This document shows positions 1-64,000 of a DNA stretch of 64,000 nucleotides, in pieces (positions within the stretch are counted from its first letter, which is position 1; the number at the start of each line of letters is the position of its first letter). The position numbers and the translations under genes are program-made. A model generated the notes under the pieces. It saw only the letters and a list, made by a program, of their open reading frames with translations. It was not told the DNA's origin and did not search any database. The stretch lies in IMG/VR virus record IMGVR_UViG_3300017970_000189. One strand, given 5' to 3'. Source of the DNA: an uncultured virus (IMG/VR IMGVR_UViG_3300017970_000189). Taxonomy: Duplodnaviria; Heunggongvirae; Uroviricota; Caudoviricetes.

Positions 1-6
1 CCTTCA

Positions 7-246
7 TCACCCAAGCCGCCTCTGGATCTCGCGACCCAATTCCCTGAACTCTTCCCCGTAAATCTTCGCATCCCTCTCCCAGTCCCGCACCTGGAACTTC
101 CGGCTGTTCTTCGCCCAGTCGTCCAGCACCTTCTGGATCATCCGGAGGATCGAATCCCCGCCGAACCCCATGTCATAGAAGACGTCGGCCAGGGCGAAGA
201 GGTGCTGCCTGGCCTCCTCCCTCGTGAGCGGGACCGGATGCGCCAT
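7..246 (-). CDS. hypothetical protein
   Basis: 79 aa ORF abutting the upstream gene; protein-like composition. Confidence 0.6.
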   Translation of the reverse strand: MAHPVPLTREEARQHLFALADVFYDMGFGGDSILRMIQKVLDDWAKNSRKFQVRDWERDAKIYGEEFRELGREIQRRLG

Positions 247-564
247 CTACTTCTTGACCGGAATCAGGCAAGCTCCGGCGAACGCCAGAAGCGCGACCGC
301 TCCCACGATGTACTTCGTGGCCGGGCTCGCGGGCGCCTTCGCAGGAGCCGGAGGCGGCTGAATTGGCGCGGCGGCCGCCGGAGCGGGTGCGGGAGCCGGA
401 GCCGGCGCGGGCGCGGGCGGAGCCGCTGGCGCAGCCGCCGCGGCGCCCTGGTCCGGCGCCGGAGGCGTGGCCTGCGCCTGATAGATGAAAGCCGGTCCAG
501 AAGGATTGACCGAAGACCAGGGCTGGCCGATCACCTTCACTTCCTGAGGATGCGGGAATTGCAT
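247..564 (-). CDS. Pro/Ala-rich protein with C-terminal TM anchor (VIGQ motif)
   Basis: SD aggagag; AP linker; hydrophobic C-terminus then KK; shares QEVK(V/I)(I/V)G and QAQATPP with 586..1140. Confidence 0.75.
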   Translation of the reverse strand: MQFPHPQEVKVIGQPWSSVNPSGPAFIYQAQATPPAPDQGAAAAAPAAPPAPAPAPAPAPAPAAAAPIQPPPAPAKAPASPATKYIVGAVALLAFAGACLIPVKK

Positions 565-585
565 GGCTCTCTCCTTTTTCGAGGA

Positions 586-1140
586 CTACTTCCAAGGAAT
601 CAGGACCGCCGCGAGAAGCACCGCAGCGGCGATTCCCCCGGTGATGTACAGCGACTTTGAGCTTCCCACGGCAGCCGGAGCCTTCGGTGCAGGAGCCGGA
701 GCCGCGCCGCCGCCAGTGGGCACGTTCGGCGCGCAGCCGGTCGGCGTCTGCGTGGTCCCCGCGGGGCACGGACCTACGAACTCATCCGGCGCAGGAGCCG
801 TAGGAGGCGTCGCCTGAGCCTGAAAGACCGTCTCATAGGTCTGGTAGCGTCCGGTCTGCCCTTTGCCGGGAGAAATGGCTGGACCCCAGGGAGGAACCCC
901 ATAGCGGCCGGCCTGCCCCTCGGCTGCATAGACGGCCTCAGCCGTATAAATGGGCTTAGTGCCATACTGAGCGCCCTGGTGCTGAACCGGGACATACGGC
1001 ACTCTTTGCCATGCCCCATTCACATAGATCCTCGTATACATCGGCGGTGGGCCACTTTGTTGGGCCGGGGTCGCAGGCGCCCCCATGCCCACGATTTTCA
1101 CTTCCTGAAACATCGGACTCCACATGACCATCCTCCTCAT
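586..1140 (-). CDS. Pro-rich protein with C-terminal TM anchor and CPxGTTxTPxGC minidomain
   Basis: TM LYITGGIAAAVLLAAVLIPWK; start may be a few codons downstream. Confidence 0.75.
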   Translation of the reverse strand: MRRMVMWSPMFQEVKIVGMGAPATPAQQSGPPPMYTRIYVNGAWQRVPYVPVQHQGAQYGTKPIYTAEAVYAAEGQAGRYGVPPWGPAISPGKGQTGRYQTYETVFQAQATPPTAPAPDEFVGPCPAGTTQTPTGCAPNVPTGGGAAPAPAPKAPAAVGSSKSLYITGGIAAAVLLAAVLIPWK

Positions 1141-1158
1141 TCCCCGAAGGGCAAAATT

Positions 1159-1497
1159 TTACAGAAGCGCCCGGCGTCCCAGACCCGGCGCGAGCCGGAT
1201 CCCCGCCATCCCGGCCTGCTGCCGCTGACATTGCTGAAGATTGAGCAGGGCCTGCTGGTAATTGGCCTTTGCCGTATTCCAGGCCTGTTCCACGCTATTA
1301 AGCTGCGGAGCCAAGCCGTTCACCGTGTCCGTATCTCCGGCCGCCGTCGCCGCCTTGACCTGGGCGGCGTAATTCGCGAGCTGATTCCCTGCATCATCGA
1401 CATCGGCCTGGGCCGCAGACAGGAGCGCCTCGTAGGCCGCGCATGGCAGATTGGGGATCGCCTGTCCCAGGCCTCCCATGACGAAGATCGTCCGCAT
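1159..1497 (-). CDS. helical/coiled-coil protein (GLGQ motif)
   Basis: SD gagag; Ala/Gln-rich helix flanked by two Cys. Confidence 0.7.
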   Translation of the reverse strand: MRTIFVMGGLGQAIPNLPCAAYEALLSAAQADVDDAGNQLANYAAQVKAATAAGDTDTVNGLAPQLNSVEQAWNTAKANYQQALLNLQQCQRQQAGMAGIRLAPGLGRRALL

Positions 1498-1506
1498 GGA
1501 GCTCTC

Positions 1507-1788
1507 CTAGAGAATTTTCATGAGAATGATTCCTCCCAGGATCACCGCGCCTCCGATCACGACGGTCTGCGCGGGGATTCCATAGATCTTCCCCGGGACC
1601 TGGACCCCGACGATGGGCACCGTATAAGGCGCCTCCCCCGGGGCCGCATGGACTGGCGGAGCTCCTCCCCCTCCTGCACCCTGCTGGCCGGGCATCTGAT
1701 CCCGCGGCGTGGGAACGAGCGGGGCGATCTGTCCCATCCAGGGGGAAGAGCGCGGTCCCCTGAAATCTCCGACGTACATCGCGTTCAT
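1507..1788 (-). CDS. small TM-anchored protein (WMGQ motif)
   Basis: ATGA overlap with upstream gene; hydrophobic C-terminus. Confidence 0.7.
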   Translation of the reverse strand: MNAMYVGDFRGPRSSPWMGQIAPLVPTPRDQMPGQQGAGGGGAPPVHAAPGEAPYTVPIVGVQVPGKIYGIPAQTVVIGGAVILGGIILMKIL

Positions 1789-2282
1789 CTTTGGAGGCCC
1801 TTATAAATGAGTCCCGCTCCGCCGATCAGCGCGGCTCCCGAGGCAAGAGCCTGAGTCGTCGTCTTTTCCTGCGCGAAGAGCCGCGTCCCCAGCCCTACGA
1901 GAGCAAGACCGATCCCCCCGAAGATCATCGTCAGATCCGCCTGCTTGGGAGCGAGCGCCGCGGCGATGTCCTTGGCCGCCGGGGTCGGCGCCGGCGTCCC
2001 GGCCGGAAGCGGAGGCGGCACCGAAGACTGTCCGATCCCCTTGGGCTCGATAAACAGCATCTTCTGCCGATCCGCCTCCCGCACCCGGTCCTGCGCCTGC
2101 ATCTCGAGGATGTCCGATGGCGCGATCGGCGCACCCTTCGCCTCAAGCGGCTTTCTCACCGAAGTCGGCCAGATGCCGAAGGGAGGCGGTCCGTAGACGT
2201 GCGGCCCGGGAGGGATCGGATCCGCATACTGTACGAACCCACCCATCCAGCCGCTCCTTTGGAACAAATCTATCCCGGGCAT
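1785..2282 (-). CDS. Pro-rich two-TM membrane protein (GIGQ motif)
   Basis: SD aaggaag; two Gly-rich hydrophobic segments at C-terminus. Confidence 0.7.
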   Translation of the reverse strand: MPGIDLFQRSGWMGGFVQYADPIPPGPHVYGPPPFGIWPTSVRKPLEAKGAPIAPSDILEMQAQDRVREADRQKMLFIEPKGIGQSSVPPPLPAGTPAPTPAAKDIAAALAPKQADLTMIFGGIGLALVGLGTRLFAQEKTTTQALASGAALIGGAGLIYKGLQR

Positions 2283-2293
2283 CGGCGTCTTCC

Positions 2294-2575
2294 TTAAAGC
2301 TGAATGAGAGGCCCGACTGTGCCTTTCCCGTAATCAATGTACTGTGCGGTCTGGTCCGCGTAGACGATGTATTCCCCGGACGTATTCACCTTGATGATCT
2401 TCGGATACGTCCCCACCCAGCCTGGCTGGACAGGCTGAAGCCTGAGAAGATCCCGCGCCTGCTGCTCGATCTGCTCCTGCGTCAGGTTGATATGGAGCGG
2501 ACCGACTCCCTGGCCCTGTCCCATAAAGGAAAACGGATTTCCACCAAAACCCATCTCAAAAAAGCTCCGTGACAT
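2294..2575 (-). CDS. hypothetical protein with MSRSFFEMGF leader and FMGQ motif
   Basis: start reassigned to ATG 2575 (SD ggag); leader resembles those of 59851..60405 and 60402..60812. Confidence 0.7.
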   Translation of the reverse strand: MSRSFFEMGFGGNPFSFMGQGQGVGPLHINLTQEQIEQQARDLLRLQPVQPGWVGTYPKIIKVNTSGEYIVYADQTAQYIDYGKGTVGPLIQL

Positions 2576-2577
2576 AG

Positions 2578-3297
2578 CTACTCCGGTATCTCCACGGTCG
2601 GAAGTTTTCCTTGGATCCTCGAGAGAACCTGGAGGAACATCCTCCCTTCCCGAATCATGTGAAGCGCCAGGACCGGGTGGATGATGGACTCCACCTGGGC
2701 CGTCCCGATCCCATTCTGGGTGAAATATTTGTCGAGCAGGATCCCCGCCTTCTGCGAGAGCACGATGAACCCCTGCTCCATCGATTGGCAGCCCGACTCC
2801 AGGTCCTCCAGTTTTTCTTGAAGGGCTTCCGCCTGCTTGATCAGGAGCTTTTCTTCCGGGTCGAGCAGATGCGCCGTAAACGCCGCGTGATCCGCCATGA
2901 ACCCCAGCCACGCGCAGAGCTCGTCCGACGCCTGAGCTAAGCCCGCCTTCTTGGACACCACCGTGAGACTCGTCATGAAATAATCGAGTTCGTCCCGCCA
3001 GTGCCTGACCATTGAGGCGAAGAGCCACCCCAGCCATTCCCCGGCCTGGAGGCGACCATAAACCCGGGTCTTGAACTGCCGGAGCTGATTGGCGAGGGGC
3101 TTTACCATTTCGACAAGGGATACCTCATCCGAAGGAGAGGCCTGAGCGGGAAGAGAGGTCCTAAACGCTTCCCAGTCGGAATGCAGTTTCTGTGCCTGGT
3201 TTTTCAGATCCTGGGGATCCAGACCGAGTTGCAAAAACAGGCAGTGTTCACTCATCTGGCGCGACCAGAATCGGACGAGTTCGAGCGTATTGGCCAT
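2578..3297 (-). CDS. DUF2935-like protein (duplicated helical His/Glu repeat)
   Basis: FWxxQMxEH...ELDYF and WLxFMADHA...HxxRE repeats; start reassigned to ATG 3297. Confidence 0.7.
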   Translation of the reverse strand: MANTLELVRFWSRQMSEHCLFLQLGLDPQDLKNQAQKLHSDWEAFRTSLPAQASPSDEVSLVEMVKPLANQLRQFKTRVYGRLQAGEWLGWLFASMVRHWRDELDYFMTSLTVVSKKAGLAQASDELCAWLGFMADHAAFTAHLLDPEEKLLIKQAEALQEKLEDLESGCQSMEQGFIVLSQKAGILLDKYFTQNGIGTAQVESIIHPVLALHMIREGRMFLQVLSRIQGKLPTVEIPE

Positions 3298-3737
3298 CAG
3301 AAGCTCCGCGCTCCAGGAACAGCCGTTACGCCAGGGGCCGCAGGAACCGGTTCCGGAACCGTTACCGGTGCTTTGGGACAGCCTTCCGGAGGATGGACGC
3401 CGGCGATCCGCTTTCCAACGCTGATCAAGTCGGCTATTCCGGCCAGACCGTTTCCTACGGCCAGAATCCAGGCGATCCCCGAAACCCACCGGTTCTTTTC
3501 CTTCAGGCCCACGGAAATGCCCAGCCATGTGGTGCCGCCGTGGAACAGCAGACGAAGGACATCCCCCATATAGGATGGCCAACCCATGATCTGATCAAAA
3601 GTCTGCCCAATCCGAGGATGGCCGCCGCTCAAATCAGGATGTGAAATATCGGTCAATAGCGAAATGCTTCGAACTGCCGACACCAGGGGCACCTGCCCCA
3701 GGAAAGGTTTCTGGACTGGTGGTCGATAATTTAACAC
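3297..3737 (-). CDS. membrane protein, WxGxxxGL(K/R)EK hairpin family (FLGQ, RIGQ)
   Basis: TWLGISVGLKEKNRWVSGIAW. Confidence 0.7.
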   Translation of the reverse strand: MLNYRPPVQKPFLGQVPLVSAVRSISLLTDISHPDLSGGHPRIGQTFDQIMGWPSYMGDVLRLLFHGGTTWLGISVGLKEKNRWVSGIAWILAVGNGLAGIADLISVGKRIAGVHPPEGCPKAPVTVPEPVPAAPGVTAVPGARSF

Positions 3738-3889
3738 GGGATTCTGATATTCACAGGATCATCGCACTGAGCCCCGTCAGACGACGAAAGCCCCGTGCCC
3801 AAGGATTTCCGACGGGATACATAGCCCCTCCCAAAAAGATGAGCCAAACTAGGACGGCAGGAGGGGGAGAAGATAGAGCCGTCTGACTA

Positions 3890-4086
3890 TAAAATTTACC
3901 CGAGAACCCTCCAAAATACAAGCCTTAGAACTTATGCTCCTGACTACCTCAGAAGACTTGTTGAAAAAGGAAATTTTTATTATAGTCTATAAAAGTAAAC
4001 GCCGGGTATTCTCGAGATACCCGTAAATGTACATCCAAGCGCGTTTTTCTTTGAAAATCAGGCCTCTAAAAGGCTTTATTCGAATG
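3890..4086 (+). promoter_or_regulatory. AT-rich CRISPR leader with candidate sigma70 promoter
   Basis: AT-rich stretch before repeat 1; TTGTTG(3958)-17 nt-TATAGT(3981). Confidence 0.55.
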
Positions 4087-5422
4087 GTCTTTTCTCCATC
4101 TATGGAGATCACCCGGCCGGCTGATAATTCAGTACGCAACCTCCAGTCTTCTCCACACCCACGGAGATCGCCCCCGGATCCGCAGCCATCCGAACCTCGA
4201 GCGATGGTCTTCTCCCTACGCCCGGAGATCAACCTCCCTTGAACCCAACGATCGCGGGCATGTACTGGTCTTCTCCATATGCACGGAGATCGCCCCGTCG
4301 TCCGACTTCAATGGATAGCGTGCCGGAGTTTTCTCCATACGCACGGAGATCGCCCGCAGGTTAGCCTAACACCCTACGAGACTCCCACACCTTCTTCCTC
4401 GCACGAAGATCACCCCAGCACTAGCGTGGTCATACACCACCCCTTCGGCCTTCTCCTCACACACAGAGATCCTTCGGTCGCGAGCAGCTCCTGCATGCAC
4501 TCCGCCTCGTTTTCTCCACTCGCGCGGAGATCAACCTCCCTCGAGCTTTTCCGCTTCCATGCTGGTGAGGTCTTCTCCATGCGCACGGAGATCACCCCTT
4601 CGAACCTTGGCCTCCAACCTCTACGACTTTGTCTTCTCACTTAGAGATTGTCCACACCGAGGCGTAACCGGACGGTCTCTCCAGTCGCCTTCTCCAAATA
4701 CATGGAGATCATTCTGCGGCTGAATAGCCGATGTACCCCTTAAAATCACCTTCTCCCACAGCCGGAGATCGCCCCCATCGCCCCTGGGAAGCCTTCTCCT
4801 CTCCTTCTATCTTCTCCCTCACGCGGAGATCACCCAACCGCCAGCACCGGCCGCGATCAGCCACGCGAGTCTTTTCCCACGCGCGGAGATCACCCTGGAA
4901 CGGCTTGGGCGGAATGGCTCTAAGTTTTCTCCAGACTCGCGGAGATCACCCGGTGTTTCGCTTTACGAAGTCCGGATTCAGGACATCTTCTCCACCTGAA
5001 GATTCCCCTGGCGGACCGCTTAATGTTAGTGAACCCCTCGACTCTTCTCTCCGCATCTCCGGAGATCCCCCCGCCTCCTACGCCTTGACGCTGATCAGCG
5101 GATTTTTTCTCTCGAAGCAGAGATTATCCAGGCGTCGGCAATAGACCGGCCGTTTACCGGAAGCTTTCTCCCGTACGGAGATGACCCCTCGTGATTCCTT
5201 GGCCTACCGCTCGCCTAGTTTCCTTCTCTGGTTACAGAGATTTTCCTGCGCGAATCGACCGCGTGGACCTTGGAAACCTCGTTTCTCCAGACGTGGAGAT
5301 CCTCCTGCGGACATCCTGACGTTATTCGGAGTGCGTGTGTTTATTCTCTACTCGAGAGATAATCCTTGGCCCATACAGGCGAGCGGCGCAGACGTGATCC
5401 CTTCTCCTTACGGAGATTTATC
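4087..5422 (+). CRISPR. orphan type I-E-like CRISPR array, 23 degenerate repeats and 22 spacers
   Basis: consensus about GTCTTCTCCACNCGCACGGAGATCACCC; period about 55-61 nt; starts near 4087,4146,4207,4268,4328,4389,4448,4509,4570,4631,4687,4748,4809,4869,4924,4985,5043,5103,5163,5221,5280,5341,5399; spacers unique, mostly 32-33 nt. Confidence 0.88.
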
Positions 5423-5723
5423 TCAGCGAGACGATCCCGACGATCGCCGCGACAAGAACTCCCCCGGCAATATATACCCCGAGCGGGATGTTCTTGGTCG
5501 ATGGCGTGGGCGCCGGCGCGGGAGCCGGTTGAGGCGTCTGGGCCTGGCTGAGCACTGGAGGCTGCTGCCACGCAGGCGCCGGAAGCGCCCGATTCAGCGA
5601 TGCAAACACCTTGTGAGGGTTGTTCCACAGTCCCGAAGTGGCGGCCTGCATCGCTCCCCCATAAGAATCCGAAGAAGGGGGGAGGAGATTCAGGATTCTA
5701 TACGCCCATGAATTATTTAGCAA
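5418..5723 (-). CDS. small TM-anchored Pro-rich protein (VLSQ motif)
   Basis: PAPAP linker and C-terminal TM. Confidence 0.7.
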   Translation of the reverse strand: MLNNSWAYRILNLLPPSSDSYGGAMQAATSGLWNNPHKVFASLNRALPAPAWQQPPVLSQAQTPQPAPAPAPTPSTKNIPLGVYIAGGVLVAAIVGIVSLR

Positions 5724-5733
5724 GACCTATTTT

Positions 5734-6624
5734 TCACGGAAACTTCGGCCAGACCACGTCCTTCAGCACCGGCCGATGCTCCCGCTCGACATTTCCCATC
5801 AGCACGTCGAACACAAACCCCACGTCCAAAGCCGTCTTCCCGCTCTGCCAGATCCGCCATGCCAGGGGTTTTGCGGTACCTCCACAAGCCAGGAGCGCCA
5901 CGTCGAAATCCATCCTGGCCGCCTCCCCAAGCACCCGCTCGTAATCCGCCCAGGCTCCCCCCGCCTCCCGCGGCTTCGTCTGAATCACCCCGGCAACCTT
6001 CAATTGGTCAATCGGCCCGAGGAACGCATAAGCATCCAAGAATGCTTTTACCTTAAAACACTCGGAAAGCCTCCAGGCGGTCGAACCGATGAAGATCACC
6101 TTCTTGCCCGCCAGATACCGAAACAGCGTCCCGTCGACGAGAAGCTGATAGGGAAGATGCGCCTCCACCCCGGTCGGCGCCGGAAGAGGCATCCCGAGCA
6201 TATAAAGCAGCATCGCCGTCTTCACCGTGATCGGCGCCCAGTTCTGCTGAAGCCCCAGGAGCTCCGCTTCCCGCACCGCACTCACGAAATCCTTCCGGAG
6301 CGGAAACGCCTTTCTGGAGAATCCGGCGAAGCCGAACTGGGTATTCAGATCATGATGGATCGGGACGAATCCGGCGCCCAAGAGCCCGATCTCGCAGTCC
6401 CCGACCCTAATCAGGCAAAACGGATCCTTGCACTCGAGGAATCTTCGCTCTCCGGCATGAAGCTGGGGTGCCATCCCGAACCCATGGCCGTAAGGGATGA
6501 GCCGCGTTCCCGCCCCCGCCGACTCCGCGAAGAGCTCGTCGATCGGGCGCCGCTCGTCCGACGAAAGCTCATCCGCCCACGCCCGCAGCCCCAGGAATTG
6601 CTCTACCGCCATCCCTTTCCCCAC
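5734..6624 (-). CDS. GT-D fold (DUF1792-like) glycosyltransferase domain protein
   Basis: IRVGDCE; DFDVALLACGGTAKPLA...GKTALDVG. Confidence 0.65.
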   Translation of the reverse strand: MGKGMAVEQFLGLRAWADELSSDERRPIDELFAESAGAGTRLIPYGHGFGMAPQLHAGERRFLECKDPFCLIRVGDCEIGLLGAGFVPIHHDLNTQFGFAGFSRKAFPLRKDFVSAVREAELLGLQQNWAPITVKTAMLLYMLGMPLPAPTGVEAHLPYQLLVDGTLFRYLAGKKVIFIGSTAWRLSECFKVKAFLDAYAFLGPIDQLKVAGVIQTKPREAGGAWADYERVLGEAARMDFDVALLACGGTAKPLAWRIWQSGKTALDVGFVFDVLMGNVEREHRPVLKDVVWPKFP

Positions 6625-6630
6625 TCCCCT

Positions 6631-6822
6631 CTAGGAGACCTTCTTCAGCCCGCCTTTTTTGTGTTTCACCACCGTCCCATCCCGGGCCCGCTGCTGGGTC
6701 GGTCGCCAAGCCGTGAACTTATCCACGTACTTGGGAACAATCTCCGCGTGTCCGTTCTTCCAGGTGCTCCAGTACACGTAACAGTGAAGGAAATGATCCC
6801 AATGCACAGTGTTCTCGTGCAT
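6631..6822 (-). CDS. hypothetical protein
   Basis: 63 aa; TAATG coupling to the upstream gene. Confidence 0.5.
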   Translation of the reverse strand: MHENTVHWDHFLHCYVYWSTWKNGHAEIVPKYVDKFTAWRPTQQRARDGTVVKHKKGGLKKVS

Positions 6823-7916
6823 TACTTCGCCGCCTTCCTCTCCTCGAGCGCCGCTTGGACCCGGGCGTTTTCCCCATTACAGAAATCCAGGACATCCTGG
6901 AGCGCCGAACCGTCCCACACTCCCTGCACGTTCAAATGGAAATCCGGCTTCGCCGTGGCCGGGATCGCGAAGGCCTTCTCGATGGTCTCGATTGCATCGT
7001 CGAGGCGCATGACCTTGATGAGCCCGATCGCCTTGTAATAGAGGATTTCCCGCCGCTCCGGAGCTTCCTGGAGTGCATCGTCGAAGAACTGCTCGGCCAT
7101 GTCGTACCGGCCCATGCAAGAATGGCAGCGCCCGAGCAGCATCAAGGTCTCGCTTCGGTCCATCCGATCCGTCTTCACCATGTCGTGATAAAACTTAAGA
7201 TATTTCGCCGCGCTCTGCCAATCCTCCCGGGCAAAGAACTCCATCCCAAGCTGGCGGCTGTTCCGGACGTATTCCGGACTTTCCTTGACCGAGATCTGGA
7301 GCAAATCCAGGTTCTGCTGGTGCCGGGCCGCCTTGTTGGCCGACGGAATATGCTCGATCACCGCCTCCGGCAGATTCTCCACCGTCATCGGCTCCCGCTT
7401 GCACATCAGCACCTCGTGGACCCGGTATTTCCATTCCCAGCGCCCATGCCGGAACACCTTCAGCTTCATCAGGCTTCCCGGATTCTGCTTATTCTCGTCG
7501 TAAAGCGTGAAGGTCACGTTGAATCCCACCGCCTTGGGCTTCTGCCAGAATGCCTTCCGGATAATGTCGATCGACCCTTCCTTCACCACCTCGTCCGCAT
7601 CGATCGTGAGCGCCCAGTCCTGCTTCACGAACTGAAGCGCAAAATTCCGGGCCACCGAGAAATCAAACGGCTCGATCTTGGGCGCGATCTTGACGTCCGA
7701 CGTGAAGCTCTTCGCGATCTCCACCGTCCGATCCGTCGAGCCTGTGTCCGCAACCACGATCTGATCGACCCTCTCCAGGCTCTTGAGACACCGCTCGAGC
7801 ACCTCCTCCTCGTTCTTCACAATCAAGACCGCCGCGATGCCGTTCCTGCTGCCCTTCGCCGGCTTGTCCGGCTTCTGCCGATGCCAGGAATTCACCCTCG
7901 GCTTGTAGCTGCTCAC
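6822..7916 (-). CDS. GT2 glycosyltransferase with C-terminal TPRs (SunS-like)
   Basis: IVKNEE, DTGSTD, DFSVARN, IDADE, RVHE motifs followed by TPR helices. Confidence 0.88.
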
Positions 7917-8779
7917 GCCAGGATCTCCTTGAGGTAGGTGCCGTACGAATTCCCCGCGTACTTATTCGCCAGCTCGGCAAGCTGTTCCGCCTTGATGAAA
8001 CCCTTCCGATAGGCCACTTCCTCCGGACAGCCAACCATCATGCCCTGGCGATCCTGGATCGCCTGGACAAAATTGCTCGCCTGAAGAAGGCTTTCATGCG
8101 TCCCGGCATCCAACCATGCCGTTCCACGGCCGAGGCGATGGACCTTGAGAAGCTTCTCTTCCAGGTAAATCCGGTTGATATCCGTGATCTCGAGCTCTCC
8201 CCGAAGCGACGGCTTAAGATCGGCCGCCATGCCTACGACTCGATTGTCATAGAAATAAAGCCCAGGAACCGCCAGCTTTGACCTCGGATTTTTTGGCTTT
8301 TCCTCGATCGCGATGGGCAATCCATAGGGATCCAGCTCCACAACTCCGTACCTTTCCGGATCCTTCACCTCATATCCGAAGATGACCGCCCCCATCTCGG
8401 CTTTCTGAACCGCACCTTCGATCTGCTTGGTCAAGTCGTGGCCGAAGAACAAATTATCGCCGAGACATAAAGAGACCGGATCTCTTCCAATGAACTTCTT
8501 CCCGACGATGAAGGCGTCGGCCAGTCCTCGCGGCGCAGTCTGCTCCGCATAGGTGAAGTTCATCCCCCATTGCCTGCCATCTCCAAGAAGTCTCCGATAC
8601 TGAGGAAGATCCTCGGTGCTCGAGATGACCAGGATCTCTCGAATCCCACCCAACATGAGCGTGGTAATCGGGTAATAGATCATGGGCTTGTCGTAAATCG
8701 GCAGGGCCTGTTTCGAAATGGCCAGGGTCACCGGATAAAGCCGCGTCCCCTTCCCTCCGGCCAAAATAATCCCCTTCAT
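7913..8779 (-). CDS. rfbA: glucose-1-phosphate thymidylyltransferase
   Basis: [39 protein letters not shown]. Confidence 0.97.
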
Positions 8780-9849
8780 GCCCCCTCCCTCAGCTCATAA
8801 TTTTTCTTCATCCACTCGGCATGGCCGCCCCTCTCCCTTACCCCGGCCACCCACTTGCCGTTCGCGACGTACCACTGGATTGTCTTCTTGAGGCCTTCCC
8901 ACATCTTATGGGCCGGCTGCCACCCAAGCTTTTCGTAGATCTTCGAAAAATCGATCGCATAGCGCCGGTCATGCCCCGGCCGATCCGGGACATGCCGGAT
9001 CAGCTCCTCCCTCGGCCGGTAGCTCCCGTTCACCAGAAGAGGCTTCGTCCCATCCAGGATCGCGCACACCTGCTTCACGATCCACAGATTCTCCTTCTCG
9101 CAATCTCCCCCCACGTTGTAAGTCTCTCCAGTCTCTCCTTTCTCCAGGATCGCGAGAATCGCGTCGCAATGGTCCTCCACGTAAAGCCAGTCGCGCACCT
9201 GCTTCCCATCCCCGTAGACCGGCAGCTCCTTTCCCTCCAAGGCATGGAGCACGATGACCGGGATCAGCTTCTCCGGATACTGGAACGGCCCATAGTTGTT
9301 CGAGCAGTTCGAGATCGTCACCGGCAGCTTGTAGGTCCGGAAATAAGCCCGGACCAGGTGATCCGCCGCGGCCTTCGAGGCTGAATAAGGCGAGCTCGGA
9401 TCGTACGGAGTCGTCTCCCGGAAGGCCGGGTCCTTCGGTCCAAGCGACCCGTAGACCTCGTCTGTCGAGACGTGATGAAACCGCACGTCCTTCTTCCCTT
9501 CCCAAGCCCGCCTCGCCGCCTCGAGCAGCACGAATGTTCCCGTGATGTTCGTCCGGATGAAAGCCCCTGGATCGTGGATCGACCGGTCGACGTGCGACTC
9601 TGCCGCGAAATGCACGACAGTATCGATATTCAACTTCTGGAAGGTCCAGCCGACCTTCTCCGGATCCGCGATGTCTCCTTCGACGAAGACATACTTCCCC
9701 CGGTCGATCCCTTCGAGATTATCCAGGTTGCCGGCGTAGGTCAGGGAATCGAAGACCACCGCACAGGTATCCGGATGTTTTTCCGTCAAGCGACGCACGA
9801 AGTTCGACCCGATGAATCCCGCCCCCCCCGTAACCAGGACGTGCTTCAT
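8776..9849 (-). CDS. rfbB: dTDP-glucose 4,6-dehydratase
   Basis: [40 protein letters not shown]. Confidence 0.97.
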
Positions 9850-10205
9850 CCGTTGACAACCGTACTACCTGGAGCCAGCGGCGTGGGAACGGGCGGTATG
9901 GCTCCCTGTACTCCGTATTTCGCCTTGAGCTCCTGGACGCGCGCCTCTTGCTCCTTCCGGTACCGAGCCCACTCCTCCCCATTCTTCTCCAGGCGCGCCT
10001 CCGTCTGTTTCGACTGATCGATCAATTCGCCAATCTTGTCCGTCATCCCCTTCAGGAAGCCCGAAGGATCGCCCTTCTTCCCCTTCTTCCCGATCCTCGC
10101 CACTTCCTTCCAGGTCAGCATCTTGTGCCACACCTGTTTCCTTTCCACGACCAGGATCAGGATGCCTTCGGGCATGAACTGGACGCTGACCGCCGGAATT
10201 TTCAT
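9846..10205 (-). CDS. hypothetical protein
   Basis: SD-supported ATG 10205; ATGA overlap with rfbB. Confidence 0.6.
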   Translation of the reverse strand: MKIPAVSVQFMPEGILILVVERKQVWHKMLTWKEVARIGKKGKKGDPSGFLKGMTDKIGELIDQSKQTEARLEKNGEEWARYRKEQEARVQELKAKYGVQGAIPPVPTPLAPGSTVVNG

Positions 10206-10215
10206 CTTCCCCTCC

Positions 10216-10911
10216 CTACTCCCTCGCCCCATCCACCTTGCCAGCATAGTATTCCTTCAGATTGCTCTGAAGGTTCTTCTTGTGGACCCGCTTCACCGCC
10301 GAAAAGACCGGCACGGGATAGAACGGGAACGTCCGAGAGACATCCTTGAAGAAATAGGCATCCGGACCGCCCACGACCTTGGGGTCCTCTGACCAGAGGA
10401 GCGGCGGATCGAACCGGCGGTGCATCGCCTGGTTGTGGTCGACCTTGTCGAAGGGGTTGGGCAGGACCTGATTGAAGAAGCGCAGATTGACCGGCGCCGG
10501 ATTCTGCGGAAACACCATGTCCGGGGAATCGGAATAGGTCAGCTTTCCGAACACCGCCCCCACCTGGGGATTCCGCTTGAAGTAGCCCACCGCGTCGGCG
10601 AACCAGGTCGGATAGAAATAATCGTCGTCCGCCAGGTAGCAGACCACATCCCCCGTCGCGCGGCGGAGCCCCGCATTGATGTTGATGCTCAAGCGGTTCA
10701 TCGTGGCGCGCTGGCGCGGATCCACGGGGCTGAAGAGCGGAACCACCTCGGTCAGGTTGAATTCCTTAACCAGTTTGTGGATATCGAACAGATTGCTCTC
10801 GTCCACGACGACGAGCTGGTAGTTCTTATGGGTCTGGTTCACGATGCTTTGGATCGATTGCCGGACCCATTTGGGACGATTGAAGCTGGTCAGGATGACG
10901 GATACTTTCAT
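10216..10911 (-). CDS. GT2 glycosyltransferase
   Basis: KVSVILTSFNR, VVVDE, YLADDD. Confidence 0.85.
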   Translation of the reverse strand: MKVSVILTSFNRPKWVRQSIQSIVNQTHKNYQLVVVDESNLFDIHKLVKEFNLTEVVPLFSPVDPRQRATMNRLSININAGLRRATGDVVCYLADDDYFYPTWFADAVGYFKRNPQVGAVFGKLTYSDSPDMVFPQNPAPVNLRFFNQVLPNPFDKVDHNQAMHRRFDPPLLWSEDPKVVGGPDAYFFKDVSRTFPFYPVPVFSAVKRVHKKNLQSNLKEYYAGKVDGARE

Positions 10912-12917
10912 TAAATGCCGCCCCATTTCTGCACGAACAGCTTGCGGTTGTGCTCCATGATCTCCTGGATGTTGGGCTTGGTCCTGAACGTCGAATTCCC
11001 GGCCGTGGAGTGCTCGACGACGCAGCCGTCGTAGATCGAAAGCCCCAGACCCGCCTTCTTCGCCCGCGCGCAGTAATCATTATCCTCATAGCCATAGCCG
11101 GTGAAGCGTTCATCCAAGGGCCCGATCCGATCGAAGGTGCTTTTGGGGATGTACGCGGCGACAAAAGCCAGGTTATGCGGCTCGTACCGCATGCCCGCGG
11201 CCACGAGCCAGGGCTGCTGACTCGGATTCCCCACCACGCCGGAAATCGCCGCCGAGCAGATCCCGACATCTGGCCTCGAGCGCGTGGCAAAACTCAGGCT
11301 CGTGAAGCCATATTTCGTCATCAACTTGGCATCGTCGTTCAGGAGCACGACATCGGTGCCCGCTTCGCGGATTCCGATATTGGCATTACGGGCGAAAACG
11401 AAGGGTTTTACCCCCTTCACCCATCGGACTCCCGGACCCTGACCCTGCCATTCCGCCTGGGCGCCGTCGTCGACCACGATGATCCGGTTCCTGGGGAGCA
11501 TAGGCTCCTTCTCGAAGAGCCACGCCAGGCATTGCCGGAGATTCGGAGCCATGGCGGAAAGGATGACGACGCTGTAGGTCGGCGCGACCGGCTTCTGACC
11601 CGGCGCGCGCGTCCCGGCCGTTTCGCTCGTCCGATGGCTGAATTTGTAGTGGTAGAGGACCTTATCGATGAAGAATTCGTTCTTGATCGCCTTGTCCCGG
11701 ACCATGGCCATCGCCCATTCGGAATCCTCGCCGAAATTCTTGTCCGGGAAGCGGTAGCGCTGGGCGATCGAGCGCCGGATCGGCGTCAAGTGGCCTGCCG
11801 GGCGGTAATAGATCCCTTCCCGATCGTAAATTCCCTGATTGTGGACGGAATAAATGACCTGGCGGGGATCCGCTCCATTCACCGTGATCATCCCGCGCAT
11901 GCCGATGCAATCCACCTTCGGATGATCGAGGATCGCGGTATAGATCTGGAAGACGTAATCGTCAGAGAGCTCGTCATCGTCGTCCACGTACACGACGAAA
12001 TCCCCCTTCGCCTCCATGAGGAGTTTGTTCCTCTTGAAGCCGACGGGATTCTCCTTGTTGTCCTCGTAAATGACGACTTCGACTTCCGGCACGGGCCCGA
12101 GCTCCTTGATCTGATGCTCCAGCTTCTGGAGAAGTGGCCCTAGCATGGCCGCGCGGTTGAGCAAGGTCGGGATCAGGATGGAGAGCTTGAGCTGCCCGGG
12201 AGCATAGTTGACGAGCGGCGGCCGGTTTCTCCGGTCTACTTTCGCGAGCGTGGGTGCGGGCCCCACGTATCTCGAGTAGGTCTGATTTATGGCATTCGGA
12301 GCGATGCCGATCATCGGTCCCATGACTCCGTGTCTCGGAGAAGGCGGCGCATGGTTGGGCACCGCTCCCAGGGTCGGGGGCGTCGGATTGTACAGCGGAT
12401 GCATCCCCACCGAGGCCGAGACATTATTCGGCACCGTCCCCAAAGTCGCAGGAGTGGCCACATGATTCGGCACACGGGTCGCCGCCTCGGTGCTTCCCTG
12501 CTTCAAGCCTGGCCTTCCCCCCGGGTTGCCTTGGGCATGGATCTGTCCAGCCACTCCGGGGACGGGCGACGGCGGAACTGCACCTAGAGTGGAAGGCGTC
12601 GGGTTATGGATCGGCATCTGAGCGGGACCGTTCGAGATGCCCGAGGCCGCGGGAGCCGGACCCGCCGGATGATGCGGCCTTCCCGGAGCATTGGACTGGG
12701 GCACCGCCCCAAGAGTCGCCGGGGTCGGATTATGCCCACCGCTCGGGGCACTCGCTTGCCGGAGCGCGCCCAGAGTCGAAGGCGTGGGATTATGGATGGA
12801 CGGAGCGCCCTGGGGCGCCCCTTGCGGAGTTCCCTGTTGGGCTCCCTGCGGCGTCCCCTGAGCCTTGACGGGCCCGACATTGGGCTTATGCGGGATCGAT
12901 CCGAATCCCCCGAACAT
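10911..12917 (-). CDS. double GT2 glycosyltransferase with repetitive low-complexity N-terminus
   Basis: LSILIPT..YVDDDD..GEDSEW, then VVDDG..LLNDD..GYEDND; N-terminal NPTPxTLGAVP repeats. Confidence 0.88.
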   Translation of the reverse strand: MFGGFGSIPHKPNVGPVKAQGTPQGAQQGTPQGAPQGAPSIHNPTPSTLGALRQASAPSGGHNPTPATLGAVPQSNAPGRPHHPAGPAPAASGISNGPAQMPIHNPTPSTLGAVPPSPVPGVAGQIHAQGNPGGRPGLKQGSTEAATRVPNHVATPATLGTVPNNVSASVGMHPLYNPTPPTLGAVPNHAPPSPRHGVMGPMIGIAPNAINQTYSRYVGPAPTLAKVDRRNRPPLVNYAPGQLKLSILIPTLLNRAAMLGPLLQKLEHQIKELGPVPEVEVVIYEDNKENPVGFKRNKLLMEAKGDFVVYVDDDDELSDDYVFQIYTAILDHPKVDCIGMRGMITVNGADPRQVIYSVHNQGIYDREGIYYRPAGHLTPIRRSIAQRYRFPDKNFGEDSEWAMAMVRDKAIKNEFFIDKVLYHYKFSHRTSETAGTRAPGQKPVAPTYSVVILSAMAPNLRQCLAWLFEKEPMLPRNRIIVVDDGAQAEWQGQGPGVRWVKGVKPFVFARNANIGIREAGTDVVLLNDDAKLMTKYGFTSLSFATRSRPDVGICSAAISGVVGNPSQQPWLVAAGMRYEPHNLAFVAAYIPKSTFDRIGPLDERFTGYGYEDNDYCARAKKAGLGLSIYDGCVVEHSTAGNSTFRTKPNIQEIMEHNRKLFVQKWGGI

Positions 12918-12973
12918 AGTCTCTCCCGTGCTCGATGTAGACCAAGTGTACTTGATGAAGCCCTTAGATGCAA

Positions 12974-13615
12974 TTATTTCAAGTGGGGGACGTACGCGAA
13001 TCCCTGGTCGATCGCCAAGCCCTCCATGAGCCGGTACTCAAGCCTCGAGAACCAGGTTGCAAAGGGAAACGACACCTGATCCCGCCGGCATCCATGGACG
13101 ATCTCGTTCCACCAGCAGTCATTGAAGAGCGCAACCGTCTTGGTGTTCTTCCTGAGCAGGATTCTCGTCTCGGCCAGGCCTTTCCCGGGTGGAAACCCGA
13201 GCGCGCGATACCGGCCGATCTGGGACTTGATGATCTCCGGCTTGTCCCTCAGGAAATGCGACACGATCGTCGCTTCCTGATAAAGACAGTCGCGCTCGGG
13301 ATGCTGAAAAGTAGCCAGATCCTTCCCCTGCAACCACGACTCGATCAGCCGGTCCGAATCGAAGTCCGGGGCCCGCACGCACCCATCCATCCAGAGCGTG
13401 TATTCATACTCAGGAAACCATTTGTGGGAGAGGATCTTGATCTTCCGGGCATCCCTCGTGGGATCCTCAAATTCCGGCTTGATGACCCTGAGCTTTCCCC
13501 ATCCGGGGCCGCGTTCCACGTCGCTGAACAAAAACAGGTCATAATTCCCTTGGGGCGGCTGCACGTACTGGTCATATCCCCCGATGATCGCCGTGTAGAC
13601 CGCGAGTTTTCTCAT
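12974..13615 (-). CDS. DUF616-family glycosyltransferase
   Basis: VYTAIIGGYD, KILSH, LWMDG, HPERDCLYQE, RRDQVSF. Confidence 0.8.
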   Translation of the reverse strand: MRKLAVYTAIIGGYDQYVQPPQGNYDLFLFSDVERGPGWGKLRVIKPEFEDPTRDARKIKILSHKWFPEYEYTLWMDGCVRAPDFDSDRLIESWLQGKDLATFQHPERDCLYQEATIVSHFLRDKPEIIKSQIGRYRALGFPPGKGLAETRILLRKNTKTVALFNDCWWNEIVHGCRRDQVSFPFATWFSRLEYRLMEGLAIDQGFAYVPHLK

Positions 13616-13998
13616 GGCTTGAATAATATTTTGGAATCCATTCTGACCTGATTCTCAATGACCTCCATTTTCCTAATTATCGCTACCAGATCCTTTAAGA
13701 AAGTCTCTTCATATTCTTGGTAGGAGATTCCTTCAAAACTAGGAAGCGGCTGTTCCCCAAAGGCACCTTTTTCATATTTCGGCGCTTTTCCCGTCTCGAA
13801 GATCTTTTGAGCCTCCTTGAGAATCAAACCTTCATCTTTTTCCCCATCATTGACTCCAATCTTTGGTTCTCCGAAAGAAGCCCGTCGTTCCGAAAAAATA
13901 ACCACCGCTAATTCAGGATTATATAAAACCTGAGCATTTGAGAAAAAAGTGATATGAAGCCCTGAGGCTTGGAATCGTTTATAGGTGACGACCTTCAT
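13612..13998 (-). CDS. hypothetical protein (AT-rich)
   Basis: coupled to neighbours by ATGA overlaps. Confidence 0.65.
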   Translation of the reverse strand: MKVVTYKRFQASGLHITFFSNAQVLYNPELAVVIFSERRASFGEPKIGVNDGEKDEGLILKEAQKIFETGKAPKYEKGAFGEQPLPSFEGISYQEYEETFLKDLVAIIRKMEVIENQVRMDSKILFKP

Positions 13999-14654
13999 GA
14001 CAGTCCATGCTTCTTCTTCACCGTACTATACCATCCTCCGGATTCCCCGATTCCAGACAGATCTCCAGGCTGATAGTGCGCTCGGAAGAGCACCTGATCG
14101 ATCATCGCCCCGACTTTCCCCTTCTCCGCCATCGTAAGCCACAGATCCCAATCCTCGTACCGCTTCAAGGTCTCGTCAAGCGGCGGCCGGGGAAGATCCT
14201 TCGTCCGCACCATGCTGACCATCGAAATATAATTCATGTCCCGGAGCGCCCGAAGATCCCAGGGCTTGGCCGCCAGACGGTCCACCCGGGATCCCACCCG
14301 CTCGTAATGCCCGTAGGCGATGCTCACCTCCGGATGCCGGTTCAACTTCTCCTCCAGCACCGCCAGCATGTCCGGCATCATCTCCAGATCCCCGTCCAGG
14401 AAGATCGTGTAATCCCCCTTCACCCGCTCGAAGCCGACATTCCGGGCATGGGACTGCCCCCGATTCTCCGACAATTTTATGGTATGCCACCCGATGCACA
14501 GGCGTCCCACGAGATCCTGCGTCCCATCCGTCGAAGCATCGTCCACGACGATAACCTGCTCTGGGCGCCTGAGCTGCTTATGGAGGGATTCCACGAATTT
14601 CTGAAAGATATAGGCCTTGTTGTAGGAGAGGACGACGGCGCTGATCGTCGTCAC
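13995..14654 (-). CDS. GT2 glycosyltransferase
   Basis: VVDDASTD, ARNVG, FLDGD, EDWDLW. Confidence 0.9.
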   Translation of the reverse strand: MTTISAVVLSYNKAYIFQKFVESLHKQLRRPEQVIVVDDASTDGTQDLVGRLCIGWHTIKLSENRGQSHARNVGFERVKGDYTIFLDGDLEMMPDMLAVLEEKLNRHPEVSIAYGHYERVGSRVDRLAAKPWDLRALRDMNYISMVSMVRTKDLPRPPLDETLKRYEDWDLWLTMAEKGKVGAMIDQVLFRAHYQPGDLSGIGESGGWYSTVKKKHGLS

Positions 14655-15529
14655 AATAGTTCGGTGAGGACCGACCGGGCCCGGTGGATGGAAAGGTGCC
14701 TTTCCATCGCCGCCTTCTTCCCATTGGCCGCGATCCGGATCCCTTCCTGAGGATCGAGCAGCAGCTTGGCCAGTTTTTCCTGGAATTCATCCGGACCCGT
14801 GAAAAACACTGCTTCCTCGCCGTCCACGAAATTCTTTGGGATCGTGATCGGCAGGCGCTCGGAAAGCAAACACGCCCCGAAATAAGGAATCTCCCAGTAC
14901 CGATAGGTATCCCACCCAAACCCCCTGACCGATACCGCCACCAGGCTTCCTCGGAGCAGCCGGTTGTAATGCTCCTTCGTCGAGCCTCCCCCTGAGGCCG
15001 GCCAGCCCATGTGCCTGAGCCGCGCGGCAATTTCGGCTCTCGCGGGAACGCCGTTATGGCCCATGAAAAACACCATCCGCTCGATCTCGGGAGCCCGCGC
15101 GGAAGGCTCCTCAGGCAGCGCTGCAAACGGCAGCGGCCTCACGTTCCCCGGATACTGCCGGTCCCCGAAATGCTCCCTCTTGAAGTAGATCTTGGCCGCG
15201 GCTTGGAGCTCCGGGATGAGGTGAACATCATCGTTCCCGTCCAGCACCCCCACTGTCTTCTTTCCGGTTCGAGAGACCCACTCCTGGAGCGGAGCCAGCC
15301 CGGACCGGGTCGAAATCACCAGAGCATCCGCTTCGTAGAGTCCAAACGAATTCGGACGATCAAAAAACCCCTTGGCCAGGTGCGTGTACCGGATATCTCC
15401 ACCCATGTGCGTGATCTTGTAATGCAGATGGACGTTCTCCCTCCCGAGCTCTCGGATCAACCCATCCGTGACAATATCCACGAGATAGTCGTAGCTGCCC
15501 AGGCTGATGACCGCGACCTTCGGCTTCAT
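14651..15529 (-). CDS. GT-B glycosyltransferase (Glyco_trans_1_2-like C-terminus)
   Basis: YFKRE, GFGWDTYRYWEIP, FVDGEE..IAANG. Confidence 0.75.
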   Translation of the reverse strand: MKPKVAVISLGSYDYLVDIVTDGLIRELGRENVHLHYKITHMGGDIRYTHLAKGFFDRPNSFGLYEADALVISTRSGLAPLQEWVSRTGKKTVGVLDGNDDVHLIPELQAAAKIYFKREHFGDRQYPGNVRPLPFAALPEEPSARAPEIERMVFFMGHNGVPARAEIAARLRHMGWPASGGGSTKEHYNRLLRGSLVAVSVRGFGWDTYRYWEIPYFGACLLSERLPITIPKNFVDGEEAVFFTGPDEFQEKLAKLLLDPQEGIRIAANGKKAAMERHLSIHRARSVLTELL

Positions 15530-16056
15530 GGCTTGAGAACTACCCCTAGACCGCTGTTGTGCGGATAGTTCCTGAAGGCATAGTTCGGATGCTCCTTCAG
15601 GAATTCATTGATCGGATCCAAAACCCCGTGAGCATGCGTCGTCGTGTCGTGAAAGATCAGCCTCCCCCCGGGCCGCACCAGCGGCTCAAAGGCCACGATC
15701 TCCTTCTTCGTATGCTCGTACTGGTGGGAAGTGTCCACGAATACAATGTCCACAGGGACTGCCTTGTCCCACTTCGCCGCGAATTCGATGTCATCCCCCT
15801 GCACGAACCTCCACCGGGGCAGCATCCCGTACACCTTCACCATCTCCTGCGTCATCAAGCACGGATCCACGTCCACGCTCCAGAGATGCCCCTCCGTCTG
15901 ATGCACCCCCTCAAGCAACGCCACCGTGCTCTCCCCGCTCCGGACCCCGAGCTCGATCACCGTCTTCGCCTTCATCTCGAGCACCATGTTGTAGAGCGGA
16001 ACGAGATGCTGATTGATGTCGGTGGGTCGTTTCGAATGAATTTGCGTATACTTCAT
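15526..16056 (-). CDS. class I SAM methyltransferase (Methyltransf_24-like)
   Basis: IELGVRSGEST, DIVFVDTSH, GGRLIFHD; alternative start at 16098. Confidence 0.85.
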   Translation of the reverse strand: MKYTQIHSKRPTDINQHLVPLYNMVLEMKAKTVIELGVRSGESTVALLEGVHQTEGHLWSVDVDPCLMTQEMVKVYGMLPRWRFVQGDDIEFAAKWDKAVPVDIVFVDTSHQYEHTKKEIVAFEPLVRPGGRLIFHDTTTHAHGVLDPINEFLKEHPNYAFRNYPHNSGLGVVLKP

Positions 16057-16102
16057 CGGCCCCTCATCCCCGCCTGCCTGAATCTTCCTGACGATCATTT
16101 TA

Positions 16103-16657
16103 TCATGGAACCCTGGGTTTTAGAATAACTCCCATGCCGCTATTATACGAGGCATTCTCGAATCCATACCCTGGATGCCCCTTCAAGAACTCCTGGATCG
16201 GCTTCATCACCCCCTCCGGGTGCGTCGTCGTGTCGTGAAAAATCAACACTCCTCCCGGCCGGACGATCGGCTCGAACACCTCAATCTCCCTCTTCGTGTG
16301 CTCGTACAGATGCGACGTGTCCACGAATACGATATCCACCTTCCGGCTCCGGTCCCACCCCTTCCCGAACTCGATATCGTCACTTCTGACGAACGTCCAT
16401 CTCCCCCCCAGCCCGTACCTCTCCACCATCTCCCGCGCCTTCGGACACTCCTCGATATCCACGCTCACCACCCGCCCATCCGTCCGATTCACCCCCTCCA
16501 GGAACGCCACCGTGCTCTCCCCACTCCTCACCCCCAGCTCCACCACCAGCTTCGCGCTCATCTGGAGCGTGATGAAATAAAGCGAAGTCAAGTGCTCGTT
16601 GATGTCCGTCCGCTTCCTGGAATGTTCCAACGTGTGTTTCATGGGCCTGGCCGACAT
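16103..16657 (-). CDS. class I SAM methyltransferase, tandem paralog of the previous gene
   Basis: VELGVRSGEST, DIVFVDTSH, GGVLIFHD. Confidence 0.85.
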   Translation of the reverse strand: MSARPMKHTLEHSRKRTDINEHLTSLYFITLQMSAKLVVELGVRSGESTVAFLEGVNRTDGRVVSVDIEECPKAREMVERYGLGGRWTFVRSDDIEFGKGWDRSRKVDIVFVDTSHLYEHTKREIEVFEPIVRPGGVLIFHDTTTHPEGVMKPIQEFLKGHPGYGFENASYNSGMGVILKPRVP

Positions 16658-16687
16658 ACATACCGATACTGCGATTTTCTTGGTTAA

Positions 16688-17575
16688 TTACTTTCCAGTT
16701 ACTCTAGAGAAGAGATTATTCCATCGACTAATAAACTTCTTACTACAAAAAATATCTCGCGCACTAGTCTGAGCCACACGTCCCATATTAAGCGCTAACT
16801 CCGGATCCTCAAGGAGCTTCGCCAACCTCAAAAGCGCTCCATCAACAGTATCTACGACATAGCCATTGATTCCATCAGCGATTAGATTTCTAAGGTTGAT
16901 TGGCCTGAAGGTAACTATTGGCAGGCCTGCCATCATAGCCTCTGCTACGCTAATGCCAATAATTGGGCCCGGGTTAAAATAGACTCGAGCATGGCTATAG
17001 ATATCCATCAGCTTTTCGTATGGAATAACTCCTAAAGCTCCAGGAAGGTCCTCATTACCAGACCCAACCAGTGAAAGTGGAATGAATGTATTGACAGTGA
17101 CATAAGGGCAATGACCCTTATCCCATCGCCTTCCGATACGCTTTCCCACGGTAAGCACGATTCTGGTGTCACCAACATGAGGAAGAAATGGAGAGTCGTC
17201 CACCCCCATCTCGATTACAACCTTCTTAGCTGGGTCCCTCATAGTCCAACGTTCAGAAACTTCCTTAGCTAGGAATGCCACCGCAGAGGACCGTTCCTCG
17301 ATCTCTTCAGGGAAAATTCCTTCTGAACAATCCGCGATAATCGCAAAAATCATAGGACCTTTGAAGGCTTTCAACTTCTCGAACATAGCCCAGTGGTTAT
17401 TAATTAGGATGCAATCAAACTCCCCCTCGGGCTGCTCCGTGAACTTCCAATTGTCGGGCAGTTTTCGAATAAGAGGATCCCACTGCCCTTGGTCTCCTAC
17501 AACAGAAAATTCATGACCTGTTTTCGCTAGTTCTGCATCATAACTGGTGTGAGCGTGATGGGTCAGTATCCTCAT
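16688..17575 (-). CDS. GT4 glycosyltransferase
   Basis: EAMMAGLPIV, IADGINGY. Confidence 0.8.
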   Translation of the reverse strand: MRILTHHAHTSYDAELAKTGHEFSVVGDQGQWDPLIRKLPDNWKFTEQPEGEFDCILINNHWAMFEKLKAFKGPMIFAIIADCSEGIFPEEIEERSSAVAFLAKEVSERWTMRDPAKKVVIEMGVDDSPFLPHVGDTRIVLTVGKRIGRRWDKGHCPYVTVNTFIPLSLVGSGNEDLPGALGVIPYEKLMDIYSHARVYFNPGPIIGISVAEAMMAGLPIVTFRPINLRNLIADGINGYVVDTVDGALLRLAKLLEDPELALNMGRVAQTSARDIFCSKKFISRWNNLFSRVTGK

Positions 17576-18297
17576 TGAAAGGATTCCGAAGGTTTAATTC
17601 CTTCATCCCACCACAGCCTCAGCTTCTTGGGCCAGGGTACCGGCTCCACCGCCACCCCTTTGTCCGGCCATCCATCGATCGTCGCCCGAGCCGATTCGTC
17701 ATCCCCAGATTTTTCTCCAAGACAGTAATGAAGATGATGATGGAAATGACCGTAAACCCGAATCAACTGAAGCCCAGCCGGCTGCACTGGAACCGGATGT
17801 CTCTCGGGATTCCCGTCATATTTAGGATGAGATCTCCAAGCTAAATTTTCCGAAATCGCTACATTCCTTTTCGTTGGCCATAACCGTGGATGCCATTCGG
17901 ATGCTCCAAAAACATAAGGCTTTCCGTCCTTCATCCAATGAGCGGTCATTACCTCCACCATAGCTTTTTCAGCCCAAGGGAAAAGCTGATCGACTGATTC
18001 CTTTACATAGAATTCATCTGAATCCAAGTACACTTGAACATCTGCAGCAAACGCCCGCGCTTTCCTCATCGCCCTCTCAAGAGCGCTTCTAACCTTGAAC
18101 TCCTTCCAGCCATGCCCAAAAACAGGTTCATGAAGCCAGATCACGCTATCCGGAAGTTTCGAGAACTTGATCGCGCGATCTGGAGGTGAGGTGTCGAGCA
18201 CCAGATGCGATCCCATCTCGGCATGGTGCTCAATCGCACCGAGAAGGAAATCGTAATCCCGATTGCAAGTTACGGTGAAGAAGCAGACCTTAGGCAT
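17572..18297 (-). CDS. GT-A-like glycosyltransferase
   Basis: YLDSDEF DxD motif, late His cluster, operon context. Confidence 0.55.
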   Translation of the reverse strand: MPKVCFFTVTCNRDYDFLLGAIEHHAEMGSHLVLDTSPPDRAIKFSKLPDSVIWLHEPVFGHGWKEFKVRSALERAMRKARAFAADVQVYLDSDEFYVKESVDQLFPWAEKAMVEVMTAHWMKDGKPYVFGASEWHPRLWPTKRNVAISENLAWRSHPKYDGNPERHPVPVQPAGLQLIRVYGHFHHHLHYCLGEKSGDDESARATIDGWPDKGVAVEPVPWPKKLRLWWDEGIKPSESFQ

Positions 18298-18301
18298 CGA
18301 C

Positions 18302-18643
18302 CTAGGATGACACCCTCATGGCCGGCAGGCCCACCAGCGTCGTCACGCCCGTGCGGCCCCCAAGATAGAGCACCCCGAGCAGCGCCGAGCCTACGCCACC
18401 AACCCAGCCGGCCACCTTGAGATAGTCGTTCCCTTTCTCCCTCAATCCCGTCCGGATCCCCACCCATGCTGCGGCACCAGTGATCGTCAGCACTGAGACC
18501 ATTTCGATAAACCCAGGAATCCCAGTGTATCCCGTGAACAAGAAATCCGGTGCAGGAGGAGGCACCGCAGGCGTTGATGGCGATGTTGACGCTTGAGCCA
18601 AGGCTGTATATACCGGACGATATGCCTGTTGATAAGCGATCAT
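18302..18643 (-). CDS. membrane protein, WxGxxxGL(K/R)EKG hairpin family (ALAQ)
   Basis: MIAYQQAYRP leader; AWVGIRTGLREKG. Confidence 0.75.
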   Translation of the reverse strand: MIAYQQAYRPVYTALAQASTSPSTPAVPPPAPDFLFTGYTGIPGFIEMVSVLTITGAAAWVGIRTGLREKGNDYLKVAGWVGGVGSALLGVLYLGGRTGVTTLVGLPAMRVSS

Positions 18644-18672
18644 AAAATTCCTCAAGGCATTACAGTCTTAGG

Positions 18673-19608
18673 TCATTTCCCTTCAAATGACCCACCCTTT
18701 AGAGCTTCTCTTCCATCCAACTTTACAGATACATCGTCCACCCAAAGAGTCCCTTTTTTGGATGCCATCGAAACTCCGAACTGGAATCTTGCCGCATTCC
18801 TTGGGATATCTGCCTTTGTATAAACCCTCTGCCAGAAAGGGGTATCCATAGGTATAAATGGTCCTATAGTCGAAAAACCAACTCCATTTTGGTCAAAAAG
18901 ATTTACATAAACATGATCATTCCCACTGTCAGTACCATCTGCCAGCACATAAGCTGATACTTCTATCGTTTTCCCGGATACTGGGATCAAATCGGTACTA
19001 AAACCGCTAGTAGCATTTTTTATTTTCTCATCTGAAGGTAATACTTTTATCGAATATGATCCCACATGTGAAACAGTGCCATCTAATATTGGCGCTCTAG
19101 ATCCTGGAGATGTTCCGGGATTCCATCCTGTCGGCAATTGTTTTTGTGAAGTTCCGGGAGGCCTTGCAGCAGCCAGCTTTAACCCCTGCTCCCTTGTTTT
19201 CATCTTCCATAGAGGATCAAGATCAGGCCAACCCTCTGCATACCAGTATGAGGCACGGTCATAGAAAACCCTAAATAACGCAGGAAACTTTTTAGCTGCA
19301 GATACCCATTCATCACCCATTCCAACCTTCTTTGGACCTGAATCTGTATAAAGTGGTGCGCGTTCATGCTCTGCCAAAGTTCTTAATATTTGGTCTGAGG
19401 ATTTTGCCAGAAAAGGCATCGCCCCAGGATAATCTCCAAGAACGAATGCGATATACTTCCCTGCTATTGTATTCGCATCAGGATCCTCTGGCGCGGTTTT
19501 CAGTTTCTCCAAAGATTTCTTGTAGTCGGCCTCAGAGGGAAGTGGAGACGGAGGAGTAAGGAGAAGAGCTGCGCCAGCAATACCGGCAAGCGCTAATAAG
19601 ATTTCCAT
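18673..19608 (-). CDS. exported protein with Planctomycetota-type helical domain and CBM-like beta domain
   Basis: signal/TM N-terminus; PEDPDAN..GKYIAFVLGDY..LAK..GDEW..ASYWY; C-terminal GTLWVDDVSV. Confidence 0.65.
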   Translation of the reverse strand: MEILLALAGIAGAALLLTPPSPLPSEADYKKSLEKLKTAPEDPDANTIAGKYIAFVLGDYPGAMPFLAKSSDQILRTLAEHERAPLYTDSGPKKVGMGDEWVSAAKKFPALFRVFYDRASYWYAEGWPDLDPLWKMKTREQGLKLAAARPPGTSQKQLPTGWNPGTSPGSRAPILDGTVSHVGSYSIKVLPSDEKIKNATSGFSTDLIPVSGKTIEVSAYVLADGTDSGNDHVYVNLFDQNGVGFSTIGPFIPMDTPFWQRVYTKADIPRNAARFQFGVSMASKKGTLWVDDVSVKLDGREALKGGSFEGK

Positions 19609-19695
19609 TTCATAACTCCACAGAGAAATTATATTACCAAATTCTTAACCTAGCAATACATTGTAGACAACCACCGGAAACCGACCAGAACAATC

Positions 19696-20466
19696 TTAAT
19701 CATTCAAAACACCACTATCTCCATTGAGAATTTTTCTTCGTCCAACCTTTACCGCGCGCGTGTAACAAGGAAGGCAGTCCACAAAAACCGGGGAATCATT
19801 CATCCATTTTCCATAAGTCTGCCAACCTCGATTTATCCTATCCTCCGCATTATTCCTCATCTGCTCTGGGCTTCGATATAAATAATGCCGTAATGGGTAG
19901 CTAGTAAGCCTCGTTTCCCCACAATTCGTTGGGATCGTACAAAAATGATTCCTTATGTTATATTTCGTACGACTATCGTATCTGAATTGCCGCAATTCGA
20001 CCCAGCCAGGAAAACATGCCCAAGTCACTTGGTCGACGACTGACTTTGATTCATCATACTTATATGTGTTCTTCTCTGAGATATGTAAAAAAAAATTGAC
20101 CAACCTCCATCCTACAACACCAAAACCTTCTTTAGCTGACTCCTCTGCTACATCGCGAGGATTAACATCGAGAAATATCTCATCCGAGTGAAGTAGAGTT
20201 ATCCATCCGCCATCTGGATGGTCTTTTTGAATTTTCTGAAGAAGAAATTGGCGTGCCCCATCACGGATCGGCTTGTATTCAGGAGGAAGATGTACATCTC
20301 GGACGTAAAATACTATGTTCTTGTGTTTTTCTATAATCTGTTTCGGCTTACCCCAACACGATCCATCTAGTGCATAAACAGCGTCGAAAAACTGGCAATT
20401 ATTTTTTAGAACTTCATCGAGCACATCAAGATCGCCCCGAAACATTAGTAATCCAAAATGCTTCAC
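19696..20466 (-). CDS. GT2-like glycosyltransferase (Glyco_tranf_2_4-like)
   Basis: YALDGS, WITLLHSDE, LRHYLYRSPEQ. Confidence 0.65.
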   Translation of the reverse strand: MKHFGLLMFRGDLDVLDEVLKNNCQFFDAVYALDGSCWGKPKQIIEKHKNIVFYVRDVHLPPEYKPIRDGARQFLLQKIQKDHPDGGWITLLHSDEIFLDVNPRDVAEESAKEGFGVVGWRLVNFFLHISEKNTYKYDESKSVVDQVTWACFPGWVELRQFRYDSRTKYNIRNHFCTIPTNCGETRLTSYPLRHYLYRSPEQMRNNAEDRINRGWQTYGKWMNDSPVFVDCLPCYTRAVKVGRRKILNGDSGVLND

Positions 20467-21083
20467 AATAACTCACCCGGAAAATGTATTAAATAATTAT
20501 AGAATGCTAATGTTCGGTCTATAAATTCGAACTCCTCGGGATACTTATCGTAAATTTCTCTGAAAAACAAAAAGTCCTCAATACCCGCTTTGGTTAGATC
20601 ATAACGAAGATCACCAATCAATTTCCTGTGAACAACAAATTGTGAATTATCAATATGGCATGGTCTCATATTCTCATGCTTAGCCCTCAACAACCCGTGG
20701 ATATCCCAGCGTTGCTGATTGAACACAAATGCCTTTTTTTTATCACACCGCCCAAAGGCCTCTTTCATCTCACAAAACAAACCTGGGTGAACAATGTTAT
20801 CATCATCCAAAATATAGACAAACCCATCTTCAATTAAATCAATCCCGTAGTTTTTTTGTTTTATACCAAAACGGGATGAACCTCCCGAAAAGGTAACCAT
20901 CCTAATCTTTATCCCACATGAAGATCTAAGTGCATCATCGATGTAGTTAGGGATACTAATTGGAGCGTCTACAATCATTAACCAACAAACATCAAGATTC
21001 ACGTCACAATTAGATTCCTCCATAGAGGCTAGGATAGTTGGTAAATTATTCAGGCGTGATACTGCTGTCACAACTGTCAACAT
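20463..21083 (-). CDS. GT-A glycosyltransferase (GT43-like DDDN motif)
   Basis: VVTAVSR, WLMIVD, GFVYILDDDNIVHP. Confidence 0.65.
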   Translation of the reverse strand: MLTVVTAVSRLNNLPTILASMEESNCDVNLDVCWLMIVDAPISIPNYIDDALRSSCGIKIRMVTFSGGSSRFGIKQKNYGIDLIEDGFVYILDDDNIVHPGLFCEMKEAFGRCDKKKAFVFNQQRWDIHGLLRAKHENMRPCHIDNSQFVVHRKLIGDLRYDLTKAGIEDFLFFREIYDKYPEEFEFIDRTLAFYNYLIHFPGELL

Positions 21084-21089
21084 GCTTAA

Positions 21090-21881
21090 TTATTTTTCGA
21101 AGTTATCGATATGTTCTCTGATTAACATGACTCTATCTTCTAGGACTTGAACTTCTGGAAGTTTTCCTTTTACAGATTCATATGCATCTGCCATGACCTT
21201 ATTTCCTACGTTCCTAAATTTCTCAATCTCGAAATCCAGTAAACCAAACGCATGCGCATATATCGGGCCGCAGGCATGAAACACTTTCATTCGCGTACAA
21301 AGGCAGCCGAGCCGACCAAGCGACTTCAACTTTCCCCACACAAAACTACCAAGGTAAAAATGACGTTCATAGGGAGCCTCGAGAAGAATCGGCAGAATAC
21401 TTCTCCGGTAAATACTAAACCAACCATCAATAGGTCCATCATAAAGACCATCCTTAAGATTGATATTTACATAGGAATCCATTCCGGGCCTTGCGCCCGT
21501 AGTAAATTCGTCTTGCCAAACATCGGAAACAAGCTGGTCGACATTCTTATTTCTAGCAAATATTTCAAGAGCGATTTCACCTATTCTTTTTGATATAAAC
21601 AACACGTCTTCATCCATCTGCACAATAAAGTCATACTTCGCCTCCAAAAATAGTTCCTTATACGCATTCATCCCGATATTTCCAGGGGTATGACCTACAA
21701 TTCGTACTGGCACCCCGTCTCTTTGTTTCTTCGAGATGTAATTGCGATATTCACCATCCTTATCTAAAAAGTTCATCCACAAAAGAATCTCATAAGGGCG
21801 ACAAGTAGTCTTACGGGACAATTCCTCTATAACAAGCATGCTATAGTCCGGCCGAATACTAACAACGCAATAAGAGATCAT
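21090..21881 (-). CDS. GT2-like glycosyltransferase
   Basis: YEILLW, NIGM, IVQMDEDV. Confidence 0.65.
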   Translation of the reverse strand: MISYCVVSIRPDYSMLVIEELSRKTTCRPYEILLWMNFLDKDGEYRNYISKKQRDGVPVRIVGHTPGNIGMNAYKELFLEAKYDFIVQMDEDVLFISKRIGEIALEIFARNKNVDQLVSDVWQDEFTTGARPGMDSYVNINLKDGLYDGPIDGWFSIYRRSILPILLEAPYERHFYLGSFVWGKLKSLGRLGCLCTRMKVFHACGPIYAHAFGLLDFEIEKFRNVGNKVMADAYESVKGKLPEVQVLEDRVMLIREHIDNFEK

Positions 21882-21941
21882 TTTGGCAATCCCAATAATC
21901 GATAATACAAATGCTGCTTCAGCAAACAGGTAAAACCTGTT

Positions 21942-22673
21942 TCAGCAGGAATTCTTTTGCCGCAAAATCGGATCATGTTCGCAGTAATTCAAAGCCACTT
22001 CCCGGTTGTATGGCCTCGAGAACTGCTCGTGATCCGGCTCGCCTCCCCATTTCCGGATATAGTAGTCCCTCAGATTCCCGGTGATTTGAGCGAACTTCTT
22101 CTCGAGAACCGGATCCGACTTCACCGTCGAGCTCCCCCAGTGGGGAGCTTCACCATGGACAAACTTGAAGTCGGGGATGCCGACGGCCTTCGCTCCGCTC
22201 AACTTCACGCGCCGGAAATGATCCAAGTCTTCATAGTAGGCAGGAAAGAAATTTTCATCGAAGAATCCGACCGTTTTCAGTCCAAGCTCCGTCATGCAGA
22301 AAATCGAGTACCCGTCCGCACAGACGATCGAAACATTTGGATCCTCATCCAAGGCTCTCGAGATCTTCCCCACGTTTCCGGGCATGAATTGGATGTCGTT
22401 TCCGCAGATCAACCAGGGACTGGAAGAAAGAGTCATGATCCGGTTCCAGGATCCGGCGCAGCCCAGGTTCTCATGGGTTTCGGTACGAATCTGCCGAAAC
22501 AGCTTGGAATTGGGAATCTTCTTTTTCTGGATCTGATCGATCGCCTTCGCCACTTCTCCGCTTGTCCCGTTATTGATGATGAAGAGCGTATCAATCGGGT
22601 GATCCACGCTGGCCACGCATCTGAGAAGAAGGTCGCCGCGGTTGACGATCGGGATCCCCAGCGTGCTGATCAT
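21942..22673 (-). CDS. GT2 glycosyltransferase
   Basis: IINNG, NLGCAGSWN, GFFDENFFPAYYEDLD. Confidence 0.8.
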   Translation of the reverse strand: MISTLGIPIVNRGDLLLRCVASVDHPIDTLFIINNGTSGEVAKAIDQIQKKKIPNSKLFRQIRTETHENLGCAGSWNRIMTLSSSPWLICGNDIQFMPGNVGKISRALDEDPNVSIVCADGYSIFCMTELGLKTVGFFDENFFPAYYEDLDHFRRVKLSGAKAVGIPDFKFVHGEAPHWGSSTVKSDPVLEKKFAQITGNLRDYYIRKWGGEPDHEQFSRPYNREVALNYCEHDPILRQKNSC

Positions 22674-23974
22674 CCCTGGCAGAGTTCCTTCAGTCGATCG
22701 ACCACATTCTTGGCCGCCGCATCCCAGGTATACTTCGTTCGGACCAGGTCCTTGTACCGCGAAGCGATGACGAGTGAGCTGTTATACCCGTTCCTCACCA
22801 TCCGAAGGAGGCGAATCAGCTCCAGATGAGACCTCTCCCCAAAATCCGGGAAGGCAATCCCGTCGAACCAGGGAGAAATCTCCTTCGCGCTCGGGAACAC
22901 TGTCGTATGGTCCGAATTGAAGAGGAATCCACAGCCCTCCGGAATCAAGTCTCCATGGGCGGACGTCCGGGGCGCGATCACGGGGAGCCCACAAGCCGCC
23001 GCTTCCATGAGCGGAAGATTCCAGCCCTCGCCCCGTGAAGCGCATACGTAGACCTGGCAGGCCCGGTACACCGCTGCCAGATCCTTTTCCGACAGCGAAG
23101 CATTGAGCAGCCAGATCCTGGGCTTCAAACTCTTGTCCGGTGTGAAGAGCGAAGATGAATGCGCCGTCGAAGCGATGATAAGACCCGTCTCCGGATCCGA
23201 CCCGAAAGCCTCCCCGAAAGCCTCGATCACCACCTCGATCCCCTTCCGGAAGCTCGGCTGGCAGACATAGATGAACAGGAATCCGGTCGGAAACTCGTAC
23301 TTCCCCGCCCCGCTGCCGGTCAACCGATAGGCCTTCGGCATGTACGCATGTCCGCCGGGATAATACACATCCGGATCGATCCCGAGCGGCATCACCCGGA
23401 TCGGCAGTGTGAGACCGCTCTTCTTAAACGTGTTGGCATTCCACTGGGTCGGCGTCCAGCATTCCTGGTATTGCTGGCTCATGACCTTGATCATGTCCGG
23501 ATGCACGACCTCGGTCTCCATCATCGTGTAGATCACGCGGTAACCAGCTCGTGATTCGCTCCGGGGAGGATGGAACGTCACCTGCGGCGCGCGATCGTCG
23601 ATCGTACTGGCCCGAAGAGCCCGGAGCAGTTCCAGCGCCTCGGGATTCTTCTCCGATGCATCCCAAGGAGAGTCCATGGAAAAGGACAACTTAACCCCTT
23701 TCATCGCCCTTCTCAGGATCTCCCGGTTCGCCTTCGCGTACCCGGAATATCCGTGGATCACGCCAGCCCACATAGCCTGGGGAGTCAGCTTCGGCAACGG
23801 CCCCGTATTTTTCTTTGGGAACAAAATGGGCGTCGGCCCTTTCCCGAGCCCCCCCTGCCTCATCTCCTTGATGCCCTGGATCTGATTCTCCACCGGTCCG
23901 AGAGTAGAATCCTGGCTCGGTCCCAAAGCCCCGTGCTTCCGAGGCATGTTCGAAAAACCGCCGAAAATGCCCAT
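22670..23974 (-). CDS. GT4 glycosyltransferase
   Basis: SGYA, RKGIE, SRGEGWNLPLMEAAACGLPVI; start reassigned to MGIFGGF. Confidence 0.88.
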   Translation of the reverse strand: MGIFGGFSNMPRKHGALGPSQDSTLGPVENQIQGIKEMRQGGLGKGPTPILFPKKNTGPLPKLTPQAMWAGVIHGYSGYAKANREILRRAMKGVKLSFSMDSPWDASEKNPEALELLRALRASTIDDRAPQVTFHPPRSESRAGYRVIYTMMETEVVHPDMIKVMSQQYQECWTPTQWNANTFKKSGLTLPIRVMPLGIDPDVYYPGGHAYMPKAYRLTGSGAGKYEFPTGFLFIYVCQPSFRKGIEVVIEAFGEAFGSDPETGLIIASTAHSSSLFTPDKSLKPRIWLLNASLSEKDLAAVYRACQVYVCASRGEGWNLPLMEAAACGLPVIAPRTSAHGDLIPEGCGFLFNSDHTTVFPSAKEISPWFDGIAFPDFGERSHLELIRLLRMVRNGYNSSLVIASRYKDLVRTKYTWDAAAKNVVDRLKELCQG

Positions 23975-23976
23975 CC

Positions 23977-25005
23977 TCACCCTCTCAGGGGCATTCCCAC
24001 CAGGGTCCGCAGCCATTTATCCTTGAGCGCCTTCCAGGAATAACTCTCTTCCACCCTCCGTCTCGCCTGCTTCGAAAGATCCCGGATATCCCGTCCCATG
24101 ACTCCCCCGACCGTCTTTTTGATCTCCTCCACGGAAGGAACGTACGTGGTGATCTCCTTGCCGGACAATTGCACCCTCCTGATCTCCTGGATCTGTATCG
24201 GCAGATCCGGCGCGATCTCGTTCATCGGCGGGCCGTCCATGGCGATCACCGGCATCCCCGAAGCCTGAGCCTCGAGCATCGTGACCCCTATCCCCTCATA
24301 TCGGGAAGGCTGAAGCGCGATATCGAAACCCGTGAATAAATCAGCCGGCTCGGGCAGATTCCCGATCTCGATTTTCGACATCGGAGGATAAGCGCTCTCT
24401 CCTGGAGGGAAAGGATCGCACTGGGCCCGGATCACAAGCTCCGGCGGCGTATTCATCGTCTTCCAGGCCTTCAGGATCTCCCCCAGCGACCGCCTCTGCT
24501 CGGGACCCCCGTATCCATAGACCGACAGGAATCTCAGGGCGTTCTTCCTCTCCGTAAACCGGATCCTTTCCGTATCCACGGGAACCGGCAGCAGCGTCGA
24601 CTTGAGTCCCACCTCCTCCAGATGCAGCTTGCAAAACCGATTGGGAGACACGAGCGTCGCGAGTTTCAGGTAATCCTTGTACTTGGGATCGAAATAATCC
24701 CAATGCACCACATGGACCCAGTGGATGCCCGCAGACTTCCACATCGTCGGGAACATCCAGTCCCCCGGCAGCTCCCAGGTCAGCACGACATCCGGCCGAT
24801 GCTCCCGCAGGAATCCATGCATCTCCGCATGCGGGCTTTGGCCGTTCGCCTGATACACCGGGATCCTGGAAAGAAGATCTGCTCGAGAGGGCTTGTTCGG
24901 ACTTGGCAAAATATACGCCGATCCCACCGGCAGATTCCTGACCGCATCGATCAGCTCCCTGCCGATGCCCGAATCCGTCGCCCAACCGGCTACCGCGAGT
25001 CTCAT
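23977..25005 (-). CDS. GT4 glycosyltransferase
   Basis: PSRYEGIGVTMLEAQASGMPVI. Confidence 0.88.
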   Translation of the reverse strand: MRLAVAGWATDSGIGRELIDAVRNLPVGSAYILPSPNKPSRADLLSRIPVYQANGQSPHAEMHGFLREHRPDVVLTWELPGDWMFPTMWKSAGIHWVHVVHWDYFDPKYKDYLKLATLVSPNRFCKLHLEEVGLKSTLLPVPVDTERIRFTERKNALRFLSVYGYGGPEQRRSLGEILKAWKTMNTPPELVIRAQCDPFPPGESAYPPMSKIEIGNLPEPADLFTGFDIALQPSRYEGIGVTMLEAQASGMPVIAMDGPPMNEIAPDLPIQIQEIRRVQLSGKEITTYVPSVEEIKKTVGGVMGRDIRDLSKQARRRVEESYSWKALKDKWLRTLVGMPLRG

Positions 25006-26027
25006 CGCTCGTTCCCATTCGCCAGATGCCAGGCCACCGTCTCCTTGAGCCCTTCCGCAAGCTTCGTCTCCGGCTCCCAGTCGAGAAGATCCCTGGCCTG
25101 CGTCCCATCCAGGACCCCGTACTTCCTCCCCTCTGGCTTCGATTCATTCCACAGGATCGTCCCCTCATACCCCACAAGCTTCGCAATCAAGGATGCCGTC
25201 TCCCCGACCGTCCGCTCCTCCGGTCCGGGCAGATTGACCGGCTCGTCCTGATCGAGCTGGGCGGCGGCGATCGCCACTGCTCTCGCCGCATCGGCGGCAA
25301 ACAGGAACGACCGGACCGCCTTTCCCGTCCCCCAAAGCGTCACCTGCGGGATCTTCTTGCTCTTTGCCTCCATAAACATATTGATCAAGGAAGGAATCAC
25401 GCTAGAAACGACCCCATGAAACAAATCTCCGGGTCCGTAAAGATTGCTCGGAATGAGATAGGCAAACCTGAGCTGATACTCCTGCCGGTAAGCCTGCGCG
25501 AGCGCAAGGAGCGTGCGCTTGGCGATCCCGAGCGGCGCCGCCGCCGGCTCGGGAAACCCACTCCAAATCTGCTCCTCCGAAAGCGCCTCGACCTCCTCTG
25601 CTTCCGGATAGCTCGCGATCGATCCCATCGCGACCAGCTTCACCCTTCCCACCGCTGCCGCATGGGTGACGTTCATCCCCATGAGCAGATTGTCCCTGAG
25701 AAACGTCGCCGGCCGACCCAGGATCGCCCCGATCCCTCCCACCAGACCCGCCAGATGCACCAGAATATCCGGCTGCATCTCGAGCACCGCCTGGAGAGCC
25801 TCCCCCTCGTTCCGGAGATCGTAGCCGCTCCGCCTCGAGATCGGAATCGTCGCCGCTCCCGCCTCTCCCAGGGCCGCCATCACGTAACGCCCGAAAAAAC
25901 CGTTCGCTCCCGTCACCACCACCCGGGCGCCGGAAAGATCCACCTTCCTCTCCTCCGACCTCTCCCGCGGCTGCTCCTCCGCCGGCTTCTGGACCTGCTT
26001 ATTCCGTTTCGTCGCTGAGGTGCTCAT
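25002..26027 (-). CDS. NAD-dependent epimerase/reductase (GDP-L-fucose synthase-like)
   Basis: TGANGFFG, HLAGLVGGI, PSNLYGPGD, WGTGKAVRSF; catalytic YxxxK appears as LGIAK. Confidence 0.8.
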   Translation of the reverse strand: MSTSATKRNKQVQKPAEEQPRERSEERKVDLSGARVVVTGANGFFGRYVMAALGEAGAATIPISRRSGYDLRNEGEALQAVLEMQPDILVHLAGLVGGIGAILGRPATFLRDNLLMGMNVTHAAAVGRVKLVAMGSIASYPEAEEVEALSEEQIWSGFPEPAAAPLGIAKRTLLALAQAYRQEYQLRFAYLIPSNLYGPGDLFHGVVSSVIPSLINMFMEAKSKKIPQVTLWGTGKAVRSFLFAADAARAVAIAAAQLDQDEPVNLPGPEERTVGETASLIAKLVGYEGTILWNESKPEGRKYGVLDGTQARDLLDWEPETKLAEGLKETVAWHLANGNER

Positions 26028-26047
26028 GGAATGCCTCTTTCAGAGAC

Positions 26048-26446
26048 TCACACATCCAAGCCATGCGAAAGTTTTTCCACAAGAACATGAACAAAATAGC
26101 TAAACGCCACCGCCGCCAAACTGTCCATGACCATCGCCTCCCACCAGATCGGCACCAGAGCCCGGGAAGGAGACAGGATGAACGCCGAAAACGCCATCCC
26201 GATGTAAAACGAAATGCACGGCGGACAATAGAAGATATCCCCGAAGAATGGAATCCTCCCCAGGAACCTCCGATGCTCCTTCGGATGCCCTTCCTTCTTC
26301 AGGATCTCATCGCAGGAACAGTCGGCCACCGGACAATCCTTCTTCTTGCAGTAGCCGATCCCGAAGAAATACTGCCCGAACTTGAGCACCGTAAGCGCGC
26401 TGGCCAGGCCATAGACGGCCAACAGGAAGACGACGAGCGCGAGCAT
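26048..26446 (-). CDS. membrane protein, DUF1360-like (CxxC)
   Basis: TM segments; FGDIFYCPPCISFYIG. Confidence 0.6.
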   Translation of the reverse strand: MLALVVFLLAVYGLASALTVLKFGQYFFGIGYCKKKDCPVADCSCDEILKKEGHPKEHRRFLGRIPFFGDIFYCPPCISFYIGMAFSAFILSPSRALVPIWWEAMVMDSLAAVAFSYFVHVLVEKLSHGLDV

Positions 26447-26461
26447 CCGCTCCCCCTCCCT

Positions 26462-26857
26462 CTACTTCGCGTGAGCCGGAGCCCCCGAGGTTGCCGCCGG
26501 CGTGGCCCCTCCCCCGATCAGCTTCCCCTTCTCTCTTGCGTCGTCGACCATCTTGTTCCACTCTTCGTTCGAGATATCCCCCTTGAGGGGCACCGCGGTC
26601 TTCAGCACCTGCCGGCCGGTCGCTGCTTGAAGATCCTTCGCGATCGCCATGATGAAATCGACCGCATTCACGTTCTCCAGCAGCGTCTTCTCGTCCTCGG
26701 CGAAGATGCAGTACCCGTTGATGTTCGGGAAGTTGATCGAGGTCGCGATCGCCGCCATGTGCGAAACGCTCTCCTGGTTGATCGCGCGCACGGGCAGCTT
26801 GACATCCCCGGTTCCGGGAACCTTGAGGATCACGTAGAAAAGCTTGTTGTCAGGCAT
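26462..26857 (-). CDS. hypothetical protein
   Basis: SD aaggag. Confidence 0.65.
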   Translation of the reverse strand: MPDNKLFYVILKVPGTGDVKLPVRAINQESVSHMAAIATSINFPNINGYCIFAEDEKTLLENVNAVDFIMAIAKDLQAATGRQVLKTAVPLKGDISNEEWNKMVDDAREKGKLIGGGATPAATSGAPAHAK

Positions 26858-26869
26858 CTTTCATTCTCC

Positions 26870-27331
26870 TTATTGCTGGGGCTTGGGTGCTGAAGGAATC
26901 GCGCTTCCCGTCAGCTCCGGAGCGGGCATCGCAACCGGGATCGAAACTCCCATCGGCTGCACCGGTTCGGCCATGGTCACCGGCCGGGGCTCCTCGCGGT
27001 TCCCATTCCCGTGCATCGAAAGCTTGACCCGGAGCATCATCGTCTCTTCCTGGAGCTTGTCATACTCCGCCTGAAGCCGAGTCAGGGACCGGAGCAGGGA
27101 CTGCTTGTCGCTTTCCAGCTCCTTGATGTGCTGGGCAGTCGATCTCCGGAGATTGTCCAGGTTCTCCACACCCCGCCTCTTCTCCTCGTTCACCCGGCGC
27201 TCCGCGGTCCGGTTGGCTTCCAGGATCGAATGATTCGCCTGGACCAGGCGATCCAGAAGCTCCTGTTGGGAAAGCTTCTTGAAATCCTGCATGGACGGCA
27301 CCGGGGCTCCGGAATCTGGCTGCTGCGTCAT
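26870..27331 (-). CDS. coiled-coil protein
   Basis: SD gagga before ATG 27331; heptad pattern. Confidence 0.65.
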   Translation of the reverse strand: MTQQPDSGAPVPSMQDFKKLSQQELLDRLVQANHSILEANRTAERRVNEEKRRGVENLDNLRRSTAQHIKELESDKQSLLRSLTRLQAEYDKLQEETMMLRVKLSMHGNGNREEPRPVTMAEPVQPMGVSIPVAMPAPELTGSAIPSAPKPQQ

Positions 27332-27335
27332 TTCC

Positions 27336-27836
27336 TCACGCCTTTTGGGCGCCCTTCTTGATCTCTTCCAATTCCCCATGCAACCGCGACACGATCGAAA
27401 GGAGATTCCGATTCTCGGCCTCGAGCTGGGTGATCCTGGATTCCGCAAGCATGAGCCTCTCCACGCGCACCAGGAAGGCCAGGCGCTCATGGGAGATCTC
27501 CGCTGTGCCCGCACCCACTCCTCCCGCCACAGCACCGGTGCCTGTTGCTACGCCTTTATCGACGTCTCCCGCCACGCCGCCGCTCGCACCTGGACTATCG
27601 ACCGCGGGCTTTATCGATGGCCTTAAAGGCGGCAAATACCCGGGATGCATCCCGGTCATCTCAATGACGTCATGCGGGACCTTCGGCACTTCCCGAGCAC
27701 GCCGGGGCACGATCGGAGTGAAACTGACAACCTTCCCTAATTGAGGCTCTAAAGGTGCCGTGATCGGAATATCCGAGCCCGAGCCCGACGGAATAAAGGC
27801 CCTATTATCCGATGGCGCCATCCTGGGTTCGCCCAT
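27336..27836 (-). CDS. hypothetical protein with C-terminal coiled coil
   Basis: RITQLEAENRNLLSIVSRL, similar to the C-terminus of 27846..28469. Confidence 0.65.
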   Translation of the reverse strand: MGEPRMAPSDNRAFIPSGSGSDIPITAPLEPQLGKVVSFTPIVPRRAREVPKVPHDVIEMTGMHPGYLPPLRPSIKPAVDSPGASGGVAGDVDKGVATGTGAVAGGVGAGTAEISHERLAFLVRVERLMLAESRITQLEAENRNLLSIVSRLHGELEEIKKGAQKA

Positions 27837-27845
27837 GATCTCCCC

Positions 27846-28469
27846 CTATTTCTTCGCTTTGAGGACCTTGTTCTCGGCCGCCAGGCGCGCCACGATCCCG
27901 AGCAGCACCGCGTTCTCGGCCTCGAGCTCGGCGATCCTGGGACTCTGGTCGACCACGATGGGCTCATGCTTGGGCAGTTCCACCACGGGAGGCGCCGGCG
28001 GCAGGTGGATCACGACGGGGTTTTCCCGAGACCTCTCGGCGATCTCTTCCTGGATCGGACCCGGGCGAAGCTCCTGGATCGACCTCAAAAGCGGACCCGG
28101 GACCTGCCCCTTCAACGGAACTGACCTTTGCATGTCCGACTCCCGCTTCCTCTCCATGTTCGATGCCAGATCCAAAGGATTGGGCAGGTGGTCAGGCATC
28201 ATCCCCACTACCTTAACCGTCCCTTGGTCTGCCGAAAATCGGCTGGCTGAAAGAATCGGCTGGCCCCGGACAATCTTGGAATCCATCATCGACATGCTCG
28301 CTTCTGCTTCCCGGTTCCTGGTTCCCAGCTTCGTCTGCATGGCCAGGGTATCCACGAAAGCCACCTCGGTCTTGTCCGAAAGCTTCGGAGTCTCCCCCAC
28401 CCGGACCGGGACCTCGGTGCGCCCGGTCGGCTCGAAGGCTGCCAGACGCTCCGCTGTGTCTCTCATCAT
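27846..28469 (-). CDS. hypothetical protein with C-terminal coiled coil
   Basis: RIAELEAENAVLLGIVARL; SD ggagg. Confidence 0.65.
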   Translation of the reverse strand: MMRDTAERLAAFEPTGRTEVPVRVGETPKLSDKTEVAFVDTLAMQTKLGTRNREAEASMSMMDSKIVRGQPILSASRFSADQGTVKVVGMMPDHLPNPLDLASNMERKRESDMQRSVPLKGQVPGPLLRSIQELRPGPIQEEIAERSRENPVVIHLPPAPPVVELPKHEPIVVDQSPRIAELEAENAVLLGIVARLAAENKVLKAKK

Positions 28470-28474
28470 CCCTC

Positions 28475-29005
28475 CTAGAGAATCCCGTTGTCCTTGGCGA
28501 ACTGTGCCAGCGCCTTTGCTACCGACCCCTTAAGCACCGTCTGCTGGCCCAGGATCCTGAGCACCAGGCCCGGATCCTCCGCATCCTCCAGGTATTCCAA
28601 GGCCCCGAGCTCCCCCAGAATCGGCGCCACGATCGACGTCGCCCGGTCCCCCTGCTTCCGCGGCCGCCGGGTGACCTCCGGCTTCACCTTCTCGAACATC
28701 GTCACGCCCTTCCACTTCACCGGATGGCCCCTGCAGAGCCACGCGCCGGTCCCGTGGTTGACCAGGTTCTGGCAGCAGGGATTGAGCACGAGGCAGACCC
28801 CGTCCTCTTCCGTCTCGAACACATGAATGACCTGGAATTCGTTCGGCCACCCTACCGAATAGAGCCTCCTGGCCGACAAGAGCCTCGGGCCTACCTTGAT
28901 GCCCTTTTCCGTGAGGCCCACGATATCTCCGGGCTTGAAGTCCTCCAGAGACCGTTCCTTCTTCACCCCGTCCTGGACGTTCCCGTGCCCATTCGACTTG
29001 CTCAT
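28475..29005 (-). CDS. hypothetical protein
   Basis: ATGA overlap start at 29005. Confidence 0.6.
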   Translation of the reverse strand: MSKSNGHGNVQDGVKKERSLEDFKPGDIVGLTEKGIKVGPRLLSARRLYSVGWPNEFQVIHVFETEEDGVCLVLNPCCQNLVNHGTGAWLCRGHPVKWKGVTMFEKVKPEVTRRPRKQGDRATSIVAPILGELGALEYLEDAEDPGLVLRILGQQTVLKGSVAKALAQFAKDNGIL

Positions 29006-29355
29006 GAGGCCTTCTCCTCGACCTTCACGCCGTCCACCTTGAGGAGACGGCGAAGCGTCTCGTCGATCGAATCGTTCCACTTCGCCTTGCTCGCCAGATA
29101 GTCCCTAAGATATTGGCTTACCTTGACCGTCGTCATGACAGAGGATTTCCGCACATTATAGTGGTTCTTGCGGAGCTTCCCTTTGGGCGGAAACTGACCC
29201 GGCACTATCTTGAGGCCGAGGAGCCGCCGGATCGTTCGGTCGATGGGTTCGTTGAGATCCGTGCTTTCCGCAAGGAAATCGCGGACAGGCTTGGAGACTT
29301 TGATCGTTACCGTGGATTTCTGCGCCGCTGGCGCAGAACCGTTCGATTGACCCAT
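29002..29355 (-). CDS. tandem ribbon-helix-helix-like DNA-binding protein
   Basis: two copies of T(I/V)KVSxxxRD(F/Y)LA...IDxT(I/L)RRLL; first gene after a promoter. Confidence 0.6.
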   Translation of the reverse strand: MGQSNGSAPAAQKSTVTIKVSKPVRDFLAESTDLNEPIDRTIRRLLGLKIVPGQFPPKGKLRKNHYNVRKSSVMTTVKVSQYLRDYLASKAKWNDSIDETLRRLLKVDGVKVEEKAS

Positions 29356-29399
29356 TCCGCTCCCCCCTGATTACCCCTGGTTCACTCGGAAGTAGACAG

Positions 29400-29429
29400 A
29401 GTTTACTCCGAAACTATGGGTAATGTCAA
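29400..29429 (-). promoter_or_regulatory. sigma70-like promoter
   Basis: TTGACA-18 nt-TAAACT. Confidence 0.55.
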
Positions 29430-29460
29430 ACAATTCGAGACAGGACTATCCGGACGGTCT

Positions 29461-30918
29461 CTACCTCAGGACCGCGTAAAGCAGTCCGAGGGCCGCCAGT
29501 CCCCCCGCCGCATAGGGAAGCACGTTCGTCGCCGTGACCGGAGTCGCTCCTCCAGCCGGCGCGGCTCCCGCGGTCCCGGTCGTCCCAGCCTGCCGCGGAG
29601 GCGGAGGCTGAGCCTGGATGATCCCGTTCGTCACCACATCCGGCGCGATCCCCGGCGAGAAATACTGCTCCGGCGGCGTGTGCGGGCACCCGGGCGGGAA
29701 ATACTGCCCATTCGAACACACGGCGTTTCCACGCGCGTCCCGCTGGCAGTTGAGGGTCGGATCAAGCGTGGGACCGCTGATCGGGCAGGGATAGCTCTGG
29801 GCTTGGCCCAGATATCCATGCGCGCCCAAGCAGCGCCTTCTCTGCCCCATCAGGTACGCATCGTAGGGAGGCTCCTTCCCTTCCTCATGAATGAAGGGAA
29901 TCGATTCTCCACCTCTCCCACTACCACCCATCACGAGCGGCACCTGCCCGAGCATTCTCCCCTGTCCAAGATCGAGCGTCGCTTCCGACGTCTCCAGGGC
30001 GTATTCCGCTTCCTCATAGGGAACCGATCTTCCCCCATGTCCGCCGTTCCCCATGACAAGCGGCACCTGCCCCATGAAGCCGCCCCAGCGGGCTTGAGCG
30101 AGCGATGACTGCTCTGCAGTCGAATGACTGCCTCCCCATTCGGCGTTGTAGTCCCCGTGGACGATGTCCCCCATTCCTCTCCGGCCCAGATCGAGCGTCG
30201 GCTCGGACGTCTCCTCGCCCACCCATTCCATGCCCAGGCCGACGAGAGGCACCTGTCCGAGCATCCCCCTGGGACCGCCGAGGTCAAGCGTCGGCTCCGA
30301 GGTCTCGTCAAACACCCACTGCTTATTGGCGAGCGGCACCTGCCGGAGCATGGGGCCCCTCAGGTTCAGGATGCCGCTCGGGAAGAGATCGAGATTATTC
30401 CTGGCGGCCGCCGCGCGCCGCCGTTTCTTCCCCTTCTGGCACTTGTCGCAGCCGAGATCCAGCGTCGCCTCGGACGTCTCGTTGGGATTCCGCTTCCTCT
30501 TTTTCTTCTGGCACTCGTCGCAGCCAAGATCCAGGGTCGCTTCCGACGTCTCCTCCGGCGGCTCGTATCCGCATCCAACGCTCGTACGACCCAAATCCAG
30601 CGTCGCTTCCGACGTCTCGTCCCACTTCTTCTTCCGCTTCTGGCACTCGTCGCACCCGAGGTCGAGCGTCGCCTCGCTCGTCTCTCCCTCAACCTCGACC
30701 GAGGCTGCACTCGGTCCAGGACAACCTATTCCACCACCCCGTCTTCCCAGATCGAGCGTAGCCTCGTAAGTCTCCTGCCGCCTCTTCTTTGCGCATTTCT
30801 CGCACACCCAGGGAGGAGATTCCTTGTTCCTCTTCTTACACCGGGTATCCCCTCCCCCACAACCCAAGTTGGGAGGCGGAGGGAGCGGCGGAAGATTGAG
30901 CACCGGGAATCTTAACAT
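29461..30918 (-). CDS. repetitive putative polyprotein (8x ET(S/Y)E(A/P)TLDLG, 4x QVPL) with C-terminal TM
   Basis: SD aggagag before ATG 30918 (MLRFPVLNL); repeats are visible in the translation. Confidence 0.8.
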   Translation of the reverse strand: MLRFPVLNLPPLPPPPNLGCGGGDTRCKKRNKESPPWVCEKCAKKRRQETYEATLDLGRRGGGIGCPGPSAASVEVEGETSEATLDLGCDECQKRKKKWDETSEATLDLGRTSVGCGYEPPEETSEATLDLGCDECQKKKRKRNPNETSEATLDLGCDKCQKGKKRRRAAAARNNLDLFPSGILNLRGPMLRQVPLANKQWVFDETSEPTLDLGGPRGMLGQVPLVGLGMEWVGEETSEPTLDLGRRGMGDIVHGDYNAEWGGSHSTAEQSSLAQARWGGFMGQVPLVMGNGGHGGRSVPYEEAEYALETSEATLDLGQGRMLGQVPLVMGGSGRGGESIPFIHEEGKEPPYDAYLMGQRRRCLGAHGYLGQAQSYPCPISGPTLDPTLNCQRDARGNAVCSNGQYFPPGCPHTPPEQYFSPGIAPDVVTNGIIQAQPPPPRQAGTTGTAGAAPAGGATPVTATNVLPYAAGGLAALGLLYAVLR

Positions 30919-30929
30919 CGCCTCTCCTT

Positions 30930-31155
30930 TTGCCCCCCCCAGGGGGGAGCCGCTAGTGACAGACCGGGCAGGGCCCGCTAAACGGACTCCGCCCTGGATA
31001 CGCCGGCGGATGAAACCCCGGCGATGGACCAACCGCAGCGCCCGGAGGTGGGGGAGGAGAGGCTTCCGGGGCGCTTCGGCCCGTGACATCGCTCAGAACC
31101 GGCCGCCGGGCACCTACCAGGCGCACCGGCGATCCGAATAAAGCGACATCACGAT
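30930..31155 (-). ncRNA. candidate structured RNA / long 5' UTR
   Basis: 12-bp stem CGUGAUGUCGCU/AGCGAUGUCACG plus several further GC hairpins. Confidence 0.4.
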
Positions 31156-31235
31156 TGAATACCGTCTTCACTCCTCAAATGGTACCTCGGGACCATCAGC
31201 CATGCAAATGGTTTCTGGAGCCTCATTCGGGAACG

Positions 31236-31259
31236 AAAAAGGCTCCTTTGCGGAGCCTT
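31236..31259 (-). terminator. intrinsic terminator
   Basis: AAGGCUCC-GCAA..GGAGCC-UUUUU. Confidence 0.7.
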
Positions 31260-31308
31260 CAAAGGAGGGGTTAACTCTACGCCTTCATTCTAACCTGCAT
31301 TCACCAAT

Positions 31309-31337
31309 AAAAAAAGGGCCCCTTTGCGGGGCCCTTT
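31309..31337 (-). terminator. intrinsic terminator
   Basis: GGGCCCC-GCAAA-GGGGCCC-U7. Confidence 0.8.
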
Positions 31338-31365
31338 CGACTGGGGTGGGGTATTAGGATTCTTC

Positions 31366-31986
31366 CTACGCCTCAAGCTCGACTTCCCAGTATGCACGGC
31401 TCAGGAAGTGCTCCCAGGACTCGCGCCGCATCTTGGGCGGCACCTGGACCAGCGTCTTCCAGCTCGGCTTCTTCGGCACCTTCCGGAGCCTCATGCCGGC
31501 CTGTTCGGGCGTCCGGTCCGCCTTCTCCTTGTTGCACTCCAGGCACGCCAGGACCGTGTTCTCCCAAGTGGACTTTCCACCCTTCGAACGCGGGACGATG
31601 TGATCCATCGTCAGATCCTCATGGTTCGTCGGCTGCGCCCCGCAATACTGGCACGTATAGCGGTCACGCTTGAACAGGTTCCTCCGGGAGAACACCACCG
31701 ACCGCTCGCCCTGCTTCTCGTAGGTCGTCACCATGATGACCTCCGGAGGCACGAGAGCCAGATGACAGGACCGGATCCTGCCCTCACCGAACTCCTTCTG
31801 GGCCTTCGACACATCGTTCCAGGAGTTCAGCTCATGGGTCGCAAAATCGTTCTTCGCGTCGATGATGAGAGCGTGACCCTTAGCGACCAAGCCGATTGCG
31901 TCCTGAACCGTCGTCACCCGCAGGGGGCTCCAAAGCTTATTGAGCACCAGCACGGGTCTTTCCAGGACCTTCGCTTCCGCCGTCAT
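31366..31986 (-). CDS. HNH endonuclease (McrA-like)
   Basis: VLVLN, FSRRNLFKRDRYTCQYCG, DHIVPRSKGG, CLECN. Confidence 0.9.
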   Translation of the reverse strand: MTAEAKVLERPVLVLNKLWSPLRVTTVQDAIGLVAKGHALIIDAKNDFATHELNSWNDVSKAQKEFGEGRIRSCHLALVPPEVIMVTTYEKQGERSVVFSRRNLFKRDRYTCQYCGAQPTNHEDLTMDHIVPRSKGGKSTWENTVLACLECNKEKADRTPEQAGMRLRKVPKKPSWKTLVQVPPKMRRESWEHFLSRAYWEVELEA

Positions 31987-32023
31987 CGTTCCTCCCTTCC
32001 AACCAGGCCAAAATCCAAAGCGC

Positions 32024-32284
32024 TCAGTCGTACGTCTCCTTATGCCACCCGTTCCACTTCGCCTTTTTTTTCTTGATCGCCCTAGATATTTCCCGCTTCC
32101 CCTCCGCCTGGCTCCGCCAACTATCCTCCCCCACCGCCTCCCAAAATTTCATCGCCACCCTCTCCGCTTCCTTGCTCGGCGTATCCGGCCGCAGATTCAT
32201 GTACCAGCGCCCATCCGCCTCATAGACGGACACATTGAATCCACGCCCTTCCACCACGACGTCCGTATGGGAGATCTTCCTCAT
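32024..32284 (-). CDS. hypothetical protein
   Basis: ATGA coupling. Confidence 0.55.
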   Translation of the reverse strand: MRKISHTDVVVEGRGFNVSVYEADGRWYMNLRPDTPSKEAERVAMKFWEAVGEDSWRSQAEGKREISRAIKKKKAKWNGWHKETYD

Positions 32285-32781
32285 ATCTTGAAATTCAAAA
32301 CTTTCTCAAATTCGGCGTCGAGCTCAGGAGCCCATTTCCCCTTCCAACGTTCCATCACGATCTCTTTCGTCATGTTGACCCTGAATTTCAAGGCATCGAG
32401 AATGTTTTCCGCCCTCTTCAGTCTTGCCTCCCGATGCTCCGTAGGATGCTTCCCCTCTTTCAGAAGAAGCTCGATGACGATGAACTCGATATCCCTCGCT
32501 ACCCTCAGGTCCTCAATATTTTCCTCGAAAGTCTTGGGAAGCTTCGGATACCGTCCCTCAAGCCTGGGAGATCCTTCCAGCATCGCCCAAACATCATCCA
32601 AAACCCGGTCCATCATCATCCAGGCTTCTTCCTTCTCCTTCGGCCGGCCATAATAGTCCGCCCTCTCGATGATTTCAGAAAGACTGACTGCAAGGCGGCT
32701 CATCGCCAGAAGAATGTCCGGATCACCCAAGGGTTTTGAAGAGTATGCATACTCAAAAATAAACTTTTCCTCCAGGCTCAA
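32281..32781 (-). CDS. hypothetical protein
   Basis: 166 aa, protein-like composition, TTG start. Confidence 0.55.
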   Translation of the reverse strand: MSLEEKFIFEYAYSSKPLGDPDILLAMSRLAVSLSEIIERADYYGRPKEKEEAWMMMDRVLDDVWAMLEGSPRLEGRYPKLPKTFEENIEDLRVARDIEFIVIELLLKEGKHPTEHREARLKRAENILDALKFRVNMTKEIVMERWKGKWAPELDAEFEKVLNFKI

Positions 32782-33061
32782 ACCCCCATCTCCTCATCTC
32801 CCCCGCCTTCGATTCCAGCGCCATGAACGTCCGCCGGGGAGCCTCCATCGTCTCGAGCTCCGGATGAATCGTCCGCTTCGCGAGAACCGTGAAATCCTCC
32901 GCAATGAACGCAAGATCGAAATCTTCCCTCACGTTCCGCGAATGGAACAGCGCCCCCTCGTTGATGAGGGGGAAAACAAACAGCGTGCCCGGCTCGATGT
33001 ACTGCCGATACTGCAGGCCCATGGCCTGTCCTTCCGGCGTGCCGAAGATGATCAGACGCAT
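32753..33061 (-). CDS. DUF192-like protein
   Basis: MGLQYR..LFVFP..FHSRNV..DLAFI..ALE..G. Confidence 0.65.
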   Translation of the reverse strand: MRLIIFGTPEGQAMGLQYRQYIEPGTLFVFPLINEGALFHSRNVREDFDLAFIAEDFTVLAKRTIHPELETMEAPRRTFMALESKAGEMRRWGFEPGGKVYF

Positions 33062-33092
33062 CTTCAGGATTGTACGACACCAGCTTCATAAA

Positions 33093-33169
33093 TGGTACCC
33101 CCGGTAGGACTCGAACCTACATTTCCCACGTTCGTAGCGTGGTCCGTTATCCAATTACGGGACGGGGGC
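33093..33169 (-). tRNA. tRNA-Arg(ACG)
   Basis: cloverleaf, loop CT-ACG-AA, encoded CCA. Confidence 0.9.
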
Positions 33170-33763
33170 CCCTTTGTCTTGCTGAGGTTCTCCTGAATGC
33201 TGGCGCTCCAAATGGCGAGCGAGAATCTTCCTGGCTTGTTTCTTGAATAGCTGGAATATCAAGATCCTTCGGATTCCCGTCTTCTGCGTGGTCGCCGTCT
33301 CAAGCGTCTGGCAGAAAACGATCAGCTCCTCGTAGGTCCGGTCCGATTTCAGCCCATTGCAGGTGTAACAAGCAGCCACCAGATTCTGATCATCGCTCTT
33401 TCCTCCCTTGGCACGGGGGTAGAAGTGATCGATCGTCTGAGCCACTTCTCCGCAAAAATAGCACGGATCCTTCAGGATCCTGGCTCTCCGGCTATCCCCT
33501 ACCTGAGCTCCCTTGTACCGTTTCTTCTCACGGACTTCCGCGGCTGATCTCCCGGTCGCCTTGACGAACAGCGCCCCGTTCATGTCCCGAGTCCACCCGC
33601 AAAGGCAATCCCACGCCTGACACCCTCCATGGCTGGCGTGAATGATCCTCCCATGCGAGCATTCCGGACACCGATTGACCTCTCGCTTCTTCACCGGCAA
33701 CCCATTCCCTTCCGCATCCGGCCATAACGGATGAAACATGGCTTCCTCCAACGGCTCTCTCAA
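33155..33763 (-). CDS. HNH endonuclease with N-terminal Zn-binding motif
   Basis: CYFCG..TIDHFYPRAKGG..NLVAACYTCN. Confidence 0.8.
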   Translation of the reverse strand: MREPLEEAMFHPLWPDAEGNGLPVKKREVNRCPECSHGRIIHASHGGCQAWDCLCGWTRDMNGALFVKATGRSAAEVREKKRYKGAQVGDSRRARILKDPCYFCGEVAQTIDHFYPRAKGGKSDDQNLVAACYTCNGLKSDRTYEELIVFCQTLETATTQKTGIRRILIFQLFKKQARKILARHLERQHSGEPQQDKGAPVP

Positions 33764-33785
33764 TCAGCCGGTTACAATATTAGCG

Positions 33786-34268
33786 ATGTGGAGAGATCCC
33801 GATGCCCGTGTCGGACAGGCCTACGGGTACGAGCGCGGCAAAAACTGGAACCGCGCCCGGCGCCTTCACCTACGCGAACAACCTTCCTGCGTCGCCTGCA
33901 AGAAACAATACCGCGGGTTCCTGGGCTGGTTCGTCCGGCTCTGGACCGGAACCGTCGTCCACCAGATCATCCCCCTCCACATCTGCTTCGCCCTCGATCG
34001 CCCCGACCTCGAGACCGACAGCCGCAACCTCGTCACGCTCTGCGCCGGCCACCACTTCCTCATCGGCCACCTCGGACATTTTCGATGCTTCAACCTTTAC
34101 GTCAAAGCCACCGTCATCCGCTGTTTCGGAAGAACCCCTCAGGAATTCCTGGAAAGCCCAGACTTCGAATACTTCGCCAGCAAAGGCTACAAGCCTTTCG
34201 ATGAATGGACCGGCGAAGAAATGGCCGAGTTCCGCCAGAAACTCGACGAAAAGTTCCCACCGAAATGA
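33786..34268 (+). CDS. phage-type HNH-like protein
   Basis: WNRARR..CVACK..VHQIIP..NLVTLCAGHH; one of the rare + strand genes. Confidence 0.7.
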   Translation: MWRDPDARVGQAYGYERGKNWNRARRLHLREQPSCVACKKQYRGFLGWFVRLWTGTVVHQIIPLHICFALDRPDLETDSRNLVTLCAGHHFLIGHLGHFRCFNLYVKATVIRCFGRTPQEFLESPDFEYFASKGYKPFDEWTGEEMAEFRQKLDEKFPPK

Positions 34269-34269
34269 T

Positions 34270-34347
34270 TGGTACCCCCAGAAGGATTCGAACCTTCACA
34301 ATTCCTCCTTCGGAGGGAGGTGACCTATCCAATTGGTCAATGGGGGC
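34270..34347 (-). tRNA. tRNA-Arg(CCG)
   Basis: loop CT-CCG-AA, CCA end. Confidence 0.88.
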
Positions 34348-34626
34348 CTATTCCATAACCCCATGCTCCAGGTAATCCACGATCGTGTCGCCGTGGCAGG
34401 CCAGAGGATGGCAGTAACACAGCAAAACTTTCCCCTTCAACCCCTCCACCTTCTTCTTGAATTCCGGATCCATCCGGAGACGCGCAAAAAAATACGACTG
34501 AAACTTCCGAATCACCGCCGCGCGATCCCCGTCCTCCCCGATCGCGTACGGATTCCCGAAAGGACTCGGGCGGCCAATATAAACCCCCTTTACCCCAGGG
34601 GTCCTCATATTGACCACCCGGGTCAG
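34348..34626 (-). CDS. DUF4326-family protein
   Basis: VYIGRPSPFGNPY..LKGKVLLCYCHPLACHGD; start uncertain. Confidence 0.8.
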   Translation of the reverse strand: MTRVVNMRTPGVKGVYIGRPSPFGNPYAIGEDGDRAAVIRKFQSYFFARLRMDPEFKKKVEGLKGKVLLCYCHPLACHGDTIVDYLEHGVME

Positions 34627-35069
34627 GCCGTTTGATTTCTCGTCTCTTCCCACTGGATGAAGCACCGATCGCAAAGAACCTTGAAGACCCCGATCAAAAA
34701 TCTCTTCCTCCCCTCCCCTCCGCACTGCTCGCAGATCTCCGCCGATTTAACCCTCGCCCCATCAATCAAAGAATAAAAATTCGTCGATCTCACCCTGTGG
34801 TCCTCGACTACCTTGGCCGGCGCGCTCATCGTGCTCTTCATCGAAATTTCCGCATGCACCACAAGCGACCCCATCTTCTCCTTCACCTGGAGAATCTGCC
34901 AGCATTCCCTCCCCGTCAGGATCTCGTCGTATCCCTCCCACACCTTGTCGAGCGCCGCACACAACTTCACCACCAAAGGCTGCCAGCCTGGCCCGCAATC
35001 CACCCTCACCAAGCAGCCCTTCTTGAACCTCTCCTTCACGCTCGCCCAAATATCCTGCTGCTCTGCCAT
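34623..35069 (-). CDS. phage hypothetical protein
   Basis: CGPGW..QVKEKMG..CEQCG..VLCDRC. Confidence 0.7.
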   Translation of the reverse strand: MAEQQDIWASVKERFKKGCLVRVDCGPGWQPLVVKLCAALDKVWEGYDEILTGRECWQILQVKEKMGSLVVHAEISMKSTMSAPAKVVEDHRVRSTNFYSLIDGARVKSAEICEQCGGEGRKRFLIGVFKVLCDRCFIQWEETRNQTA

Positions 35070-35134
35070 CAGGAGACAATTTTACCCACCCTCCAAACCA
35101 GACCTCAAGATCCTTCTCATCCTCTTCATTTTTT

Positions 35135-35212
35135 TGGTACCCCGGGCGTGACTCGAACACGCATTATGTCCGTTTAGGAAACGGATGCCCTATCCAGTTA
35201 GGCGACCGGGGC
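35135..35212 (-). tRNA. tRNA-Arg(CCT)
   Basis: loop TT-CCT-AA, CCA end. Confidence 0.88.
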
Positions 35213-35224
35213 GTGTAGAAAATC

Positions 35225-35830
35225 TTATCTTGCAGGAGCTTCGCCCGGTGCCGGCGAGATTTCAACCATCTCCATCGCCTCCCGGCCGCGCTGTCCAACA
35301 ACGTTCCAGTTGACGTTCCCAAAGAATGCACCGATATAGCCAGATTTGTCGAGGCCATATTCGCGCATATAGGCATGCTCGTAGCAATCCAGCACCAAGA
35401 GCGGCCAGGATCCCGCTACGTATCCCTGTCCGTGCTCCTTCATCGTGAACAGGAATTCCTGCCCTCTCCAAAGGTCCATCGCGAGCACCACCCAGCCGGT
35501 CGATCCGAGCGCCAGCACCGACATCCGATCGAGCAGCTCATCCGTATCCTTCTCAAACAGATGCTCGGGATTTCCCATCCCTCCCTTGGTCAATTGCTCG
35601 AAGTAGAGCTCGTGAAGATAGATCGCGTTCCTCAAGAACCCCTCTTCCGACATCAACCGCTGGTACTCGAAGCGATCGACTTTCTTCGGAAGATCTGCGA
35701 TCTTCTTCTCGATCGCGTTGAAGCGATCAAGATATCCCAGGTAAAGTTTGAAGTGATCCGACAAGAGCTTCTTCGAAAGCCCCGGAAGCTCTTTGTACTC
35801 AAGATCGATCGGTTTCCAGACTTCGCTCAC
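35225..35830 (-). CDS. Fe/Mn superoxide dismutase-family protein
   Basis: HFKLYLGY, LHELYF, PLLVLDCYEHAY, NVNW. Confidence 0.85.
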   Translation of the reverse strand: MSEVWKPIDLEYKELPGLSKKLLSDHFKLYLGYLDRFNAIEKKIADLPKKVDRFEYQRLMSEEGFLRNAIYLHELYFEQLTKGGMGNPEHLFEKDTDELLDRMSVLALGSTGWVVLAMDLWRGQEFLFTMKEHGQGYVAGSWPLLVLDCYEHAYMREYGLDKSGYIGAFFGNVNWNVVGQRGREAMEMVEISPAPGEAPAR

Positions 35831-36636
35831 CCACCCCTCCCGAAGATCGCAAAGGCCGTCAGCCCCGCCGCCATGATCCCTCCCCCAGCCACCAGCGTCA
35901 TGTTGCTGGTCTGGGCCGGTGCGGCCGCTCCGGGAGCCGGCGTAACCGCGGCTGGCGTTCCTGCCGGAGCCGGCGTCCCCTGCGAACCAATAATATCCAG
36001 AATATTCCCTGCCTGAGTCACATCCGCCGAAAAAGCCGGATCGCTCGTCGCAAAGTCCTGCGCGGCTTCATCCATGTCCTTCGCCGCTTCCTTCGCGTTT
36101 TGAACTTGCACGTAAGCCTGCGTCGCCGACTGGACCGCAGAAATAATCCCCATGATCGCCGCCGGCGCCGCTATCCCCACGATCACCGCCCCCACCGCCT
36201 CCGCGATCGCATCCCTCATGGCCACCCGCCTTCTGCGCTCCGCCCTCTTCTTGGCGTCCGCCTCGATTTCGTCTGACCAGGCATTGTAGTTCGCCAATAC
36301 CTGGAGCGTAATCCAGACGGTGATCGTACCCGTATCGAGCGGCTGGCCGATCGTCGCCAGAGTCCTTAAATCCGGAGTCAGATACTTCTTGAAGAAGATG
36401 ACCGCATCGGAGAGCTCAAAGGGAGCTGGGAATGGAAATGCAAACAGCGTCTTCCAAATCAACTGCGCATTCGATTGGATCAGCGCATTCTGCGCATCCG
36501 TGTTGCTCGAACTTACGCCCCACTGATCCGGAGTCGGCATGTCACAGTCCGCTGCAACCACGCATGGAGAAACGGCCCCCAGGAAAGGACTGGCTCCGAA
36601 GATATGCCTGCCGAGTCCCACCACTCTCATCCCCAA
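35827..36636 (-). CDS. membrane protein with PFLG motif and C-terminal TM
   Basis: internal and C-terminal hydrophobic helices, PA linker. Confidence 0.7.
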   Translation of the reverse strand: MGMRVVGLGRHIFGASPFLGAVSPCVVAADCDMPTPDQWGVSSSNTDAQNALIQSNAQLIWKTLFAFPFPAPFELSDAVIFFKKYLTPDLRTLATIGQPLDTGTITVWITLQVLANYNAWSDEIEADAKKRAERRRRVAMRDAIAEAVGAVIVGIAAPAAIMGIISAVQSATQAYVQVQNAKEAAKDMDEAAQDFATSDPAFSADVTQAGNILDIIGSQGTPAPAGTPAAVTPAPGAAAPAQTSNMTLVAGGGIMAAGLTAFAIFGRGG

Positions 36637-36669
36637 CAGTATATCCGGAGGCGGCTTCGAGTTCGATAA

Positions 36670-36982
36670 TTCTGGAGCGTCCGCTGACCTCGGTTGAGCC
36701 CCTCAACTCACGCACGGGGGACTTTCGCCGGTACTTCCAAGTCCGCACTCGCTTTATGGTCCCTCTCGGCCCCGGAGGGCCGGTGCGATTGACACAAAGA
36801 TCGGAGGCTCTTCGCCTCCCCGGCCCGGCCATGATTTGCCTCACAGGCGCGTGGTCGGATAACGGACCCTGAGGCCCTGCCACTCCTGCGCTCTCCGAGG
36901 CGGATCGAGAGCTGAGGCATTACTGAGATCCTTTTGCGCCGGTCTCGCATGGATTTTCACCGACAGACCGGACGCTCCAGAA
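36670..36982 (-). ncRNA. candidate novel ~310-nt structured RNA
   Basis: perfect 14-bp terminal inverted repeat TTCTGGAGCGTCCG enclosing several hairpins; directly downstream of tRNA-Pro. Confidence 0.6.
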
Positions 36983-36986
36983 GTTT

Positions 36987-37063
36987 TGGTCGGGGTGACT
37001 GGATTTGAACCAGCGATCTCCTGCTCCCAGGGCAGGCGCGATTCCAAACTTCGCTACACCCCG
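36987..37063 (-). tRNA. tRNA-Pro(TGG)
   Basis: loop CC-TGG-GA (C33), CCA end. Confidence 0.88.
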
Positions 37064-37071
37064 AAATTATT

Positions 37072-37147
37072 TGGTAGGCCGGGTGGGAGTCGAACCCATC
37101 GTCGAGCGCTTATAAAGCGCCTACTCTGACCGTTGAGCTACCGGCCC
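37072..37147 (-). tRNA. tRNA-Ile(TAT)
   Basis: loop TT-TAT-AA, A73, CCA end. Confidence 0.85.
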
Positions 37148-37192
37148 GAATTACGGATGAGGCTTTGGCGTCCTCTCTTGACCGGAACATGG

Positions 37193-37528
37193 CTAGCCCA
37201 ACTGCCTGAGATCCTCTTCCAAGATCTCGATGACTCGGAGAAGGCTCTCTTTTGCTTCACTTTCTGCGGATCCCATCTTATGCCGACCGTTTCCTGCTGA
37301 AATTCTGAGAGACATTGCCAGCGTCTCCATGTTTGCATGAAGCTCCGCAAGCTTCTGCTGGTCATGACGCGAAAGCTTAAGCACTTCTTCTCCATGAAGC
37401 AGATAAACCACCTTGATCATCGCCAAAGTCTGACCGTAATGATAAGCGGCTTCATAGAGCAAGCCATTCCTGGCATAGCGCTTCCCTGCCACGAAGGTTT
37501 GAAGAATCAGCCGGATGACCGTTTGCAT
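37193..37528 (-). CDS. hypothetical protein
   Basis: 111 aa helical ORF between tRNAs. Confidence 0.55.
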   Translation of the reverse strand: MQTVIRLILQTFVAGKRYARNGLLYEAAYHYGQTLAMIKVVYLLHGEEVLKLSRHDQQKLAELHANMETLAMSLRISAGNGRHKMGSAESEAKESLLRVIEILEEDLRQLG

Positions 37529-37571
37529 ATGACTATATTACCAACCAATGCCGTACAAACAGTTATAACTT

Positions 37572-37647
37572 TGGTCCGGCTACCCGGACTCGAACCGGGA
37601 TGATCCTGTACCCGAAACAGGCGGGTTACCAATTACCCTATAGCCGG
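37572..37647 (-). tRNA. tRNA-Pro(CGG)
   Basis: loop TT-CGG-GT, CCA end. Confidence 0.88.
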
Positions 37648-37704
37648 GGAAATGAAAAATTACCGACTTCCGATAACCCGATAATTTTTTGAAATGAACC
37701 CTTG

Positions 37705-37995
37705 CTATATCTGCGCCGATCTGAAGCCGATAAGATCCAGTATCATAAAGATCAGCCCAATCCCCGCCATGCCCCCGCCTGCGTGGACCAGAAGATCCCC
37801 TACAGGCTTCCTTCTGTAAGGATAGGCTCCCACCCCGATCGCCACCCCGGACCCGATAATGATCAAATTCACTCCCCAGGATGGGATCTTCACGCTTTCC
37901 GGAGGCTTCGGTGGAGTCGGCGTCAATTGCCCGATCATCCGAATTGGCAACGGCCGTGCGACTGGAATCAGATTTGCCGGTGTGTACCGAAGCAT
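37705..37995 (-). CDS. small two-TM protein (MIGQ motif)
   Basis: Pro linker and two hydrophobic helices. Confidence 0.7.
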   Translation of the reverse strand: MLRYTPANLIPVARPLPIRMIGQLTPTPPKPPESVKIPSWGVNLIIIGSGVAIGVGAYPYRRKPVGDLLVHAGGGMAGIGLIFMILDLIGFRSAQI

Positions 37996-38018
37996 CTTTC
38001 AAAGTATAGCAAAAAGAT

Positions 38019-38105
38019 TGGTGCAGCCGAGAGGATTCGAACCTCCACGCCTTTCAGCATCCGCCCCTCAAACGGACGTGTCTACCTGAGTTCCACCACG
38101 GCTGC
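38019..38105 (-). tRNA. tRNA-Leu(GAG)
   Basis: long V arm, loop TT-GAG-GG. Confidence 0.85.
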
Positions 38106-38112
38106 GAATTTT

Positions 38113-38186
38113 TGGTACCCCGTGAGGGACTTGCACCCCCATCTTCCGGGTGTAAGCCGGAAATTCTTCTATTGAAATAACGGGGC
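38113..38186 (-). tRNA. tRNA-Val(TAC)
   Basis: loop CT-TAC-AC; T-loop TGCAAGT. Confidence 0.82.
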
Positions 38187-38248
38187 TCGGGGGCACCCAA
38201 AAACGGGGCCCAAATCGTAGAAAAAAGCCGCCCTAGGGCGGACAAATC

Positions 38249-38322
38249 TGGTACCCACGGAGGGAATCGAACCCCCGAATGCTCCATGTGAGGGAGCCGG
38301 TTTACCACTAACCTACGCGGGT
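38249..38322 (-). tRNA. tRNA-Val(CAC)
   Basis: loop CT-CAC-AT. Confidence 0.85.
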
Positions 38323-38832
38323 GAATCTTTTCTTCTCCGAGCAATCCGGGCACTTCGGATACCTATCCCCATACTTCTTCGAGATCTCCTTCCAGCTCGA
38401 CTCCCCAGGCTCCACCATGACGTGCCCCACCAGATATCCACATAGGCACGTCACCTTCATCCGCCGCGGATCCCGACGCCTCCCGCTCTTCCGGTCGCTC
38501 CCATGGAATTCTCTCTCCACCTCCAGCTTTTGCTCATCCTTGTACTCGTTAATCCGATCTCCCTCCCACCCATTGCAGGACCTCTGGCGATGGTTCATGG
38601 ATGGGGTATCCTTGAACCTTGCCATCCCTTTGAAGGAAGGATCGTAGAAGCACGCGCAGAGCGTCGTCTCCGCCCAGATCGAGCAGTCGGCCTTCTGCTT
38701 GGAGTACCACGGATGGACCCAGACGTAATTCCAGTTCCAGCCGTGCGTCGCCCAGTCGTGCTTCAAGCGCCGCATCCAGACGCACCGCGACCGCCAACGC
38801 CGTTGTGAACGGCGCATGCTCTTTTGGAGCAT
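38308..38832 (-). CDS. basic Cys/Trp-rich hypothetical protein
   Basis: 174 aa; C-terminal CLCG/CPDC; preceded by an attenuator-like leader. Confidence 0.6.
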   Translation of the reverse strand: MLQKSMRRSQRRWRSRCVWMRRLKHDWATHGWNWNYVWVHPWYSKQKADCSIWAETTLCACFYDPSFKGMARFKDTPSMNHRQRSCNGWEGDRINEYKDEQKLEVEREFHGSDRKSGRRRDPRRMKVTCLCGYLVGHVMVEPGESSWKEISKKYGDRYPKCPDCSEKKRFTRVG

Positions 38833-38930
38833 AAAACCTGTCCCTTCCGGACAGGCGGCCTGATAGCCTATTCCAGCAGGCGCCTGTCCTAAGCCATGAG
38901 GCTTGTAGACAGGTTCGAGAAGTGATTCAT
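38833..38930 (-). promoter_or_regulatory. leader peptide (MNHFSNLSTSLMA) with 1-2-3-4 attenuator-like element
   Basis: alternating CCTGTC/GACAGG segments at 38906-15, 38881-89, 38849-57 and 38837-43. Confidence 0.55.
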
Positions 38931-38935
38931 CGTTT

Positions 38936-39163
38936 TCATCCGATCTTCTTCAAGACGTCGAGCACTATCATACGCTCCTCGCCCGGCGTCTGTGGCGGAT
39001 CCTTGTGAAATTCCCTGGAAACCTCCTGGACGATCTCGACGGCCTTCTGGTGTTCAGCCTTCGATCCGCCCTGGATGTGGTAGTCCTTCCCCTTCGAGAC
39101 CCTGACCTTGTCTTCCGGATGAGTCCGAACCGCACCGAGAAAGAAGTACGACTTTGCCATCAA
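38936..39163 (-). CDS. hypothetical protein
   Basis: 75 aa, coupled to the upstream lipoprotein gene. Confidence 0.6.
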   Translation of the reverse strand: MMAKSYFFLGAVRTHPEDKVRVSKGKDYHIQGGSKAEHQKAVEIVQEVSREFHKDPPQTPGEERMIVLDVLKKIG

Positions 39164-39741
39164 GGCTTTTTCTCGGATGTCGGCGGCGTCGATGACGCGG
39201 GCGCTGGAGCCGCGGGCGCTGGAGTTGCAGGCGCCGGAGTCGGCGTCACTGGAGCCGGGCTGGGCAACCCTTCCGCCTGCTCGATCCCTTGAGCCAGACC
39301 CGTAAAGAACCCTACAGCCGCTCCCGCCGCCCGTGAACTTAGTTTGTCAGCCGGATTGGCGGGGAGAGGCAAACTGATGATCACCCCCTGGACCACGATC
39401 TCATATTCACTCAGCGTCGTGTTCTGGACCAGCGTGGAAACCTGCTGGATGAGTCCCGAGAGAACCGCCGAGGTCGGCGCGCCAGACAGCGCCGGGATGA
39501 CCGTATTCCGGAGGAAGCCGTCGATCTGGGTCGCATCGCCCTTGATCCGGGCCGCATCCTTCGGATACTTGGCCTGGGCCGCCGTAATGCCATACTTCGC
39601 GGCATAAAGCGCGCCTTCCTGAAGGTAAGCCGCAAGCTGAGCATCGCTCAGGCTGTCGAGCTTCGTCTCGAGCGCCGTGATGGCCTTGCAGCCGCTGGTG
39701 GAGAGGACAATCCCAAGAATACCGACCGCGAGAAGTCTCAT
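39160..39741 (-). CDS. putative lipoprotein
   Basis: MRLLAVGILGIVLSTSG-C lipobox-like; SD ggagg. Confidence 0.75.
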   Translation of the reverse strand: MRLLAVGILGIVLSTSGCKAITALETKLDSLSDAQLAAYLQEGALYAAKYGITAAQAKYPKDAARIKGDATQIDGFLRNTVIPALSGAPTSAVLSGLIQQVSTLVQNTTLSEYEIVVQGVIISLPLPANPADKLSSRAAGAAVGFFTGLAQGIEQAEGLPSPAPVTPTPAPATPAPAAPAPASSTPPTSEKKP

Positions 39742-39787
39742 ATTTCCTCCTATCTCTCCACCTAGTCTACTTCCAGACCTTCAAGAG

Positions 39788-39916
39788 TCAATGATCCTTT
39801 TTCCTCTTCCTGAACACCAGCATCCCGATCACGAAGCCCACCGCCAGGGCTCCAACCACCGAGATCACCGGATAGGCCGCCACCCAGACACTCAGGATGT
39901 CATGGAGCTTCCCCAT
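39788..39916 (-). CDS. 42-aa tail-anchored membrane peptide (not in ORF track)
   Basis: SD ggagg; MGKLHDILSVWVAAYPVISVVGALAVGFVIGMLVFRKRKKDH. Confidence 0.6.
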   Translation of the reverse strand: MGKLHDILSVWVAAYPVISVVGALAVGFVIGMLVFRKRKKDH

Positions 39917-39948
39917 AAGCCCTCCTTGATACCCTGATTATACAAGAT

Positions 39949-40031
39949 TGGTGGGCATGGAGGGATTCGAACCCTCACCCTTTCGGAGCCGGTTCTGAAC
40001 CGACAGCGTATACCAGTTCCGCCACATGCCC
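39949..40031 (-). tRNA. tRNA-Leu(CAG)
   Basis: loop TT-CAG-AA, V arm. Confidence 0.85.
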
Positions 40032-40038
40032 GAATTTT

Positions 40039-40115
40039 TGGTAGGCGTGGTGAGAGTCGAACTCACAAACATCCGATCTTAAATCGGGTCGCTATGCCAA
40101 TTCGCGTACACGCCC
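40039..40115 (-). tRNA. tRNA-Leu(TAA), short variable loop
   Basis: loop TT-TAA-GA; V loop only TGTTT. Confidence 0.82.
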
Positions 40116-40121
40116 GAATTA

Positions 40122-40206
40122 TGGTGGGCTCGGGGAGACTCGAACTCCCACGCCTTTCGGCGCCAGATCCTAAATCTGGTGCGTCTACCAATTCCGCCAC
40201 GAGCCC
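40122..40206 (-). tRNA. tRNA-Leu(TAG)
   Basis: loop TT-TAG-GA. Confidence 0.9.
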
Positions 40207-40291
40207 TGGTACCCGGGAGAGGACTCGAACCTCCACGCCTTTCAGCGTCCGCTCTTGAGGCGGATGTGTCTACCGGTTCCACCACCCGGGC
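40207..40291 (-). tRNA. tRNA-Leu(CAA)
   Basis: loop CT-CAA-GA; abuts the neighbouring tRNA with no spacer. Confidence 0.9.
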
Positions 40292-40307
40292 CTATCATAA
40301 TGAATTC

Positions 40308-40383
40308 TGGTGCGCTCGGAGGGGCTCGAACCCTCACATCCCCGGGTAAGAACCGGGTACGCTGCCACTCGCGTCCCGAGCGC
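40308..40383 (-). tRNA. tRNA-Lys(CTT)
   Basis: loop TT-CTT-AC. Confidence 0.85.
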
Positions 40384-40400
40384 ATCATTGTCAAATTTTT

Positions 40401-40477
40401 TGGTGCGCCCGGTCGGGCTCGAACCGACACTAATCCTGATTAAAAGTCAGGTGTCCTACCATTTGGACGACGAGCGC
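40401..40477 (-). tRNA. tRNA-Lys(TTT)
   Basis: loop CT-TTT-AA. Confidence 0.88.
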
Positions 40478-40506
40478 ACATCAGGGATCCCGTTTGCCAT
40501 CGCGTT

Positions 40507-40695
40507 TCATACGCGGCCTCCTTTCTCTTCATGGAATTCGTGACAGTTCCCACAGTACCGCTGACGGACGTCTTCCGGATGATGGCTCGTCATCCCACAA
40601 GCCCTGCATTTGATCGCCTTCCCCCCGTCGAGGATGACGAACCGTAACTCGACGGGGGGAGAAGCGGTCTTCTTCTTGAACCGCCACCATCCCAT
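40507..40695 (-). CDS. small Zn-finger protein
   Basis: CRACG..YCGNCHEFH. Confidence 0.65.
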   Translation of the reverse strand: MGWWRFKKKTASPPVELRFVILDGGKAIKCRACGMTSHHPEDVRQRYCGNCHEFHEEKGGRV

Positions 40696-42015
40696 CTAGT
40701 CGTTGCCTTTGATACAGGCGACGGGACGGAGACGGTGAGCCACTCTTGCCAGCTTGGCCTGCTCCAAGGTCGCCAGGACCGCATCCAGGCTCTTGTAGCA
40801 GGGATCCGATTCGTCGATCGGGGTATTCCTCGTGTTGATCAGGATGTCGGCTTCGGCCATCTCCCGGTCGATCTTTTCCTGATCGAGCGTCCGAGCGGCC
40901 GCCTTCCGGCCCAGGACCCGGCCCGACCCATGATTCACCGAATAGCACGACCGTTCAGCCTGCGGAAGGGCGTAGAGAATCGCGGATCCCTTCTTCATCG
41001 AGCCAGGGATCAGGATCGGATGGCCATCAGCCTCCCACGGAGTTCCGGTCAGCATCTTGTGGCCGGCCGGGAATGCCCGGGTCGATCCTTTCCGGTGGAC
41101 GAGGAATCCGTCCTCTTCCTGGATCAGGTTGTGCGAGATCTCGTAGAAGATCTTCGCTTCTCCTCCAAAAACGTCCATCAGGGCGTCGCAGACCGCTTGG
41201 CCAACCAGGATCCGGTTGGCGATCGCGAAGTTGGCGGCCTGGTTGTGGAGCGACCAGTAGCGCCGGCCGATCTCCGAATCCCGGTAGAACCAGCCCATCT
41301 CCCGATCCTTCCCCTGAAGGCCCAGTAGGCTCGCTCCTTCCTCGAAGTAGTGGTCGGCGATCCCGTGGCCATAACCCCTGGACCCCGTGTGGATCATGAC
41401 CCAGACCTTCCCGGTCGTGTCTTCCACCTGCATCTCGCAGAAATGGTTTCCCCCTCCGAGCGATCCGAGCTGATTCTTGCCCCTTGCCGCCTTGTCCGGC
41501 AGCTTGATCTCCTGATCGACCGGGATGTACTCCCGTTCCGTATAGCCCGGCAGGCGACCCATCGCCTTGGCGCCAAACTTCACGATCTCGTCGAAGGAGA
41601 CCTTCGGCTTGATCTTGCCACACTCGCCTTTTCCGATCCCGATCAGACCCGTCACCTTGTTAATCCAGGCCCGGCGTTTCACCTTGTCAGCCACCTGGTC
41701 GGCCGTCAAGGTCGTCTCGAGCTGGACCATCCCGCAGCCGATGTCATACCCGGCCGCCGTGGGCAGGATCGTCGTGTCGGTCACGATGACGACACCAATC
41801 GGCACCCCATAGCCCTGGTGCGTGTCGGGCATCACCGCCACTTTGACGACGCCCGGAAAGTTCGCCGCAGCCGCCATCTGCTCCCAGGCCGACTCCTCGC
41901 TCGCCTCGTACAGTTCCTTCGAGAGGAAGACATCGACCGGAACCTTGAGATCCGGTGCCTTCGGAAGGATGTAGTGGCCAGGACCTGAGTATTCGGCGCG
42001 TTTCTTGAATGACAT
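40696..42015 (-). CDS. rtcB: RNA ligase RtcB
   Basis: MPDTHQGYG, GYDIGCG, GGGNHF, HTGSRG, SHN, HRKG, HGSGR; start reassigned to MSFKK. Confidence 0.95.
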   Translation of the reverse strand: MSFKKRAEYSGPGHYILPKAPDLKVPVDVFLSKELYEASEESAWEQMAAAANFPGVVKVAVMPDTHQGYGVPIGVVIVTDTTILPTAAGYDIGCGMVQLETTLTADQVADKVKRRAWINKVTGLIGIGKGECGKIKPKVSFDEIVKFGAKAMGRLPGYTEREYIPVDQEIKLPDKAARGKNQLGSLGGGNHFCEMQVEDTTGKVWVMIHTGSRGYGHGIADHYFEEGASLLGLQGKDREMGWFYRDSEIGRRYWSLHNQAANFAIANRILVGQAVCDALMDVFGGEAKIFYEISHNLIQEEDGFLVHRKGSTRAFPAGHKMLTGTPWEADGHPILIPGSMKKGSAILYALPQAERSCYSVNHGSGRVLGRKAAARTLDQEKIDREMAEADILINTRNTPIDESDPCYKSLDAVLATLEQAKLARVAHRLRPVACIKGND

Positions 42016-42062
42016 GATTTTCTCCCTCGCTCGGCAAGAGTGTACCACGCTTACCTTGAAAC

Positions 42063-42136
42063 TGGCAGCCCGCACCGGACTCGCACCGGTATCTTCGGTT
42101 TGAAGGACCGAGATTCTACTCTTAAACTAGCGGGCC
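42063..42136 (-). tRNA. tRNA-Glu(TTC)
   Basis: loop CC-TTC-AA; T-loop TGCGAGT. Confidence 0.8.
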
Positions 42137-42139
42137 AGA

Positions 42140-42445
42140 TGGACGCGCGCTATAAGCCGGGTCCTGTTCCCATTTTCGGGGCGGAAGTCATCAATCTAGA
42201 CCGTGCCTTGCGACACAGCTCAAGCAGCCTACCCGCACGCGATCACGGTCGAGCCAACCCGCGTGCCTATTTGGCTTTGCTCCAGGTGGGGGTTGCCGCG
42301 TTTCACCCCTATCTCTTTCGAGATAGGACTCGTCTCTGTGGCCCTGTCCATCGGCTTGCGCCGTGCGGCCGTTAGCCGCCACCTTGCTCTATGGAGCCCG
42401 GACTTTCCTCCGACCTTGCGGCCGGCGACTTCCCGCTGCGCATCC
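42140..42445 (-). ncRNA. rnpB: RNase P RNA (bacterial A-type, compact)
   Basis: GAGGAAAGTCCGGGCT ... GGGTGAAACG ... ACAGGACCCGGCTTA; terminal P1 pairing. Confidence 0.93.
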
Positions 42446-42451
42446 AAATTT

Positions 42452-42527
42452 TGGCACCTCGCACGAGAGTCGAACTCGTATTTCCGCCTTGAGAGGGCAG
42501 CGTCCTAAGCCGTTAGACGAGCGAGGC
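42452..42527 (-). tRNA. tRNA-Glu(CTC)
   Basis: loop CT-CTC-AA. Confidence 0.88.
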
Positions 42528-42542
42528 TTATTGAAAGATAGG

Positions 42543-42782
42543 TTAGAGCCACCACCAACGGTTCCAAAAAAGCTCCCGTCGCTTCGGGTCAAAGGTGATG
42601 AGCCCAACGAATCCGATGACTAGAACTGAGGCCCCCGTAATCCATATCCAGGAAGGAATAGTATCTATCTTCGCTGGTGGCGGAACAGGGACTACCGGAG
42701 GGACTGCCTGAGCGATTTTAGGCGCTGGTCTTTCCAAACCTATAAGCTTCACCTGACCAAGAAAAGGCTGAAAAGGAATCAT
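42543..42782 (-). CDS. small TM protein (FLGQ motif)
   Basis: Pro linker and TM. Confidence 0.65.
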   Translation of the reverse strand: MIPFQPFLGQVKLIGLERPAPKIAQAVPPVVPVPPPAKIDTIPSWIWITGASVLVIGFVGLITFDPKRRELFWNRWWWL

Positions 42783-42788
42783 GACTTC

Positions 42789-43772
42789 TTATCTCTTTCT
42801 TCCCATTACCGGTGCGGCCGGCCTGTTCCATAGTCCGGCAGCCACCGAGACAACCCCTCCTACCACAAGCACTCCAGCTCCAATCATAAACCATTTGATG
42901 AGATTTATATTCGGCGTCCAGATCTTTCCGATTTGAGTGATGGCATCGGTGAATTCTTTTGCCTTGGAAGAATTTGTTGTCTTCAAGGCCTCAAGGACAT
43001 TCCCAAAAGCGGAATCCCCGAAGACGCTCTCCACCGAATCACCGATAGCAGTCGCTGATGGATAGACCGCAAGATTCCCATTCTGAAGGATCCCCACTAG
43101 CCACAAGCCCACCTGATCAATAAAGACCATGTAGCTCGAGAGCTGAGAACCTGGATTGGCTACCACGGAAGCCACTTCCTTAAGGTCCGAAAGAATGCTC
43201 GTATTGCAAAGGTTCCCGAAGTCCAGAATCTCCGTCATCCCGGCCTGGATGGGCCCCAGTGTCCCGGTCTGCACACAGTCGAGCGTATTATCCGGCCGTA
43301 GGAAAGGACTCATCCCCCGTACTTCGGTCGTGAACCTCTTGGGGAGGATATTAATCTCCATCGCATTCAACAGGTTCCGGATGCTCGACATGAAGTTCGG
43401 GAGCGAAAGCTGTTCGCTGAGCGCGATGAGTCCATTTGATGCGCTGATGAACCCAGCCCGGTTCGAATTCGCATTGATCACGGCCAGCGTCCTAGGGTCC
43501 GTCACGAACTCCCGAAGCTCATAAGCCGAATAGGCGATCTTTTCCCGAATACTCCAGAGGAGGTTCGCCACCTTGAAGGCCGCAACGGCGCTATCCTGCG
43601 CCCATGGCATATTCTCCCAATCGGCCTGCTTGACCACGCTCGGGATATCTCCGATCGTCCGAGTCATCGCATCGATCTGGGGAAGTGCCTGACCCAGGCT
43701 TTGGGATCGATTCCAACCTGAGGTCCAGAGTGGGAGAAGATTCTCGACCCGCATACTACTCTTTGACGGCAT
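42789..43772 (-). CDS. membrane protein (SLGQ; C-terminal VMGRKR), paralog of 43756..44802
   Basis: WAQDSAVAAFKVANL, EINILP; C-terminal TM. Confidence 0.75.
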   Translation of the reverse strand: MPSKSSMRVENLLPLWTSGWNRSQSLGQALPQIDAMTRTIGDIPSVVKQADWENMPWAQDSAVAAFKVANLLWSIREKIAYSAYELREFVTDPRTLAVINANSNRAGFISASNGLIALSEQLSLPNFMSSIRNLLNAMEINILPKRFTTEVRGMSPFLRPDNTLDCVQTGTLGPIQAGMTEILDFGNLCNTSILSDLKEVASVVANPGSQLSSYMVFIDQVGLWLVGILQNGNLAVYPSATAIGDSVESVFGDSAFGNVLEALKTTNSSKAKEFTDAITQIGKIWTPNINLIKWFMIGAGVLVVGGVVSVAAGLWNRPAAPVMGRKR

Positions 43773-44802
43773 GGATGAAGGAGGTAACCAGCCAAATCCC
43801 GACTAGCCCAGCAACTCCAATTCCCACGTACATCAAGACATCCTTGGTATTATCTGATGGAGGATTCCAGAAACTATTGTTTTTCATCACATTCCCCCAG
43901 CATACTTCTGCCAGCTTTGGGGGCAGCGAATTACATAGCTTCTGGATCCTCTCCATCGTATCGGGATCCGTGACAGGAGGCTGGGCAGCTTGCTGGCCAG
44001 ACTTAATCGTGGAACTCACCACCCAACTAATAAAGACCGCAGCGACCGCGATGATCGCAATGGCTGAGAGCGTCAGTGGGTCCATCCCGAGCGACGGGCC
44101 TGCCAGCTTGATCTCCGGCGCAATATCTTGAACTTTTGCGGTCGCAGTCTTAAGCGCATCCATATCGCTTACGACATCGGTCTGCGAGAGGTCCCCGAAG
44201 TTGATGACCTCGTTCTTTCCGGCCGACGTGTCGGTGGATACTGAGTCGAGAATCGCTGGAATCCCGCTGTTTCCTGCCCTGAAGAGCGGACGGATACCCT
44301 TCACCCCTACGTTCCACTGGGGAAGAATGTTTACCTCGAGAGCCTGCTGAAGATTCTTCGTGGAGGCCATCGCATTGGGAAGTGTGGCCCTTTCAAGCAG
44401 ACCATTCAGAGTCGTGATCGTTTGGGAGAGCGCAGGAGCGGCTCCAACTTTCGTCATCGCTGCCAGCACAGTCGGCTGGGACTCCATCTGCGTGAAGACC
44501 GACCTCGAAAATGCAAGCTTCTCCATCAACGCTTGGACGAGGTTCGCCAAGTTAAAGGCAGCAATCGCCTGATCCTTCGTCCAAGCCTGATTTACGAATT
44601 CAACGACTGAAATGACTCTCGGAAGATCTTGAGGCGATGGAGGCGGGGCTTCCTGTCCCAAGATCCGGGGCATTACGAATGGCTGTTTCCTCGTTCCTGC
44701 AAGTCGGACAGGCCCCAAAAAGGCTGGCTCCCAACCCTGAGCGGATGGCCATCCGAGGGCCAATCTGAACACGAAGCCTCCGTCAGAAAGTTCGAGCCGC
44801 AC
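43756..44802 (-). CDS. membrane protein (ILGQ), paralog of 42789..43772
   Basis: WTKDQAIAAFNLANL, EVNILP; two TMs. Confidence 0.75.
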   Translation of the reverse strand: MRLELSDGGFVFRLALGWPSAQGWEPAFLGPVRLAGTRKQPFVMPRILGQEAPPPSPQDLPRVISVVEFVNQAWTKDQAIAAFNLANLVQALMEKLAFSRSVFTQMESQPTVLAAMTKVGAAPALSQTITTLNGLLERATLPNAMASTKNLQQALEVNILPQWNVGVKGIRPLFRAGNSGIPAILDSVSTDTSAGKNEVINFGDLSQTDVVSDMDALKTATAKVQDIAPEIKLAGPSLGMDPLTLSAIAIIAVAAVFISWVVSSTIKSGQQAAQPPVTDPDTMERIQKLCNSLPPKLAEVCWGNVMKNNSFWNPPSDNTKDVLMYVGIGVAGLVGIWLVTSFIHAVKE

Positions 44803-44904
44803 CGACGGAAGGGGGAGGGAATGGATTCCGTACGACCCTAGAGGAAAGTTTAGCCCCTAGGCTCCTTAAAAACAAGATTTATCGTAGGGCCAAATTTCAT
44901 GCCC

Positions 44905-45198
44905 TCAAAAAACATCCTTGTGCTTGATGATCGTCACCATGAGAGGACCATCCCGGGTATCGATGCTCAGCTTCGCTCCGCTGCTCTTCGCAGCCTGAAG
45001 CAAAACCTCCAGAGCCTCCTGGTCGATGACCAGCTCGCGCGAAGAAAGCTGGATGTACACTCCAGTCGCTTTGTGAACATAGCCCACTTCAGGCTCCTCG
45101 AAGTGGCCCAGCACCTCCTTCAGCTTCTCCAAAATAGGCGCTGCTTGATCCAGAAGCTGAGTCGTCGACCCTTCCCAGCACCGGCGAATGTTCACCAT
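44905..45198 (-). CDS. hypothetical protein
   Basis: SD ggagg before ATG 45198. Confidence 0.55.
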   Translation of the reverse strand: MVNIRRCWEGSTTQLLDQAAPILEKLKEVLGHFEEPEVGYVHKATGVYIQLSSRELVIDQEALEVLLQAAKSSGAKLSIDTRDGPLMVTIIKHKDVF

Positions 45199-45234
45199 GG
45201 CACACCTCCAGGACAATTATACCCGATTGAAACT

Positions 45235-45309
45235 TGGTACCCCCGGAAGGAATTGCACCTTCACTTCTGAGGTAGAAGCTCAGCGCGCTATCTGTTACGC
45301 GACGGGGGC
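45235..45309 (-). tRNA. tRNA-Arg(TCT)
   Basis: loop CT-TCT-AC; T-loop TGCAATT. Confidence 0.82.
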
Positions 45310-45311
45310 AT

Positions 45312-45959
45312 CTATGCCCGGAACCGCACCACGCCATCGATGTAGAAAAACCCTGCAAACTGCTCCCAGATCTTTCCACGAGCCAGAAATTTCCTTCGAT
45401 GATTCACCGGCATCCGAGGCGGCACACTGACCGCCAGGACGCAATTCTCCTTCATGCTCCCCGTCCCCCAGCAGTGCGCACAATGGTCTGTATCCACGTA
45501 CCCCCTCATCCCGCACGCCCGGCATCCCTGCCCATAGCAAAGCACGCAGGTATTGTTCATCGGCCGCCGAAGCCTTCCCGACCCGCGGCAATCCGGACAC
45601 TTCCTCTGCCGGGTCAGCGACACCACCTTCTCACACCCCTCCTCAAGCTCCTTCGTATCCAGATCCAGCTCCACGCACATGTCGACCACCGGATAAACCT
45701 GAGCCGACTGGGCCTTCGTCTGAGGGGGCGTCTTGAAGGGGCTGTTCTTGACGAAATCGTACTGGTGACGTCTCTCGACATCGACCAGGATTTCGTAGGC
45801 CTGATTGATGTCCCTGAACTTCCGTTCCGCTTCCTTGTTTCCAGGATCGCGATCCGGATGATACTTCAGGGCAAGTTTTCGGTAAGCGGCGCGAATCTCG
45901 TCAGCGCTCGCTCCCTCTCTCACCCCGAGGAGTTCGTAATAGTCCGACCTCGAGTTCAC
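45312..45959 (-). CDS. dnaJ: DnaJ-family co-chaperone (J domain and CxxCxGxG Zn fingers)
   Basis: [12 protein letters not shown], four CxxCxGxG-like motifs; probable GTG start. Confidence 0.85.
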
Positions 45960-45999
45960 GAACGGATTATAACTCAATCTGTCAGCGAACAAAAAAGAT

Positions 46000-46085
46000 T
46001 GGCACCACGGGCAGGATTCGAACCTGCATACTCTTTCGAGCGCCTCATTAACAGTGAGGTGGGCTACCAGTTACCCGACCGTGGT
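46000..46085 (-). tRNA. tRNA-Asn(GTT) with long variable arm
   Basis: loop CT-GTT-AA, G73, V arm CGCTCGAAAGAGTAT. Confidence 0.82.
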
Positions 46086-46086
46086 A

Positions 46087-46160
46087 TGGAGCCGAGTGCG
46101 AGAATCGAACTCGCGTCTGCCGTTTACGAAACGGCCGTTCTGCCATTGAACTAACGCGGC
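46087..46160 (-). tRNA. tRNA-Thr(CGT)
   Basis: loop TT-CGT-AA. Confidence 0.88.
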
Positions 46161-46198
46161 CTTTTCTTACCAATGAACATCGCGTAGAATTACTGCAT

Positions 46199-46447
46199 AT
46201 GGATCCGGGAAAGATCGCTCAATTCGCCAGGATCTACCGCGTCTTCGACCCCTTCCGCATCCTTCGCCCCAAACTCCCTCTCACCCATCTCCCCAACAAC
46301 CTCCCCTTCTTCAAGCCCACCCAGGGCCCCGGCACCGGCCCAGGCTCCGGCGGCGGCAGCATCGCCGCCCTCCGACTCCCCATCCTAGGCCCTGTCCCAG
46401 GCCAGAATGAAGTCTTCCCCATCCCTCCGCGACCGAACCCGATCTGA
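46199..46447 (+). CDS. Pro-rich hypothetical protein
   Basis: fills the inter-tRNA gap; TAGAAT just upstream. Confidence 0.45.
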   Translation: MDPGKIAQFARIYRVFDPFRILRPKLPLTHLPNNLPFFKPTQGPGTGPGSGGGSIAALRLPILGPVPGQNEVFPIPPRPNPI

Positions 46448-46451
46448 TCTT

Positions 46452-46526
46452 TGGAGGGCGCGGCGGGTGTCGAGCCCGCTCATGACGGTTTTGCAGACCG
46501 TCGTGTTCCCGTTTCACCACACGCCC
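46452..46526 (-). tRNA. tRNA-Cys(GCA)
   Basis: loop CT-GCA-AA, U73. Confidence 0.85.
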
Positions 46527-46534
46527 CTGATTTT

Positions 46535-46608
46535 TGGTAGCGGGTTACGGAGTCGAACCGTCTCGCCAGGCTTATGAGACCCAGCCAGCCCCACGGCTTA
46601 AACCCGCA
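46535..46608 (-). tRNA. tRNA-Met(CAT), atypical
   Basis: loop CT-CAT-AA; weak D and anticodon stems; CCA end. Confidence 0.65.
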
Positions 46609-46614
46609 GTATTT

Positions 46615-46728
46615 TGATGCATGGCTACACGAATCGAACGTGCGCGGATATATCCAACGCTTTGCGGCATTAGAGTCCGGATGACCCCCATCTCCCGACG
46701 CGCAAACGCCGGGGGCCATCAGCCACGC
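46615..46728 (-). ncRNA. tRNA-like RNA (8-bp acceptor, T arm, greatly extended D region)
   Basis: GCGTGGCT/AGCCATGC stem; GCACG-TTCGATT-CGTGT; 3' end ATCA. Confidence 0.55.
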
Positions 46729-46734
46729 GAATAT

Positions 46735-46811
46735 TGGTAGCGGGGGCAGGATTCGCACCTGCGACCTCCAGGTTATGAGTCTGGCGAGCTACTGGGCTGC
46801 TCCACCCCGCA
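46735..46811 (-). tRNA. tRNA-fMet-like (CAT)
   Basis: GCGGGGTGGAGCAG body, 1:72 mismatch, loop CT-CAT-AA. Confidence 0.85.
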
Positions 46812-46880
46812 GTATTTTGTCCGGTGAACGGGGTCGTCGTGCTGGGCACGCTATCCTGACCCTTCTGCCGGGAATAATTT

Positions 46881-47010
46881 TAGGATCCCCAGGCCGGGAT
46901 TTGCACCCGGAACGGAAGGCGACTCCGTTTCTTTCGTCCCTATTGTACCCACGCCCATCTCAGGTATCGTCGAGACTAGACACCCGTTTACGTCGGTGCC
47001 TCCTGGGGGA
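46881..47010 (-). ncRNA. tRNA-like RNA with extra arms
   Basis: CCCCAGG/CCTGGGG acceptor; CCGGG-TGCAAAT-CCCGG T arm; 3-4 internal hairpins. Confidence 0.5.
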
Positions 47011-47014
47011 ATTT

Positions 47015-47100
47015 TGGCGGAGAGGACAGGACTCGAACCTGCATGCCAGTTACGGCGCGTCTTTAGCAAAGACGTGGCTTACCAATTAGCCTACCTCTCC
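47015..47100 (-). tRNA. tRNA-Ser(GCT)
   Basis: loop TT-GCT-AA, V arm, G73. Confidence 0.88.
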
Positions 47101-47105
47101 AAAGC

Positions 47106-47849
47106 CTACCAAAGCGGGCTGGCAGGCCGATTCGTGAACATCGGAACTCCCAGAGGATCCAGAGGTTCTTGTTTTGGAGCAAGGATGATTTGAGGCACTT
47201 GATCTCGCTTTTGCGAATCGATCTCGACGACGACCACCCCATGATTGGGTTTGTAGTCCTCGCCACAGATCGCCGCATTTACAAAAAGCGTCCTCCCTTG
47301 CACCGCCATCCCGTAACTCAGATGGATATGCCCAAAGGTATGAAGCCTCGGCTTCACCCGCTTCGTCACCACCTCATAGAGATCCCCACAACCGACATGC
47401 TCCCCGTCCAGGTTGCGATCGAGGATCCGAAGCGGAGGCGTGTGCGTCACCAGAATGTCGATCCCATTCGGGATCTTGTTCCACTTCTCCCTTAGTCTAT
47501 GACCCCGAGGGAGATTGAAAGCCCACCTCATGAACTCAGGCTGCCAGGGCGACCCATAGATCTTCAGCCCTTCCACCTCGACCATGTTGTCTTCGAGGTA
47601 GATCATGTCCTTCCTGAGCATCGACTGTCCCAGATTCGGATTCTTCTGGAAGATCCAGTCGTGATTCCCGGGGACGAAGATCTTGTATTTGTATGGAAGC
47701 TTGTCGAACCACTCCACGAACGCCCCCACCTCATTCAGCTTCCCCCGGAAGGTCGCGTCTCCGGAGTGGATCACCATGTCGGCTTCTGGCATCTTGATTT
47801 TATATTGCAGATGCATGAGGTGTGTATCGGACATCAACGCAATTTTCAT
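47106..47849 (-). CDS. calcineurin-like metallophosphoesterase
   Basis: SDTH, HSGD, PGNHD, THTPP, FGHIH. Confidence 0.92.
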   Translation of the reverse strand: MKIALMSDTHLMHLQYKIKMPEADMVIHSGDATFRGKLNEVGAFVEWFDKLPYKYKIFVPGNHDWIFQKNPNLGQSMLRKDMIYLEDNMVEVEGLKIYGSPWQPEFMRWAFNLPRGHRLREKWNKIPNGIDILVTHTPPLRILDRNLDGEHVGCGDLYEVVTKRVKPRLHTFGHIHLSYGMAVQGRTLFVNAAICGEDYKPNHGVVVVEIDSQKRDQVPQIILAPKQEPLDPLGVPMFTNRPASPLW

Positions 47850-47875
47850 ACTAAAACCAGTCTACCTTTCAAATT

Positions 47876-47961
47876 TGGCGGAGGCGAGAGGACTTGCACC
47901 TCCCCGCCTGTTACAGCGCCTCGCTTCCAACGAGGGGGGCCTCCTGCTGCCCAACGCCTCC
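47876..47961 (-). tRNA. tRNA-Ser(GGA)
   Basis: loop TT-GGA-AG; T-loop TGCAAGT. Confidence 0.8.
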
Positions 47962-47968
47962 GAATTTT

Positions 47969-48058
47969 TGGAGGAGACGGCGCGACTTGCACGCGCGCCC
48001 CAGTTTCCCGGGTCCGACGCTTTCAAGGCGTAGTGGCACGCTCACTGCCTTCGTCTCC
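47969..48058 (-). tRNA. tRNA-Ser(TGA)
   Basis: loop CT-TGA-AA; T-loop TGCAAGT. Confidence 0.8.
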
Positions 48059-48152
48059 TGGCGGAGGGCGGAAGTCTTGATCTCCACACCCGGGTTGACC
48101 GAATGCCATCCGCTTTCGAGGCGGCGGTGGGCTCCCACCCACTTCACCCTCC
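48059..48152 (-). tRNA. tRNA-Ser(CGA)
   Basis: loop CT-CGA-AA, V arm. Confidence 0.78.
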
Positions 48153-48223
48153 ATAAGGCGCGAGGAAGGCTTGGACGGCTCCGTGTCTTGGAGTACCGGA
48201 TCAACACATCCTCGCGCAAAGCT

Positions 48224-48298
48224 TGGTACCTGCGGCCGGACCTGCCCCGGCATCCTCCGCTTATGAGACGGATGCACTTCTCATTGTGCTACGCAGGC
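48224..48298 (-). tRNA. tRNA-Met(CAT), elongator- or Ile2-like
   Basis: loop CT-CAT-AA; T-loop GGCAGGT. Confidence 0.75.
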
Positions 48299-48334
48299 AT
48301 GTGATAGAATAGTTCCTGAAGTGACCCGCCCTTG

Positions 48335-48364
48335 AGCCCCGGGATGTTCCCGGGGCTTTTTTTT
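48335..48364 (+). terminator. intrinsic terminator oriented against the tRNA array
   Basis: AGCCCCGGGA-TGT-TCCCGGGGC followed by a T-tract. Confidence 0.65.
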
Positions 48365-48437
48365 GGAGCCGCCATCCCGAATTGCACGGGAACCGCCTCG
48401 CTACAAGGGAGGCAGACTACTTTTATCCTATGGCGGC
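48364..48437 (-). tRNA. tRNA-Thr(TGT)
   Basis: loop CT-TGT-AG. Confidence 0.78.
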
Positions 48438-48443
48438 CAATTA

Positions 48444-48519
48444 TGGAGCCGGCGGCGGGTGTTGATCCCGCACCTCAGCATTACCAATGCCGTGTACAGA
48501 GCCGCTATACTACGCCGGC
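48444..48519 (-). tRNA. tRNA-Thr(GGT)
   Basis: loop TT-GGT-AA. Confidence 0.8.
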
Positions 48520-48536
48520 GAAATCAATCGAGAGAT

Positions 48537-48610
48537 TGGTGGGCACGGGTGGAATCGAACCACCGATTCCTCGATGTCATCGAGGCGGGTTACCTCTATC
48601 CCACGCGCCC
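48537..48610 (-). tRNA. tRNA-Val(GAC)
   Basis: loop AT-GAC-AT. Confidence 0.85.
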
Positions 48611-48688
48611 TGGTCGGGCTCCGCGGACTTGCACCGCGCTTAACTCCTGTACCCCAAACAGGCGGGTCGCTATCTACCCCTGAGCCCG
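48611..48688 (-). tRNA. tRNA-Pro(GGG)
   Basis: loop TT-GGG-GT. Confidence 0.82.
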
Positions 48689-48696
48689 GATTTTTT

Positions 48697-48772
48697 TGGA
48701 GGGACCGCGGGGAATCGAACCCCGTCTGAGTGGGCCACGGCCACTCGTGCAAAACCATTACACTTCGGCCCC
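48697..48772 (-). tRNA. tRNA-His(GTG)
   Basis: loop CC-GTG-GC, extra 5' G. Confidence 0.8.
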
Positions 48773-48778
48773 AAATCT

Positions 48779-48853
48779 TGGTCCGCCTAGAAGGAGTCGA
48801 ACCTTCGTCGTTCGGTTATCAACCAAATGCTCTGACCGTTGAGCTACAGGCGG
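48779..48853 (-). tRNA. tRNA-Ile(GAT)
   Basis: loop TT-GAT-AA. Confidence 0.85.
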
Positions 48854-48884
48854 TTCTATTTTTGACCTACACGCCGTGAAAAGT

Positions 48885-48924
48885 TGGACCGGGTAGCGGG
48901 AATCGAACGCTCCTCGCCACGTTG
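48885..48924 (-). pseudogene. 3' half of interrupted tRNA (Gly-like, U73)
   Basis: CAACGTGG..TTCGATT..TACCCGG-T-CCA; pairs with the 5' half at 49573-49604. Confidence 0.75.
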
Positions 48925-48929
48925 AATTT

Positions 48930-49005
48930 TGGAGCGGGTGATGGGATTCGCACCCACGATCTGCTCGTTGGCAACGAGCCGTGTTGGCTCCTACACTACA
49001 CCCGC
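48930..49005 (-). tRNA. tRNA-Gly(GCC)
   Basis: loop TT-GCC-AA, U73. Confidence 0.88.
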
Positions 49006-49535
49006 ATATTTGGCCGTCGAGGACGTCCATTCCCCTTGTTAAGTGCTCCGTAGTTCGGAGTTAGGGAGTGACAGTTTGGACAGATAAGCTCAAGATTTCT
49101 TGGTGAAGAATCCCTCCACTTTCCGTTCTTATGGTTTACCGTCAGAGGAACTTTCCCCGTCGTAGGATTCACAACACCCCAGCCGCACTTCTCGCACTTC
49201 GACTTGTTCTTCTCGTATAGATAGCGACGAATAGGGTTCGCAATTGACTGCCCTCTGGTTCCGTCCTCCTCACCCCTGAGCCACCGCTTGATAAAGCCCC
49301 TGTAAACAAACTCCCGATAACATCTCGGAGAGCAGTAGTCATTATCCTTATGACGATCTGTGGTATCACTTCCACAAGATCGGCACTTTGGCCTCTTTCT
49401 CAGCGGCCTTGCTGTTGAGATCCCGAACTTTGCCGCCCAGTATCGGATATTTGCGATGGAGCACCTCAACTTAGTTGCAGCCCCCTGTAGCGTATGCCTC
49501 TGCTTGAGAGCGCGTCTAAGAACCGAGCACTTCAT
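48996..49535 (-). CDS. HNH homing-type endonuclease
   Basis: YCSPRC, CEKCGW, LTVNHKNG, NLELICPNCHSLT; lower GC. Confidence 0.88.
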   Translation of the reverse strand: MKCSVLRRALKQRHTLQGAATKLRCSIANIRYWAAKFGISTARPLRKRPKCRSCGSDTTDRHKDNDYCSPRCYREFVYRGFIKRWLRGEEDGTRGQSIANPIRRYLYEKNKSKCEKCGWGVVNPTTGKVPLTVNHKNGKWRDSSPRNLELICPNCHSLTPNYGALNKGNGRPRRPNMRV

Positions 49536-49572
49536 GATATTGTTATAGCATAAATGGTGTGGTCGTACAAAT

Positions 49573-49604
49573 AACGTTGCACATTACCACTATGCTATAC
49601 CCGG
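49573..49604 (-). pseudogene. 5' half of interrupted tRNA (Gly-like)
   Basis: CCGGGTA-TA-GCATAGTGGTAATGT-G-CAACG-TT. Confidence 0.75.
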
Positions 49605-49613
49605 ATTAATTTT

Positions 49614-49689
49614 TGGCTGGGGCGGAAGGGCTCGAACCTTCATAGCGGGGTCCAAAGTCCCGCGTCCTACCAAATTAGACGACACCCCA
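49614..49689 (-). tRNA. tRNA-Gln(TTG)
   Basis: loop CT-TTG-GA. Confidence 0.88.
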
Positions 49690-49690
49690 C

Positions 49691-49782
49691 TGGTGCATGG
49701 GAGAGGATTCGAACCTCCAAGCCTTTCGGCGGGCGGGTTACAGCCGCTTGAGCTCGTTGTCCCAGACCTGCTCAGCCCATGC
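49691..49782 (-). tRNA. tRNA-Tyr(GTA)
   Basis: loop CT-GTA-AC, V arm, enlarged D loop. Confidence 0.82.
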
Positions 49783-49793
49783 AGATGAAGATT

Positions 49794-49869
49794 TGGTGGA
49801 ACCGACCGGCATCGAACCGGCAACCTCCTGCTTGCAAGGCAGGCGCTCTCCCAATTGAGCTACGGCCCC
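49794..49869 (-). tRNA. tRNA-Ala(TGC)
   Basis: canonical; G3:U70. Confidence 0.93.
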
Positions 49870-49877
49870 AGGGATAG

Positions 49878-49952
49878 TGGTGGATCCAGAGGGAGTTGCA
49901 CCCTCACTTCCGCGATGCGAACGCAGCGGTCTCCTGTTGATCCTATGGACCC
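49878..49952 (-). tRNA. tRNA-Ala(CGC)
   Basis: loop TT-CGC-AT; G3:U70. Confidence 0.82.
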
Positions 49953-49996
49953 AGACTAAGAGATTTGAAAGAGGAAGAAGTCTGCGCTTGAAACCG

Positions 49997-50179
49997 CTAA
50001 GGTACTCCGGTCACCGGCCCCAGAACCGGAGGATACCCGAACTCGGGAACGACTCCCGGTCCGGCCACTCCGATGTCCGGACCTACTGAGCTCGGAGGAG
50101 AGATCCCAAGTGCAACGCCGATGACGGGCGGATAAATATCGGGACCCACCCCACCGATGACGCCCAATTGTGGATTCAT
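49997..50179 (-). CDS. Pro/Gly/Val-rich peptide with VGPDI repeats
   Basis: SD gagg; SSVGPDIGV shared with 50188..50550. Confidence 0.55.
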   Translation of the reverse strand: MNPQLGVIGGVGPDIYPPVIGVALGISPPSSVGPDIGVAGPGVVPEFGYPPVLGPVTGVP

Positions 50180-50187
50180 GATAACCT

Positions 50188-50550
50188 CTAAAGAATGAAC
50201 GGAGGGTTGTTCGGTCCTGTTGGCCCCAGGGTCGGAGGTTCAGGAGTCGTATCCGGCGGAAACCCCTGAAAGACGAACACTCCAAAATCAGGACCTGGAG
50301 CATCCGGGTTGGCTGGAGGAACCGTTTGAGCCTGTCCCACGATCGGAGGAAGCATGGACTGGTCGATCGGCGTCACGCTGACGCTCGTATCCACCCCGAT
50401 ATCCGGTCCTACACTTGAAGCAGGCTGCAGACCTTCGACAGGACCAACGTCACTGAAAAAGAACTCGTCTTCCGGCGTGACGCTTGGACCCTCGGGACCC
50501 AAGCCGGGCCCGATGATGCTCGCGCTTTCTGGTTCCTCGATCTCATCCAT
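50188..50550 (-). CDS. acidic Pro-rich protein with GPD repeats (IVGQ)
   Basis: start reassigned to MDEIEE. Confidence 0.55.
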   Translation of the reverse strand: MDEIEEPESASIIGPGLGPEGPSVTPEDEFFFSDVGPVEGLQPASSVGPDIGVDTSVSVTPIDQSMLPPIVGQAQTVPPANPDAPGPDFGVFVFQGFPPDTTPEPPTLGPTGPNNPPFIL

Positions 50551-50591
50551 ACCATAATGATAGCCGCCACTTCCCTGAAAAACCACGATTT

Positions 50592-50900
50592 TTAAGGCCC
50601 TGGCCAGTAACAAGTCCCGCACCGATCCATTCCGGCCATGAAGAGAAGGATGTACTTATTTCCTCTCTCAAGGCACCTTGGACAGAACCGGATCTCCCTG
50701 GTCGAACCGGGCAGAAGGGATTCCCTGATCTCCCAGATATGAAGCTCATGCGTCTTCGCCGCCGCCTCGTCTCCAGCCCGACCGAGCGATCGATGAGCCT
50801 CCGCGGCGATCCCCCGCCATTCCGTCTCGGACTGCGGAAGCTTCTCAGCCAGCCTTGCGAACGTGGTCGTCGCCATCTCAAGCTCCCTCTCTAGGAACAT
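50592..50900 (-). CDS. hypothetical Zn-ribbon protein
   Basis: FCPRC..RCGTCYWP. Confidence 0.55.
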   Translation of the reverse strand: MFLERELEMATTTFARLAEKLPQSETEWRGIAAEAHRSLGRAGDEAAAKTHELHIWEIRESLLPGSTREIRFCPRCLERGNKYILLFMAGMDRCGTCYWPGP

Positions 50901-50938
50901 TGAATAGGACGACAAGCGAGGCTGATTATGACGTTTTC

Positions 50939-51012
50939 TGGTGGACCCACGGGGAGTCGCACCCCGGTTTCGACAATGCCATTGTCGCGTGATCCTGCTT
51001 CACCATGGGCCC
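50939..51012 (-). tRNA. tRNA-Ala(GGC)
   Basis: loop AT-GGC-AT; G3:U70. Confidence 0.82.
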
Positions 51013-51018
51013 AAATTT

Positions 51019-51092
51019 TGGTGCCGCCCCCGGGTAACGCTCCCGGTCCACCGGCTTTTCAGACCAGTGTGCAACTTCTACACCAGAGCGGC
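51019..51092 (-). tRNA. tRNA-Phe(GAA)
   Basis: loop CT-GAA-AA; T-loop AGCGTTA. Confidence 0.78.
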
Positions 51093-51098
51093 AGATCT

Positions 51099-51172
51099 TG
51101 GTTCCCACGCCTGGACTCGAACCAGGATAATCAGATCCAGAGTCTGCTGTGTTACCGTTACACTACGTGGGA
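51099..51172 (-). tRNA. tRNA-Gln(CTG)
   Basis: loop CT-CTG-GA. Confidence 0.88.
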
Positions 51173-51186
51173 GTACAACAGAAGCT

Positions 51187-51262
51187 TGGCACCACCGAGG
51201 AGACTCGCACTCCCTAACACCGGCTTGACAAGCCGGCGGCTCGACTCTTTGCCTTCGGTGGT
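51187..51262 (-). tRNA. tRNA-Asp(GTC)
   Basis: loop TT-GTC-AA, G73. Confidence 0.82.
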
Positions 51263-51263
51263 A

Positions 51264-51335
51264 TGGCGGGCCGTGGAGGTGCCGCCCCTCCCTTCCCGGT
51301 TTTGGAGACCAGGATGATCTCTGGATCACGACCCG
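51264..51335 (-). tRNA. tRNA-Trp(CCA)
   Basis: loop CT-CCA-AA, G73; atypical T-loop. Confidence 0.75.
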
Positions 51336-51340
51336 GACGA

Positions 51341-51459
51341 TGGCCCTAGAAAGTGGGCTCCCTGGTGGTCAGTTATTCCCCGGCTGGGACCACTCCGCGG
51401 CATGCCGGGCCAGATGCTGCCTGCACAGGAGCCCGTTGGCAGCCCACGGCCTAGGGCCA
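51341..51459 (-). ncRNA. candidate ~120-nt structured RNA
   Basis: terminal 9-bp IR TGGCCCTAG/CTAGGGCCA and inner GTGGGCT/AGCCCAC stem. Confidence 0.45.
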
Positions 51460-51465
51460 TCAAAT

Positions 51466-51924
51466 CTAGTTCGAACCATTCTTACGAAAGAGGATCTTGG
51501 CGCGCTCGTCTTCCGCCCGATCGATGGCTTCGCGCATGACCTTGAACCCGATGTCCGCCAGGATCACCCGAACTCCCTGCCAGACCACCGGCTGACCATG
51601 GACAAGATCTTCGAAATCTTTCGTTGCAAGAATGAGCCGGACCTCCTCCTTGGGAACGACGACAGGCTCTTCCACAACAGACTTCGGAGGAGGAGGCGGA
51701 AGAAGAGCCATCCTGCTGACCGGCTTTTCCTCTATGGTGGCATGCACCGGGGAAGGCATTGCCGGAAAAGCTTGACCTGGACGGCGCCTCTGCCGGCACG
51801 GGAAACAGCGCCTGGGCATCGAAAAACCCTGGATGCTCTTCATCAGTTCTTCGAACCTGACCTTTTCCGACGCCGTGATGACAAACGTCTGACCGCAATC
51901 AATACAGACCAGTGGACCCATCAA
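51466..51924 (-). CDS. zinc-ribbon (zf-trcl-like) domain protein
   Basis: LVCIDCGQTFVIT..E..F..GF..PRRCFPCR. Confidence 0.75.
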   Translation of the reverse strand: MMGPLVCIDCGQTFVITASEKVRFEELMKSIQGFSMPRRCFPCRQRRRPGQAFPAMPSPVHATIEEKPVSRMALLPPPPPKSVVEEPVVVPKEEVRLILATKDFEDLVHGQPVVWQGVRVILADIGFKVMREAIDRAEDERAKILFRKNGSN

Positions 51925-51946
51925 GGATCTCCTTTCTTATTTTTCT

Positions 51947-52021
51947 TGGACCGGGCGACGGGAATCGAACCCGCCATCTTCTCCTTGGGAAGGAGACGTG
52001 TTACCGATACACCACGCCCGG
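51947..52021 (-). tRNA. tRNA-Gly(CCC)
   Basis: loop TT-CCC-AA, U73. Confidence 0.9.
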
Positions 52022-52028
52022 GGAAGGT

Positions 52029-52346
52029 TTAATCGAAGCTTCGAGATTCCCATTCGTCTAGAGCTCGGTGAATGGTGGAAACCAGTTCTGGATTCGTCGG
52101 GTCCTGCCAGATATCCGGACCGACATCGAGATAGCGGACCTTGTAGAGCTGATCATGAGGGACAAAGGTCGGCTCCCAGTGATGCATGATCACGATCCGG
52201 TCCGCCCATTCCGAAAGCTGATCGATCGGATCGGGAAAGTTGCTCTGCCAGCCGGATGCCATCGCGTTGTGTCCGCGACTCTTGAGAGCGGTTGCGCAGG
52301 CCACGCTCCGCGTATTTCCCCCGGCACAGATGCACAGGAATTTCAT
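52029..52346 (-). CDS. low-molecular-weight PTP-family phosphatase
   Basis: FLCICAGGNTRS (Cx5RS); WADRIVIM. Confidence 0.82.
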   Translation of the reverse strand: MKFLCICAGGNTRSVACATALKSRGHNAMASGWQSNFPDPIDQLSEWADRIVIMHHWEPTFVPHDQLYKVRYLDVGPDIWQDPTNPELVSTIHRALDEWESRSFD

Positions 52347-52597
52347 GGCCCGAATACTTTGGTCTCCAGCCCCTCATCCTTTTCAGGCACCCACCCGACC
52401 AGCCTGACCTTCTCATCAAACGTGCAGTAGAGCCCGGGGCACCGCACGTTCGCCAACACCCAGCCGTCCTCGGCGATCTCCTGGGTAATCAAGCCCACAT
52501 CGCCACATACCGGGCAGGCAAACAGGATACGCCTTTTCCCGGTATTCCACAAATTCCACGTCCCGGGTGGAAGCAGCGGATTCTTACCCAAATCCAT
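52343..52597 (-). CDS. hypothetical Zn-binding protein
   Basis: CPVCG..CPGLYC. Confidence 0.6.
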   Translation of the reverse strand: MDLGKNPLLPPGTWNLWNTGKRRILFACPVCGDVGLITQEIAEDGWVLANVRCPGLYCTFDEKVRLVGWVPEKDEGLETKVFGP

Positions 52598-52668
52598 CAG
52601 GGCCTCCGAACGGCCCCGGTCGCACTTCTATTCTATTCGGCAGAATGCGACATGACACGGAGAATTTT

Positions 52669-52742
52669 TGGACGGCCTGACGGGTACCGCCCCCGCGTCC
52701 CCTGGGTGGAAACCAGGCGCTCTACTATTGAGCTACAGGCCG
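52669..52742 (-). tRNA. tRNA-Gly(TCC)
   Basis: loop TT-TCC-AC, U73; T-loop GGCGGTA. Confidence 0.8.
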
Positions 52743-52750
52743 AAATGGAA

Positions 52751-53100
52751 TGGTGGACCCGCCGGGAGTCGCACCCGGGTCTCAGCCAAGTCGTCAGGGG
52801 CGTCTACGCGCGTAGGCGGCGATTTCTTCTCGGCCTCGGCGCGGGCACCGCCGCCCTCGCTTCGGCCATATTCCGGATTTGATCTCGGCTTCCTTCTCCC
52901 GGACTCTTCAGAATGCCCAGCCGATTATTAACGTCCTTCCATGCCGATCGGCGTAGACACGGCGGACGTCGCGGTCAGGCCGCGAGAGCGAGGCTGCCCT
53001 TGGCAGTTGATTGTTTAGCCGGCTTTTAGCCTGGCCAACCGGCCAACCAGGACGCGCAGCTTGCCTTTCTCCTTAGTTGATCGAAATCTAGTTCGGGCCC
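52751..53100 (-). ncRNA. ssrA: tmRNA, tag peptide (A)AKGSLALAA*
   Basis: GGGCCCG/CGGGUCC-ACCA with G3:U70; AAUCAACU then GCC resume codon; tag ORF 53004-52975. Confidence 0.92.
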
Positions 53101-53104
53101 ATCT

Positions 53105-53378
53105 TGGAGCAGTATACCCTGCTCCCTCTCTAGAACAAGTTTTTCGCGATGGGCTTGACCTTCCCCATCTGCGGGATAGAATGAAGAGCTCGGGGGGCCA
53201 GCCTTTCCCAGGCCGGCCCCCCGGCTCGTTGTGCTCTTTGGACTTCAGCCCGATTGTCAAAACGCGGCGTCTTAACCACGCCGCACGCTTCTCGTCACGC
53301 CGCCGGCCAAGGCCGTTGCATCGTGCCGAGGACTTCAGTCGCCGCCCGTCAGCTCCTTCACCGGGGCTGACGGGCAAA
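53105..53378 (-). ncRNA. candidate structured RNA between the attenuator and tmRNA
   Basis: five strong hairpins; CTGAAGTCC occurs twice. Confidence 0.4.
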
Positions 53379-53396
53379 ATTTTTCGCCCCTACAAC

Positions 53397-53433
53397 AAAA
53401 AAACCCCGCGTCCTCTTCAGGGCGCGGGGTTTT
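53397..53433 (-). terminator. intrinsic terminator (attenuator)
   Basis: CCCCGCGCCCU-GAAG-AGGACGCGGGG-U7. Confidence 0.85.
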
Positions 53434-53448
53434 GATTTTCGGTCCTGT

Positions 53449-53616
53449 TTACGCCACCGTCACCCCCGCGCCCTTTCTCGCCTGTTCGGTGGCTCGAATC
53501 TCGGTGGGCTTCCAATTCGTACCGAGATAATCCACAAACTGGCGATCGACTGACAGACTGTGGCTCCCTGGCAAGGATCGTCCTTGCGGTCGCCTGAGTA
53601 ACGATGTCAGTCGCAT
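53449..53616 (-). CDS. 55-aa putative attenuator leader peptide (not in ORF track)
   Basis: MRLTSLLRRPQGRSLPGSHSLSVDRQFVDYLGTNWKPTEIRATEQARKGAGVTVA*; last codons contain the antiterminator. Confidence 0.6.
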   Translation of the reverse strand: MRLTSLLRRPQGRSLPGSHSLSVDRQFVDYLGTNWKPTEIRATEQARKGAGVTVA

Positions 53617-53663
53617 GATCACGGAAGGTCGTGCTCCTTCTTGAATCCTTTGCTTACTCCAAC

Positions 53664-53692
53664 AGCTTATACGCCGAAAGGTTCGCTGTCAA
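53664..53692 (-). promoter_or_regulatory. sigma70-like promoter of the RNA-gene island
   Basis: TTGACA-17 nt-TAAGCT. Confidence 0.7.
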
Positions 53693-53700
53693 GCGGAAAA

Positions 53701-54570
53701 TTATTTCGCGGGGATCGGATTCATCTGCTTGCAGAGGCCGAACCAGTCGGCGACCGGAATCGGCTGCCCGGGAGCATAGTTGAGCGGCGGCTGAGGCAGA
53801 GCCGGCGGCGGCGGCGGTGGAACCGGGCTTCCACCCGCAGGAGGTGCCGGAGGCGGAATTGGTGGTGGAGGAGGAGGCGCCTGACCTACCACCGGAGGAG
53901 TCTGAGCCACATCGTAGATCGGCTTGTTCGGCGGCACCACCGGCGTCAGCGGCGCGCTTTCACTCCAAGGGAATTGCATCCCCGCAATCGGGAACGTCAC
54001 CTTTTTCGCCCCCGGATTCGAGATGATGCTTGGGGGCGTAGGCGGCGCCGGCTTGGCGCTTGCGCACCGAGGATCCGAGGCGGTCGAAATGGTCAGGCTC
54101 TTGAACGTCGAAAGACATGCATGCGAGACATTCGACATGATGATCGTGTTCGTCGCCGGATCGATGATCGAATAGCCGCCGGGTCCGGGACAGGCGAGGA
54201 CCGGCTTATAAACGGCATCCGGAGGGACTCCGCAAGGATTCTGGTTCTGGCCGACCGAAGGAGATCCCACCGCGGAACAGCGCCAATCTCCCGCCTGCGC
54301 GATCGTGAAATTTCCGAACTGCTTAAGACAGTCCGGGGAAACGCTGCTCATGACCGGAGCGCCGGAGATGGCATCGAGAACATTGTAATAGCCGTTCCCG
54401 ATCGCGCAGGCCACGACCGCACGGCCCCCAGGACCATAGCTTGCCGGAACCAGACAGCCCAAAGGAGCCGGATTGGAAGGTCCCTGTCCCAATCGGCTCG
54501 TCCGAATGGGTCCGGACCCAAGAAGAATGCGACCGCTCATGAGCGGCCGCGTTGGAAACTTTACCTGCAT
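53701..54570 (-). CDS. Cys/Pro-rich protein with duplicated Cys domain (RLGQ, SVGQ, VVGQ)
   Basis: two copies of V(V/L)AC..G.Y..D...MS.VS..CL..F...TI...D.RC. Confidence 0.7.
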   Translation of the reverse strand: MQVKFPTRPLMSGRILLGSGPIRTSRLGQGPSNPAPLGCLVPASYGPGGRAVVACAIGNGYYNVLDAISGAPVMSSVSPDCLKQFGNFTIAQAGDWRCSAVGSPSVGQNQNPCGVPPDAVYKPVLACPGPGGYSIIDPATNTIIMSNVSHACLSTFKSLTISTASDPRCASAKPAPPTPPSIISNPGAKKVTFPIAGMQFPWSESAPLTPVVPPNKPIYDVAQTPPVVGQAPPPPPPIPPPAPPAGGSPVPPPPPPALPQPPLNYAPGQPIPVADWFGLCKQMNPIPAK

Positions 54571-54574
54571 GTTT

Positions 54575-54958
54575 TTAGGTCCGGTTTGCCTCGGATCTGG
54601 CAGCCCCTACAAGGACCCCCAATCCTGCCACCGTAGCCAGAGTGAATAGACCGCTCAGCCCAGCCAGGATACCGACGGTCCAACCGGTGAATGAAAGAAA
54701 CCCTTTTTCCTTGATCCCCGTATGGATGCCCACCCAGGCGGCTCCTACGCTGACCGCTGCCACACCCAGCCCGATCGCCATGCCCGTTCCGGCTGCCTGT
54801 CCTACGGCTTGAGCGACTGATTTCGTAGACACTATCGGCGAAGTCGGAGGCCACGCCGGAGGAGGAGTCGGAGGGAAAGGAGCTCCTCCTTGGCCAAGAA
54901 ACCTTGGACCCAGAGGAACTCTCCTCAGCCTCAGTCCTGTCTCCGCATAAGAAAGCAT
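54575..54958 (-). CDS. membrane protein, WxGxxxG(L/I)KEKG hairpin family (FLGQ)
   Basis: start reassigned (SD aggag); AWVGIHTGIKEKG. Confidence 0.75.
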   Translation of the reverse strand: MLSYAETGLRLRRVPLGPRFLGQGGAPFPPTPPPAWPPTSPIVSTKSVAQAVGQAAGTGMAIGLGVAAVSVGAAWVGIHTGIKEKGFLSFTGWTVGILAGLSGLFTLATVAGLGVLVGAARSEANRT

Positions 54959-54966
54959 CGTCACTC

Positions 54967-55485
54967 CTACTGCTGGATCTCCGTCGTCTTCGGGGGTGCC
55001 ACGTTCTGGTTCTGAATCGCGGGCATCGTGACAAGAGGCGGAGAATTCACCGCATACATACCCACCCCGAAGAGCAGGATCGCCGTGGCCTGAGAGATGA
55101 TGGCCGGGATCCATTCATTGAAGACCATTCCGATGGCGGCCGACGCCGCGGTGCTCAGCCCCAAGCCGATCCAGAGACCTTCCTGCGCAGCACCCTTCGC
55201 CTGTGGCTGCGCGGCAAAGCTCCGGAGCGTAAAGTAGCTCGGATTGACCGCGCTGTGGATGCCCGCAATCGAAAGAGCCGACAGGATGGAGAGCCCCAGG
55301 ACGCTTTCTTTCATGGGATTGCCCAGGCTCGAACCGGCTGCCGGGCGCCAGGGAAACAGCTTGTTCCCCGAGCTCGGGCAACCGCTGCGCATGGAAGGGG
55401 ACCATGGAGGACGCCGATCCAGAGAACGGTTCCCGATGGACTCCCGGGTAAAACTTTCCAGGAGTGATGGCGCCTTTTTCTTCAT
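54967..55485 (-). CDS. three-TM membrane protein
   Basis: SD ggagg; hydrophobic segments after SLGN. Confidence 0.7.
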   Translation of the reverse strand: MKKKAPSLLESFTRESIGNRSLDRRPPWSPSMRSGCPSSGNKLFPWRPAAGSSLGNPMKESVLGLSILSALSIAGIHSAVNPSYFTLRSFAAQPQAKGAAQEGLWIGLGLSTAASAAIGMVFNEWIPAIISQATAILLFGVGMYAVNSPPLVTMPAIQNQNVAPPKTTEIQQ

Positions 55486-55499
55486 CCCAGGATCCTCCT

Positions 55500-56390
55500 T
55501 TAGGTCACGTTGAAGGTGATGTTGGTAACCAGTTGCTGAGCTTCATTCGGCGTCCGCTTCTTATAGACGGCCATGCTGACGCCCATGGAGCTCGTTCCAA
55601 ACCCGGAACTCTGGTAAGGAAGCTCGAACGTCTGATTTTTCTCCTCGTTCGGCCCGAGCGTCACCTGGAACGACTGCGACCCATGATTCGGTCCGCGATT
55701 GACGCCGGCAAACGTCGGGAATTCGTCCCATTCGAATTGCAGGTTGAACGTCACGGTCTCGCTCGAGGGATTGAAGAGACTCATGACGATGGGGATCCTA
55801 TCGCTCGAGAAGAGGCCTCCAAGGTGAGCGATCGTCTGATCCGGTTGAGGCGTCACGACCTGGATCTGGAGCGTGTTGAACGCTGAAGTCGTCGGAGGCT
55901 GGAACGCCTGCGGAGAAGCGGTTGTCGGCGTCGCTCCGGAAGGAGGTGGCGTCGGACCCGCGGGAGCCGCCGGTGCCGCGGTGCCTCCTTTGATGAGGGT
56001 ATAGACCCCCCATCCCAAAAGCCCCAAGCCGATCACCGTCGTGACCGGTCGGAAGCTCTCAGGGATGACGCTTCCGACCAGGAATGAAGCCGCCCCTCCG
56101 GCCATTAATCCGACCGGGAACATGTATTTTTCCAGACCCGTCGAGATCGTGAGATCGACCTTCGGATTGACCGTAACCAGGCTGTTTTGGCCAAGGCCGT
56201 TCTTCCGATGAGCCGAGAACACAGGAAGCTGAGGAACCCGGGGATAGTTCACCGACGGCATGAACACCGAGCTTGCAAAACTCGGACGATAGCCGGAAAG
56301 GGAGACTAAGGTCGGACGGGGAGCGGCCATCAAACCTTGAATCGGGCTCGAGGGAGCCCTTTTGATGATGATCGGCTCTCTGACTGGCAT
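55500..56390 (-). CDS. membrane protein with C-terminal Ig-like beta domain (GLGQ)
   Basis: two TMs, PT linker, NPSSETVTF..VTLGPNEEK. Confidence 0.72.
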   Translation of the reverse strand: MPVREPIIIKRAPSSPIQGLMAAPRPTLVSLSGYRPSFASSVFMPSVNYPRVPQLPVFSAHRKNGLGQNSLVTVNPKVDLTISTGLEKYMFPVGLMAGGAASFLVGSVIPESFRPVTTVIGLGLLGWGVYTLIKGGTAAPAAPAGPTPPPSGATPTTASPQAFQPPTTSAFNTLQIQVVTPQPDQTIAHLGGLFSSDRIPIVMSLFNPSSETVTFNLQFEWDEFPTFAGVNRGPNHGSQSFQVTLGPNEEKNQTFELPYQSSGFGTSSMGVSMAVYKKRTPNEAQQLVTNITFNVT

Positions 56391-56500
56391 GCGCCTCCCC
56401 TATCGGGCAAAATCAAAAATTCCGTCTCGGCACAGCCGCAAACGGAACGGGGGAGGTGTCAAGATAATACCATGACACCCCTCTCGAATTCCACTATTTC

Positions 56501-56803
56501 CTACGACCGCCATTCCCGCCGTCCTCTCTCTAGCAACCCCTCCACAGGCCTCAGGAAGTTCTCCACCCGGATGCGCGATGTCGTTCCGGCCGAGCTCAGC
56601 CTGGGCAGGATCGGCGGCTGAGGGACCACCACATTAACCTGAGCCTCCGGCTGAATTTTTCTTTTCAAGCTGGTCAAGGGACTTGTGGTCGGAGGCTTGA
56701 CGGCCAGCTCGTCATAGCCGCAGCAGCCGAGCTGGTTCTTCGAGAACCCCATCGAAAACATCGAATGATCGCCCATTCTCAGAACTCCTACTTGCACGGA
56801 CAA
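56501..56803 (-). CDS. hypothetical protein
   Basis: fills the gap; QLGCCG; start uncertain. Confidence 0.5.
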   Translation of the reverse strand: MSVQVGVLRMGDHSMFSMGFSKNQLGCCGYDELAVKPPTTSPLTSLKRKIQPEAQVNVVVPQPPILPRLSSAGTTSRIRVENFLRPVEGLLERGRREWRS

Positions 56804-57105
56804 CAGGTCTTCGAGGGCTTCTTTTTCTTCGGATGATAAAGCTGCAAACGATCCAATCCGTAAATACTGATCACGCCTCCAACCTCAAGCGCAACGGTGA
56901 TCGCTCCGGCAACGAGGATAAGGCCGAGCAGGGAAATGCTGCTCTTGTTTTCCTGCAAAGCCGCCTGAGCTTCCGGAGAAGGATGGACATCCACTGTCAG
57001 AGGTCTTGGGGCTTGAGCCTGGCCTAGAACTGGAGGTTGGATGGATACAAAGGGAGAATATCCAAGCATCGGCGGGGTGTACAGAAAACCATGCCGGGTA
57101 ATCAT
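56788..57105 (-). CDS. small TM protein (VLGQ), paralog of 57977..58288
   Basis: MITRHGFLYTPPMLG..SLLG..LEVGGVI. Confidence 0.75.
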   Translation of the reverse strand: MITRHGFLYTPPMLGYSPFVSIQPPVLGQAQAPRPLTVDVHPSPEAQAALQENKSSISLLGLILVAGAITVALEVGGVISIYGLDRLQLYHPKKKKPSKTCCPCK

Positions 57106-57993
57106 CTATCCCTTCCACAATTCTCCATTTTTGAGGTACTCCCAATCCCGGTTCTCCAGCACCTCGATGATGTATTCGTCGGTTTTCTGATACTCGATTT
57201 CCCCGTAACCCGTTTTCTCCATTTCCCTGGAAATATCCTGAATCCGTTCCTCCAGATATTCCTTGAACTCGCCCACCTCAGCTTCCACCTTCTTATACTC
57301 ACGTTCCTGCTGCACTTCAGCTTCCTTATACCAATCGGGAACGATGATCTCTGGCTTTGGGGGTTCCGGGAAATTCAAAGGTGCCGGCTTTGGACCCGGC
57401 TCCCTGGGACTCCATTCCCTAGGATCGTCCGATGGTTTCGAATGCCGCTCGACTTGTTTCGTCCACTCCCGTATTGGAGCCATGTTCATATCTCGAACTC
57501 GATCCCGAGCACGCATCCATTCCAGATCGATTTTATCCCTCTCACCCTGCCACTCACGCATCTTGCTCAGAAGGTCTTCGGGTACAAGATCCTCTTCCTT
57601 CAAATAAAGCTCGACCTCCGTATCCATCGAGTTCCAGTGGCAATCCCGGCCTCGATGAACAATCTTTGCCCCAATCAAACCATCCTGGGCCAGCTTAAGA
57701 ACCCTTTCGAATCTTTTTTCCGCCTTCTCGGCTTTGATGAAGCTTTCGATGTTCACAGATCCCGAAAAACAAACCCCGTCTCCTTGGGTATAATTCAGGC
57801 CCCATCCGACCTTCATATCCCCAAGCCCGTAATGATCCGCCAAGTCTTGTTCGAACATTTCAGTCAACCACTGAGAATCCGATTCGTCCCAAGTCAAATC
57901 TGGATCATCCCTGAAGTCCTGGATTGCCCGCTCCTTCGCTTTCGGAGAGAGTTCCTTGAACGTATAGAGAGTAAATTCATGCTTTCTGGGCAT
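57106..57993 (-). CDS. conserved phage-type acidic protein
   Basis: YTFKELSPKAKERA..QGDG..EY..DEYIIE. Confidence 0.7.
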   Translation of the reverse strand: MPRKHEFTLYTFKELSPKAKERAIQDFRDDPDLTWDESDSQWLTEMFEQDLADHYGLGDMKVGWGLNYTQGDGVCFSGSVNIESFIKAEKAEKRFERVLKLAQDGLIGAKIVHRGRDCHWNSMDTEVELYLKEEDLVPEDLLSKMREWQGERDKIDLEWMRARDRVRDMNMAPIREWTKQVERHSKPSDDPREWSPREPGPKPAPLNFPEPPKPEIIVPDWYKEAEVQQEREYKKVEAEVGEFKEYLEERIQDISREMEKTGYGEIEYQKTDEYIIEVLENRDWEYLKNGELWKG

Positions 57994-58288
57994 GTTTACT
58001 GGAGAGCTTCTCTTGAAGCTTGTTCAAGCCGAAAATATTGATCACTCCTCCCACCTCGAGCCCCACCAGAACCGCCCCTCCCACGATCAAAATCCCAAGC
58101 AAGGACACGCCATCGCTTGAGGGAGCGGCAGGAGCAGGTGCCGCGACCGCCGGTGCTGGAGCCTGTACTACGATCGTCTGCGGAGCGGTAGCCGGAGGAG
58201 CCTGACCAAGCGCCGTCTCTCCACGAGCCTCAAATACCGCATGCCCGAGCATCGGAGGCGCGTACAGGAAACCCGCTCTATTAATCAT
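57977..58288 (-). CDS. small TM protein (ALGQ), paralog of 56788..57105
   Basis: MINRAGFLYAPPMLG..SLLG..LEVGGVI. Confidence 0.75.
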   Translation of the reverse strand: MINRAGFLYAPPMLGHAVFEARGETALGQAPPATAPQTIVVQAPAPAVAAPAPAAPSSDGVSLLGILIVGGAVLVGLEVGGVINIFGLNKLQEKLSSKHAQKA

Positions 58289-58298
58289 TGCTATTCCT

Positions 58299-58703
58299 TT
58301 AGTGAGTCGCTGGAGCAGCCGGAGTCGTTCCCGCTGCGGGAGTCCCCGTTGCCGCGGCCACTCCAGCCGCGATTCCCGCCGCCACCGGATTCGGCGGCGG
58401 CGCGGGAGGCGCCACCGGCTTCGGCGGCGGTGGCGGCGCCGTCGGAGCCGAAGTGAAGACGTGAGTCACCCCGGTCAGCTCAAGCACCGCAAAGGCAACC
58501 GCACCAAGCCCAAGGATAACAGCGATCGTACTCCCCGGGTTCTTCTGTGCCGCCACGATGACCGATGGCGTCGATGAAGAAGCCGGCGCCGATGGGGGAT
58601 TCACCACCACGGTCGTCGGCGCGGCCGCTACCGCCCGCCGCGCGGCTCCCACCCGAAGCGAGGCTGGCCGCCAGCGATACTCAGGCTTCTTCTTCTTCGC
58701 CAT
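58299..58703 (-). CDS. Pro/Ala-rich TM protein with basic N-terminus
   Basis: SD aaggag; central TM. Confidence 0.7.
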   Translation of the reverse strand: MAKKKKPEYRWRPASLRVGAARRAVAAAPTTVVVNPPSAPASSSTPSVIVAAQKNPGSTIAVILGLGAVAFAVLELTGVTHVFTSAPTAPPPPPKPVAPPAPPPNPVAAGIAAGVAAATGTPAAGTTPAAPATH

Positions 58704-58715
58704 GGAGATCTCCTT

Positions 58716-59180
58716 TTACCACCAGCCGCCCCAACCAGGTTCGCCCCACGCCACCGGCCCACGCCAGTTGACGTTCACCACCGGAAAGGTATTCGGCTGA
58801 GGCGTGCAGACCATCTTTGTGTCTTCCTTGGGAGGCTTCTCTTCCCATTCGCAGGCATACTGGGGATTCGGCGCCGGCGGATACATGTAAGGATAGTAGA
58901 AGGGCCACCAGTCCCCTCCTCCATTCCCGAACAAAAAGGTCGTGCCAAACCTTCTGCCACCGCCACCTGGATGTCCACCTACCGGACCAAGGCCTCCCCC
59001 CCAACCAGGACCAGACCAGCCGCCATGGCCACCGCCGCCGCCATGACCGCCACCTCCTCCACCACCTCCTCCACCACCGCCTCCTCCGCGGCCGATCTCA
59101 TTTGCCGCATTCCTTCCGGCAATGGCAGTCGCCAGCGCACCTGCCGCCGCTGCCATGCCGAGCCAAAGTCCGCTCGCCAT
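58716..59180 (-). CDS. Gly-rich protein with CxWE..VCxPQ minidomain
   Basis: poly-G tract; YACEWEE..MVCTPQ. Confidence 0.7.
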   Translation of the reverse strand: MASGLWLGMAAAAGALATAIAGRNAANEIGRGGGGGGGGGGGGGGHGGGGGHGGWSGPGWGGGLGPVGGHPGGGGRRFGTTFLFGNGGGDWWPFYYPYMYPPAPNPQYACEWEEKPPKEDTKMVCTPQPNTFPVVNVNWRGPVAWGEPGWGGWW

Positions 59181-59205
59181 GAAAAACCTCCTATCCTAGA
59201 ATCGC

Positions 59206-59445
59206 TTAAAAGAGCCTCCGCGCAGGAATGATCAACGGTCCGTAGCCGGCCACAGGCGTCGCTGCAACGACTCCAGGAGCCTGGGGCCGGCATACGTACA
59301 CGTCATTCCCACTCGCATCCTTTTCCCAAGCGCACGCCGTTCCCGGAGGGCCCGCTACCCCAGGGGCTTCCACGAGCGGAGTCCCCCAGGGGCTTCCGAC
59401 AGGAACGATCGGCACCTGCCCCAGGAAATGCGGTCTCTTCCACAT
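59206..59445 (-). CDS. small protein (FLGQ) with CxWE..VCxPQ minidomain
   Basis: ACAWEK..YVCRPQ. Confidence 0.65.
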   Translation of the reverse strand: MWKRPHFLGQVPIVPVGSPWGTPLVEAPGVAGPPGTACAWEKDASGNDVYVCRPQAPGVVAATPVAGYGPLIIPARRLF

Positions 59446-59454
59446 AACCCCTCA

Positions 59455-59826
59455 CTAGGCAAAGCGGAACGGGTTGATCTTCTGCGCGAGCGACGGAGAA
59501 GCGATCCCCGTCAGGGTCGCCAGCCCCAGAATACCGCCACCCACTCCGGCCACCCATCCGGCTACAGAATTGATCCCCTTCTGCTTGAGGCCGGCCTGGA
59601 TGCCCGTGTAGACCACCGCAGCCGAAAACCCGACCGTGAGGACGGTCTCAGCTACCCGGACGCCCACCGACGGAGCCGCAGGCTTTCCGGGAGCCGCTGG
59701 AGCACCCGCCGGAGCTGCTGCTGGAGCAGGCGGGGCTGCGGGACCCGCAGGAGCGGCCCCCGCCGGAGCCTGCCCAACCCAATAATCCCGGAACCTCGGC
59801 TGGTACTGCTGCTGGTAGGGGTACAT
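59455..59826 (-). CDS. membrane protein, hairpin family (WVGQ)
   Basis: YTGIQAGLKQKG..SVAGW. Confidence 0.75.
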   Translation of the reverse strand: MYPYQQQYQPRFRDYWVGQAPAGAAPAGPAAPPAPAAAPAGAPAAPGKPAAPSVGVRVAETVLTVGFSAAVVYTGIQAGLKQKGINSVAGWVAGVGGGILGLATLTGIASPSLAQKINPFRFA

Positions 59827-59850
59827 GCGCCATTCCTTAAAAAGAGATCC

Positions 59851-60405
59851 TCACTTCAAAGCAAAAAAGGCAATAGCACCTGCTACCGCCAATCCACCCA
59901 CAATATAAAGGACATCCGACCCTCCCGACGGAGGGGGAGGAGGAGCCATCATGGGAATTCCTCCCTTGGAAGCCGCAGCCGCCTTCTGCGCTGCGCTCTG
60001 AGCGGTAATTTTTTGGACCTCCGCCTTTGAGTAGGCACCGTAGCCGGCGCCTGCTCCAGTAATGGCCGACGTCGCAATTTTCGTCAGATCCGGACTCCCC
60101 CCCGCACCTCCACCCGCGCCCGCTCCTCCTCCACCGCCTCCTCCACCTCCCCCAGCCGGAGCTTGAGGCGCATAGGTAGGCGCAGGAGTCGGCGCCGCTA
60201 CCGGAGCAGGAGAAACTGGCGCTGGCGCAGCCACCGGTGCAGGCGCAGCGGGCAATGAAGGAAGAGACGTGATCGGAGCTCCACCTTCCCCCCAAGGACT
60301 CGTGCCTCCCGCCTCCTGATCCAGTGAGGTGATCATTCCGCCATCATCCTGTCCCATCATGGGACCGAACGAATTGCGGAAGCTCATTTCGAAGAGAGAT
60401 CTCAT
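59851..60405 (-). CDS. Pro/Gly-rich TM-anchored protein (MMGQ)
   Basis: MRSLFEMSF leader; C-terminal TM. Confidence 0.72.
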   Translation of the reverse strand: MRSLFEMSFRNSFGPMMGQDDGGMITSLDQEAGGTSPWGEGGAPITSLPSLPAAPAPVAAPAPVSPAPVAAPTPAPTYAPQAPAGGGGGGGGGGAGAGGGAGGSPDLTKIATSAITGAGAGYGAYSKAEVQKITAQSAAQKAAAASKGGIPMMAPPPPPSGGSDVLYIVGGLAVAGAIAFFALK

Positions 60406-60812
60406 TTTCTCCCCATCACAGCCTGAAGAGGGTTTTCCGTCGAAGTCATTACCACCGCGACTATCCCGGCAGCCAGAGCGAGCCCAACCCCGGCAATAAT
60501 CACCGTATTTTTATCCATTCCGAGAATCTTCCCACTCGGTGGAGGAGCAGCCGGTGCTGCTGCTTGCTGGGTTGCGGCTGCAGTTGCCGCCTGTTGCTGA
60601 GCTTGAGATTGAGCCTGGGCCTCAGCCGCCTGCTTATTGGCGATATCCTCCTGCGTCTTCTTCTGCATTTCCGCGATGGTCTGGTTCATGTGGGCGCCGT
60701 AGACGGCCGCTCCTGCCTGCATGCTCGCGCTGATCAGACTCGGAAGGAAATCAAGCTGCCCAAGTCTGATGGACTTGGGATCCTTGAATCCCATCTCGTA
60801 GAGCGAGCGCAT
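60402..60812 (-). CDS. Gln/Ala-rich TM-anchored protein (RLGQ; C-terminal VMGRK)
   Basis: MRSLYEMGF leader. Confidence 0.72.
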   Translation of the reverse strand: MRSLYEMGFKDPKSIRLGQLDFLPSLISASMQAGAAVYGAHMNQTIAEMQKKTQEDIANKQAAEAQAQSQAQQQAATAAATQQAAAPAAPPPSGKILGMDKNTVIIAGVGLALAAGIVAVVMTSTENPLQAVMGRK

Positions 60813-60815
60813 TCC

Positions 60816-61142
60816 CTAGACCTCGACTGTCCGGCTGATCATTCCCACCGTCCCCAGAAGATTGACCACCGTGAATAACCCGCCTCCCGCAGCAACTGCC
60901 CATCCCAGGATGGAGAAGATCCCCTTCTCCCTAAGACCTGCCCTCACTCCCACCCATGTGGAAAGCGCGCCGAATGCGGTTTCCGCGCTTCCAAGGGCAA
61001 TCGCCATCGTCCGCTGATTGGACGTGAGCGGTGCGGGACCCCTTGCCGGCACAGGAGGTACAGCGGGAACCGGACCTCCCGCCGGAGCCTGGGCAAGCCC
61101 AGCATAGGCTGGCCGATACATCTGCTGGTACTGGATCACCAT
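60816..61142 (-). CDS. membrane protein, hairpin family (GLAQ)
   Basis: TWVGVRAGLREKG..SILGW. Confidence 0.75.
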   Translation of the reverse strand: MVIQYQQMYRPAYAGLAQAPAGGPVPAVPPVPARGPAPLTSNQRTMAIALGSAETAFGALSTWVGVRAGLREKGIFSILGWAVAAGGGLFTVVNLLGTVGMISRTVEV

Positions 61143-61200
61143 CTACCTCCTTTTTTTCAGACTTCGACCTCAAGCCCGAAGTCCGACAACCGACCGCCGC

Positions 61201-61614
61201 TTAAGTCGCGACCGGAACTGCCGGTTGCTGGACCGCCGGACCCACGGGCACCTGGGGAACCGGTAGACCCTTCGCGATATAAATCGCGAGCTCCGCCAGG
61301 CTCACGATGCCGGATACCGCGCTCACCGCGGAAACCGTGTAGCCCAGCACCGAAAGAAGGCCCTTCGCCTTCTGGCCCGTGTAGAAGCCTACCCAGCCTC
61401 CTGCCGCGCCAAGCGCGGTCTCGATCACGAGACCTCCGGTGAGTGCCGTCCGGATAAGCGCGGGCGTCAGCTTGCTGGGTGCCGCCGGTACCGGTGCCGC
61501 TGCTCCCGATGGAGGTGCCGCAGGCGTCGGCGCCGGAGGCGTCGCCTGCGACAACCGAACCGGCGAGAGCCGGCGCGTATACGCCGGAGCATACTCCGTC
61601 TGGTAACCGATCAT
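61201..61614 (-). CDS. membrane protein, hairpin family (RLSQ)
   Basis: start reassigned to MIGYQ; GWVGFYTGQKAKG. Confidence 0.75.
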   Translation of the reverse strand: MIGYQTEYAPAYTRRLSPVRLSQATPPAPTPAAPPSGAAAPVPAAPSKLTPALIRTALTGGLVIETALGAAGGWVGFYTGQKAKGLLSVLGYTVSAVSAVSGIVSLAELAIYIAKGLPVPQVPVGPAVQQPAVPVAT

Positions 61615-61636
61615 GAGATCCCTCCGTTTCCTTCCG

Positions 61637-62218
61637 TTACTTCTTGAAGACACCCAGCGCCGCCATTGCCGCCAGACCGCCTCCCACCACGACGGCGGGA
61701 ATGATGTAGTTCGTGGCTTCGCCTCCCGGCGCCTGCACGACCTTCGTGATCACCTGAGGCTCCGGCAGGATCCCGTAGGTGGCCTCCGCCTGGGCCACGT
61801 CGGTCCCGAAGTCCTTGTTGAAGGACTTCAGCCGGTTCACCCGGTTGATCCCCTCGCGCACTCCGAACTCGTCGTAGTTCGTCGGCGTGTAGCTGTTGGC
61901 GTGGGCGATCATGGTCGCGACGCCGTTCCGGGTGTACTGCGCCTTGTCCTGGTTGGTCGGATCCGTCAGACCGTAGGTATCCGCGATCTTCTCGCGGGCG
62001 GTCTGGTTGGCGATCCGCTTCGTCCGCTCGACGAGCTGGTCGAAGAGCGCGACGGCCGCTCTCGCATCCGCATACTCCTGCTGGGCCTGTCCCAGATAGG
62101 GATGCGGGATGGGCCCGGCAAGACCGGCGTTGAAGTTGTCGCCGATGTTGCCCGAAAAGAGCGATCCACGGGAGCCCCCGCCCGAACTGCCGATCATCAC
62201 CATGCCGAGGTTGTACAT
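61637..62218 (-). CDS. TM-anchored helical protein (YLGQ)
   Basis: SD aggag; C-terminal TM then KK. Confidence 0.75.
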   Translation of the reverse strand: MYNLGMVMIGSSGGGSRGSLFSGNIGDNFNAGLAGPIPHPYLGQAQQEYADARAAVALFDQLVERTKRIANQTAREKIADTYGLTDPTNQDKAQYTRNGVATMIAHANSYTPTNYDEFGVREGINRVNRLKSFNKDFGTDVAQAEATYGILPEPQVITKVVQAPGGEATNYIIPAVVVGGGLAAMAALGVFKK

Positions 62219-62236
62219 CTGCCTTTCTCCTAAAAA

Positions 62237-62590
62237 CTATAAAACAAACAGTTTGCACGCGCCGTAAAGTCCGACCGATCCCGCTAACGTCGCAAGGACC
62301 GTATAGTTTTCCCCCCTTAGCAACCACCAAATCCCAGCAAGAGCCACTCCCGTCACGAGCGCCGCTTCCGGGCGACTCGCCAGCACCGGATTCCCAGGCA
62401 TGATGCAGCGCGGGCTGATCACCATGTAGACCGTGCTGGACAACAAGCCTCCCACCAGGAAATCCGTCACGATGCCGATTGAATCCATCGTCCTCTTGGA
62501 GGGATGGAGCGAGGCGATCGCCGGCCTCCGGGTACGCGATAGACCAAGCTCATACCTGGCCGGAGCCCATTTCACAACCTTCGTCGCCAT
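62237..62590 (-). CDS. multi-TM hypothetical protein
   Basis: three hydrophobic segments. Confidence 0.6.
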   Translation of the reverse strand: MATKVVKWAPARYELGLSRTRRPAIASLHPSKRTMDSIGIVTDFLVGGLLSSTVYMVISPRCIMPGNPVLASRPEAALVTGVALAGIWWLLRGENYTVLATLAGSVGLYGACKLFVL

Positions 62591-62593
62591 CCC

Positions 62594-63505
62594 TTACCTC
62601 AGGAAAACCAGATAGATCGCCGCTCCAACCGAAGCAGCAATCCCCAAAACCGGAACCAGAGAAAGCCCTGTGTCCAAAGGCTTTGCGCTCTCTTTGGAAG
62701 GAAGCACAATCCCTTGTCCTATTCTATCCGGCACTTTTTCACCAGGCCCGACGTTCACACGATTCCTTGCCAAGCTTCCCCTTCCAACCAGAGGAACCCT
62801 CCCCAACCAGACCCTGCCCATGCCGATTCCCATATCCCCAGGAAGCGTCATCGGGCCCATGCCTCCTCCGCCTCCTGCTCCAGTGGCGACTGAAATCAAG
62901 CCGCCACCACCGCGGGTTGCAACCGATGGTTTGCCACTACCACCACCTGTAGCTACTGGAGGCGGTGGAGGTGGTGGAGGCGGTTTAGATGTACCGGTAG
63001 GTACATTTGGAAGGCATCCAGATGGAGTTTTAGTTGTTCCTTCGGGACACGTAGAGACGCTTATCGCAGAAGTAAGAGGTGGAGCTACAGGCGGAGGATT
63101 CCAAATCGGTGGACGGTCTGGCAACGTTGGAACATTCGGCCTGCATCCTGCAGGAGTCATCGTCATTCCTTCTCCACATCCCCCCGGAGGTGTAGGTACC
63201 GGCGGTGGGGGTGGAGGAGGAGGATTTTCTGGAGGATGTGTCAGATATCCAGTTGCTACACTTAATGGCGGAGGATTCATACCAGGCGTTAGAGGCCTTG
63301 GAGGACGAGACGGAGGGCGCTGCTCTGGAGCTGGCCCTTGAGTAACGAATGCCGGAGGTCCAGGAGGAGGACCAAATTCCCTAGGTGTAGGTTCAGGTGG
63401 TGGAGGCTGGTTCAGCTTCGCCTTGAACGCACTGATCTCGTTCTGGTAATCCTCCAGCATACCACTCATTTGGACAGGACGAAGATTGAGCACAGGATAT
63501 CTCAC
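62594..63505 (-). CDS. Pro-rich TM-anchored protein with two CxxGxTxTPxGCxPNVPT repeats
   Basis: GTG start overlapping the upstream stop (MRYPVLNL); SVATG repeats; C-terminal TM. Confidence 0.72.
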   Translation of the reverse strand: MRYPVLNLRPVQMSGMLEDYQNEISAFKAKLNQPPPPEPTPREFGPPPGPPAFVTQGPAPEQRPPSRPPRPLTPGMNPPPLSVATGYLTHPPENPPPPPPPPVPTPPGGCGEGMTMTPAGCRPNVPTLPDRPPIWNPPPVAPPLTSAISVSTCPEGTTKTPSGCLPNVPTGTSKPPPPPPPPPVATGGGSGKPSVATRGGGGLISVATGAGGGGGMGPMTLPGDMGIGMGRVWLGRVPLVGRGSLARNRVNVGPGEKVPDRIGQGIVLPSKESAKPLDTGLSLVPVLGIAASVGAAIYLVFLR

Positions 63506-63957
63506 AGCTTGATGACTCCGGTTGCAAATAGCGCGACCAAGCCGGCTACGCCGGCTCCTCCGGCAACGATGGCGGCCGTCGGCACCGTGGACGACTTCTT
63601 CTCGGGCGCAGGCGCAGGAGCGGTCGGCACGGGAGCTCCAGGAGTTGAAGGAGTCGTCAAAGCAGACCCTGGTTTCTTCTCTACAGGAGGAGCCACAGGC
63701 AGCCCGGTGCAGGGATTGAGCCTGCCGCCCGCAATCCAGGCATCGTAAGCGATTCCTTGTTCGCACCCGGACCAGTTGCCATTGGCATCCAGCGTTCCCT
63801 GCTTGGCGATCACGGTCTGGTTCCCGCGGCTATCCGTATAGAGCCAGATCCCATTTTCCCACTCCGGAACTCCGTGCTTGGGCCAATTGGGAATGAGCTT
63901 ATCGCCCAGCGCAAACGCCCGAGGCGGAAGCACGCCGAAGACATCGATCGCGCGCAT
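63502..63957 (-). CDS. TM-anchored protein (ALGD)
   Basis: SD aaggag; PT linker; C-terminal TM. Confidence 0.7.
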   Translation of the reverse strand: MRAIDVFGVLPPRAFALGDKLIPNWPKHGVPEWENGIWLYTDSRGNQTVIAKQGTLDANGNWSGCEQGIAYDAWIAGGRLNPCTGLPVAPPVEKKPGSALTTPSTPGAPVPTAPAPAPEKKSSTVPTAAIVAGGAGVAGLVALFATGVIKL

Positions 63958-64000
63958 CTAGCCACGCTCCTTATCGAGAGCCGCATAAGCTCCCATGGAT

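Follow-up and report, generated by a model that had tools for sequence, protein, structure and literature searches.

A shared [LMIV]-G-Q motif at the leader/body junction of about 20 protein families, probably a propeptide or targeting signal, in what looks like a very large bacterial-virus genome

The cut site used in bacteriophage T4 is L/I-X-E. According to published reports, T4 loads its internal proteins by means of a capsid-targeting sequence and gp21 trims away their N-terminal propeptides, and in giant phages N-terminal propeptides of 20-254 residues are cut at A-X-E, often at multiple sites (PMC5694885, PMC10052503, PMC3012670). In the present study, we analysed a window of 64,000 nucleotides from an uncultured virus (IMG/VR IMGVR_UViG_3300017970_000189), in which many small proteins share the motif [LMIV]-G-Q. 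The likeness to the T4 gp21, phiKZ gp175, and SPN3US gp245 systems is that a short N-terminal leader is common to otherwise unrelated proteins and ends in a three-residue site, constrained from P3 to P1, with several sites in some substrates; the element studied here likewise has a phage-like genome of very large size. However, those proteases cut after Glu, whereas the third residue here is Gln, often followed by Pro, and the carriers here are mostly membrane-anchored.

Adenovirus AVP, poxvirus I7, and ASFV pS273R are clan CE cysteine proteases of eukaryotic viruses, each of which matures many particle proteins, including membrane proteins. Their sites are short, G-G or A-G, and a hydrophobic residue lies upstream of the Gly. 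The motif in the window is likewise short, has a hydrophobic residue before Gly, and occurs in many proteins, but reads φ-L-G-Q, and no Peptidase_C48-like protein was matched in a 266-kb relative (G001; CheckV completeness, 92%) or found in Pfam scans of its ORFs. Type IV prepilins and archaeal class III signal peptides also have a short, positively charged leader with a terminal Gly, and haloarchaeal archaellins have Gly-Gln at the cut. The hydrophobic helix directly past the cut in those proteins is missing here, and a Pro/Ala linker or a folded domain takes its place. We rejected a Sec, Tat, lipoprotein, or prepilin signal because the motif is followed by no such hydrophobic segment, there is no Cys at +1, and there is no twin-Arg with an h-region; none of the 26 carriers has a hydrophobic segment in its first 30 residues, and the initial annotation had noticed that most of them lack a Sec signal.

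The element carries 40 tRNAs, a bacterial RNase P RNA, and a tmRNA, and contigs as long as 427 kb are on record with its own proteins; it therefore looks like a very large bacterial-virus-like genome, in agreement with the size of the giant bacterial virus, putatively lipid-containing, proposed in the initial annotation. Homologues of the carrier families were found in metagenome and virus collections only, where the contigs reach 216-427 kb.

All 26 ORFs in which the motif had been read do carry it, and all lie on the minus strand; the positions given for them were the low coordinate of each ORF, that is, ORF ends and not motif positions. The tail-anchored carriers are a 105-residue Pro/Ala-rich protein (247..564; VIGQ, motif codons 523-531), a 93-residue protein (1507..1788; WMGQ, 1729-1737), a protein with an uncertain start (5418..5723; the variant VLSQ, 5544-5552), a 184-residue protein with the leader MRSLFEMSF (59851..60405; MMGQ, 60349-60357), and a 193-residue helical protein with the motif at the border of a disordered leader and the fold (61637..62218; YLGQ, 62087-62095). 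Other membrane proteins are encoded at 1785..2282 (GIGQ, 2028-2036; residue 9 if the start is the internal ATG at 2060), 37705..37995 (96 residues, two helices; MIGQ, 37927-37935), 42543..42782 (79 residues; MIPFQPFLGQVKLI, 42753-42761), and 60402..60812 (136 residues, leader MRSLYEMGF; RLGQ, 60756-60764), and, in family F3, at 56788..57105 (105 residues; VLGQ, 57019-57027) and 57977..58288 (103 residues; ALGQ, 58202-58210). Family F4 includes a 327-residue anchored protein (42789..43772; SLGQ, 43689-43697) and its paralogue (43756..44802; ILGQ, 44653-44661); their homologues in L001 keep LGQ behind different leaders, as RLGQ in the former case and as KLGQ, together with FLGQVRLAG, in the latter. 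The protein at 55500..56390 consists of a leader, a two-helix hairpin, a linker, and an Ig-like sandwich (GLGQ, 56187-56195). A 542-residue repeat protein with a C-terminal anchor (29461..31089) has [LM]GQVPLV three times (30253-30261, 30067-30075, and 29944-29952), followed by LMGQ and then YLGQ (29803-29811).

Family F1 comprises a two-helix hairpin protein (3297..3737; FLGQVPLV, 3693-3701, and a second conserved site, RIGQ, 3603-3611), a member within a glycosyltransferase cluster (18302..18655; ALAQ, 18593-18601), and members at 54575..54958 (internal start; FLGQ, 54890-54898), 59455..59826 (WVGQ, 59770-59778), 60816..61142 (GLAQ, 61089-61097; 11 homologues all keep R-P and A-Q), and 61201..61614 (internal start; RLSQ, 61546-61554).

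The initial annotation had described a leader, a Pro/Ala linker, and a transmembrane anchor; a downstream hydrophobic segment is present in 21 of the 26 carriers, but the remaining five have no membrane segment. These are a 112-residue protein (1159..1497; GLGQ, 1462-1470), a 93-residue soluble protein with the leader MSRSFFEMGF (2294..2575; FMGQ, 2516-2524), a Pro-rich protein with an uncertain start (50188..50622; IVGQ, 50332-50340), a 289-residue Cys- and Pro-rich protein (53701..54570; RLGQ, 54484-54492, with SVGQ and VVGQ; FLGQ in the L002 homologue), and a 79-residue soluble protein (59206..59445; MWKRPHFLGQVPIV, 59416-59424). The reading frame 2294..2575 begins at an internal start of ORF 2294-3037 and comes just after a DUF2935 gene. 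For six carriers (1785, 2294, 43756, 50188, 54575, and 55500, by low coordinate) the motif is N-terminal only if an internal start is used.

The number of sites exceeds the background expectation. Across 103 minus-strand ORFs that do not overlap, we counted [LMIV]GQ 32 times, whereas within-protein shuffles gave 13.4±3.6 (about 2.4-fold enrichment); none of 1000 shuffles matched the observed count (maximum, 26). The tripeptide LGQ, found 17 times against 4.8 expected, was among the top tripeptides without low complexity. Within the first 45 residues, the motif was present in 14 of the 103 ORFs, compared with 3.1±1.7 expected (maximum, 12 in 2000 shuffles), and, with all ORFs of at least 60 residues considered, it was N-terminal in 19 of 190 coding-strand ORFs versus 4 of 162 read from the other strand. 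In the 266-kb relative, 41 of 411 ORFs had an N-terminal motif (14.0±3.6 expected; no more than 27 in any of 500 shuffles), an independent instance of this bias. Counted over whole proteins, the motif showed no enrichment there (75 against 61.5±8); thus, the signal in that genome is specific to the N-terminus. The motif codons vary synonymously at all three positions, which indicates that selection acts on the protein.

These results contradict the reading in which paralogy, Pro/Ala/Gly-rich composition, or wrong ORF calls make the pattern and the motif has no function. Some carriers are indeed paralogous, the repeat protein at 29461 adds six copies, several starts are uncertain, and the window, at 58% GC, contains long spurious ORFs. 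However, shuffles that preserve composition never reach the observed counts, the opposite strand has no excess, the codons vary, homologues that share 26-66% identity retain the site, and 20 BLAST families remain, so that we give this reading almost no credence. The motif is a real protein-level signal at a fixed position.

By BLASTP on the sequence after the motif, the 26 ORFs fall into 20 families, including one of five members and two pairs; the description of the carriers as otherwise unrelated was therefore mostly, though not entirely, correct. The motif also keeps its place at the leader/body junction in homologues from other metagenomes. In the family of 55500, for which 47 matches were found and 42 covered the site, [LMIV][GAS]Q lies at most 12 residues before the core LVTVNPNV in 36 of 42 homologues, and in F1 the motif is kept in 46 of 48. 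Gln is the most conserved residue of F1, and in one subfamily the linker is variable but R, P, A, and Q are always kept.

The leaders have a median length of 17 residues (range, 4-41; 24 sites) and are enriched in R (1.6-fold), P (1.7-fold), and Y/F (2.1- to 2.3-fold) and depleted in D (0.23-fold) and E (0.45-fold). They often contain [YW]-[RQ]-P followed by φ-[LMIV]-[G>A,S]-Q; Pro/Ala-rich sequence comes after the leader, and Pro is frequent after Q, often 2-3 residues beyond it. The leader appears modular, as 2294, 59851, and 60402 have the common leader MRS[LF][FY]EM.F on different bodies. In AlphaFold2 models, the leader of 55500 is coil (pLDDT 48-69), and in 61637 residues 1-40 have pLDDT below 50, the first helix begins at residue 40, and LGQ is at 42-44. 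In these models, the motif is located where a disordered Arg/Pro/aromatic leader joins the folded body.

From sequence, the motif is probably a shared N-terminal propeptide or targeting signal, which would be cut within L-G-Q. A small residue (G, A, or S) behind a large hydrophobic one resembles protease subsites, and the tandem sites, two conserved in the 3297 subfamily and at least five in 29461, recall propeptides that are cut more than once. A cut before Q is favoured over a cut after it because Pro often follows Q. Against cleavage, Q is not universal: D or E replaces it in three homologues of 55500, two more have VGA or LRQ at the site, LGA or LGL occurs in 3 of 10 members of the 61637 family, and paralogues in the 266-kb relative have LGA or LGE. 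Membrane proteins without the motif (586, 58299, 62237, and 63502) lie in the same clusters.

The leaders themselves are conserved within families, under purifying selection, which would also fit a functional peptide that is never removed. Such a leader would be a short linear motif at the end of a flexible Pro/Ala spacer and would dock a common cytoplasmic partner (scaffold, shell, or DNA) to the membrane held by the C-terminal anchor. We consider this possibility unlikely, yet still a serious one. The leader, spacer, and anchor would suit a tether, no protease was recognised in the window or the 266-kb relative, and the longer unit [FMW][LM]GQV[PKR][LI][VA] recurs, also at internal positions, like a binding strand. 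On the other hand, the conserved element spans just three residues and has one position for a small residue, as cut sites typically do, the folded or conserved body begins right at this element, and the leaders vary between families in length and sequence more widely than is usual for one binding pocket.

The protease, capsid, and packaging genes that the initial annotation suggested seeking did not appear. Pfam, PHROGs, and NCBIfam searches of the window revealed no recognisable protease family, cysteine and serine proteases included, and the same was true of the 266-kb relative, where PHROGs and Pfam searches (139+34+133 and 101+150 ORFs, and six-frame) gave only two weak matches, one Peptidase_M9-like (E 1.4e-7) and one sub-threshold to Transglut_core (E 0.011). 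Beyond these, no LapG- or transglutaminase-like cysteine enzyme was found. No HK97-type or jelly-roll capsid protein, portal, terminase, or packaging ATPase was recognised in the window or in the 266-kb relative, which, unlike T4 and the giant phages, also has no recognised S77/S80-type protease. These absences count against the proposal set out below, in which the assembly is a putative one.

The lack of a recognised element-encoded enzyme would favour host machinery, namely an undescribed export, insertion, or sorting route exploited by the virus; targeting signals typically have basic leaders with few acidic residues, and such a route would suit the new protein-sorting system raised initially. 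This is rather improbable, as the homologues are confined to metagenome and virus collections, 185,579 species genomes, scanned twice with the carrier-family profiles, yielded no match, and no NCBIfam sorting-signal or prepilin model matched. A modification of the Gln, by deamidation or as the donor in a transglutaminase-type cross-link that fixes the protein covalently to a partner, seems very improbable. Q-x-P is a transglutaminase substrate preference, and the conservation of Q in F1, the Pro beyond it, and the Transglut_core match agree with this; however, that match reaches only 13.9 bits in an ORF that also has an HNH domain, and some homologues replace Q with A, L, D, or E while retaining L-G.

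The proposal to which we give about an even chance is that a portable N-terminal leader sorts about 20 families via one dedicated factor and is then cut inside L-G-Q; recognition by a single factor, cleavage, the exact bond, and the link to the virion are parts that we infer. The earlier suggestion of an LG|Q cut that leaves a Gln able to cyclise to pyroglutamate is a reasonable conjecture, and G|Q would be the likelier bond. The factor may be encoded by the element but unrecognisable by sequence, or it may be derived from the host. Such a scheme would work like the T4 capsid-targeting sequence with its prohead protease, or like adenovirus and poxvirus maturation at Gly sites: the virus and its relatives would have placed a leader with a terminal motif on about 20 unrelated families, most of which have a C-terminal helix or a helical hairpin as their membrane anchor, and the factor, by reading this leader, would sort these proteins into a common assembly before the leader is removed.

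The motif [LMIV]-G-Q (L-G-Q below, with Ala or Ser in place of Gly in some variants) was present in all 26 of the ORFs named as carriers in the initial annotation; the numbers of these ORFs are low ends of minus-strand ORFs, not motif positions. The suggestion that so many small proteins share the motif agrees with its frequency. In a set of 103 non-overlapping minus-strand ORFs of the window, we counted 32 [LMIV]GQ, against 13.4 ± 3.6 in within-protein shuffles (maximum of 26 in 1000), and the LGQ tripeptide was observed 17 times with 4.8 expected. The motif lay within the first 45 residues in 14 of the 103 ORFs, against 3.1 ± 1.7 expected (maximum of 12 in 2000 shuffles). Of 190 coding-strand ORFs, 19 had the motif, against 4 of 162 on the opposite strand, where no excess was seen. 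Synonymous codons for Leu, Gly, and Gln were all used and varied freely; thus, the constraint acts on the protein. A signal at the DNA or RNA level was ruled out, as every synonymous codon of the three residues occurs. The possibility that the Leu, Met, Ile, or Val codon is the true start was also ruled out, because CTT, CTC, CTA, GTC, and GTA are common at this position and the leaders are conserved as protein.

Two gene boundaries deserve mention. On the minus strand at 38833-38935, GLGQAPAG…CPEGT is in frame upstream of the first ATG, GTG, or TTG of ORF 38308-38832, and an unusual start of a gene, or else a frameshift, could explain this stretch; its GLGQAP site (38884-38892), being upstream of the first canonical start, was left out of the counts. 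The DUF2935 gene (2578-3582, minus strand; E-value, 9e-30) overlaps two of the ORFs in the initial annotation if the longest start is taken. Its true start is probably just past the stop codon of ORF 3297-3737, because its domain begins near 3288.

The carriers had been described as otherwise unrelated. BLASTP of the parts following the motif divided the 26 ORFs into 20 families, so that the description stands for most of them, but some ORFs share a family. A profile assigns six ORFs of the window to F1, the family of two-helix hairpins. ORFs 2294, 59851, and 60402 have only the leader, MRS[LF][FY]EM.F, in common; the leader is thus modular.

At 24 sites in the window, the leader had a median length of 17 residues (range, 4-41) and was rich in Arg, Pro, Tyr, and Phe and poor in Asp, Glu, and Lys. 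Pro was frequent two to six residues upstream of the motif, and the residue immediately preceding it was often aromatic. The third residue of the motif was Gln at all 24 sites, the next residue was Ala at ten, and a Pro-rich stretch lay downstream. It is possible, though unlikely, that this Gln is a site of modification. The proposed order of leader, motif, and C-terminal anchor was borne out: 21 of the 26 carriers have a downstream hydrophobic segment, often at the extreme C-terminus, where one to three basic residues come after it. Such a segment is missing from the first 30 residues of all 26, in agreement with the earlier remark that Sec signal peptides are absent.

A longer form of the motif, [FMW][LM]GQV[PKR][LI][VA], was found in ORFs 3297, 42543, and 59206 and in three copies in ORF 29461, and ORF 62594 has the variant LGRVPLV. 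The 542-residue product of ORF 29461-31089 (minus strand) has eight 'ETSE[AP]TLDLG' repeats with CxxC/Lys-rich spacers between them, three LGQVPLV units, and a C-terminal anchor, and has the appearance of a scaffold or polyprotein that is processed at several sites. A Cys motif, 'CP[EA]GTTxTPxGCxPNVPT', is common to the anchored Pro-rich proteins of ORFs 586-1140 and 62594-63766 (minus strand). The latter contains a second, looser copy, and the leader of the former is degenerate, with IVGMG where VIGQ would stand. A second N-terminal element, '[RF][YF]PV[LV]NL.P', occurs in ORF 29461 (30890-30920), in ORF 62594 (about 63480-63505, minus strand; only if this ORF starts at the GTG near 63505), and in a 385-residue protein (L009:4949-6106) of G001, a relative of the window, where RLGQV follows the element.

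The positional conservation of the motif in homologs was studied in three families. The 55500 family (leader, helical hairpin, linker, and Ig-like sandwich) yielded 47 cluster representatives in an exhaustive HMMER search, 42 of which cover the site. In 36 of the 42, the motif is at most 12 residues upstream of the conserved core; the six exceptions have MGD (twice), MGE, VGA, or LRQ, or, in P0095, a repeat between ALGQ and the core. In the F1 family, [LMIV][GAS]Q is within the first 45 residues of 46 of 48 database homologs, and both exceptions are truncated gene calls. In a subfamily of 11 F1 proteins, R10, P11, A17, and Q18 are invariant, and the linker is variable in length and sequence. 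In the family of the tail-anchored helical protein 61637, the Leu and Gly are invariant in 10 of 10 sequences and the Gln is kept in 7. A metagenome scan returned a single contig of 4 kb, which encodes homologs of 43756 and 42789 with KLGQ and RLGQ retained and leaders differing, as well as another small protein with ALGQ.

The profile of the 55500 family also retrieved G001, an IMG/VR record of 266,490 bases (CheckV completeness estimate, 92%), whose fetched stretch is syntenic with 53.7-62 kb of the window. The motif is in the first 50 residues of 41 of its 411 ORFs, against 14.0 ± 3.6 expected (maximum of 27 in 500 shuffles), and no enrichment is seen when entire proteins are counted (75 vs. 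61.5 ± 8). Only collections of metagenomes and viruses yielded the families with the motif. No members were obtained in family-profile scans of 185,579 species genomes, F1 and 55500 had no match among cultured phages, and searches with single proteins or the F1 profile gave no close relatives in IMG/VR. The locus scans used the narrower alignments A3 and A6, as A2 and A5 were too diverse. In the search for relatives, RtcB reached about 30% identity at best, and the region 57106-57993 gave weak partial matches only.

In the AlphaFold2 model of 55500, residues 1-42 form a coil leader (pLDDT, 48-69) and residues 44-91 a helical hairpin; next come a disordered linker and a confident Ig-like sandwich (pLDDT, >90), which a fold search matched to generic Ig/Fn3/CARDB-like sandwiches. 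The alignment for this model contained 29 of the 47 homologs, mostly rows chosen for keeping the motif; its invariance there is therefore not evidence. In the model of 61637, residues 1-40 have pLDDT <50, the first helix starts from residue 40, and LGQ is at 42-44; a fold search with the helical domain gave no match at E ≤ 0.001. As modeled, the motif in both proteins would mark the border between a disordered leader and a folded body. For 42789 and a 574-residue G001 protein with the motif, the ESM Atlas gave only leads below 0.9 (viral hypothetical proteins; collagen/BclA-like).

The L-G-Q pattern has the look of a common propeptide or targeting signal, because a small residue follows a large hydrophobic one at the junction between leader and body, and because the pattern is repeated in some proteins and shared across unrelated families. 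A cut, if any, would more likely be at G|Q, as proposed in the initial annotation. This bond is favored because Pro follows the Gln in 6 of 46 F1 homologs and in several 55500 homologs and because Leu-Gly is more conserved than Gln in the 61637 family. Alternatively, a pocket could read Gln or Glu ahead of the cut, which would fit the occasional changes of Gln to Glu or Asp (third residue Asp or Glu in 3 of 42 55500 homologs and in two G001 paralogs).

An element-encoded protease had been expected, and none was recognized in the window or G001, which speaks against cleavage, although profiles can miss divergent proteins. No protease PHROG was seen among 139+34+133 G001 ORFs. PF03420, for the S77/S80 (herpesvirus-like) type of prohead protease, had no match in G001, nor in the control genomes. 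Neither PF02902 nor PF06035 matched G001, a Peptidase_M9-like match in G001 was weak, and PF01841 (Transglut_core) scored 13.9 bits there, below the cut-off of 23. The leader may instead be a docking peptide that stays uncleaved. The pattern φ-[LMIV]-[G/A/S]-Q would fit the maturation known from adenovirus, poxvirus, and ASFV, at sites with Gly at P1 or P2 and a hydrophobic residue upstream, if the putative G|Q bond is the one cut; unlike in those viruses, Pfam scans of the window and G001 were negative for a clan CE or related cysteine protease.

By analogy, phage T4 would be the closest documented case. According to parts of three papers (PMC3012670, PMC5694885, PMC10052503), T4 marks unrelated internal proteins with a capsid-targeting sequence and uses gp21 to remove N-terminal propeptides, and in giant phages such as SPN3US, propeptides of 20-254 residues are cut at A-X-E, often at several sites. 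Like the capsid-targeting sequence, the L-G-Q leader is a short N-terminal leader common to unrelated proteins (26 ORFs in 20 families in the window; 41 of 411 ORFs in G001). Unlike T4-type sites, which end in Glu (A/S/G-X-E; L/I-X-E), it has Gln in place of Glu, and the HK97-type capsid, portal, and large terminase of T4-type systems were not recognized in G001, where divergent ones could be missed. Unlike Sec, Tat, and lipoprotein signals, the carriers have no early hydrophobic segment, +1 would be Gln, and the leaders are without Cys. They do not show the type IV prepilin or class III arrangement (Gly at -1 and then a hydrophobic helix; prepilin peptidase). Unlike double-glycine (C39) leaders, with GG, GA, or GS at -2 and -1, they have Leu, Met, Ile, or Val at -2, and no C39 or ABC exporter domain was found in the window. 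ORF 39160-39741 (minus strand), with a Pro/Ala/Thr-rich tail, has a lipoprotein-type signal (…LSTSGC); the element therefore uses classical bacterial signals as well as the L-G-Q leader. It is possible, if less likely, that the leader, too, is a signal read by the host. A literature search ('LGQ motif' with phage or propeptide) found no paper on it. The L-G-Q leader would belong with the targeting or propeptide signals that large viruses place at the N-termini of several of their proteins.

The window has the gene profile of a huge bacterial virus. Of 73 confident ORFs, codon-usage scoring placed 72 on the minus strand; G+C is about 58% and drops to 48% in an island at 16-24 kb. The window has 40 tRNA genes, a full-length RNase P RNA of bacterial class A (42137-42445; 229 bits), and a tmRNA (52751-53100; 91 bits; an Rfam call missed by ARAGORN). 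In 33093-53100 (minus strand), these RNAs are interspersed with HNH endonucleases, RtcB, and small ORFs. Annotated genes outside about 5.7-26 kb encode RtcB, a J-domain protein, a superoxide-dismutase-like protein, a metallophosphatase, and HNH endonucleases, and most remaining ORFs had no match in Pfam, PHROGs, or NCBIfam. Database records place proteins of the window on contigs of 426,845 and 242,051 bases. A literature search on RNase P and tmRNA in huge phages gave nothing relevant. About 17 glycosyltransferase, sugar-nucleotide, and methyltransferase genes form one run (5734-26027, minus strand). This run, the many Pro/Ala/Thr-rich proteins, and the collagen-like proteins of G001 suggest that the element adds sugars to its own proteins or to the surface of its host.

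The capsid and packaging ATPase that a lipid-containing giant virus had led one to expect were not recognized: no capsid protein, portal, terminase, tail protein, or packaging ATPase was recognizable in G001, and the window and its relatives have no recognizable HK97-type capsid protein, portal, terminase, or tail. G001 had no match to PF07068, PF05065, or PF03237 and no PHROG of this kind, and divergent proteins could be missed. PF04860 scored 13.1 bits (cut-off, 39.1). PF04451 and PF01580, used for a double jelly-roll capsid and an FtsK/A32-type ATPase, had no G001 match, and these profiles rarely detect bacterial jelly-roll capsids. Collagen-like repeats of G001 score as 'tail fibre', and no replicative polymerase gene was recognizable. 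G001 also encodes collagen-like repeat proteins, peptide deformylase, PTH2, a release-factor-like protein, tRNA-His guanylyltransferase, ribonucleotide reductase, a fatty-acid desaturase, an ice-binding-like protein, three thioredoxins, and an integrase.

A bolder reading, which we regard as improbable, is that the window, like its relatives of 266 to about 427 kb, comes from giant non-tailed bacterial viruses. Their lipid-containing particle or intracellular membrane compartment would be built of dozens of tail-anchored proteins, and an enzyme outside all known families would address and mature all of these via one new leader code (…[YW]RP…φ-L-G|Q). The roughly 17 glycosyltransferases of the element and its collagen-like proteins would perhaps decorate the proteins of the particle. 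In the table of one review, membrane-containing tailless bacterial viruses have genomes of 9-44 kb (PMC6260650).

The shared leader offers a computable handle on an otherwise almost wholly unannotated proteome. It marks some 25-40 proteins per genome, probably with the same destination, in a clade of very large virus-like elements that only metagenomes have revealed. Cleavage of the leader, if it occurs, would define a new protease specificity, with the enzyme still to be found. The T4 capsid-targeting sequence serves to load foreign proteins, and the L-G-Q leader could act as a tag for the same purpose. If the carriers are membrane proteins of the particle, membrane-containing bacterial viruses would extend far past their known size range.

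Follow-up and report, generated by a model that had tools for sequence, protein, structure and literature searches.

CRISPR arrays and cas genes are usually adjacent, and E. coli CRISPR-1 is a canonical type I-E array. The locus studied here, on the DNA of an uncultured virus, is an array of hairpin-bearing repeats with no cas gene at its side and with no two repeats alike, and the question that it raises is whether such a degenerate array is a decaying relic or a set of RNAs that selection still maintains. Throughout the text the window means the whole stretch of 64,000 nucleotides that was analysed, and r1 to r23 are the repeats of its array, counted from the leader.

Anatomy of the array and of the element around it

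A motif regular expression run over the window returned 23 units between 4088 and 5417, and a covariance model (R1), built from units with 8-nt loops of three arrays, retrieved 22 of the 23 on the + strand at E <= 10, missing only r20; the 23 hairpin repeats that an earlier note on this DNA had counted in an orphan array were confirmed. Over the 64 kb the model found no convincing units outside the array. The main features are listed below, the coordinates of the repeats running from 4 nt of flank through position -1 of the handle.

4089-5423, + strand: CRISPR array, 23 repeats and 22 spacers
3900-4087, + strand: leader-like region, AT-rich (GC 39%; array and window 57%)
4051-4080, + strand: weak candidate promoter, read by eye (TTGAAA, 18-nt spacer, TTTATT)
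4023-4003 and 4074-4062, - strand: two terminator-like hairpins at the left edge of the array
4089-4115, + strand: r1, nearest the leader, 6-bp stem and 4-nt loop (TCTCCA tcta TGGAGA)
4146-4174, + strand: r2
4207-4235, + strand: r3
4268-4296, + strand: r4
4328-4356, + strand: r5
4389-4416, + strand: r6, stem TCTTC/GAAGA (4393-4409), pair 4 changed from C-G to T-A
4448-4476, + strand: r7
4509-4537, + strand: r8
4570-4598, + strand: r9
about 4626-4654, + strand: r10
4687-4715, + strand: r11
4748-4775, + strand: r12
4809-4836, + strand: r13
4869-4896, + strand: r14
4924-4952, + strand: r15
4982-5009, + strand: r16, 3' arm GAAGA, perfectly paired only with the shifted 5' register TCTTC
5044-5072, + strand: r17
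5104-5130, + strand: r18, stem TCTCT/AGAGA (5108-5123), pair 5 changed from C-G to T-A
5163-5188, + strand: r19
5221-5247, + strand: r20, stem TCTCTG/CAGAGA (5225-5240), 4-nt loop
5280-5306, + strand: r21
5341-5366, + strand: r22, stem TCTCT/AGAGA (5345-5359)
5399-5423, + strand: r23, terminal, hairpin retained (TCTCC ttac GGAGA), handle TC instead of CC

With AGAT as the anchor, the units follow one another at a period of 56-63 nt, in most cases 59-61 nt, which is unbroken both here and in L112, with no dead unit among 23 + 23. A reading as a protein-coding repeat of 20 amino acids was dropped because the period is not consistently divisible by 3. The spacers are mutually dissimilar and measure 32 nt in 12 of 22 cases and 31-33 nt in 16; two of them, sp9 (4599-4625) and sp14 (4897-4923), have 27 nt, where the earlier note had seen a single shorter one. 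Its range of about 4-11 nt for the loops keeps its minimum and loses its maximum, since the value of 11 came from a TCTTC register with one G-U pair and the loops measure 4-8 nt in Watson-Crick register. In the final repeats of both the window array and L112 the hairpin is retained and the CC of the handle is lost, as would be expected if the handle serves only the crRNA downstream of it.

None of the 253 pairs of repeats is identical, the repeats with 8-nt loops differ on average at about 9 of 29 positions, and degeneracy increases toward the 3' end of the array. Adjacent repeats are no closer in sequence than those far apart and there are no fresh duplicates at the leader end, which bears out the description of the array as 'frozen'; the companion claim, that resistance to recombination was itself selected, was not supported, because shuffling of the columns did not give a higher mean for the longest exact run shared by two repeats. 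A repeat search on the window returned 14 copies at 69-87% identity. Tandem Repeats Finder did not report the array, which fits the strong divergence of the repeats, and the five weak matches given by Rfam on the array (E <= 10) include no CRISPR family. Local minimum-energy folds contain the core hairpin in 19 of the 23 units and a fold of the whole transcript in only 12 of 23, and each of the two upper pairs of the canonical I-E stem is unpaired in 18 of the 36 units with 8-nt loops.

As the earlier note had stated, the array lies behind an AT-rich leader and opposite to the flanking genes, which are on the - strand. The leader has TTCTTTGAAAA (4047-4057), a weak short motif that resembles both TTCTTTGACAA in the leader of L109, the cas-adjacent array described below, and TTCTTTGACA preceding a mini-array (L117). 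Transcription from the candidate promoter would start just ahead of r1; a consensus promoter scan gave no + strand promoter. The predicted terminator hairpins could halt - strand read-through of the glycosyltransferase operon past the array. By homology with L109, where the array follows the cas operon in the same orientation, and by the location of the conserved AT..CC handle 3' of the hairpin, the + strand is read as the sense strand.

Searches for Cas families found none in 81 ORFs of the window with Pfam and none in 59 with PADLOC, in line with the earlier claim, and 'cas-less' is used here of these 64 kb only. The content of 40 tRNAs, a tmRNA, an RNase P RNA, RtcB, HNH genes and many ORFans suggests a huge phage, and the window is taken to belong to a mobile element. 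Its RtcB shares only 30-33% identity with phage RtcBs, a 542-aa ORFan gave no match in a tblastn search of phages, two ORFans gave no usable match in the ESM Atlas, and the flanking DUF2935 protein had no relatives among viral contigs. Runs X2 and X3 hold a variant strain whose array differs by about 8.5% at the trailer end and has a 7-nt deletion within spacer 20, a divergence that is not below that of the most diverged flanking coding pieces. The contigs of these two runs cover most of 3809-5215 thinly or not at all, which is evidence in neither direction.

Type I-E affiliation and the conserved core of the repeats

Matching of the consensus repeat to I-E loci, as proposed in the earlier note, led to L109, a locus of a Hyphomicrobiaceae MAG with an operon in the order cas3 (PF18019), cas7 (PF09344), cas5 (PF09704), cas6e (PF08798), cas1 and cas2 (PF09707). 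Directly after this operon stand uniform repeats, GGCTTCTCCGCCCACGCGGAGATCGACCC, with a spacing of 61 nt. They belong to the same class as the repeats of the window (TTCTCC..GGAGAT), from whose consensus they differ at non-core positions only, and model R1 scores both sets of repeats. Since the same repeat class is found in this cas-adjacent array, the array of the window is judged to be I-E-like, as had been claimed, and on sequence homology its repeat class is type I-E. It shares with I-E arrays repeats of about 29 nt that alternate with unique spacers of about 32 nt, and a repeat homologous to those adjoining I-E cas genes; its repeats are not identical or nearly so.

The same core positions are kept in two independent cas-less arrays on metagenome contigs, L112 and L114. 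The L112 contig (9.2 kb) has no Cas family in 12 ORFs searched with Pfam or in 7 with PADLOC, its flanks have no homology with the window, and its unit 1 has a 4-nt loop, as does r1. Orthology of the two arrays, suggested by their equal number of 23 units, was rejected: spacer pairs of the same rank score no better than background, and the equal number is therefore taken as a coincidence. A duplicated spacer in L114 was considered as a rate clock and dropped, given that the duplicated block may stop at the stems and exclude the loops. Among viral contigs a single-repeat pattern gave 107 chance singletons, with no array among the 80 loci listed, a relaxed pattern gave 10 loci without arrays, four of them 54-nt coding tandem repeats, and a two-repeat pattern gave 0 matches.

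About 14 positions of the repeat are kept, namely T-TCTCC, GGAGA-T and the CC at handle positions -3 and -2, with near-randomness outside this core. Conservation of T(-1), TCTCC, GGAGA, T and CC is 78-100% in the window, L112 and L114, as compared with 35-78% for the outer 5' flank, the loop and positions -6, -4 and -1 of the handle, with the spacer columns providing a baseline of 28-52% and, in a few columns, up to 0.70. The T-1 and handle positions -3 and -2, which were never used to find or align the units, are 87-100% kept in the three independent arrays. When the comparison was confined to non-anchoring columns, changed cells amounted to 5 of 69 in the core versus 105 of 230 outside it for the window (Fisher 6e-10), 7 of 69 versus 79 of 230 for L112 (6e-5) and 2 of 57 versus 76 of 190 for L114 (1e-8).

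The pairing of the stem was analysed in 325 stem-pair cells of the three arrays, with the register picked without use of pairing, as it was for r6. Only 23 cells depart from the consensus and pairing is retained in 18 of them, by 5 double changes to another Watson-Crick pair and 13 single changes to G-U; the remaining departures are 3 single and 2 double breaks. The ratio of 13 to 3 among the single changes has a binomial p of 1e-4 for an expectation of 1/3 and of 0.011 for 1/2. For pair 5 of the window stem the Fisher test gave 0.0056, r18, r20 and r22 carrying the same double change, which may stem from one event. The four compensatory stems of the earlier note (r6, r18, r20, r22) are all present, although some 'compensation' comes easily where one arm is a run of pyrimidines and the other a run of purines; perfect pairing of r16 requires a shift of register, and in the sequence-based register it has one C-A mismatch. 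As to the covariation check that the note had proposed, a count on the 36 units with 8-nt loops found none above shuffles, a null result explained by the selection of this subset for intact lower stems.

Per nucleotide, spacers change in length about four times less than loops in all three arrays. The constant distance from stem to stem, to which importance had been attached, loses weight as evidence because loop-only deletions give the same outcome; what stands is that spacer length is steadier than loop length. In a Salmonella I-E system a loop smaller by 1 nt has been reported to impair processing. The kept positions of the handle, -7, -3 and -2 (and also -5 in L112 and L114), coincide with the positions -7, -5, -3 and -2 at which Cas5 and Cas7.6 of E. 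coli Cascade make base-specific contacts (PMC4288178, section 15), a coincidence that would fit I-E Cas proteins being provided in trans. The divergence of the repeats is not neutral decay, a claim of the earlier note that is supported by the different rates of change inside and outside the core and by the pair-preserving changes of the stem.

Proposed function, spacer targets and alternatives

Rather than a dead relic, the array probably encodes functional RNAs that hijack Cas proteins as guides or decoys. We consider with moderate confidence that it is a Cas-less phage array derived from type I-E, the 23 units of which are kept by selection and are processed and loaded by I-E proteins. It would no longer acquire spacers, and its 23 repeats would have drifted almost to randomness wherever I-E proteins do not read them. 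In each unit selection would act on the five lower base pairs of the stem (TCTCC/GGAGA), on the flanking T and the cleavage site of Cas6e (between G and A-T), on the 5'-handle bases -7, -3 and -2 read by Cas5 and Cas7, and on a spacer of roughly 32 nt. A transcript of the + strand would arise from the AT-rich leader, an I-E Cas6e would cleave this transcript where each hairpin begins to pair, and Cascade would take up the resulting RNAs of roughly 60 nt, the Cas proteins being provided by the infected cell or by regions of the element that lie beyond the window. As all 23 units are kept, each RNA probably matters individually, which would make these RNAs guides or regulatory guides, with targets absent from the databases, more than bulk filler. 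Several observations weigh against this proposal: the spacer searches described below gave no significant match, the upper stem is often unpaired and the loops vary from 4 to 8 nt, which is set beside the impaired processing reported from Salmonella, a fold of the whole transcript shows only 12 of 23 hairpins, the consensus scan gave no + strand promoter, and the trailer end of the variant strain is no less diverged than the most diverged flanking coding pieces.

Comparison of the spacers with viruses, candidate hosts and their own genome, as the earlier note had advised, gave no significant match. The best values were 13 nt within the window itself, E 0.5 against INPHARED phages and E 0.1 against PLSDB plasmids, and matches were at chance level in three candidate genomes and, with 2 candidates scored per genome, in 401 genomes of the G001 class and 401 of the G002 phylum; these collections are small for a peat community. 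In the cas promoter region of L109 (3251-3700), the one candidate host locus compared, the longest 5' seed was 7 nt for window spacers and 8 nt overall, from a spacer of L114, where a Cracr spacer (see below) is expected to match a host cas or creT promoter over 9 or more PAM-proximal bases. A match to L129 (81% over 55 nt, E 2e-5 per genome) was set aside as compositional, since it falls within coding sequence and takes in the repeat as well. Two further matches are leads only:

4897-4923, + strand: spacer 14, of 27 nt, the initial 22 nt being identical to an unannotated 344-aa ORF
5367-5398, + strand: spacer 22, with 25 bases (5377-5401) identical to obgE of a Sphingomonas parapaucimobilis replicon

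The match of spacer 14 occurs in two related genomes of the G002 phylum, with an E of 6.6e-4 per genome that amounts to chance level over 401. The 25 bases shared with obgE comprise the last 22 nt of spacer 22 and 3 nt of the flank of r23, an additional TGGCC matching upstream past a 4-nt gap, with E 0.1 against 7.3 Gb.

The same data were weighed against other explanations. If a captured host I-E array were merely decaying, its apparent conservation would have to reflect the way in which the units were detected, or else mutation that is uneven, for example through error-prone copying at hairpin tips; the lack of cas genes, targets and identical repeats, the degeneracy growing toward the 3' end and the loop length, most changeable as such errors would leave it, all agree with this. 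However, in three arrays T-1 and handle -3/-2 stay at 87-100% beside columns that are near random, variation reaches handle -6, -4 and -1 and the 5' flank and not the loops alone, the changes of the stem are skewed to those that preserve pairing (18 of 23), and dead units number 0 in 23 + 23, so that this already disfavoured reading is very improbable. It is hardly credible that the array has no CRISPR function and serves as an iteron replication origin, as protein-binding sites or as transcription attenuators: the stem, being its own reverse complement, does form also in the - strand RNA of the flanking operon, and two units score as terminator-like, but the cas-adjacent I-E array of L109 has a matching repeat, period and asymmetric AT..CC handle, and the asymmetry of conservation follows the sense orientation of I-E repeats. 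That the array is not an orphan, the element encoding I-E-like or other Cas proteins beyond the 64 kb as a self-contained phage system, is improbable, as arrays usually adjoin cas genes and no Cas family was found in the ORFs of the window or of L112 (counts above). In its favour, huge phages often carry CRISPR systems without adaptation genes (PMC7162821), and the same genome may hold a second array, since in the likely source run two matching repeats lie 867 nt apart on a contig of 14,996 nt that is sequenced to equal depth (45.3 vs 45.8).

A further alternative concerns the role of the spacers. The RNAs may be processed and loaded with their spacers as filler, soaking up Cas6e and Cascade or retuning cas expression; such a competitor or decoy array, which is possible if rather doubtful, would blunt the I-E immunity of the host and would be related, in extended form, to Racr and Cracr RNAs. 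Phages are known to carry arrays of crRNA-like RNAs in which the repeats are degenerate, and I-E Racrs inhibit an I-E system (PMC10651486). A decoy accounts for spacers without targets, for the tolerance of the variant strain to the 7-nt deletion in spacer 20, and for a great age of the array without stale guides, a point that counts against guides because the near-saturated divergence at non-core positions implies a long time, over which unselected spacers would lose their targets. Nevertheless, the loss of one of 23 filler units would be cheap and yet none is dead in the window or L112, and spacer length is better kept than loop length. The Racrs described are solitary repeats, and the Cracr arrays described have 2-3 spacers, of 21-24 nt in the one dissected, which match cas promoters, whereas the spacers of the window mostly have 32 nt and show no match to the single candidate cas promoter (L109). 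A more specific form of the guide interpretation, unlikely as it stands, is that a huge phage carries an acquisition-free library of 22 individually selected I-E guides, which the Cascade of the infected cell would use to shut down or destroy conserved genes of hosts or rivals, in a design that recurs in the peat elements L112 and L114 and perhaps in a second array on this genome. Its repeats would then retain little more than the code that Cas6e and Cascade recognise, of about 14 bases, and the array would be a natural 'non-repetitive' one that resists repeat-mediated loss and reports which repeat positions are needed.

Apart from this specific form, the pattern of conservation implies sustained selection on crRNA-like RNAs without spacer uptake, and it can be read as a natural mutagenesis map of the requirements of I-E Cas6e and Cascade, comprising the lower stem, the cleavage site and handle -7/-3/-2. 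Moreover, the array provides a concrete system for testing large phage guide or decoy libraries on host Cascade and, as a natural model for recombination-proof multiplex arrays, a template for engineering.

Comparison with known systems

With a canonical I-E array, as represented by L109, the array of the window has in common the repeat of 28-29 nt with a 32-nt spacer, the T-TCTCC..GGAGA-T..CC skeleton, the orientation and the AT-rich leader. It differs in the absence of adjacent cas genes, in that every repeat is different and in the hairpin itself, since the 7-bp stem and 4-nt loop of the canonical repeat are replaced by loops of 4-8 nt and the upper stem is lost in about half of the units.

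Among RNAs carried by mobile elements, a Racr is likewise a mimic of a CRISPR repeat that could bind proteins of the Cas6 or Cas7 type, I-E examples having been tested, but it is described as a single repeat without spacers (PMC10651486) and the window has 23 tandem units that keep the geometry of the spacers. The arrays of crRNA-like anti-CRISPR RNAs, or Cracr arrays (Liu et al., bioRxiv 10.1101/2024.10.29.618823), resemble it more closely: they are located on phages or plasmids, lack cas genes, have degenerate repeat-like sequences, are multiplexed, also for type I-E, and rely on the Cas6e and Cascade of the host, as is proposed for the window. The window array has their degenerate repeats and their position away from cas genes, on what is probably a mobile element; it does not have their few, short spacers. 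According to the same source these number 2-3, measure 21-24 nt in the array dissected for type I-E and correspond to promoters of cas or creT, against 22 spacers of mostly 32 nt in the window that do not match the one candidate promoter.

Viral mini-arrays (PMC11656645) are also cas-less and use host Cas proteins, as the window array is proposed to do, and are often directed at related viruses; they are described as having 1-2 spacers between repeats that do not differ from the host's own, in contrast to 22 spacers and no two repeats alike. The arrays of huge phages (PMC7162821) belong, as this one does, to large phage-like elements with many tRNAs and a tmRNA, and for those without adaptation or interference genes the use of host Cas proteins has been proposed, some spacers matching host genes. 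They have a median of 6 repeats against 23 in the window, and heterogeneity of the repeats around a conserved core was not found described in the accessible part of that report. Cas-less phage arrays are known either as one to three units (mini-arrays, Cracr) or as ordinary uniform arrays, and the window contributes a 22-spacer array kept until its repeats were randomised save for about 14 positions, the same ones in three independent arrays.

Layout of the array and its relatives

Direct reading of window 3700-5900 together with a motif regular expression placed the 23 units at 4088-5417. In each unit a loop separates a pyrimidine arm (consensus TCTCC) from a purine arm (GGAGA), which is followed by a T; anchored on AGAT, the units are spaced by 56-63 nt, mostly 59-61 nt. 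The period is unbroken throughout and the core is lost in none of the units. Tandem Repeats Finder reported nothing at the array and a general repeat search collected at best 14 copies with 69-87% identity, so the repeats have diverged beyond the reach of ordinary repeat finders. A covariance model (A2, R1) built on 36 units with an 8-nt loop, taken from this array and the L112 and L114 arrays described below, recovered 22 of the 23 units on the + strand (r20 was missed), and elsewhere in the 64-kb window gave only noise (best E 0.064). An earlier note had proposed an AT-rich leader and the absence of cas genes from the window. Both hold: the GC content of 3900-4087 is 39%, versus 57% for the array and for the window, and no Cas family was found in 81 window ORFs with Pfam or in 59 with PADLOC. 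Immediately past the array comes a small proline-rich ORF (5421-5723, - strand) whose C-terminal tail is hydrophobic; it has a promoter-like site at 5723-5695, and a family match for it was not found.

Viral contigs, species-representative genomes and metagenome contigs were scanned with a two-repeat pattern, which had no match in the viral contigs and retrieved three loci in the genomes and seven in the metagenome contigs. The only array among the genome loci belongs to a Hyphomicrobiaceae MAG (L109), whose gene order is cas3, two unassigned ORFs at the cse1/cse2 positions, cas7, cas5, cas6e, cas1 and cas2, and leads straight into uniform repeats (GGCTTCTCCGCCCACGCGGAGATCGACCC) spaced 61 nt apart. 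This cas operon adjoining repeats of the same class fixes the family of the window repeats as type I-E, in agreement with the previous assignment, and their sense strand as +. Loci L113 and L116 carry the same uniform repeat as L109, and L111 and L117 represent a single small array with 2-3 repeats; L108 and L110 were ruled out as arrays, being two-copy duplications with identical flanks. Two further arrays lie on metagenome contigs:

L112, 3274-4628, 23 units, cas-less, type I-E-like
L114, 1-1120, - strand, 19 units, cas-less, type I-E-like

The 9.2-kb contig of L112 carries ORFans and a DNA methylase, and shows no Cas match and no homology with the window outside the array, while the 1.1-kb contig of L114 is array throughout. 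Every repeat is different in both, yet the core is the same as in the window array. The spacers of L112 are unrelated to those of the window, hence the arrays are not orthologues; compared by eye, they are also present in the peat run X3. L114 has one spacer in two copies (units 6-7 and units 8-9), separated by five substitutions over 33 nt, every one a transition. The handle next to it and the 5' arm that follows were copied too, yet 9 of 16 positions differ in the loops flanking the copies. A 3' arm and the 5' arm after it seem to be the limits of the duplicated block. A short motif, TTCTTTGA(C/A)A, precedes the first repeat at window 4047-4057, at about 9955-9966 in L109 and at 4799-4808 in L117, and L112 has the version TCATTGACAA at about 3256-3265. 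Common to the window array, the cas-adjacent array of L109 and the mini-array of L117, it could be a leader or promoter element that they share, but is too short for certainty.

Site-specific conservation and stem pairing

Conservation is sharply site-specific and follows the same pattern in the window, L112 and L114 arrays. The T before the stem is conserved at 0.87-0.94, the TCTCC and GGAGA arms at 0.78-1.00, the T after the latter at 1.00, and the CC at handle positions -3 and -2 (numbered 5' of the spacer) at 0.87-1.00. Values of 0.35-0.78 were obtained for the loop, for the outer 5' flank and for handle positions -6, -4 and -1, mostly near the level of the spacer columns (0.28-0.52, a few up to 0.70); position -5 reaches 0.52 in the window, 0.83 in L112 and 0.89 in L114. 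Against circularity, core and non-core changes were compared only at columns never used for finding or registering the units.

Changed cells in core and non-core columns
Window: core 5/69; non-core 105/230; Fisher p 6e-10
L112: core 7/69; non-core 79/230; Fisher p 6e-5
L114: core 2/57; non-core 76/190; Fisher p 1e-8

According to PMC4288178, all eight handle nucleotides are required, Cascade structures place base-specific contacts at -7, -5, -3 and -2, and Cas6e-type enzymes cut at the stem base, that is, the lower stem and the G|A junction. All three arrays keep -7, -3 and -2, and L112 and L114 keep -5 as well, while -6, -4 and -1 are free. The last repeats of the window and L112 keep the hairpin and have lost the handle CC, which fits a handle that matters only with a spacer 3' of it.

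The stems have kept their pairing. When the position of the 5' arm was set only from its sequence, 23 of the 325 stem-pair cells in the three arrays were off consensus. Five are double changes to another Watson-Crick pair, one in L112 (unit 13) and four bearing out the compensatory changes claimed for the window (r6, r18, r20 and r22), of which the last three may come from one ancestral event; two are double breaks. Single changes lead to G-U in 13 cases and break the pair in three (binomial p 1e-4 if one third of changes are expected to preserve pairing, 0.011 if one half), with the caution that pairing comes easily where a pyrimidine run faces a purine run and that r16 pairs only after a shift to the neighbouring TCTTC register. 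At pair 5 of the window, T on the 5' side co-occurs with A on the 3' side (Fisher 0.0056). This conservation does not extend to the upper two pairs of the canonical 7-bp stem, each of which is unpaired in 18 of 36 units. Local folds returned the core hairpin in 19/23 window, 16/23 L112 and 11/18 L114 units, and a fold of the whole window array in 12/23.

Age, spacers and the carrying element

Identical repeat pairs are absent from the window (0/253), L112 (0/253) and L114 (0/171), and differences do not rise with distance, the count being 9.0 positions between window neighbours and 9.5 between distant pairs. Variation at separate columns appears independent; with about 14 columns fixed, nine differences fall on about 15 free columns, which is near saturation. 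Judged from its repeats, the array looks frozen, as had been suggested, and old, while its supposed resistance to recombination is possible but unsupported, the shared runs between repeats giving no sign of being shorter than chance. Window spacers measure 32 nt in 12 of 22 cases and fall outside 31-33 nt in six. In each of the three arrays, loops change in length about four times as much per nucleotide as spacers do, which sustains the former observation that guide length is kept while loops vary; the loops could simply be mutation-prone.

Length change in loops and spacers
Window: loops, 23 nt changed per 184 nt; spacers, 23 per 704
L112: loops, 19 nt changed per 184 nt; spacers, 14 per 704
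L114: loops, 18 nt changed per 152 nt; spacers, 20 per 576

No spacer target was found in the rest of the window (best match 13 nt), phages (best E 0.5), plasmids (best E 0.1), three candidate genomes, 401 genomes of the class of genome G001 and 401 of the phylum of genome G002 (two candidates scored per genome), or the L109 cas promoter region. Three matches at or near chance level serve as leads. The last 22 nt of spacer 22 and 3 nt of the r23 flank form 25 bases identical to Sphingomonas obgE, with five further matching bases across a 4-nt gap, and the first 22 nt of spacer 14 match exactly an unannotated ORF in two related genomes. Spacer 17 (window 5041-5071) has a 19-nt exact match to one IMG/VR virus, represented by two near-identical contigs (L061 3755-3773 and L038 2251-2269); this match contains the palindrome CGCTGATCAGCG, has no similarity outside the core and is probably due to chance.

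The region is present in three peat-metagenome DNA runs, X1 (probably the source), X2 and X3, and no RNA run is among the listed runs containing it. Runs X2 and X3 contain a variant that has 14-20 differences (about 8.5%) in the pieces covering 5222-5462 and lacks 7 nt of spacer 20; divergence in its flanking coding pieces is 0.2-11.5% and falls largely on third codon positions. A 14,996-nt contig of X1 (record 2) has a depth of 45.3, against 45.8 for the window's contig, and has matches to repeats r2 and r3 separated by 867 nt, so that a second array, of about 15 units, may be present in this genome.

The window further encodes:

33093-53100, - strand, tRNA region: 40 tRNA genes (33.1-52.0 kb, all - strand, most anticodon families covered), tmRNA and class A RNase P RNA
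52751-53100, - strand, tmRNA
42137-42445, - strand, class A RNase P RNA
40699-42075, - strand, RtcB, among the tRNA genes
within 33093-53100, - strand, three HNH endonuclease genes and a metallophosphoesterase, among the tRNA genes
35228-35830, - strand, ORF with Fe/Mn superoxide dismutase C-terminal domain, inside the tRNA region
5737-26027, - strand, 20-kb glycan-synthesis cluster: glycosyltransferases (GT2, GT4, GT-D-like), two methyltransferases, dTDP-glucose or GDP-mannose dehydratase and epimerase genes
7916-8779, - strand, RmlA-like nucleotidyltransferase, in the glycan-synthesis cluster

PHROG matches were obtained for 5 of 53 window ORFs, and most ORFs match nothing. We infer that the element is a huge phage or a similar large mobile element, and go no further because the window is without a structural phage gene; PMC7162821 describes huge phages that carry numerous tRNAs, tmRNAs and CRISPR arrays poor in cas genes. 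The RNase P RNA is unusual on a phage-like element, the term 'RNase P' being absent from the main text of that paper, and the glycan-synthesis cluster is large for one.

Possible roles and described relatives

Neutral decay, which the earlier note had also dismissed, is rejected on the contrast between core and non-core changes, the kept pairing and the presence of the core in every unit; what is kept are the RNA features read by Cas6e, Cas5 and Cas7. From the sequence record these features are under selection in each unit, which makes it most likely that the array is transcribed and that I-E proteins provided in trans cut and load the RNA. Either a guide role or a competitor or decoy role would fit these data. 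Guides are favoured by the retention of every single unit and by the conserved spacer length, competitors or decoys by the lack of targets in the databases searched, by the great age of the array and by the spacer deletion that the variant tolerates.

Word searches of main texts in the open-access literature found no published long array whose repeats have diverged to saturation around a conserved core. The closest described relatives are the cas-poor arrays of huge phages (PMC7162821), Cracr arrays, which have 2-3 spacers, of 21-24 nt in the one I-E case dissected (Liu et al., bioRxiv 10.1101/2024.10.29.618823), Racrs, which are solitary repeats (PMC10651486), and viral mini-arrays, which have 1-2 spacers and host-identical repeats (PMC11656645).

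Follow-up and report, generated by a model that had tools for sequence, protein, structure and literature searches.

The window analysed in this study, a 64-kb stretch of DNA, is part of an uncultured huge phage from peat of ~427 kb with 40 tRNAs. On its minus strand, to which all coordinates for this gene and its parts refer, the ORF list and translation place a gene at 29461..30918, which encodes a protein of 485 amino acids (P0001) and has its stop codon at 29461–29463. The start is an ATG at 30918, with GGAG (30924–30927) 5 nt upstream. A longer ORF, reaching to 31089, is unlikely to be translated because a near-identical contig, recovered from a different peat sample, lacks 1 nt at 30933. 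Four DNA sequencing runs, and no RNA run, were listed as containing the sequence, and the contigs examined displayed neither copy-number variants nor joints. P0001 comprises eight decapeptides, three CxxC motifs with Lys/Arg runs, four QVPL units, a Cys/Pro-rich domain and a C-terminal hydrophobic helix.

Architecture of P0001

The protein opens with a conserved, Pro-rich tag, MLRFPVLNLPPLPPPPNLG (residues 1–19, 30862..30918; 8 Pro), in which inspection of the translation found no hydrophobic signal-peptide core. Its first residues, M-R-Y-P-V-L-N-L, recur in an ORF starting at GTG 63505 and in leaders of a 236-kb relative. The tag is followed by the segment CGGGDTRC...WVCEKC (Cys20/27/39/42, 30793..30861), which is zinc-ribbon-like by Cys spacing only and matched no profile model above threshold in Pfam or NCBIfam; C39 and C42 are invariant in family alignment A1.

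Reading the sequence alone had suggested eight copies of an acidic decapeptide ending in LG, each preceding a different segment, and this was confirmed by translation and by a six-frame scan of the window. The pattern E[TS].E.[TS]LDLG had exactly eight matches, all in one minus-strand frame, with the consensus E-T-(S/Y)-E-(A/P)-T-L-D-L-G; the decapeptide was absent from all other window ORFs, and bare LDLG occurred just four further times in other frames, never in a likely gene. Copy 1 is ETYEATLDLG (residues 49–58, 30745..30774) and copy 2 is ETSEATLDLG (residues 79–88, 30655..30684), which runs directly into CDECQKRKKK (30625–30654). Copy 3 (residues 101–110, 30589..30618) is followed by RTSVGC, copy 4 (residues 123–132, 30523..30552) by CDECQKKKRKR (30490–30522) and copy 5 (residues 147–156, 30451..30480) by CDKCQKGKKRRR (30415–30450). 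Copies 6 and 7 both read ETSEPTLDLG (residues 205–214, 30277..30306, then GPRG-MLGQVPL; residues 236–245, 30184..30213), while copy 8 (residues 309–318, 29965..29994) precedes QGR-MLGQVPL and is the sole copy in P0001 with Q directly after it. The three zinc-knuckle-like CxxC motifs with basic runs that had been described were found, and they follow copies 2, 4 and 5. Two knuckle spacings, C133/136 to C157/160 and C20/27 to C39/42, fit a zinc ribbon, and profile matches of this kind were sub-threshold only (TIGR02605 in the homolog P0008, E 0.15; DUF7836, E 0.005, 17 bits against a cut-off of 26.7).

The 30-nt units that encode the decapeptide have a mean pairwise nucleotide identity of 0.80 and were also recovered by a DNA-level repeat search (families D1–D4). 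Codon-pair differences among the P0001 copies were synonymous in 129 cases and non-synonymous in 19, which indicates that the peptide sequence itself is under selection. The repeat is not a recent DNA duplication. Across 44 copies in 14 proteins that are otherwise 38–48% identical, all ten positions are nearly invariant, including the hydroxyls of T2, S3 and T6 and the carboxylates of E1, E4 and D8; the family-wide search expression fixed D8 only, and T2 and E4 were present in 44/44 although alternatives were permitted. The residue after the final G varied (R 18, C 16, G 4, M 2, D 2, Q 1, H 1). Beyond the family, a degenerate DNA pattern for the decapeptide gave 0 matches in IMG/VR, no unrelated short protein in the databases searched contained it, and fragments of it in the literature matched unrelated human peptides only.

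Several known short signals were considered and rejected. Resemblances to the beta-clamp-binding motif (QLxLF), the FtsZ C-terminal peptide, the TonB box, double-glycine leaders and the lipobox failed at key residues, as did a sortase/exosortase-type C-terminal signal, for which there was no NCBIfam match even at E ≤10. Self-cleavage of the Ntn/Hint type at G|C does not fit, as Q, R and G also follow the decapeptide G.

The QVPL units, the Cys-rich domain after YLGQ and the hydrophobic C-terminal stretch named in the sequence-only reading were also present. The first of the four (M/F)(L/M)xQVPL units is MLRQVPL (residues 191–197, 30328..30348), followed by MLGQVPL (residue 220, 30244–30261), FMGQVPL (residue 282, 30058–30075) and a second MLGQVPL (residue 323, 29935–29952); DNA repeat families D3/D4 cover these units. 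The related pattern [LMF]G[QR]VP[LI] occurs near the N-termini of ORFs 3297–3737 and 59206–59445 and inside 62594–63505. Two Gly/Arg boxes, GNGGHGGRSVPY (residues 290–301, 30016..30051) and GGSGRGGESIPF (29893–29928), are conserved in homologs as GNGGRGGRSVPY and are presumably RGG-like. YLGQ (residues 369–372, 29803..29814) stands where the variable N-terminal part meets the conserved C-terminal module. Its G371 and Q372 do not vary in alignment A1, and in alignment A2 (33 sequences) the G is invariant and the Q nearly so. Beyond it lie Cys378/391/401/411 within the family-defining Cys/Pro-rich beta domain (approximately residues 375–444, 29587..29796), modelled with a pLDDT of 80–91 in a domain-only prediction.

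The C-terminal helix LPYAAGGLAALGLLYAVLR (residues 467–484, 29467..29520), after which only Arg485 remains, is conserved in the family as LP[LY]AAGGIAxxGLLYAI[LF]R and was modelled in both the full-length and the domain-only predictions. In tail-anchored proteins the only hydrophobic helix lies within about 30 residues of the C-terminus, and an N-terminal signal peptide is missing; P0001 is alike in its single predicted helix at 467–484 of 485 and in having no evident N-terminal signal peptide, and the helix is presumed to insert into the membrane as a tail anchor. It is short and moderately hydrophobic, and went unflagged in a Kyte–Doolittle scan at a threshold of 1.7.

AlphaFold gave a pLDDT of <50 at 371 of the 485 residues; the family alignment on which it was run is shallow (15 rows), which makes the prediction of disorder weak evidence. 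Only helix 158–174, the Cys domain and the C-terminal helix were modelled confidently; residues 17–156 have no confident fold, and the YLGQ boundary sits in a low-confidence stretch just ahead of the modelled domain. A folded solenoid, named beforehand as one outcome that would refute the precursor reading, was not seen in the repeat region of the model. Fold searches returned a best Z of 2.7 for the full-length model and 2.8 for the domain-only model (chemokine-sized beta units, not meaningful), with a best E of 0.75 in BFVD, and the ESM Atlas contains the sequence but gave no usable neighbour.

A small family with variable repeat number

P0001 is the most expanded member of a previously undescribed family of huge-phage proteins, which is tiny (35 representatives in 1.84 billion), restricted to metagenomes and without a Pfam, PHROG, NCBIfam or fold match. 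No relatives were found in 185 579 prokaryote genomes, which gave neither a host hint nor a prophage copy, or in the cultured-phage records of INPHARED. Members share one plan: they open with a tag (xFPVLNL...LG), continue with a middle part that is variable and unfolded, and after an invariant [LMI]-G-Q have the Cys/Pro beta domain of ~70 residues, an Ala/Gly/Pro/Thr linker and the C-terminal helix. The part before [LM]GQ is hypervariable, from 14 to 371 amino acids, and the Q position of the tag may hold C (NLGC versus RLGQ). A conserved neighbouring protein of 117 amino acids is not universal, as the downstream sequence of the relatives' contigs L003 and L004 (335 and 428 nt) does not encode it.

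Comparing repeat number among homologs, as had been proposed, revealed a range from zero to eight. P0001 to P0014 have 8, 4, 3, 5, 5, 3, 4, 3, 2, 2, 2, 1, 1 and 1 copies, respectively, and 32 further relatives have none. Minimal members of 145–165 amino acids consist of the leader, LGQ, the Cys domain and the anchor and nothing else, which shows the repeat region to be an addition to a membrane-anchored core. Copy 5 is found in every motif-bearing homolog and is the only copy in single-copy members, in all of which the decapeptide adjoins CxxC; E147, L155, G156, C157, K159 and C160, from this copy and its knuckle, are invariant in alignment A1. A search with residues 45–160 added seven members with one copy each, always DETSEATLDLGC(D/K)KC, which implies that one ancestral copy was multiplied. 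Judging by these sequences, copy 5 is the ancestral copy. In homologs, one copy is often followed by H-x3-C and the next by CxxC, for example LDLGRDGHSVGC...LDLGCDKC.

The [LM]GQ signal and the genes of the window

Of 82 minus-strand ORFs of the window that were listed by hand, 16 have the tripeptide [LM]GQ among their first 75 residues; 2000 shuffles gave 2.5±1.5 and never as many as 16. It was concentrated in the 55 unannotated window proteins (17 observed, 3.7 expected) as opposed to the 26 with Pfam annotation (1 observed, 2.3 expected), and was strongly enriched in small proteins predicted to be membrane-anchored. Leaders of this type likewise occur in the 236-kb relative, and in the P0001 family and its paralogs many conserved sites have [LM]G directly ahead of Q or C. 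P0001 itself has NLGC at residues 17–20 and its first [LM]GQ only at residue 220. The [LM]GQ boundary may be a shared leader or a processing site. Of the earlier suggestion that the decapeptide LG belongs to a window-wide LG|Q motif, the motif stands, while the link to the decapeptide is weak, since Q follows just 1 of the 44 copies.

Pfam and PHROG searches of the 64-kb window (97 ORFs in Pfam) found no protease, of PatA/PatG type or other, and the Pfam search found no ATP-grasp, heterocyclase or other RiPP enzyme; nor did the window contain head genes. ATP-grasp genes were also absent among those neighbours on the relatives' short contigs that match window genes, and P0001 had no match to RiPP precursor models in Pfam or NCBIfam. 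On the same strand the window does encode at least 13 glycosyltransferase-domain proteins, RmlA/RmlB-type enzymes and two methyltransferases (Pfam). The glycosyltransferase cluster, which includes a GT2-TPR protein at 6822–7916, lies 3.5–24 kb downstream of the P0001 gene, with approximately nine unrelated ORFs between them. In the 236-kb relative, the capsid and prohead-protease models PF03420, PF04586, PF05065 and PF07068 had no match, and among 138 of its ORFs compared with PHROGs nothing was named beyond genes for replication, RNA repair and methylases and one weak terminase-like ORF. On contig L001, a membrane-anchored retropepsin-like protease is encoded two genes from the short-form homolog (PF13975, E 5.8e-6, just under the cut-off).

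Docking, processing and other readings

Taken together, we tentatively read P0001 as a tail-anchored multivalent docking scaffold, an interpretation to which we give somewhat less than even weight. It would sit on the cytoplasmic face of the host membrane, with its unfolded middle forming a string of short modules, namely the CxxC knuckles, the Gly/Arg boxes, the four MLGQVPL units and the eight decapeptides. The knuckles with their Lys/Arg runs and the Gly/Arg boxes probably bind zinc and nucleic acid, and the most likely role of the decapeptide is that of a short linear motif recognised by one putative partner, which may bind the motif or modify it enzymatically. The motif would have begun as a single copy before a CDKC knuckle and then multiplied to as many as eight copies, with a gain in avidity as the expected effect. 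The [LM]GQ tripeptide is a separate feature, probably a leader, targeting or processing mark common to many small anchored proteins of the phage; were it cut, the entire 371-residue repeat region would be a giant leader. Multivalent short-linear-motif scaffolds have long disordered regions with reiterated motifs whose number varies between orthologs, and P0001 is alike in these respects, as it is in its tail-anchored layout, although it has no sequence relation to any described member of either class.

This interpretation is favoured by a near-invariant decapeptide with free flanks and mostly synonymous changes between copies, by the range in copy number within an add-on region, by predicted disorder without a solenoid and by the predicted charge of fragments cut at LG, which would not be basic. 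The decapeptide is also confined to one family, whereas one would expect the site of a general phage protease to recur on further substrates. However, the anchor is short, the disorder rests on a 15-row alignment, and the Cys domain resembles an extracytoplasmic disulfide domain, which is at odds with a cytoplasmic orientation. The position of copy 5 directly before a knuckle in every motif-bearing member suggests that the motif may be partly structural. Furthermore, L-G ends both the decapeptide and the tag (NLG|C), and the wide occurrence of [LM]G before Q or C would be expected of a cleavage determinant.

One alternative is that P0001 is a precursor, cut by a phage or host protease at [LM]-G-type sites to leave a small anchored Cys domain, which we regard as unlikely but worth serious consideration. 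The sites would be the eight TLDLG|x, the N-terminal NLG|C, the MLG|QVPL units and YLG|Q (or after its Q), and the 371-residue N-terminal part would be chopped into peptides as in the head propeptides of giant phages. The enrichment of [LM]GQ near N-termini, its recurrence in the leaders of the 236-kb relative, the interchange of Q and C in the tag and the retropepsin-like match on L001 are all consistent with processing, as is an invariant G-Q placed exactly between variable and conserved parts in a stretch modelled as unfolded. Head proteins of phage SPN3US have N-terminal propeptides of 20–254 residues with multiple cleavages at a single motif (PMC10052503). Here, as in the T4 CTS/gp21 and SPN3US gp245 systems, a short N-terminal signal with a fixed tripeptide is found on many unrelated phage proteins, and the part before the tripeptide varies in length and can hold further copies of the signal. 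The T4 cleavage rule is L/I-x-E. The SPN3US tripeptide is A-x-E, in contrast to [LM]GQ here; most tagged proteins of the peat phage have hydrophobic anchors, which would be odd for capsid cargo, and ETSEATLDLG is not common to its other tagged proteins. No protease or head gene was found in the window. The 236-kb relative yielded no S77 or S78 protease and no capsid gene that could be recognised, which leaves the processing idea without an anchoring enzyme. Ten invariant positions also far exceed the needs of a protease site, none is shared by the other putative substrates, and Q is rare after the decapeptide.

A more specific version of this alternative is rather improbable. It holds that the phage lineage marks small membrane-anchored proteins, at least 14 in the window, with an [LM]-G-Q leader, and that the leader of P0001 became a 371-residue precursor. 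A putative phage protease with a new [LM]-G specificity would cut this at up to approximately 14 places, releasing zinc-binding, acidic-tailed peptides into the cell or capsid and leaving the Cys-rich domain on the membrane. If true, the polyprotein/core-peptide logic of eukaryotic viruses would have a counterpart in a bacterial virus. The notion that such peptides condense DNA was not supported, as the fragments produced by cutting after each LG have predicted net charges of +5, −3, −1, −4, +1, +5, −4, −6 and +1 and are near-neutral or acidic overall because every fragment retains the acidic decapeptide. In adenovirus core precursors, adenain releases basic DNA-binding peptides at Gly-containing consensus sites; P0001 differs in its neutral or acidic fragments and in having Leu rather than Gly at P2, and no clan-CE protease was found in the window.

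Alternatively, the decapeptide may be a modification sequon, the target of an enzyme performing O-glycosylation, phosphorylation or graspetide-type ester or amide cross-linking, although we consider this distinctly improbable. The conservation of its hydroxyl and carboxylate residues would suit such a role, as would the same-strand glycosyltransferase cluster, and TPR-bearing GT2 enzymes that act on proteins exist (Listeria GmaR). However, the cluster is separated from the P0001 gene by unrelated ORFs, and the hydrophobic L-D-L-G half is conserved as strongly as the Thr/Ser half. Multi-core graspetide precursors have a repeated conserved core rich in Thr, Glu and Asp with variable linkers (PMC8939145). 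The likeness to the Thr/Ser and Asp/Glu core of P0001 is one of composition only, not of cross-links. Graspetide ligases normally adjoin their precursors, whereas P0001 has no ATP-grasp ligase nearby, is far larger, has a folded domain and an anchor, and is phage-encoded.

There is also little probability that the decapeptide is a strand leading into each Cys knuckle, such that the N-terminal half forms a chain of Zn(Cys/His)4 ribbons. This would account for the decapeptide abutting CxxC in every single-copy member and for the H-x3-C then CxxC pattern of homologs; the 12 Cys of residues 20–160 could form three zinc sites, and P0008 gave the weak TIGR02605 match. Against this, copies 6–8 have no nearby Cys, two more copies precede a single Cys without His, residues 17–156 lack a confident fold, and structural strands are seldom invariant at all ten positions.

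The original proposal of a cyanobactin-style RiPP precursor with eight recognition-site/core cassettes has next to no probability, and agrees with P0001 in formal layout only, an acidic recognition-like motif in variable copy number before short variable segments, as in PatE-type precursors. Cyanobactin clusters comprise two tandem proteases and a short precursor with cores flanked on both sides by recognition sequences (PMC2854353). Membership fails because no RiPP enzyme or protease is encoded in the 64 kb and the decapeptide occurs in no other family; the 485-residue P0001, with its folded domain and anchor, also has no C-terminal recognition sequence, and its 'cores' span 12–63 residues.

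In summary, the features of P0001 seem closer to those of a multi-site docking scaffold than to those of a peptide-antibiotic precursor. Huge phages have hundreds of genes without an assigned function, and P0001 offers a compact, testable handle on some of them. An invariant ten-residue peptide present in up to eight copies must have a specific reader, whether a binding protein, a modifying enzyme or a protease, and finding it would give the whole family a function. If the motifs dock, P0001 would clearly illustrate how avidity can drive a short linear motif to expand in a bacterial virus; if they are cut, they would represent a new protease specificity and a new kind of phage multi-peptide precursor. 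Together, the decapeptide and the [LM]GQ leader could reveal how such phages address, process or organise proteins at the host membrane.

The decapeptide and its protein family

The gene for P0001 lies on the minus strand at 29461-30918, with a start ATG at 30918 and GGAG 5 nt upstream. An ORF listing gave a longer frame, reaching 31089, but a near-identical contig from another sample carries a 1-nt deletion at 30933, and this, together with the ATG and its GGAG, indicates a product of 485 residues. A six-frame scan of the window verified the eight copies of the decapeptide E-T-(S/Y)-E-(A/P)-T-L-D-L-G that the sequence-only reading had reported, all in this single frame and none elsewhere. Its other elements were also recovered, namely three CxxC plus Lys/Arg runs, each abutting copy 2, 4 or 5 (counted from the N-terminus), four (M/F)(L/M)xQVPL units and a Cys-rich stretch after YLGQ. 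The proposed transmembrane anchor corresponds to a C-terminal hydrophobic helix with predicted membrane insertion. The 30-nt units encoding the decapeptide, which a DNA repeat search also recovered, have a mean identity of just 80 %, and their codon-pair differences comprise 129 synonymous versus 19 non-synonymous; the repeat is therefore old and has been kept by selection on the peptide.

P0001 had zero matches in Pfam, PHROGs or NCBIfam. Fourteen homologs of 290–490 aa emerged from 5.8 billion clusters in a word-indexed search, only 35 proteins at E ≤0.001 from 1.84 billion representatives searched exhaustively by profile, and searching the repeat region against shorter proteins added 7 members, all of the same family. 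All members are unnamed metagenome proteins; relatives were absent from cultured phages and from 185,579 prokaryote genomes, and IMG/VR held none except one distant 236-kb record. Alignments and sequences revealed a common plan: an N-terminal tag, e.g. M-x-R-(F/Y)-P-V-L-N-L or x-P-F-L-G-Q-V-P-L; a variable middle, from nothing up to ~350 residues; an invariant G-Q after L, M or I; a Cys/Pro-rich domain of ~70 residues (DPTLNCQRDARGNAVCSNGxYFPPGCPHTPPEQYFSPGIAPD); and an Ala/Gly/Pro/Thr linker leading to a hydrophobic C-terminal helix whose last residue is one Arg or Lys. Minimal members (145–165 aa) consist of the tag, LGQ, the Cys domain and the helix, and nothing more.

The homolog search and comparison of repeat number that had been proposed showed copy number to range from 8 to 0 across the family. 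A loose regular expression detected 44 copies in 14 proteins (8, 4, 3, 5, 5, 3, 4, 3, 2, 2, 2, 1, 1 and 1), a lower bound as a few degenerate copies escape it, and 0 copies in the other 32 relatives. All positions of the decapeptide are nearly invariant, in proteins just 38–48 % identical overall. Asp, Glu or Asn usually precedes it, and the free position that follows is occupied by R (18), C (16), G (4), M (2), D (2), Q (1) or H (1). Single-copy members without exception have DETSEATLDLGC(D/K)KC and then a basic run, so the ancestral state was one decapeptide before a CxxC knuckle, and P0001 is the largest known expansion in the family. Distant members have merely an acidic stretch ahead of [LM]GCxxC.

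In the AlphaFold model, 371 of the 485 residues fell below pLDDT 50, and just a helix at 158–174, the Cys domain and the terminal helix were modelled. This hints that P0001 may be mostly disordered, the 15-row alignment used being shallow, and the solenoid that the sequence-only reading had named as the opposing outcome was not seen. The Cys/Pro-rich domain was confidently folded by AlphaFold (pLDDT 80–91) and had no likeness among solved or viral structures (best Z 2.8, best E 0.75).

A leader-like signal and its genomic setting

The LG|Q motif described as window-wide was borne out by enrichment of [LM]GQ near ORF N-termini. Sixteen of 82 minus-strand ORFs (a hand-made list) carry it in their first 75 residues, against 2.5±1.5 when shuffled (0/2000 shuffles reached 16), and two of these are probably chance: the MGQ that starts ORF 29002-29355 and a match at residue 73 in a phosphoesterase. 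Among the 26 proteins with Pfam annotation it was depleted or neutral (1 observed, 2.3 expected), and the remaining 55 were enriched for it (17 versus 3.7). Carriers are mostly small, have a hydrophobic helix and group at 53–64 kb; at least 14 small leader proteins, most with such a helix and Ala/Pro-rich linkers, lie on the minus strand at 53701-63957, 1159-1788, 3297-3737 and 42789-44802. Examples are PPVLGQAQAP, ETALGQAPP, HFLGQVPIVP, SIRLGQLDF, GPMMGQDDG and HPYLGQAQQ; the leader looks like a common targeting or processing tag. Amid these genes, a 154-aa protein (58716-59180, minus) has a ~30-Gly run (GGGGGGGGGGGGGGHGGGGGHGG...) and a Trp/Tyr/Pro-rich tail. ORFs 3297-3737 and 59206-59445 likewise open with [LMF]G[QR]VP[LI], the motif that P0001 repeats, and ORF 62594-63505 (minus) has it internally. 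The last begins at a GTG sharing bases with the stop codon ahead of it (GTGA) and, like P0001, opens with MRYPVLNL; it also has extended poly-Pro runs, WLGRVPLVG and, at the C-terminus, a hydrophobic helix. The ORF listing extended it to 63766, probably wrongly.

These leaders recur in the 236-kb relative, among them MRFFPVVNLSPRLGQV and MRVRYLVSNVRAPRLGQ. A 192-aa protein of this relative (G001, locus L019, 138-716, plus), with four opening [LM]GCGC units (MGCGCDQLGCGCSEMGCGCDSLGCGC), then LLGQ and a hydrophobic segment, repeats the [LM]G-(C/Q) theme in a different huge phage. Paralogous proteins of ~110–150 aa (18302-18655, 59455-59826, 60816-61142 and 61201-61653, minus, in the window; L001:10382-10708 in the relative) share an N-terminal leader Y-Q-x-x-Y-x-P-x-Y...(L/W)(G/A/S)Q-A, an Ala/Pro stretch and, C-terminally, a hydrophobic region rich in Gly; one directly follows the short-form Cys-domain gene in the relative. 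Within the P0001 family, [LM]GQ is an invariant boundary between variable and conserved parts, outside the modelled fold, and the entire P0001 repeat region is upstream of it. Taken together, the enrichment, the relative's leaders and the family alignment place [LM]GQ at the end of a leader-like N-terminal segment in many of these phages' proteins.

The phage carrying the window is a huge phage; a 426,845-base contig bears the cluster of P0001, and the window sequence is present in four peat-metagenome DNA runs. Forty tRNA genes for most amino acids, all on one strand (33093-52021, minus), have HNH endonucleases in between, several of which were detected in the window by Pfam, and the array includes an RtcB RNA ligase (40696-42075), a DnaJ-like protein (45312-45992) and a calcineurin-like phosphoesterase (47106-47849), all minus. 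A ~20 kb glycan-synthesis block (5734-26027, minus) encodes at least 13 glycosyltransferase-domain proteins, with a GT2 fused to TPR repeats (6822-7916, minus), RmlA-like and RmlB-like dTDP-sugar enzymes, one epimerase and two CmcI-like methyltransferases, and contains a low-GC island (0.40–0.50; ~16–22 kb). The Thr/Ser/Ala/Pro-rich linkers of anchored proteins are one acceptor candidate for this block. PHROGs named almost no window genes beyond the Pfam-annotated set.

A conserved 117-aa neighbour (29002-29355, minus) has two ribbon-helix-helix-like halves (TVTIKVSKPVRDFL...IDRTIRRLL and TVKVSQYLRDYL...IDETLRRLL), and its best model match, SeqA_N, was sub-threshold. It is next after the family gene in four lineages (loci L002, L007, L009-11 and L012) and absent from that place in L003 and L004. 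A promoter-like site at 29429-29400 accompanies its gene. A DUF192 protein (32753-33061, minus) lies ahead of the family gene and is conserved at that place in L003, L004 and L011 too.

Recognition, cleavage or peptide precursor

Our best explanation, put forward tentatively, is that P0001 is a tail-anchored, largely disordered scaffold whose ETSEATLDLG units would be repeated recognition sites for one reader. A serious rival is cleavage at [LM]G-type sites, and chiefly at the [LM]GQ boundary. It remains serious because L-G closes both the decapeptide and the N-terminal tag (NLG|C; RLG|Q in relatives), and giant-phage propeptides, as described in PMC10052503, are long and cut repeatedly at one motif. 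However, a general cleavage code leaves ten invariant positions without explanation, and the decapeptide is in no other tagged protein of the window. In the 236-kb relative, a 291-aa protein (L001:10727-11602, plus) two genes downstream of a short-form family member has DUF5678, the retropepsin-like aspartic protease motif IDTGAS (PF13975: E 5.8e-6, 27.3 bits, cut-off 28.2) and, at its C-terminus, a hydrophobic helix; no counterpart was found within the window.

The suggested core polyprotein of DNA-condensing, Zn-binding peptides fared poorly, as cutting after each LG would yield five small fragments with net charges of -3, -1, -4, +1 and -4, mostly acidic because each retains the decapeptide, and with ≤2 Cys each, insufficient for a Zn site of their own. 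Among RiPPs, graspetides are a closer analogue than cyanobactins, as multi-core graspetide precursors repeat a Thr/Glu/Asp-rich core (PMC8939145); neither the window nor the short contigs of the relatives contained an ATP-grasp ligase. A cyanobactin-type precursor was rejected, as the hallmarks set out in PMC2854353 (a pair of proteases, a short precursor, and a recognition sequence on either side of each core) were all lacking in P0001 and the window genes. The sequence-only reading is thus partly supported: its modular layout and a shared leader-like signal stand, whereas RiPP membership does not.

If P0001 is a recognition-site scaffold, decapeptide copy number would be set by selection for avidity toward the reader, and the CxxC/Lys-Arg and Gly/Arg modules would probably be binding sites for Zn and nucleic acid. 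We infer membrane insertion, an orientation, metal binding and a partner for P0001; the Cys/Pro-rich domain would be better suited outside the cytoplasm, which is at odds with the missing export signal. The P0001 family forms a new and very narrow group among huge-phage proteins, remarkable for its array of invariant decapeptides.
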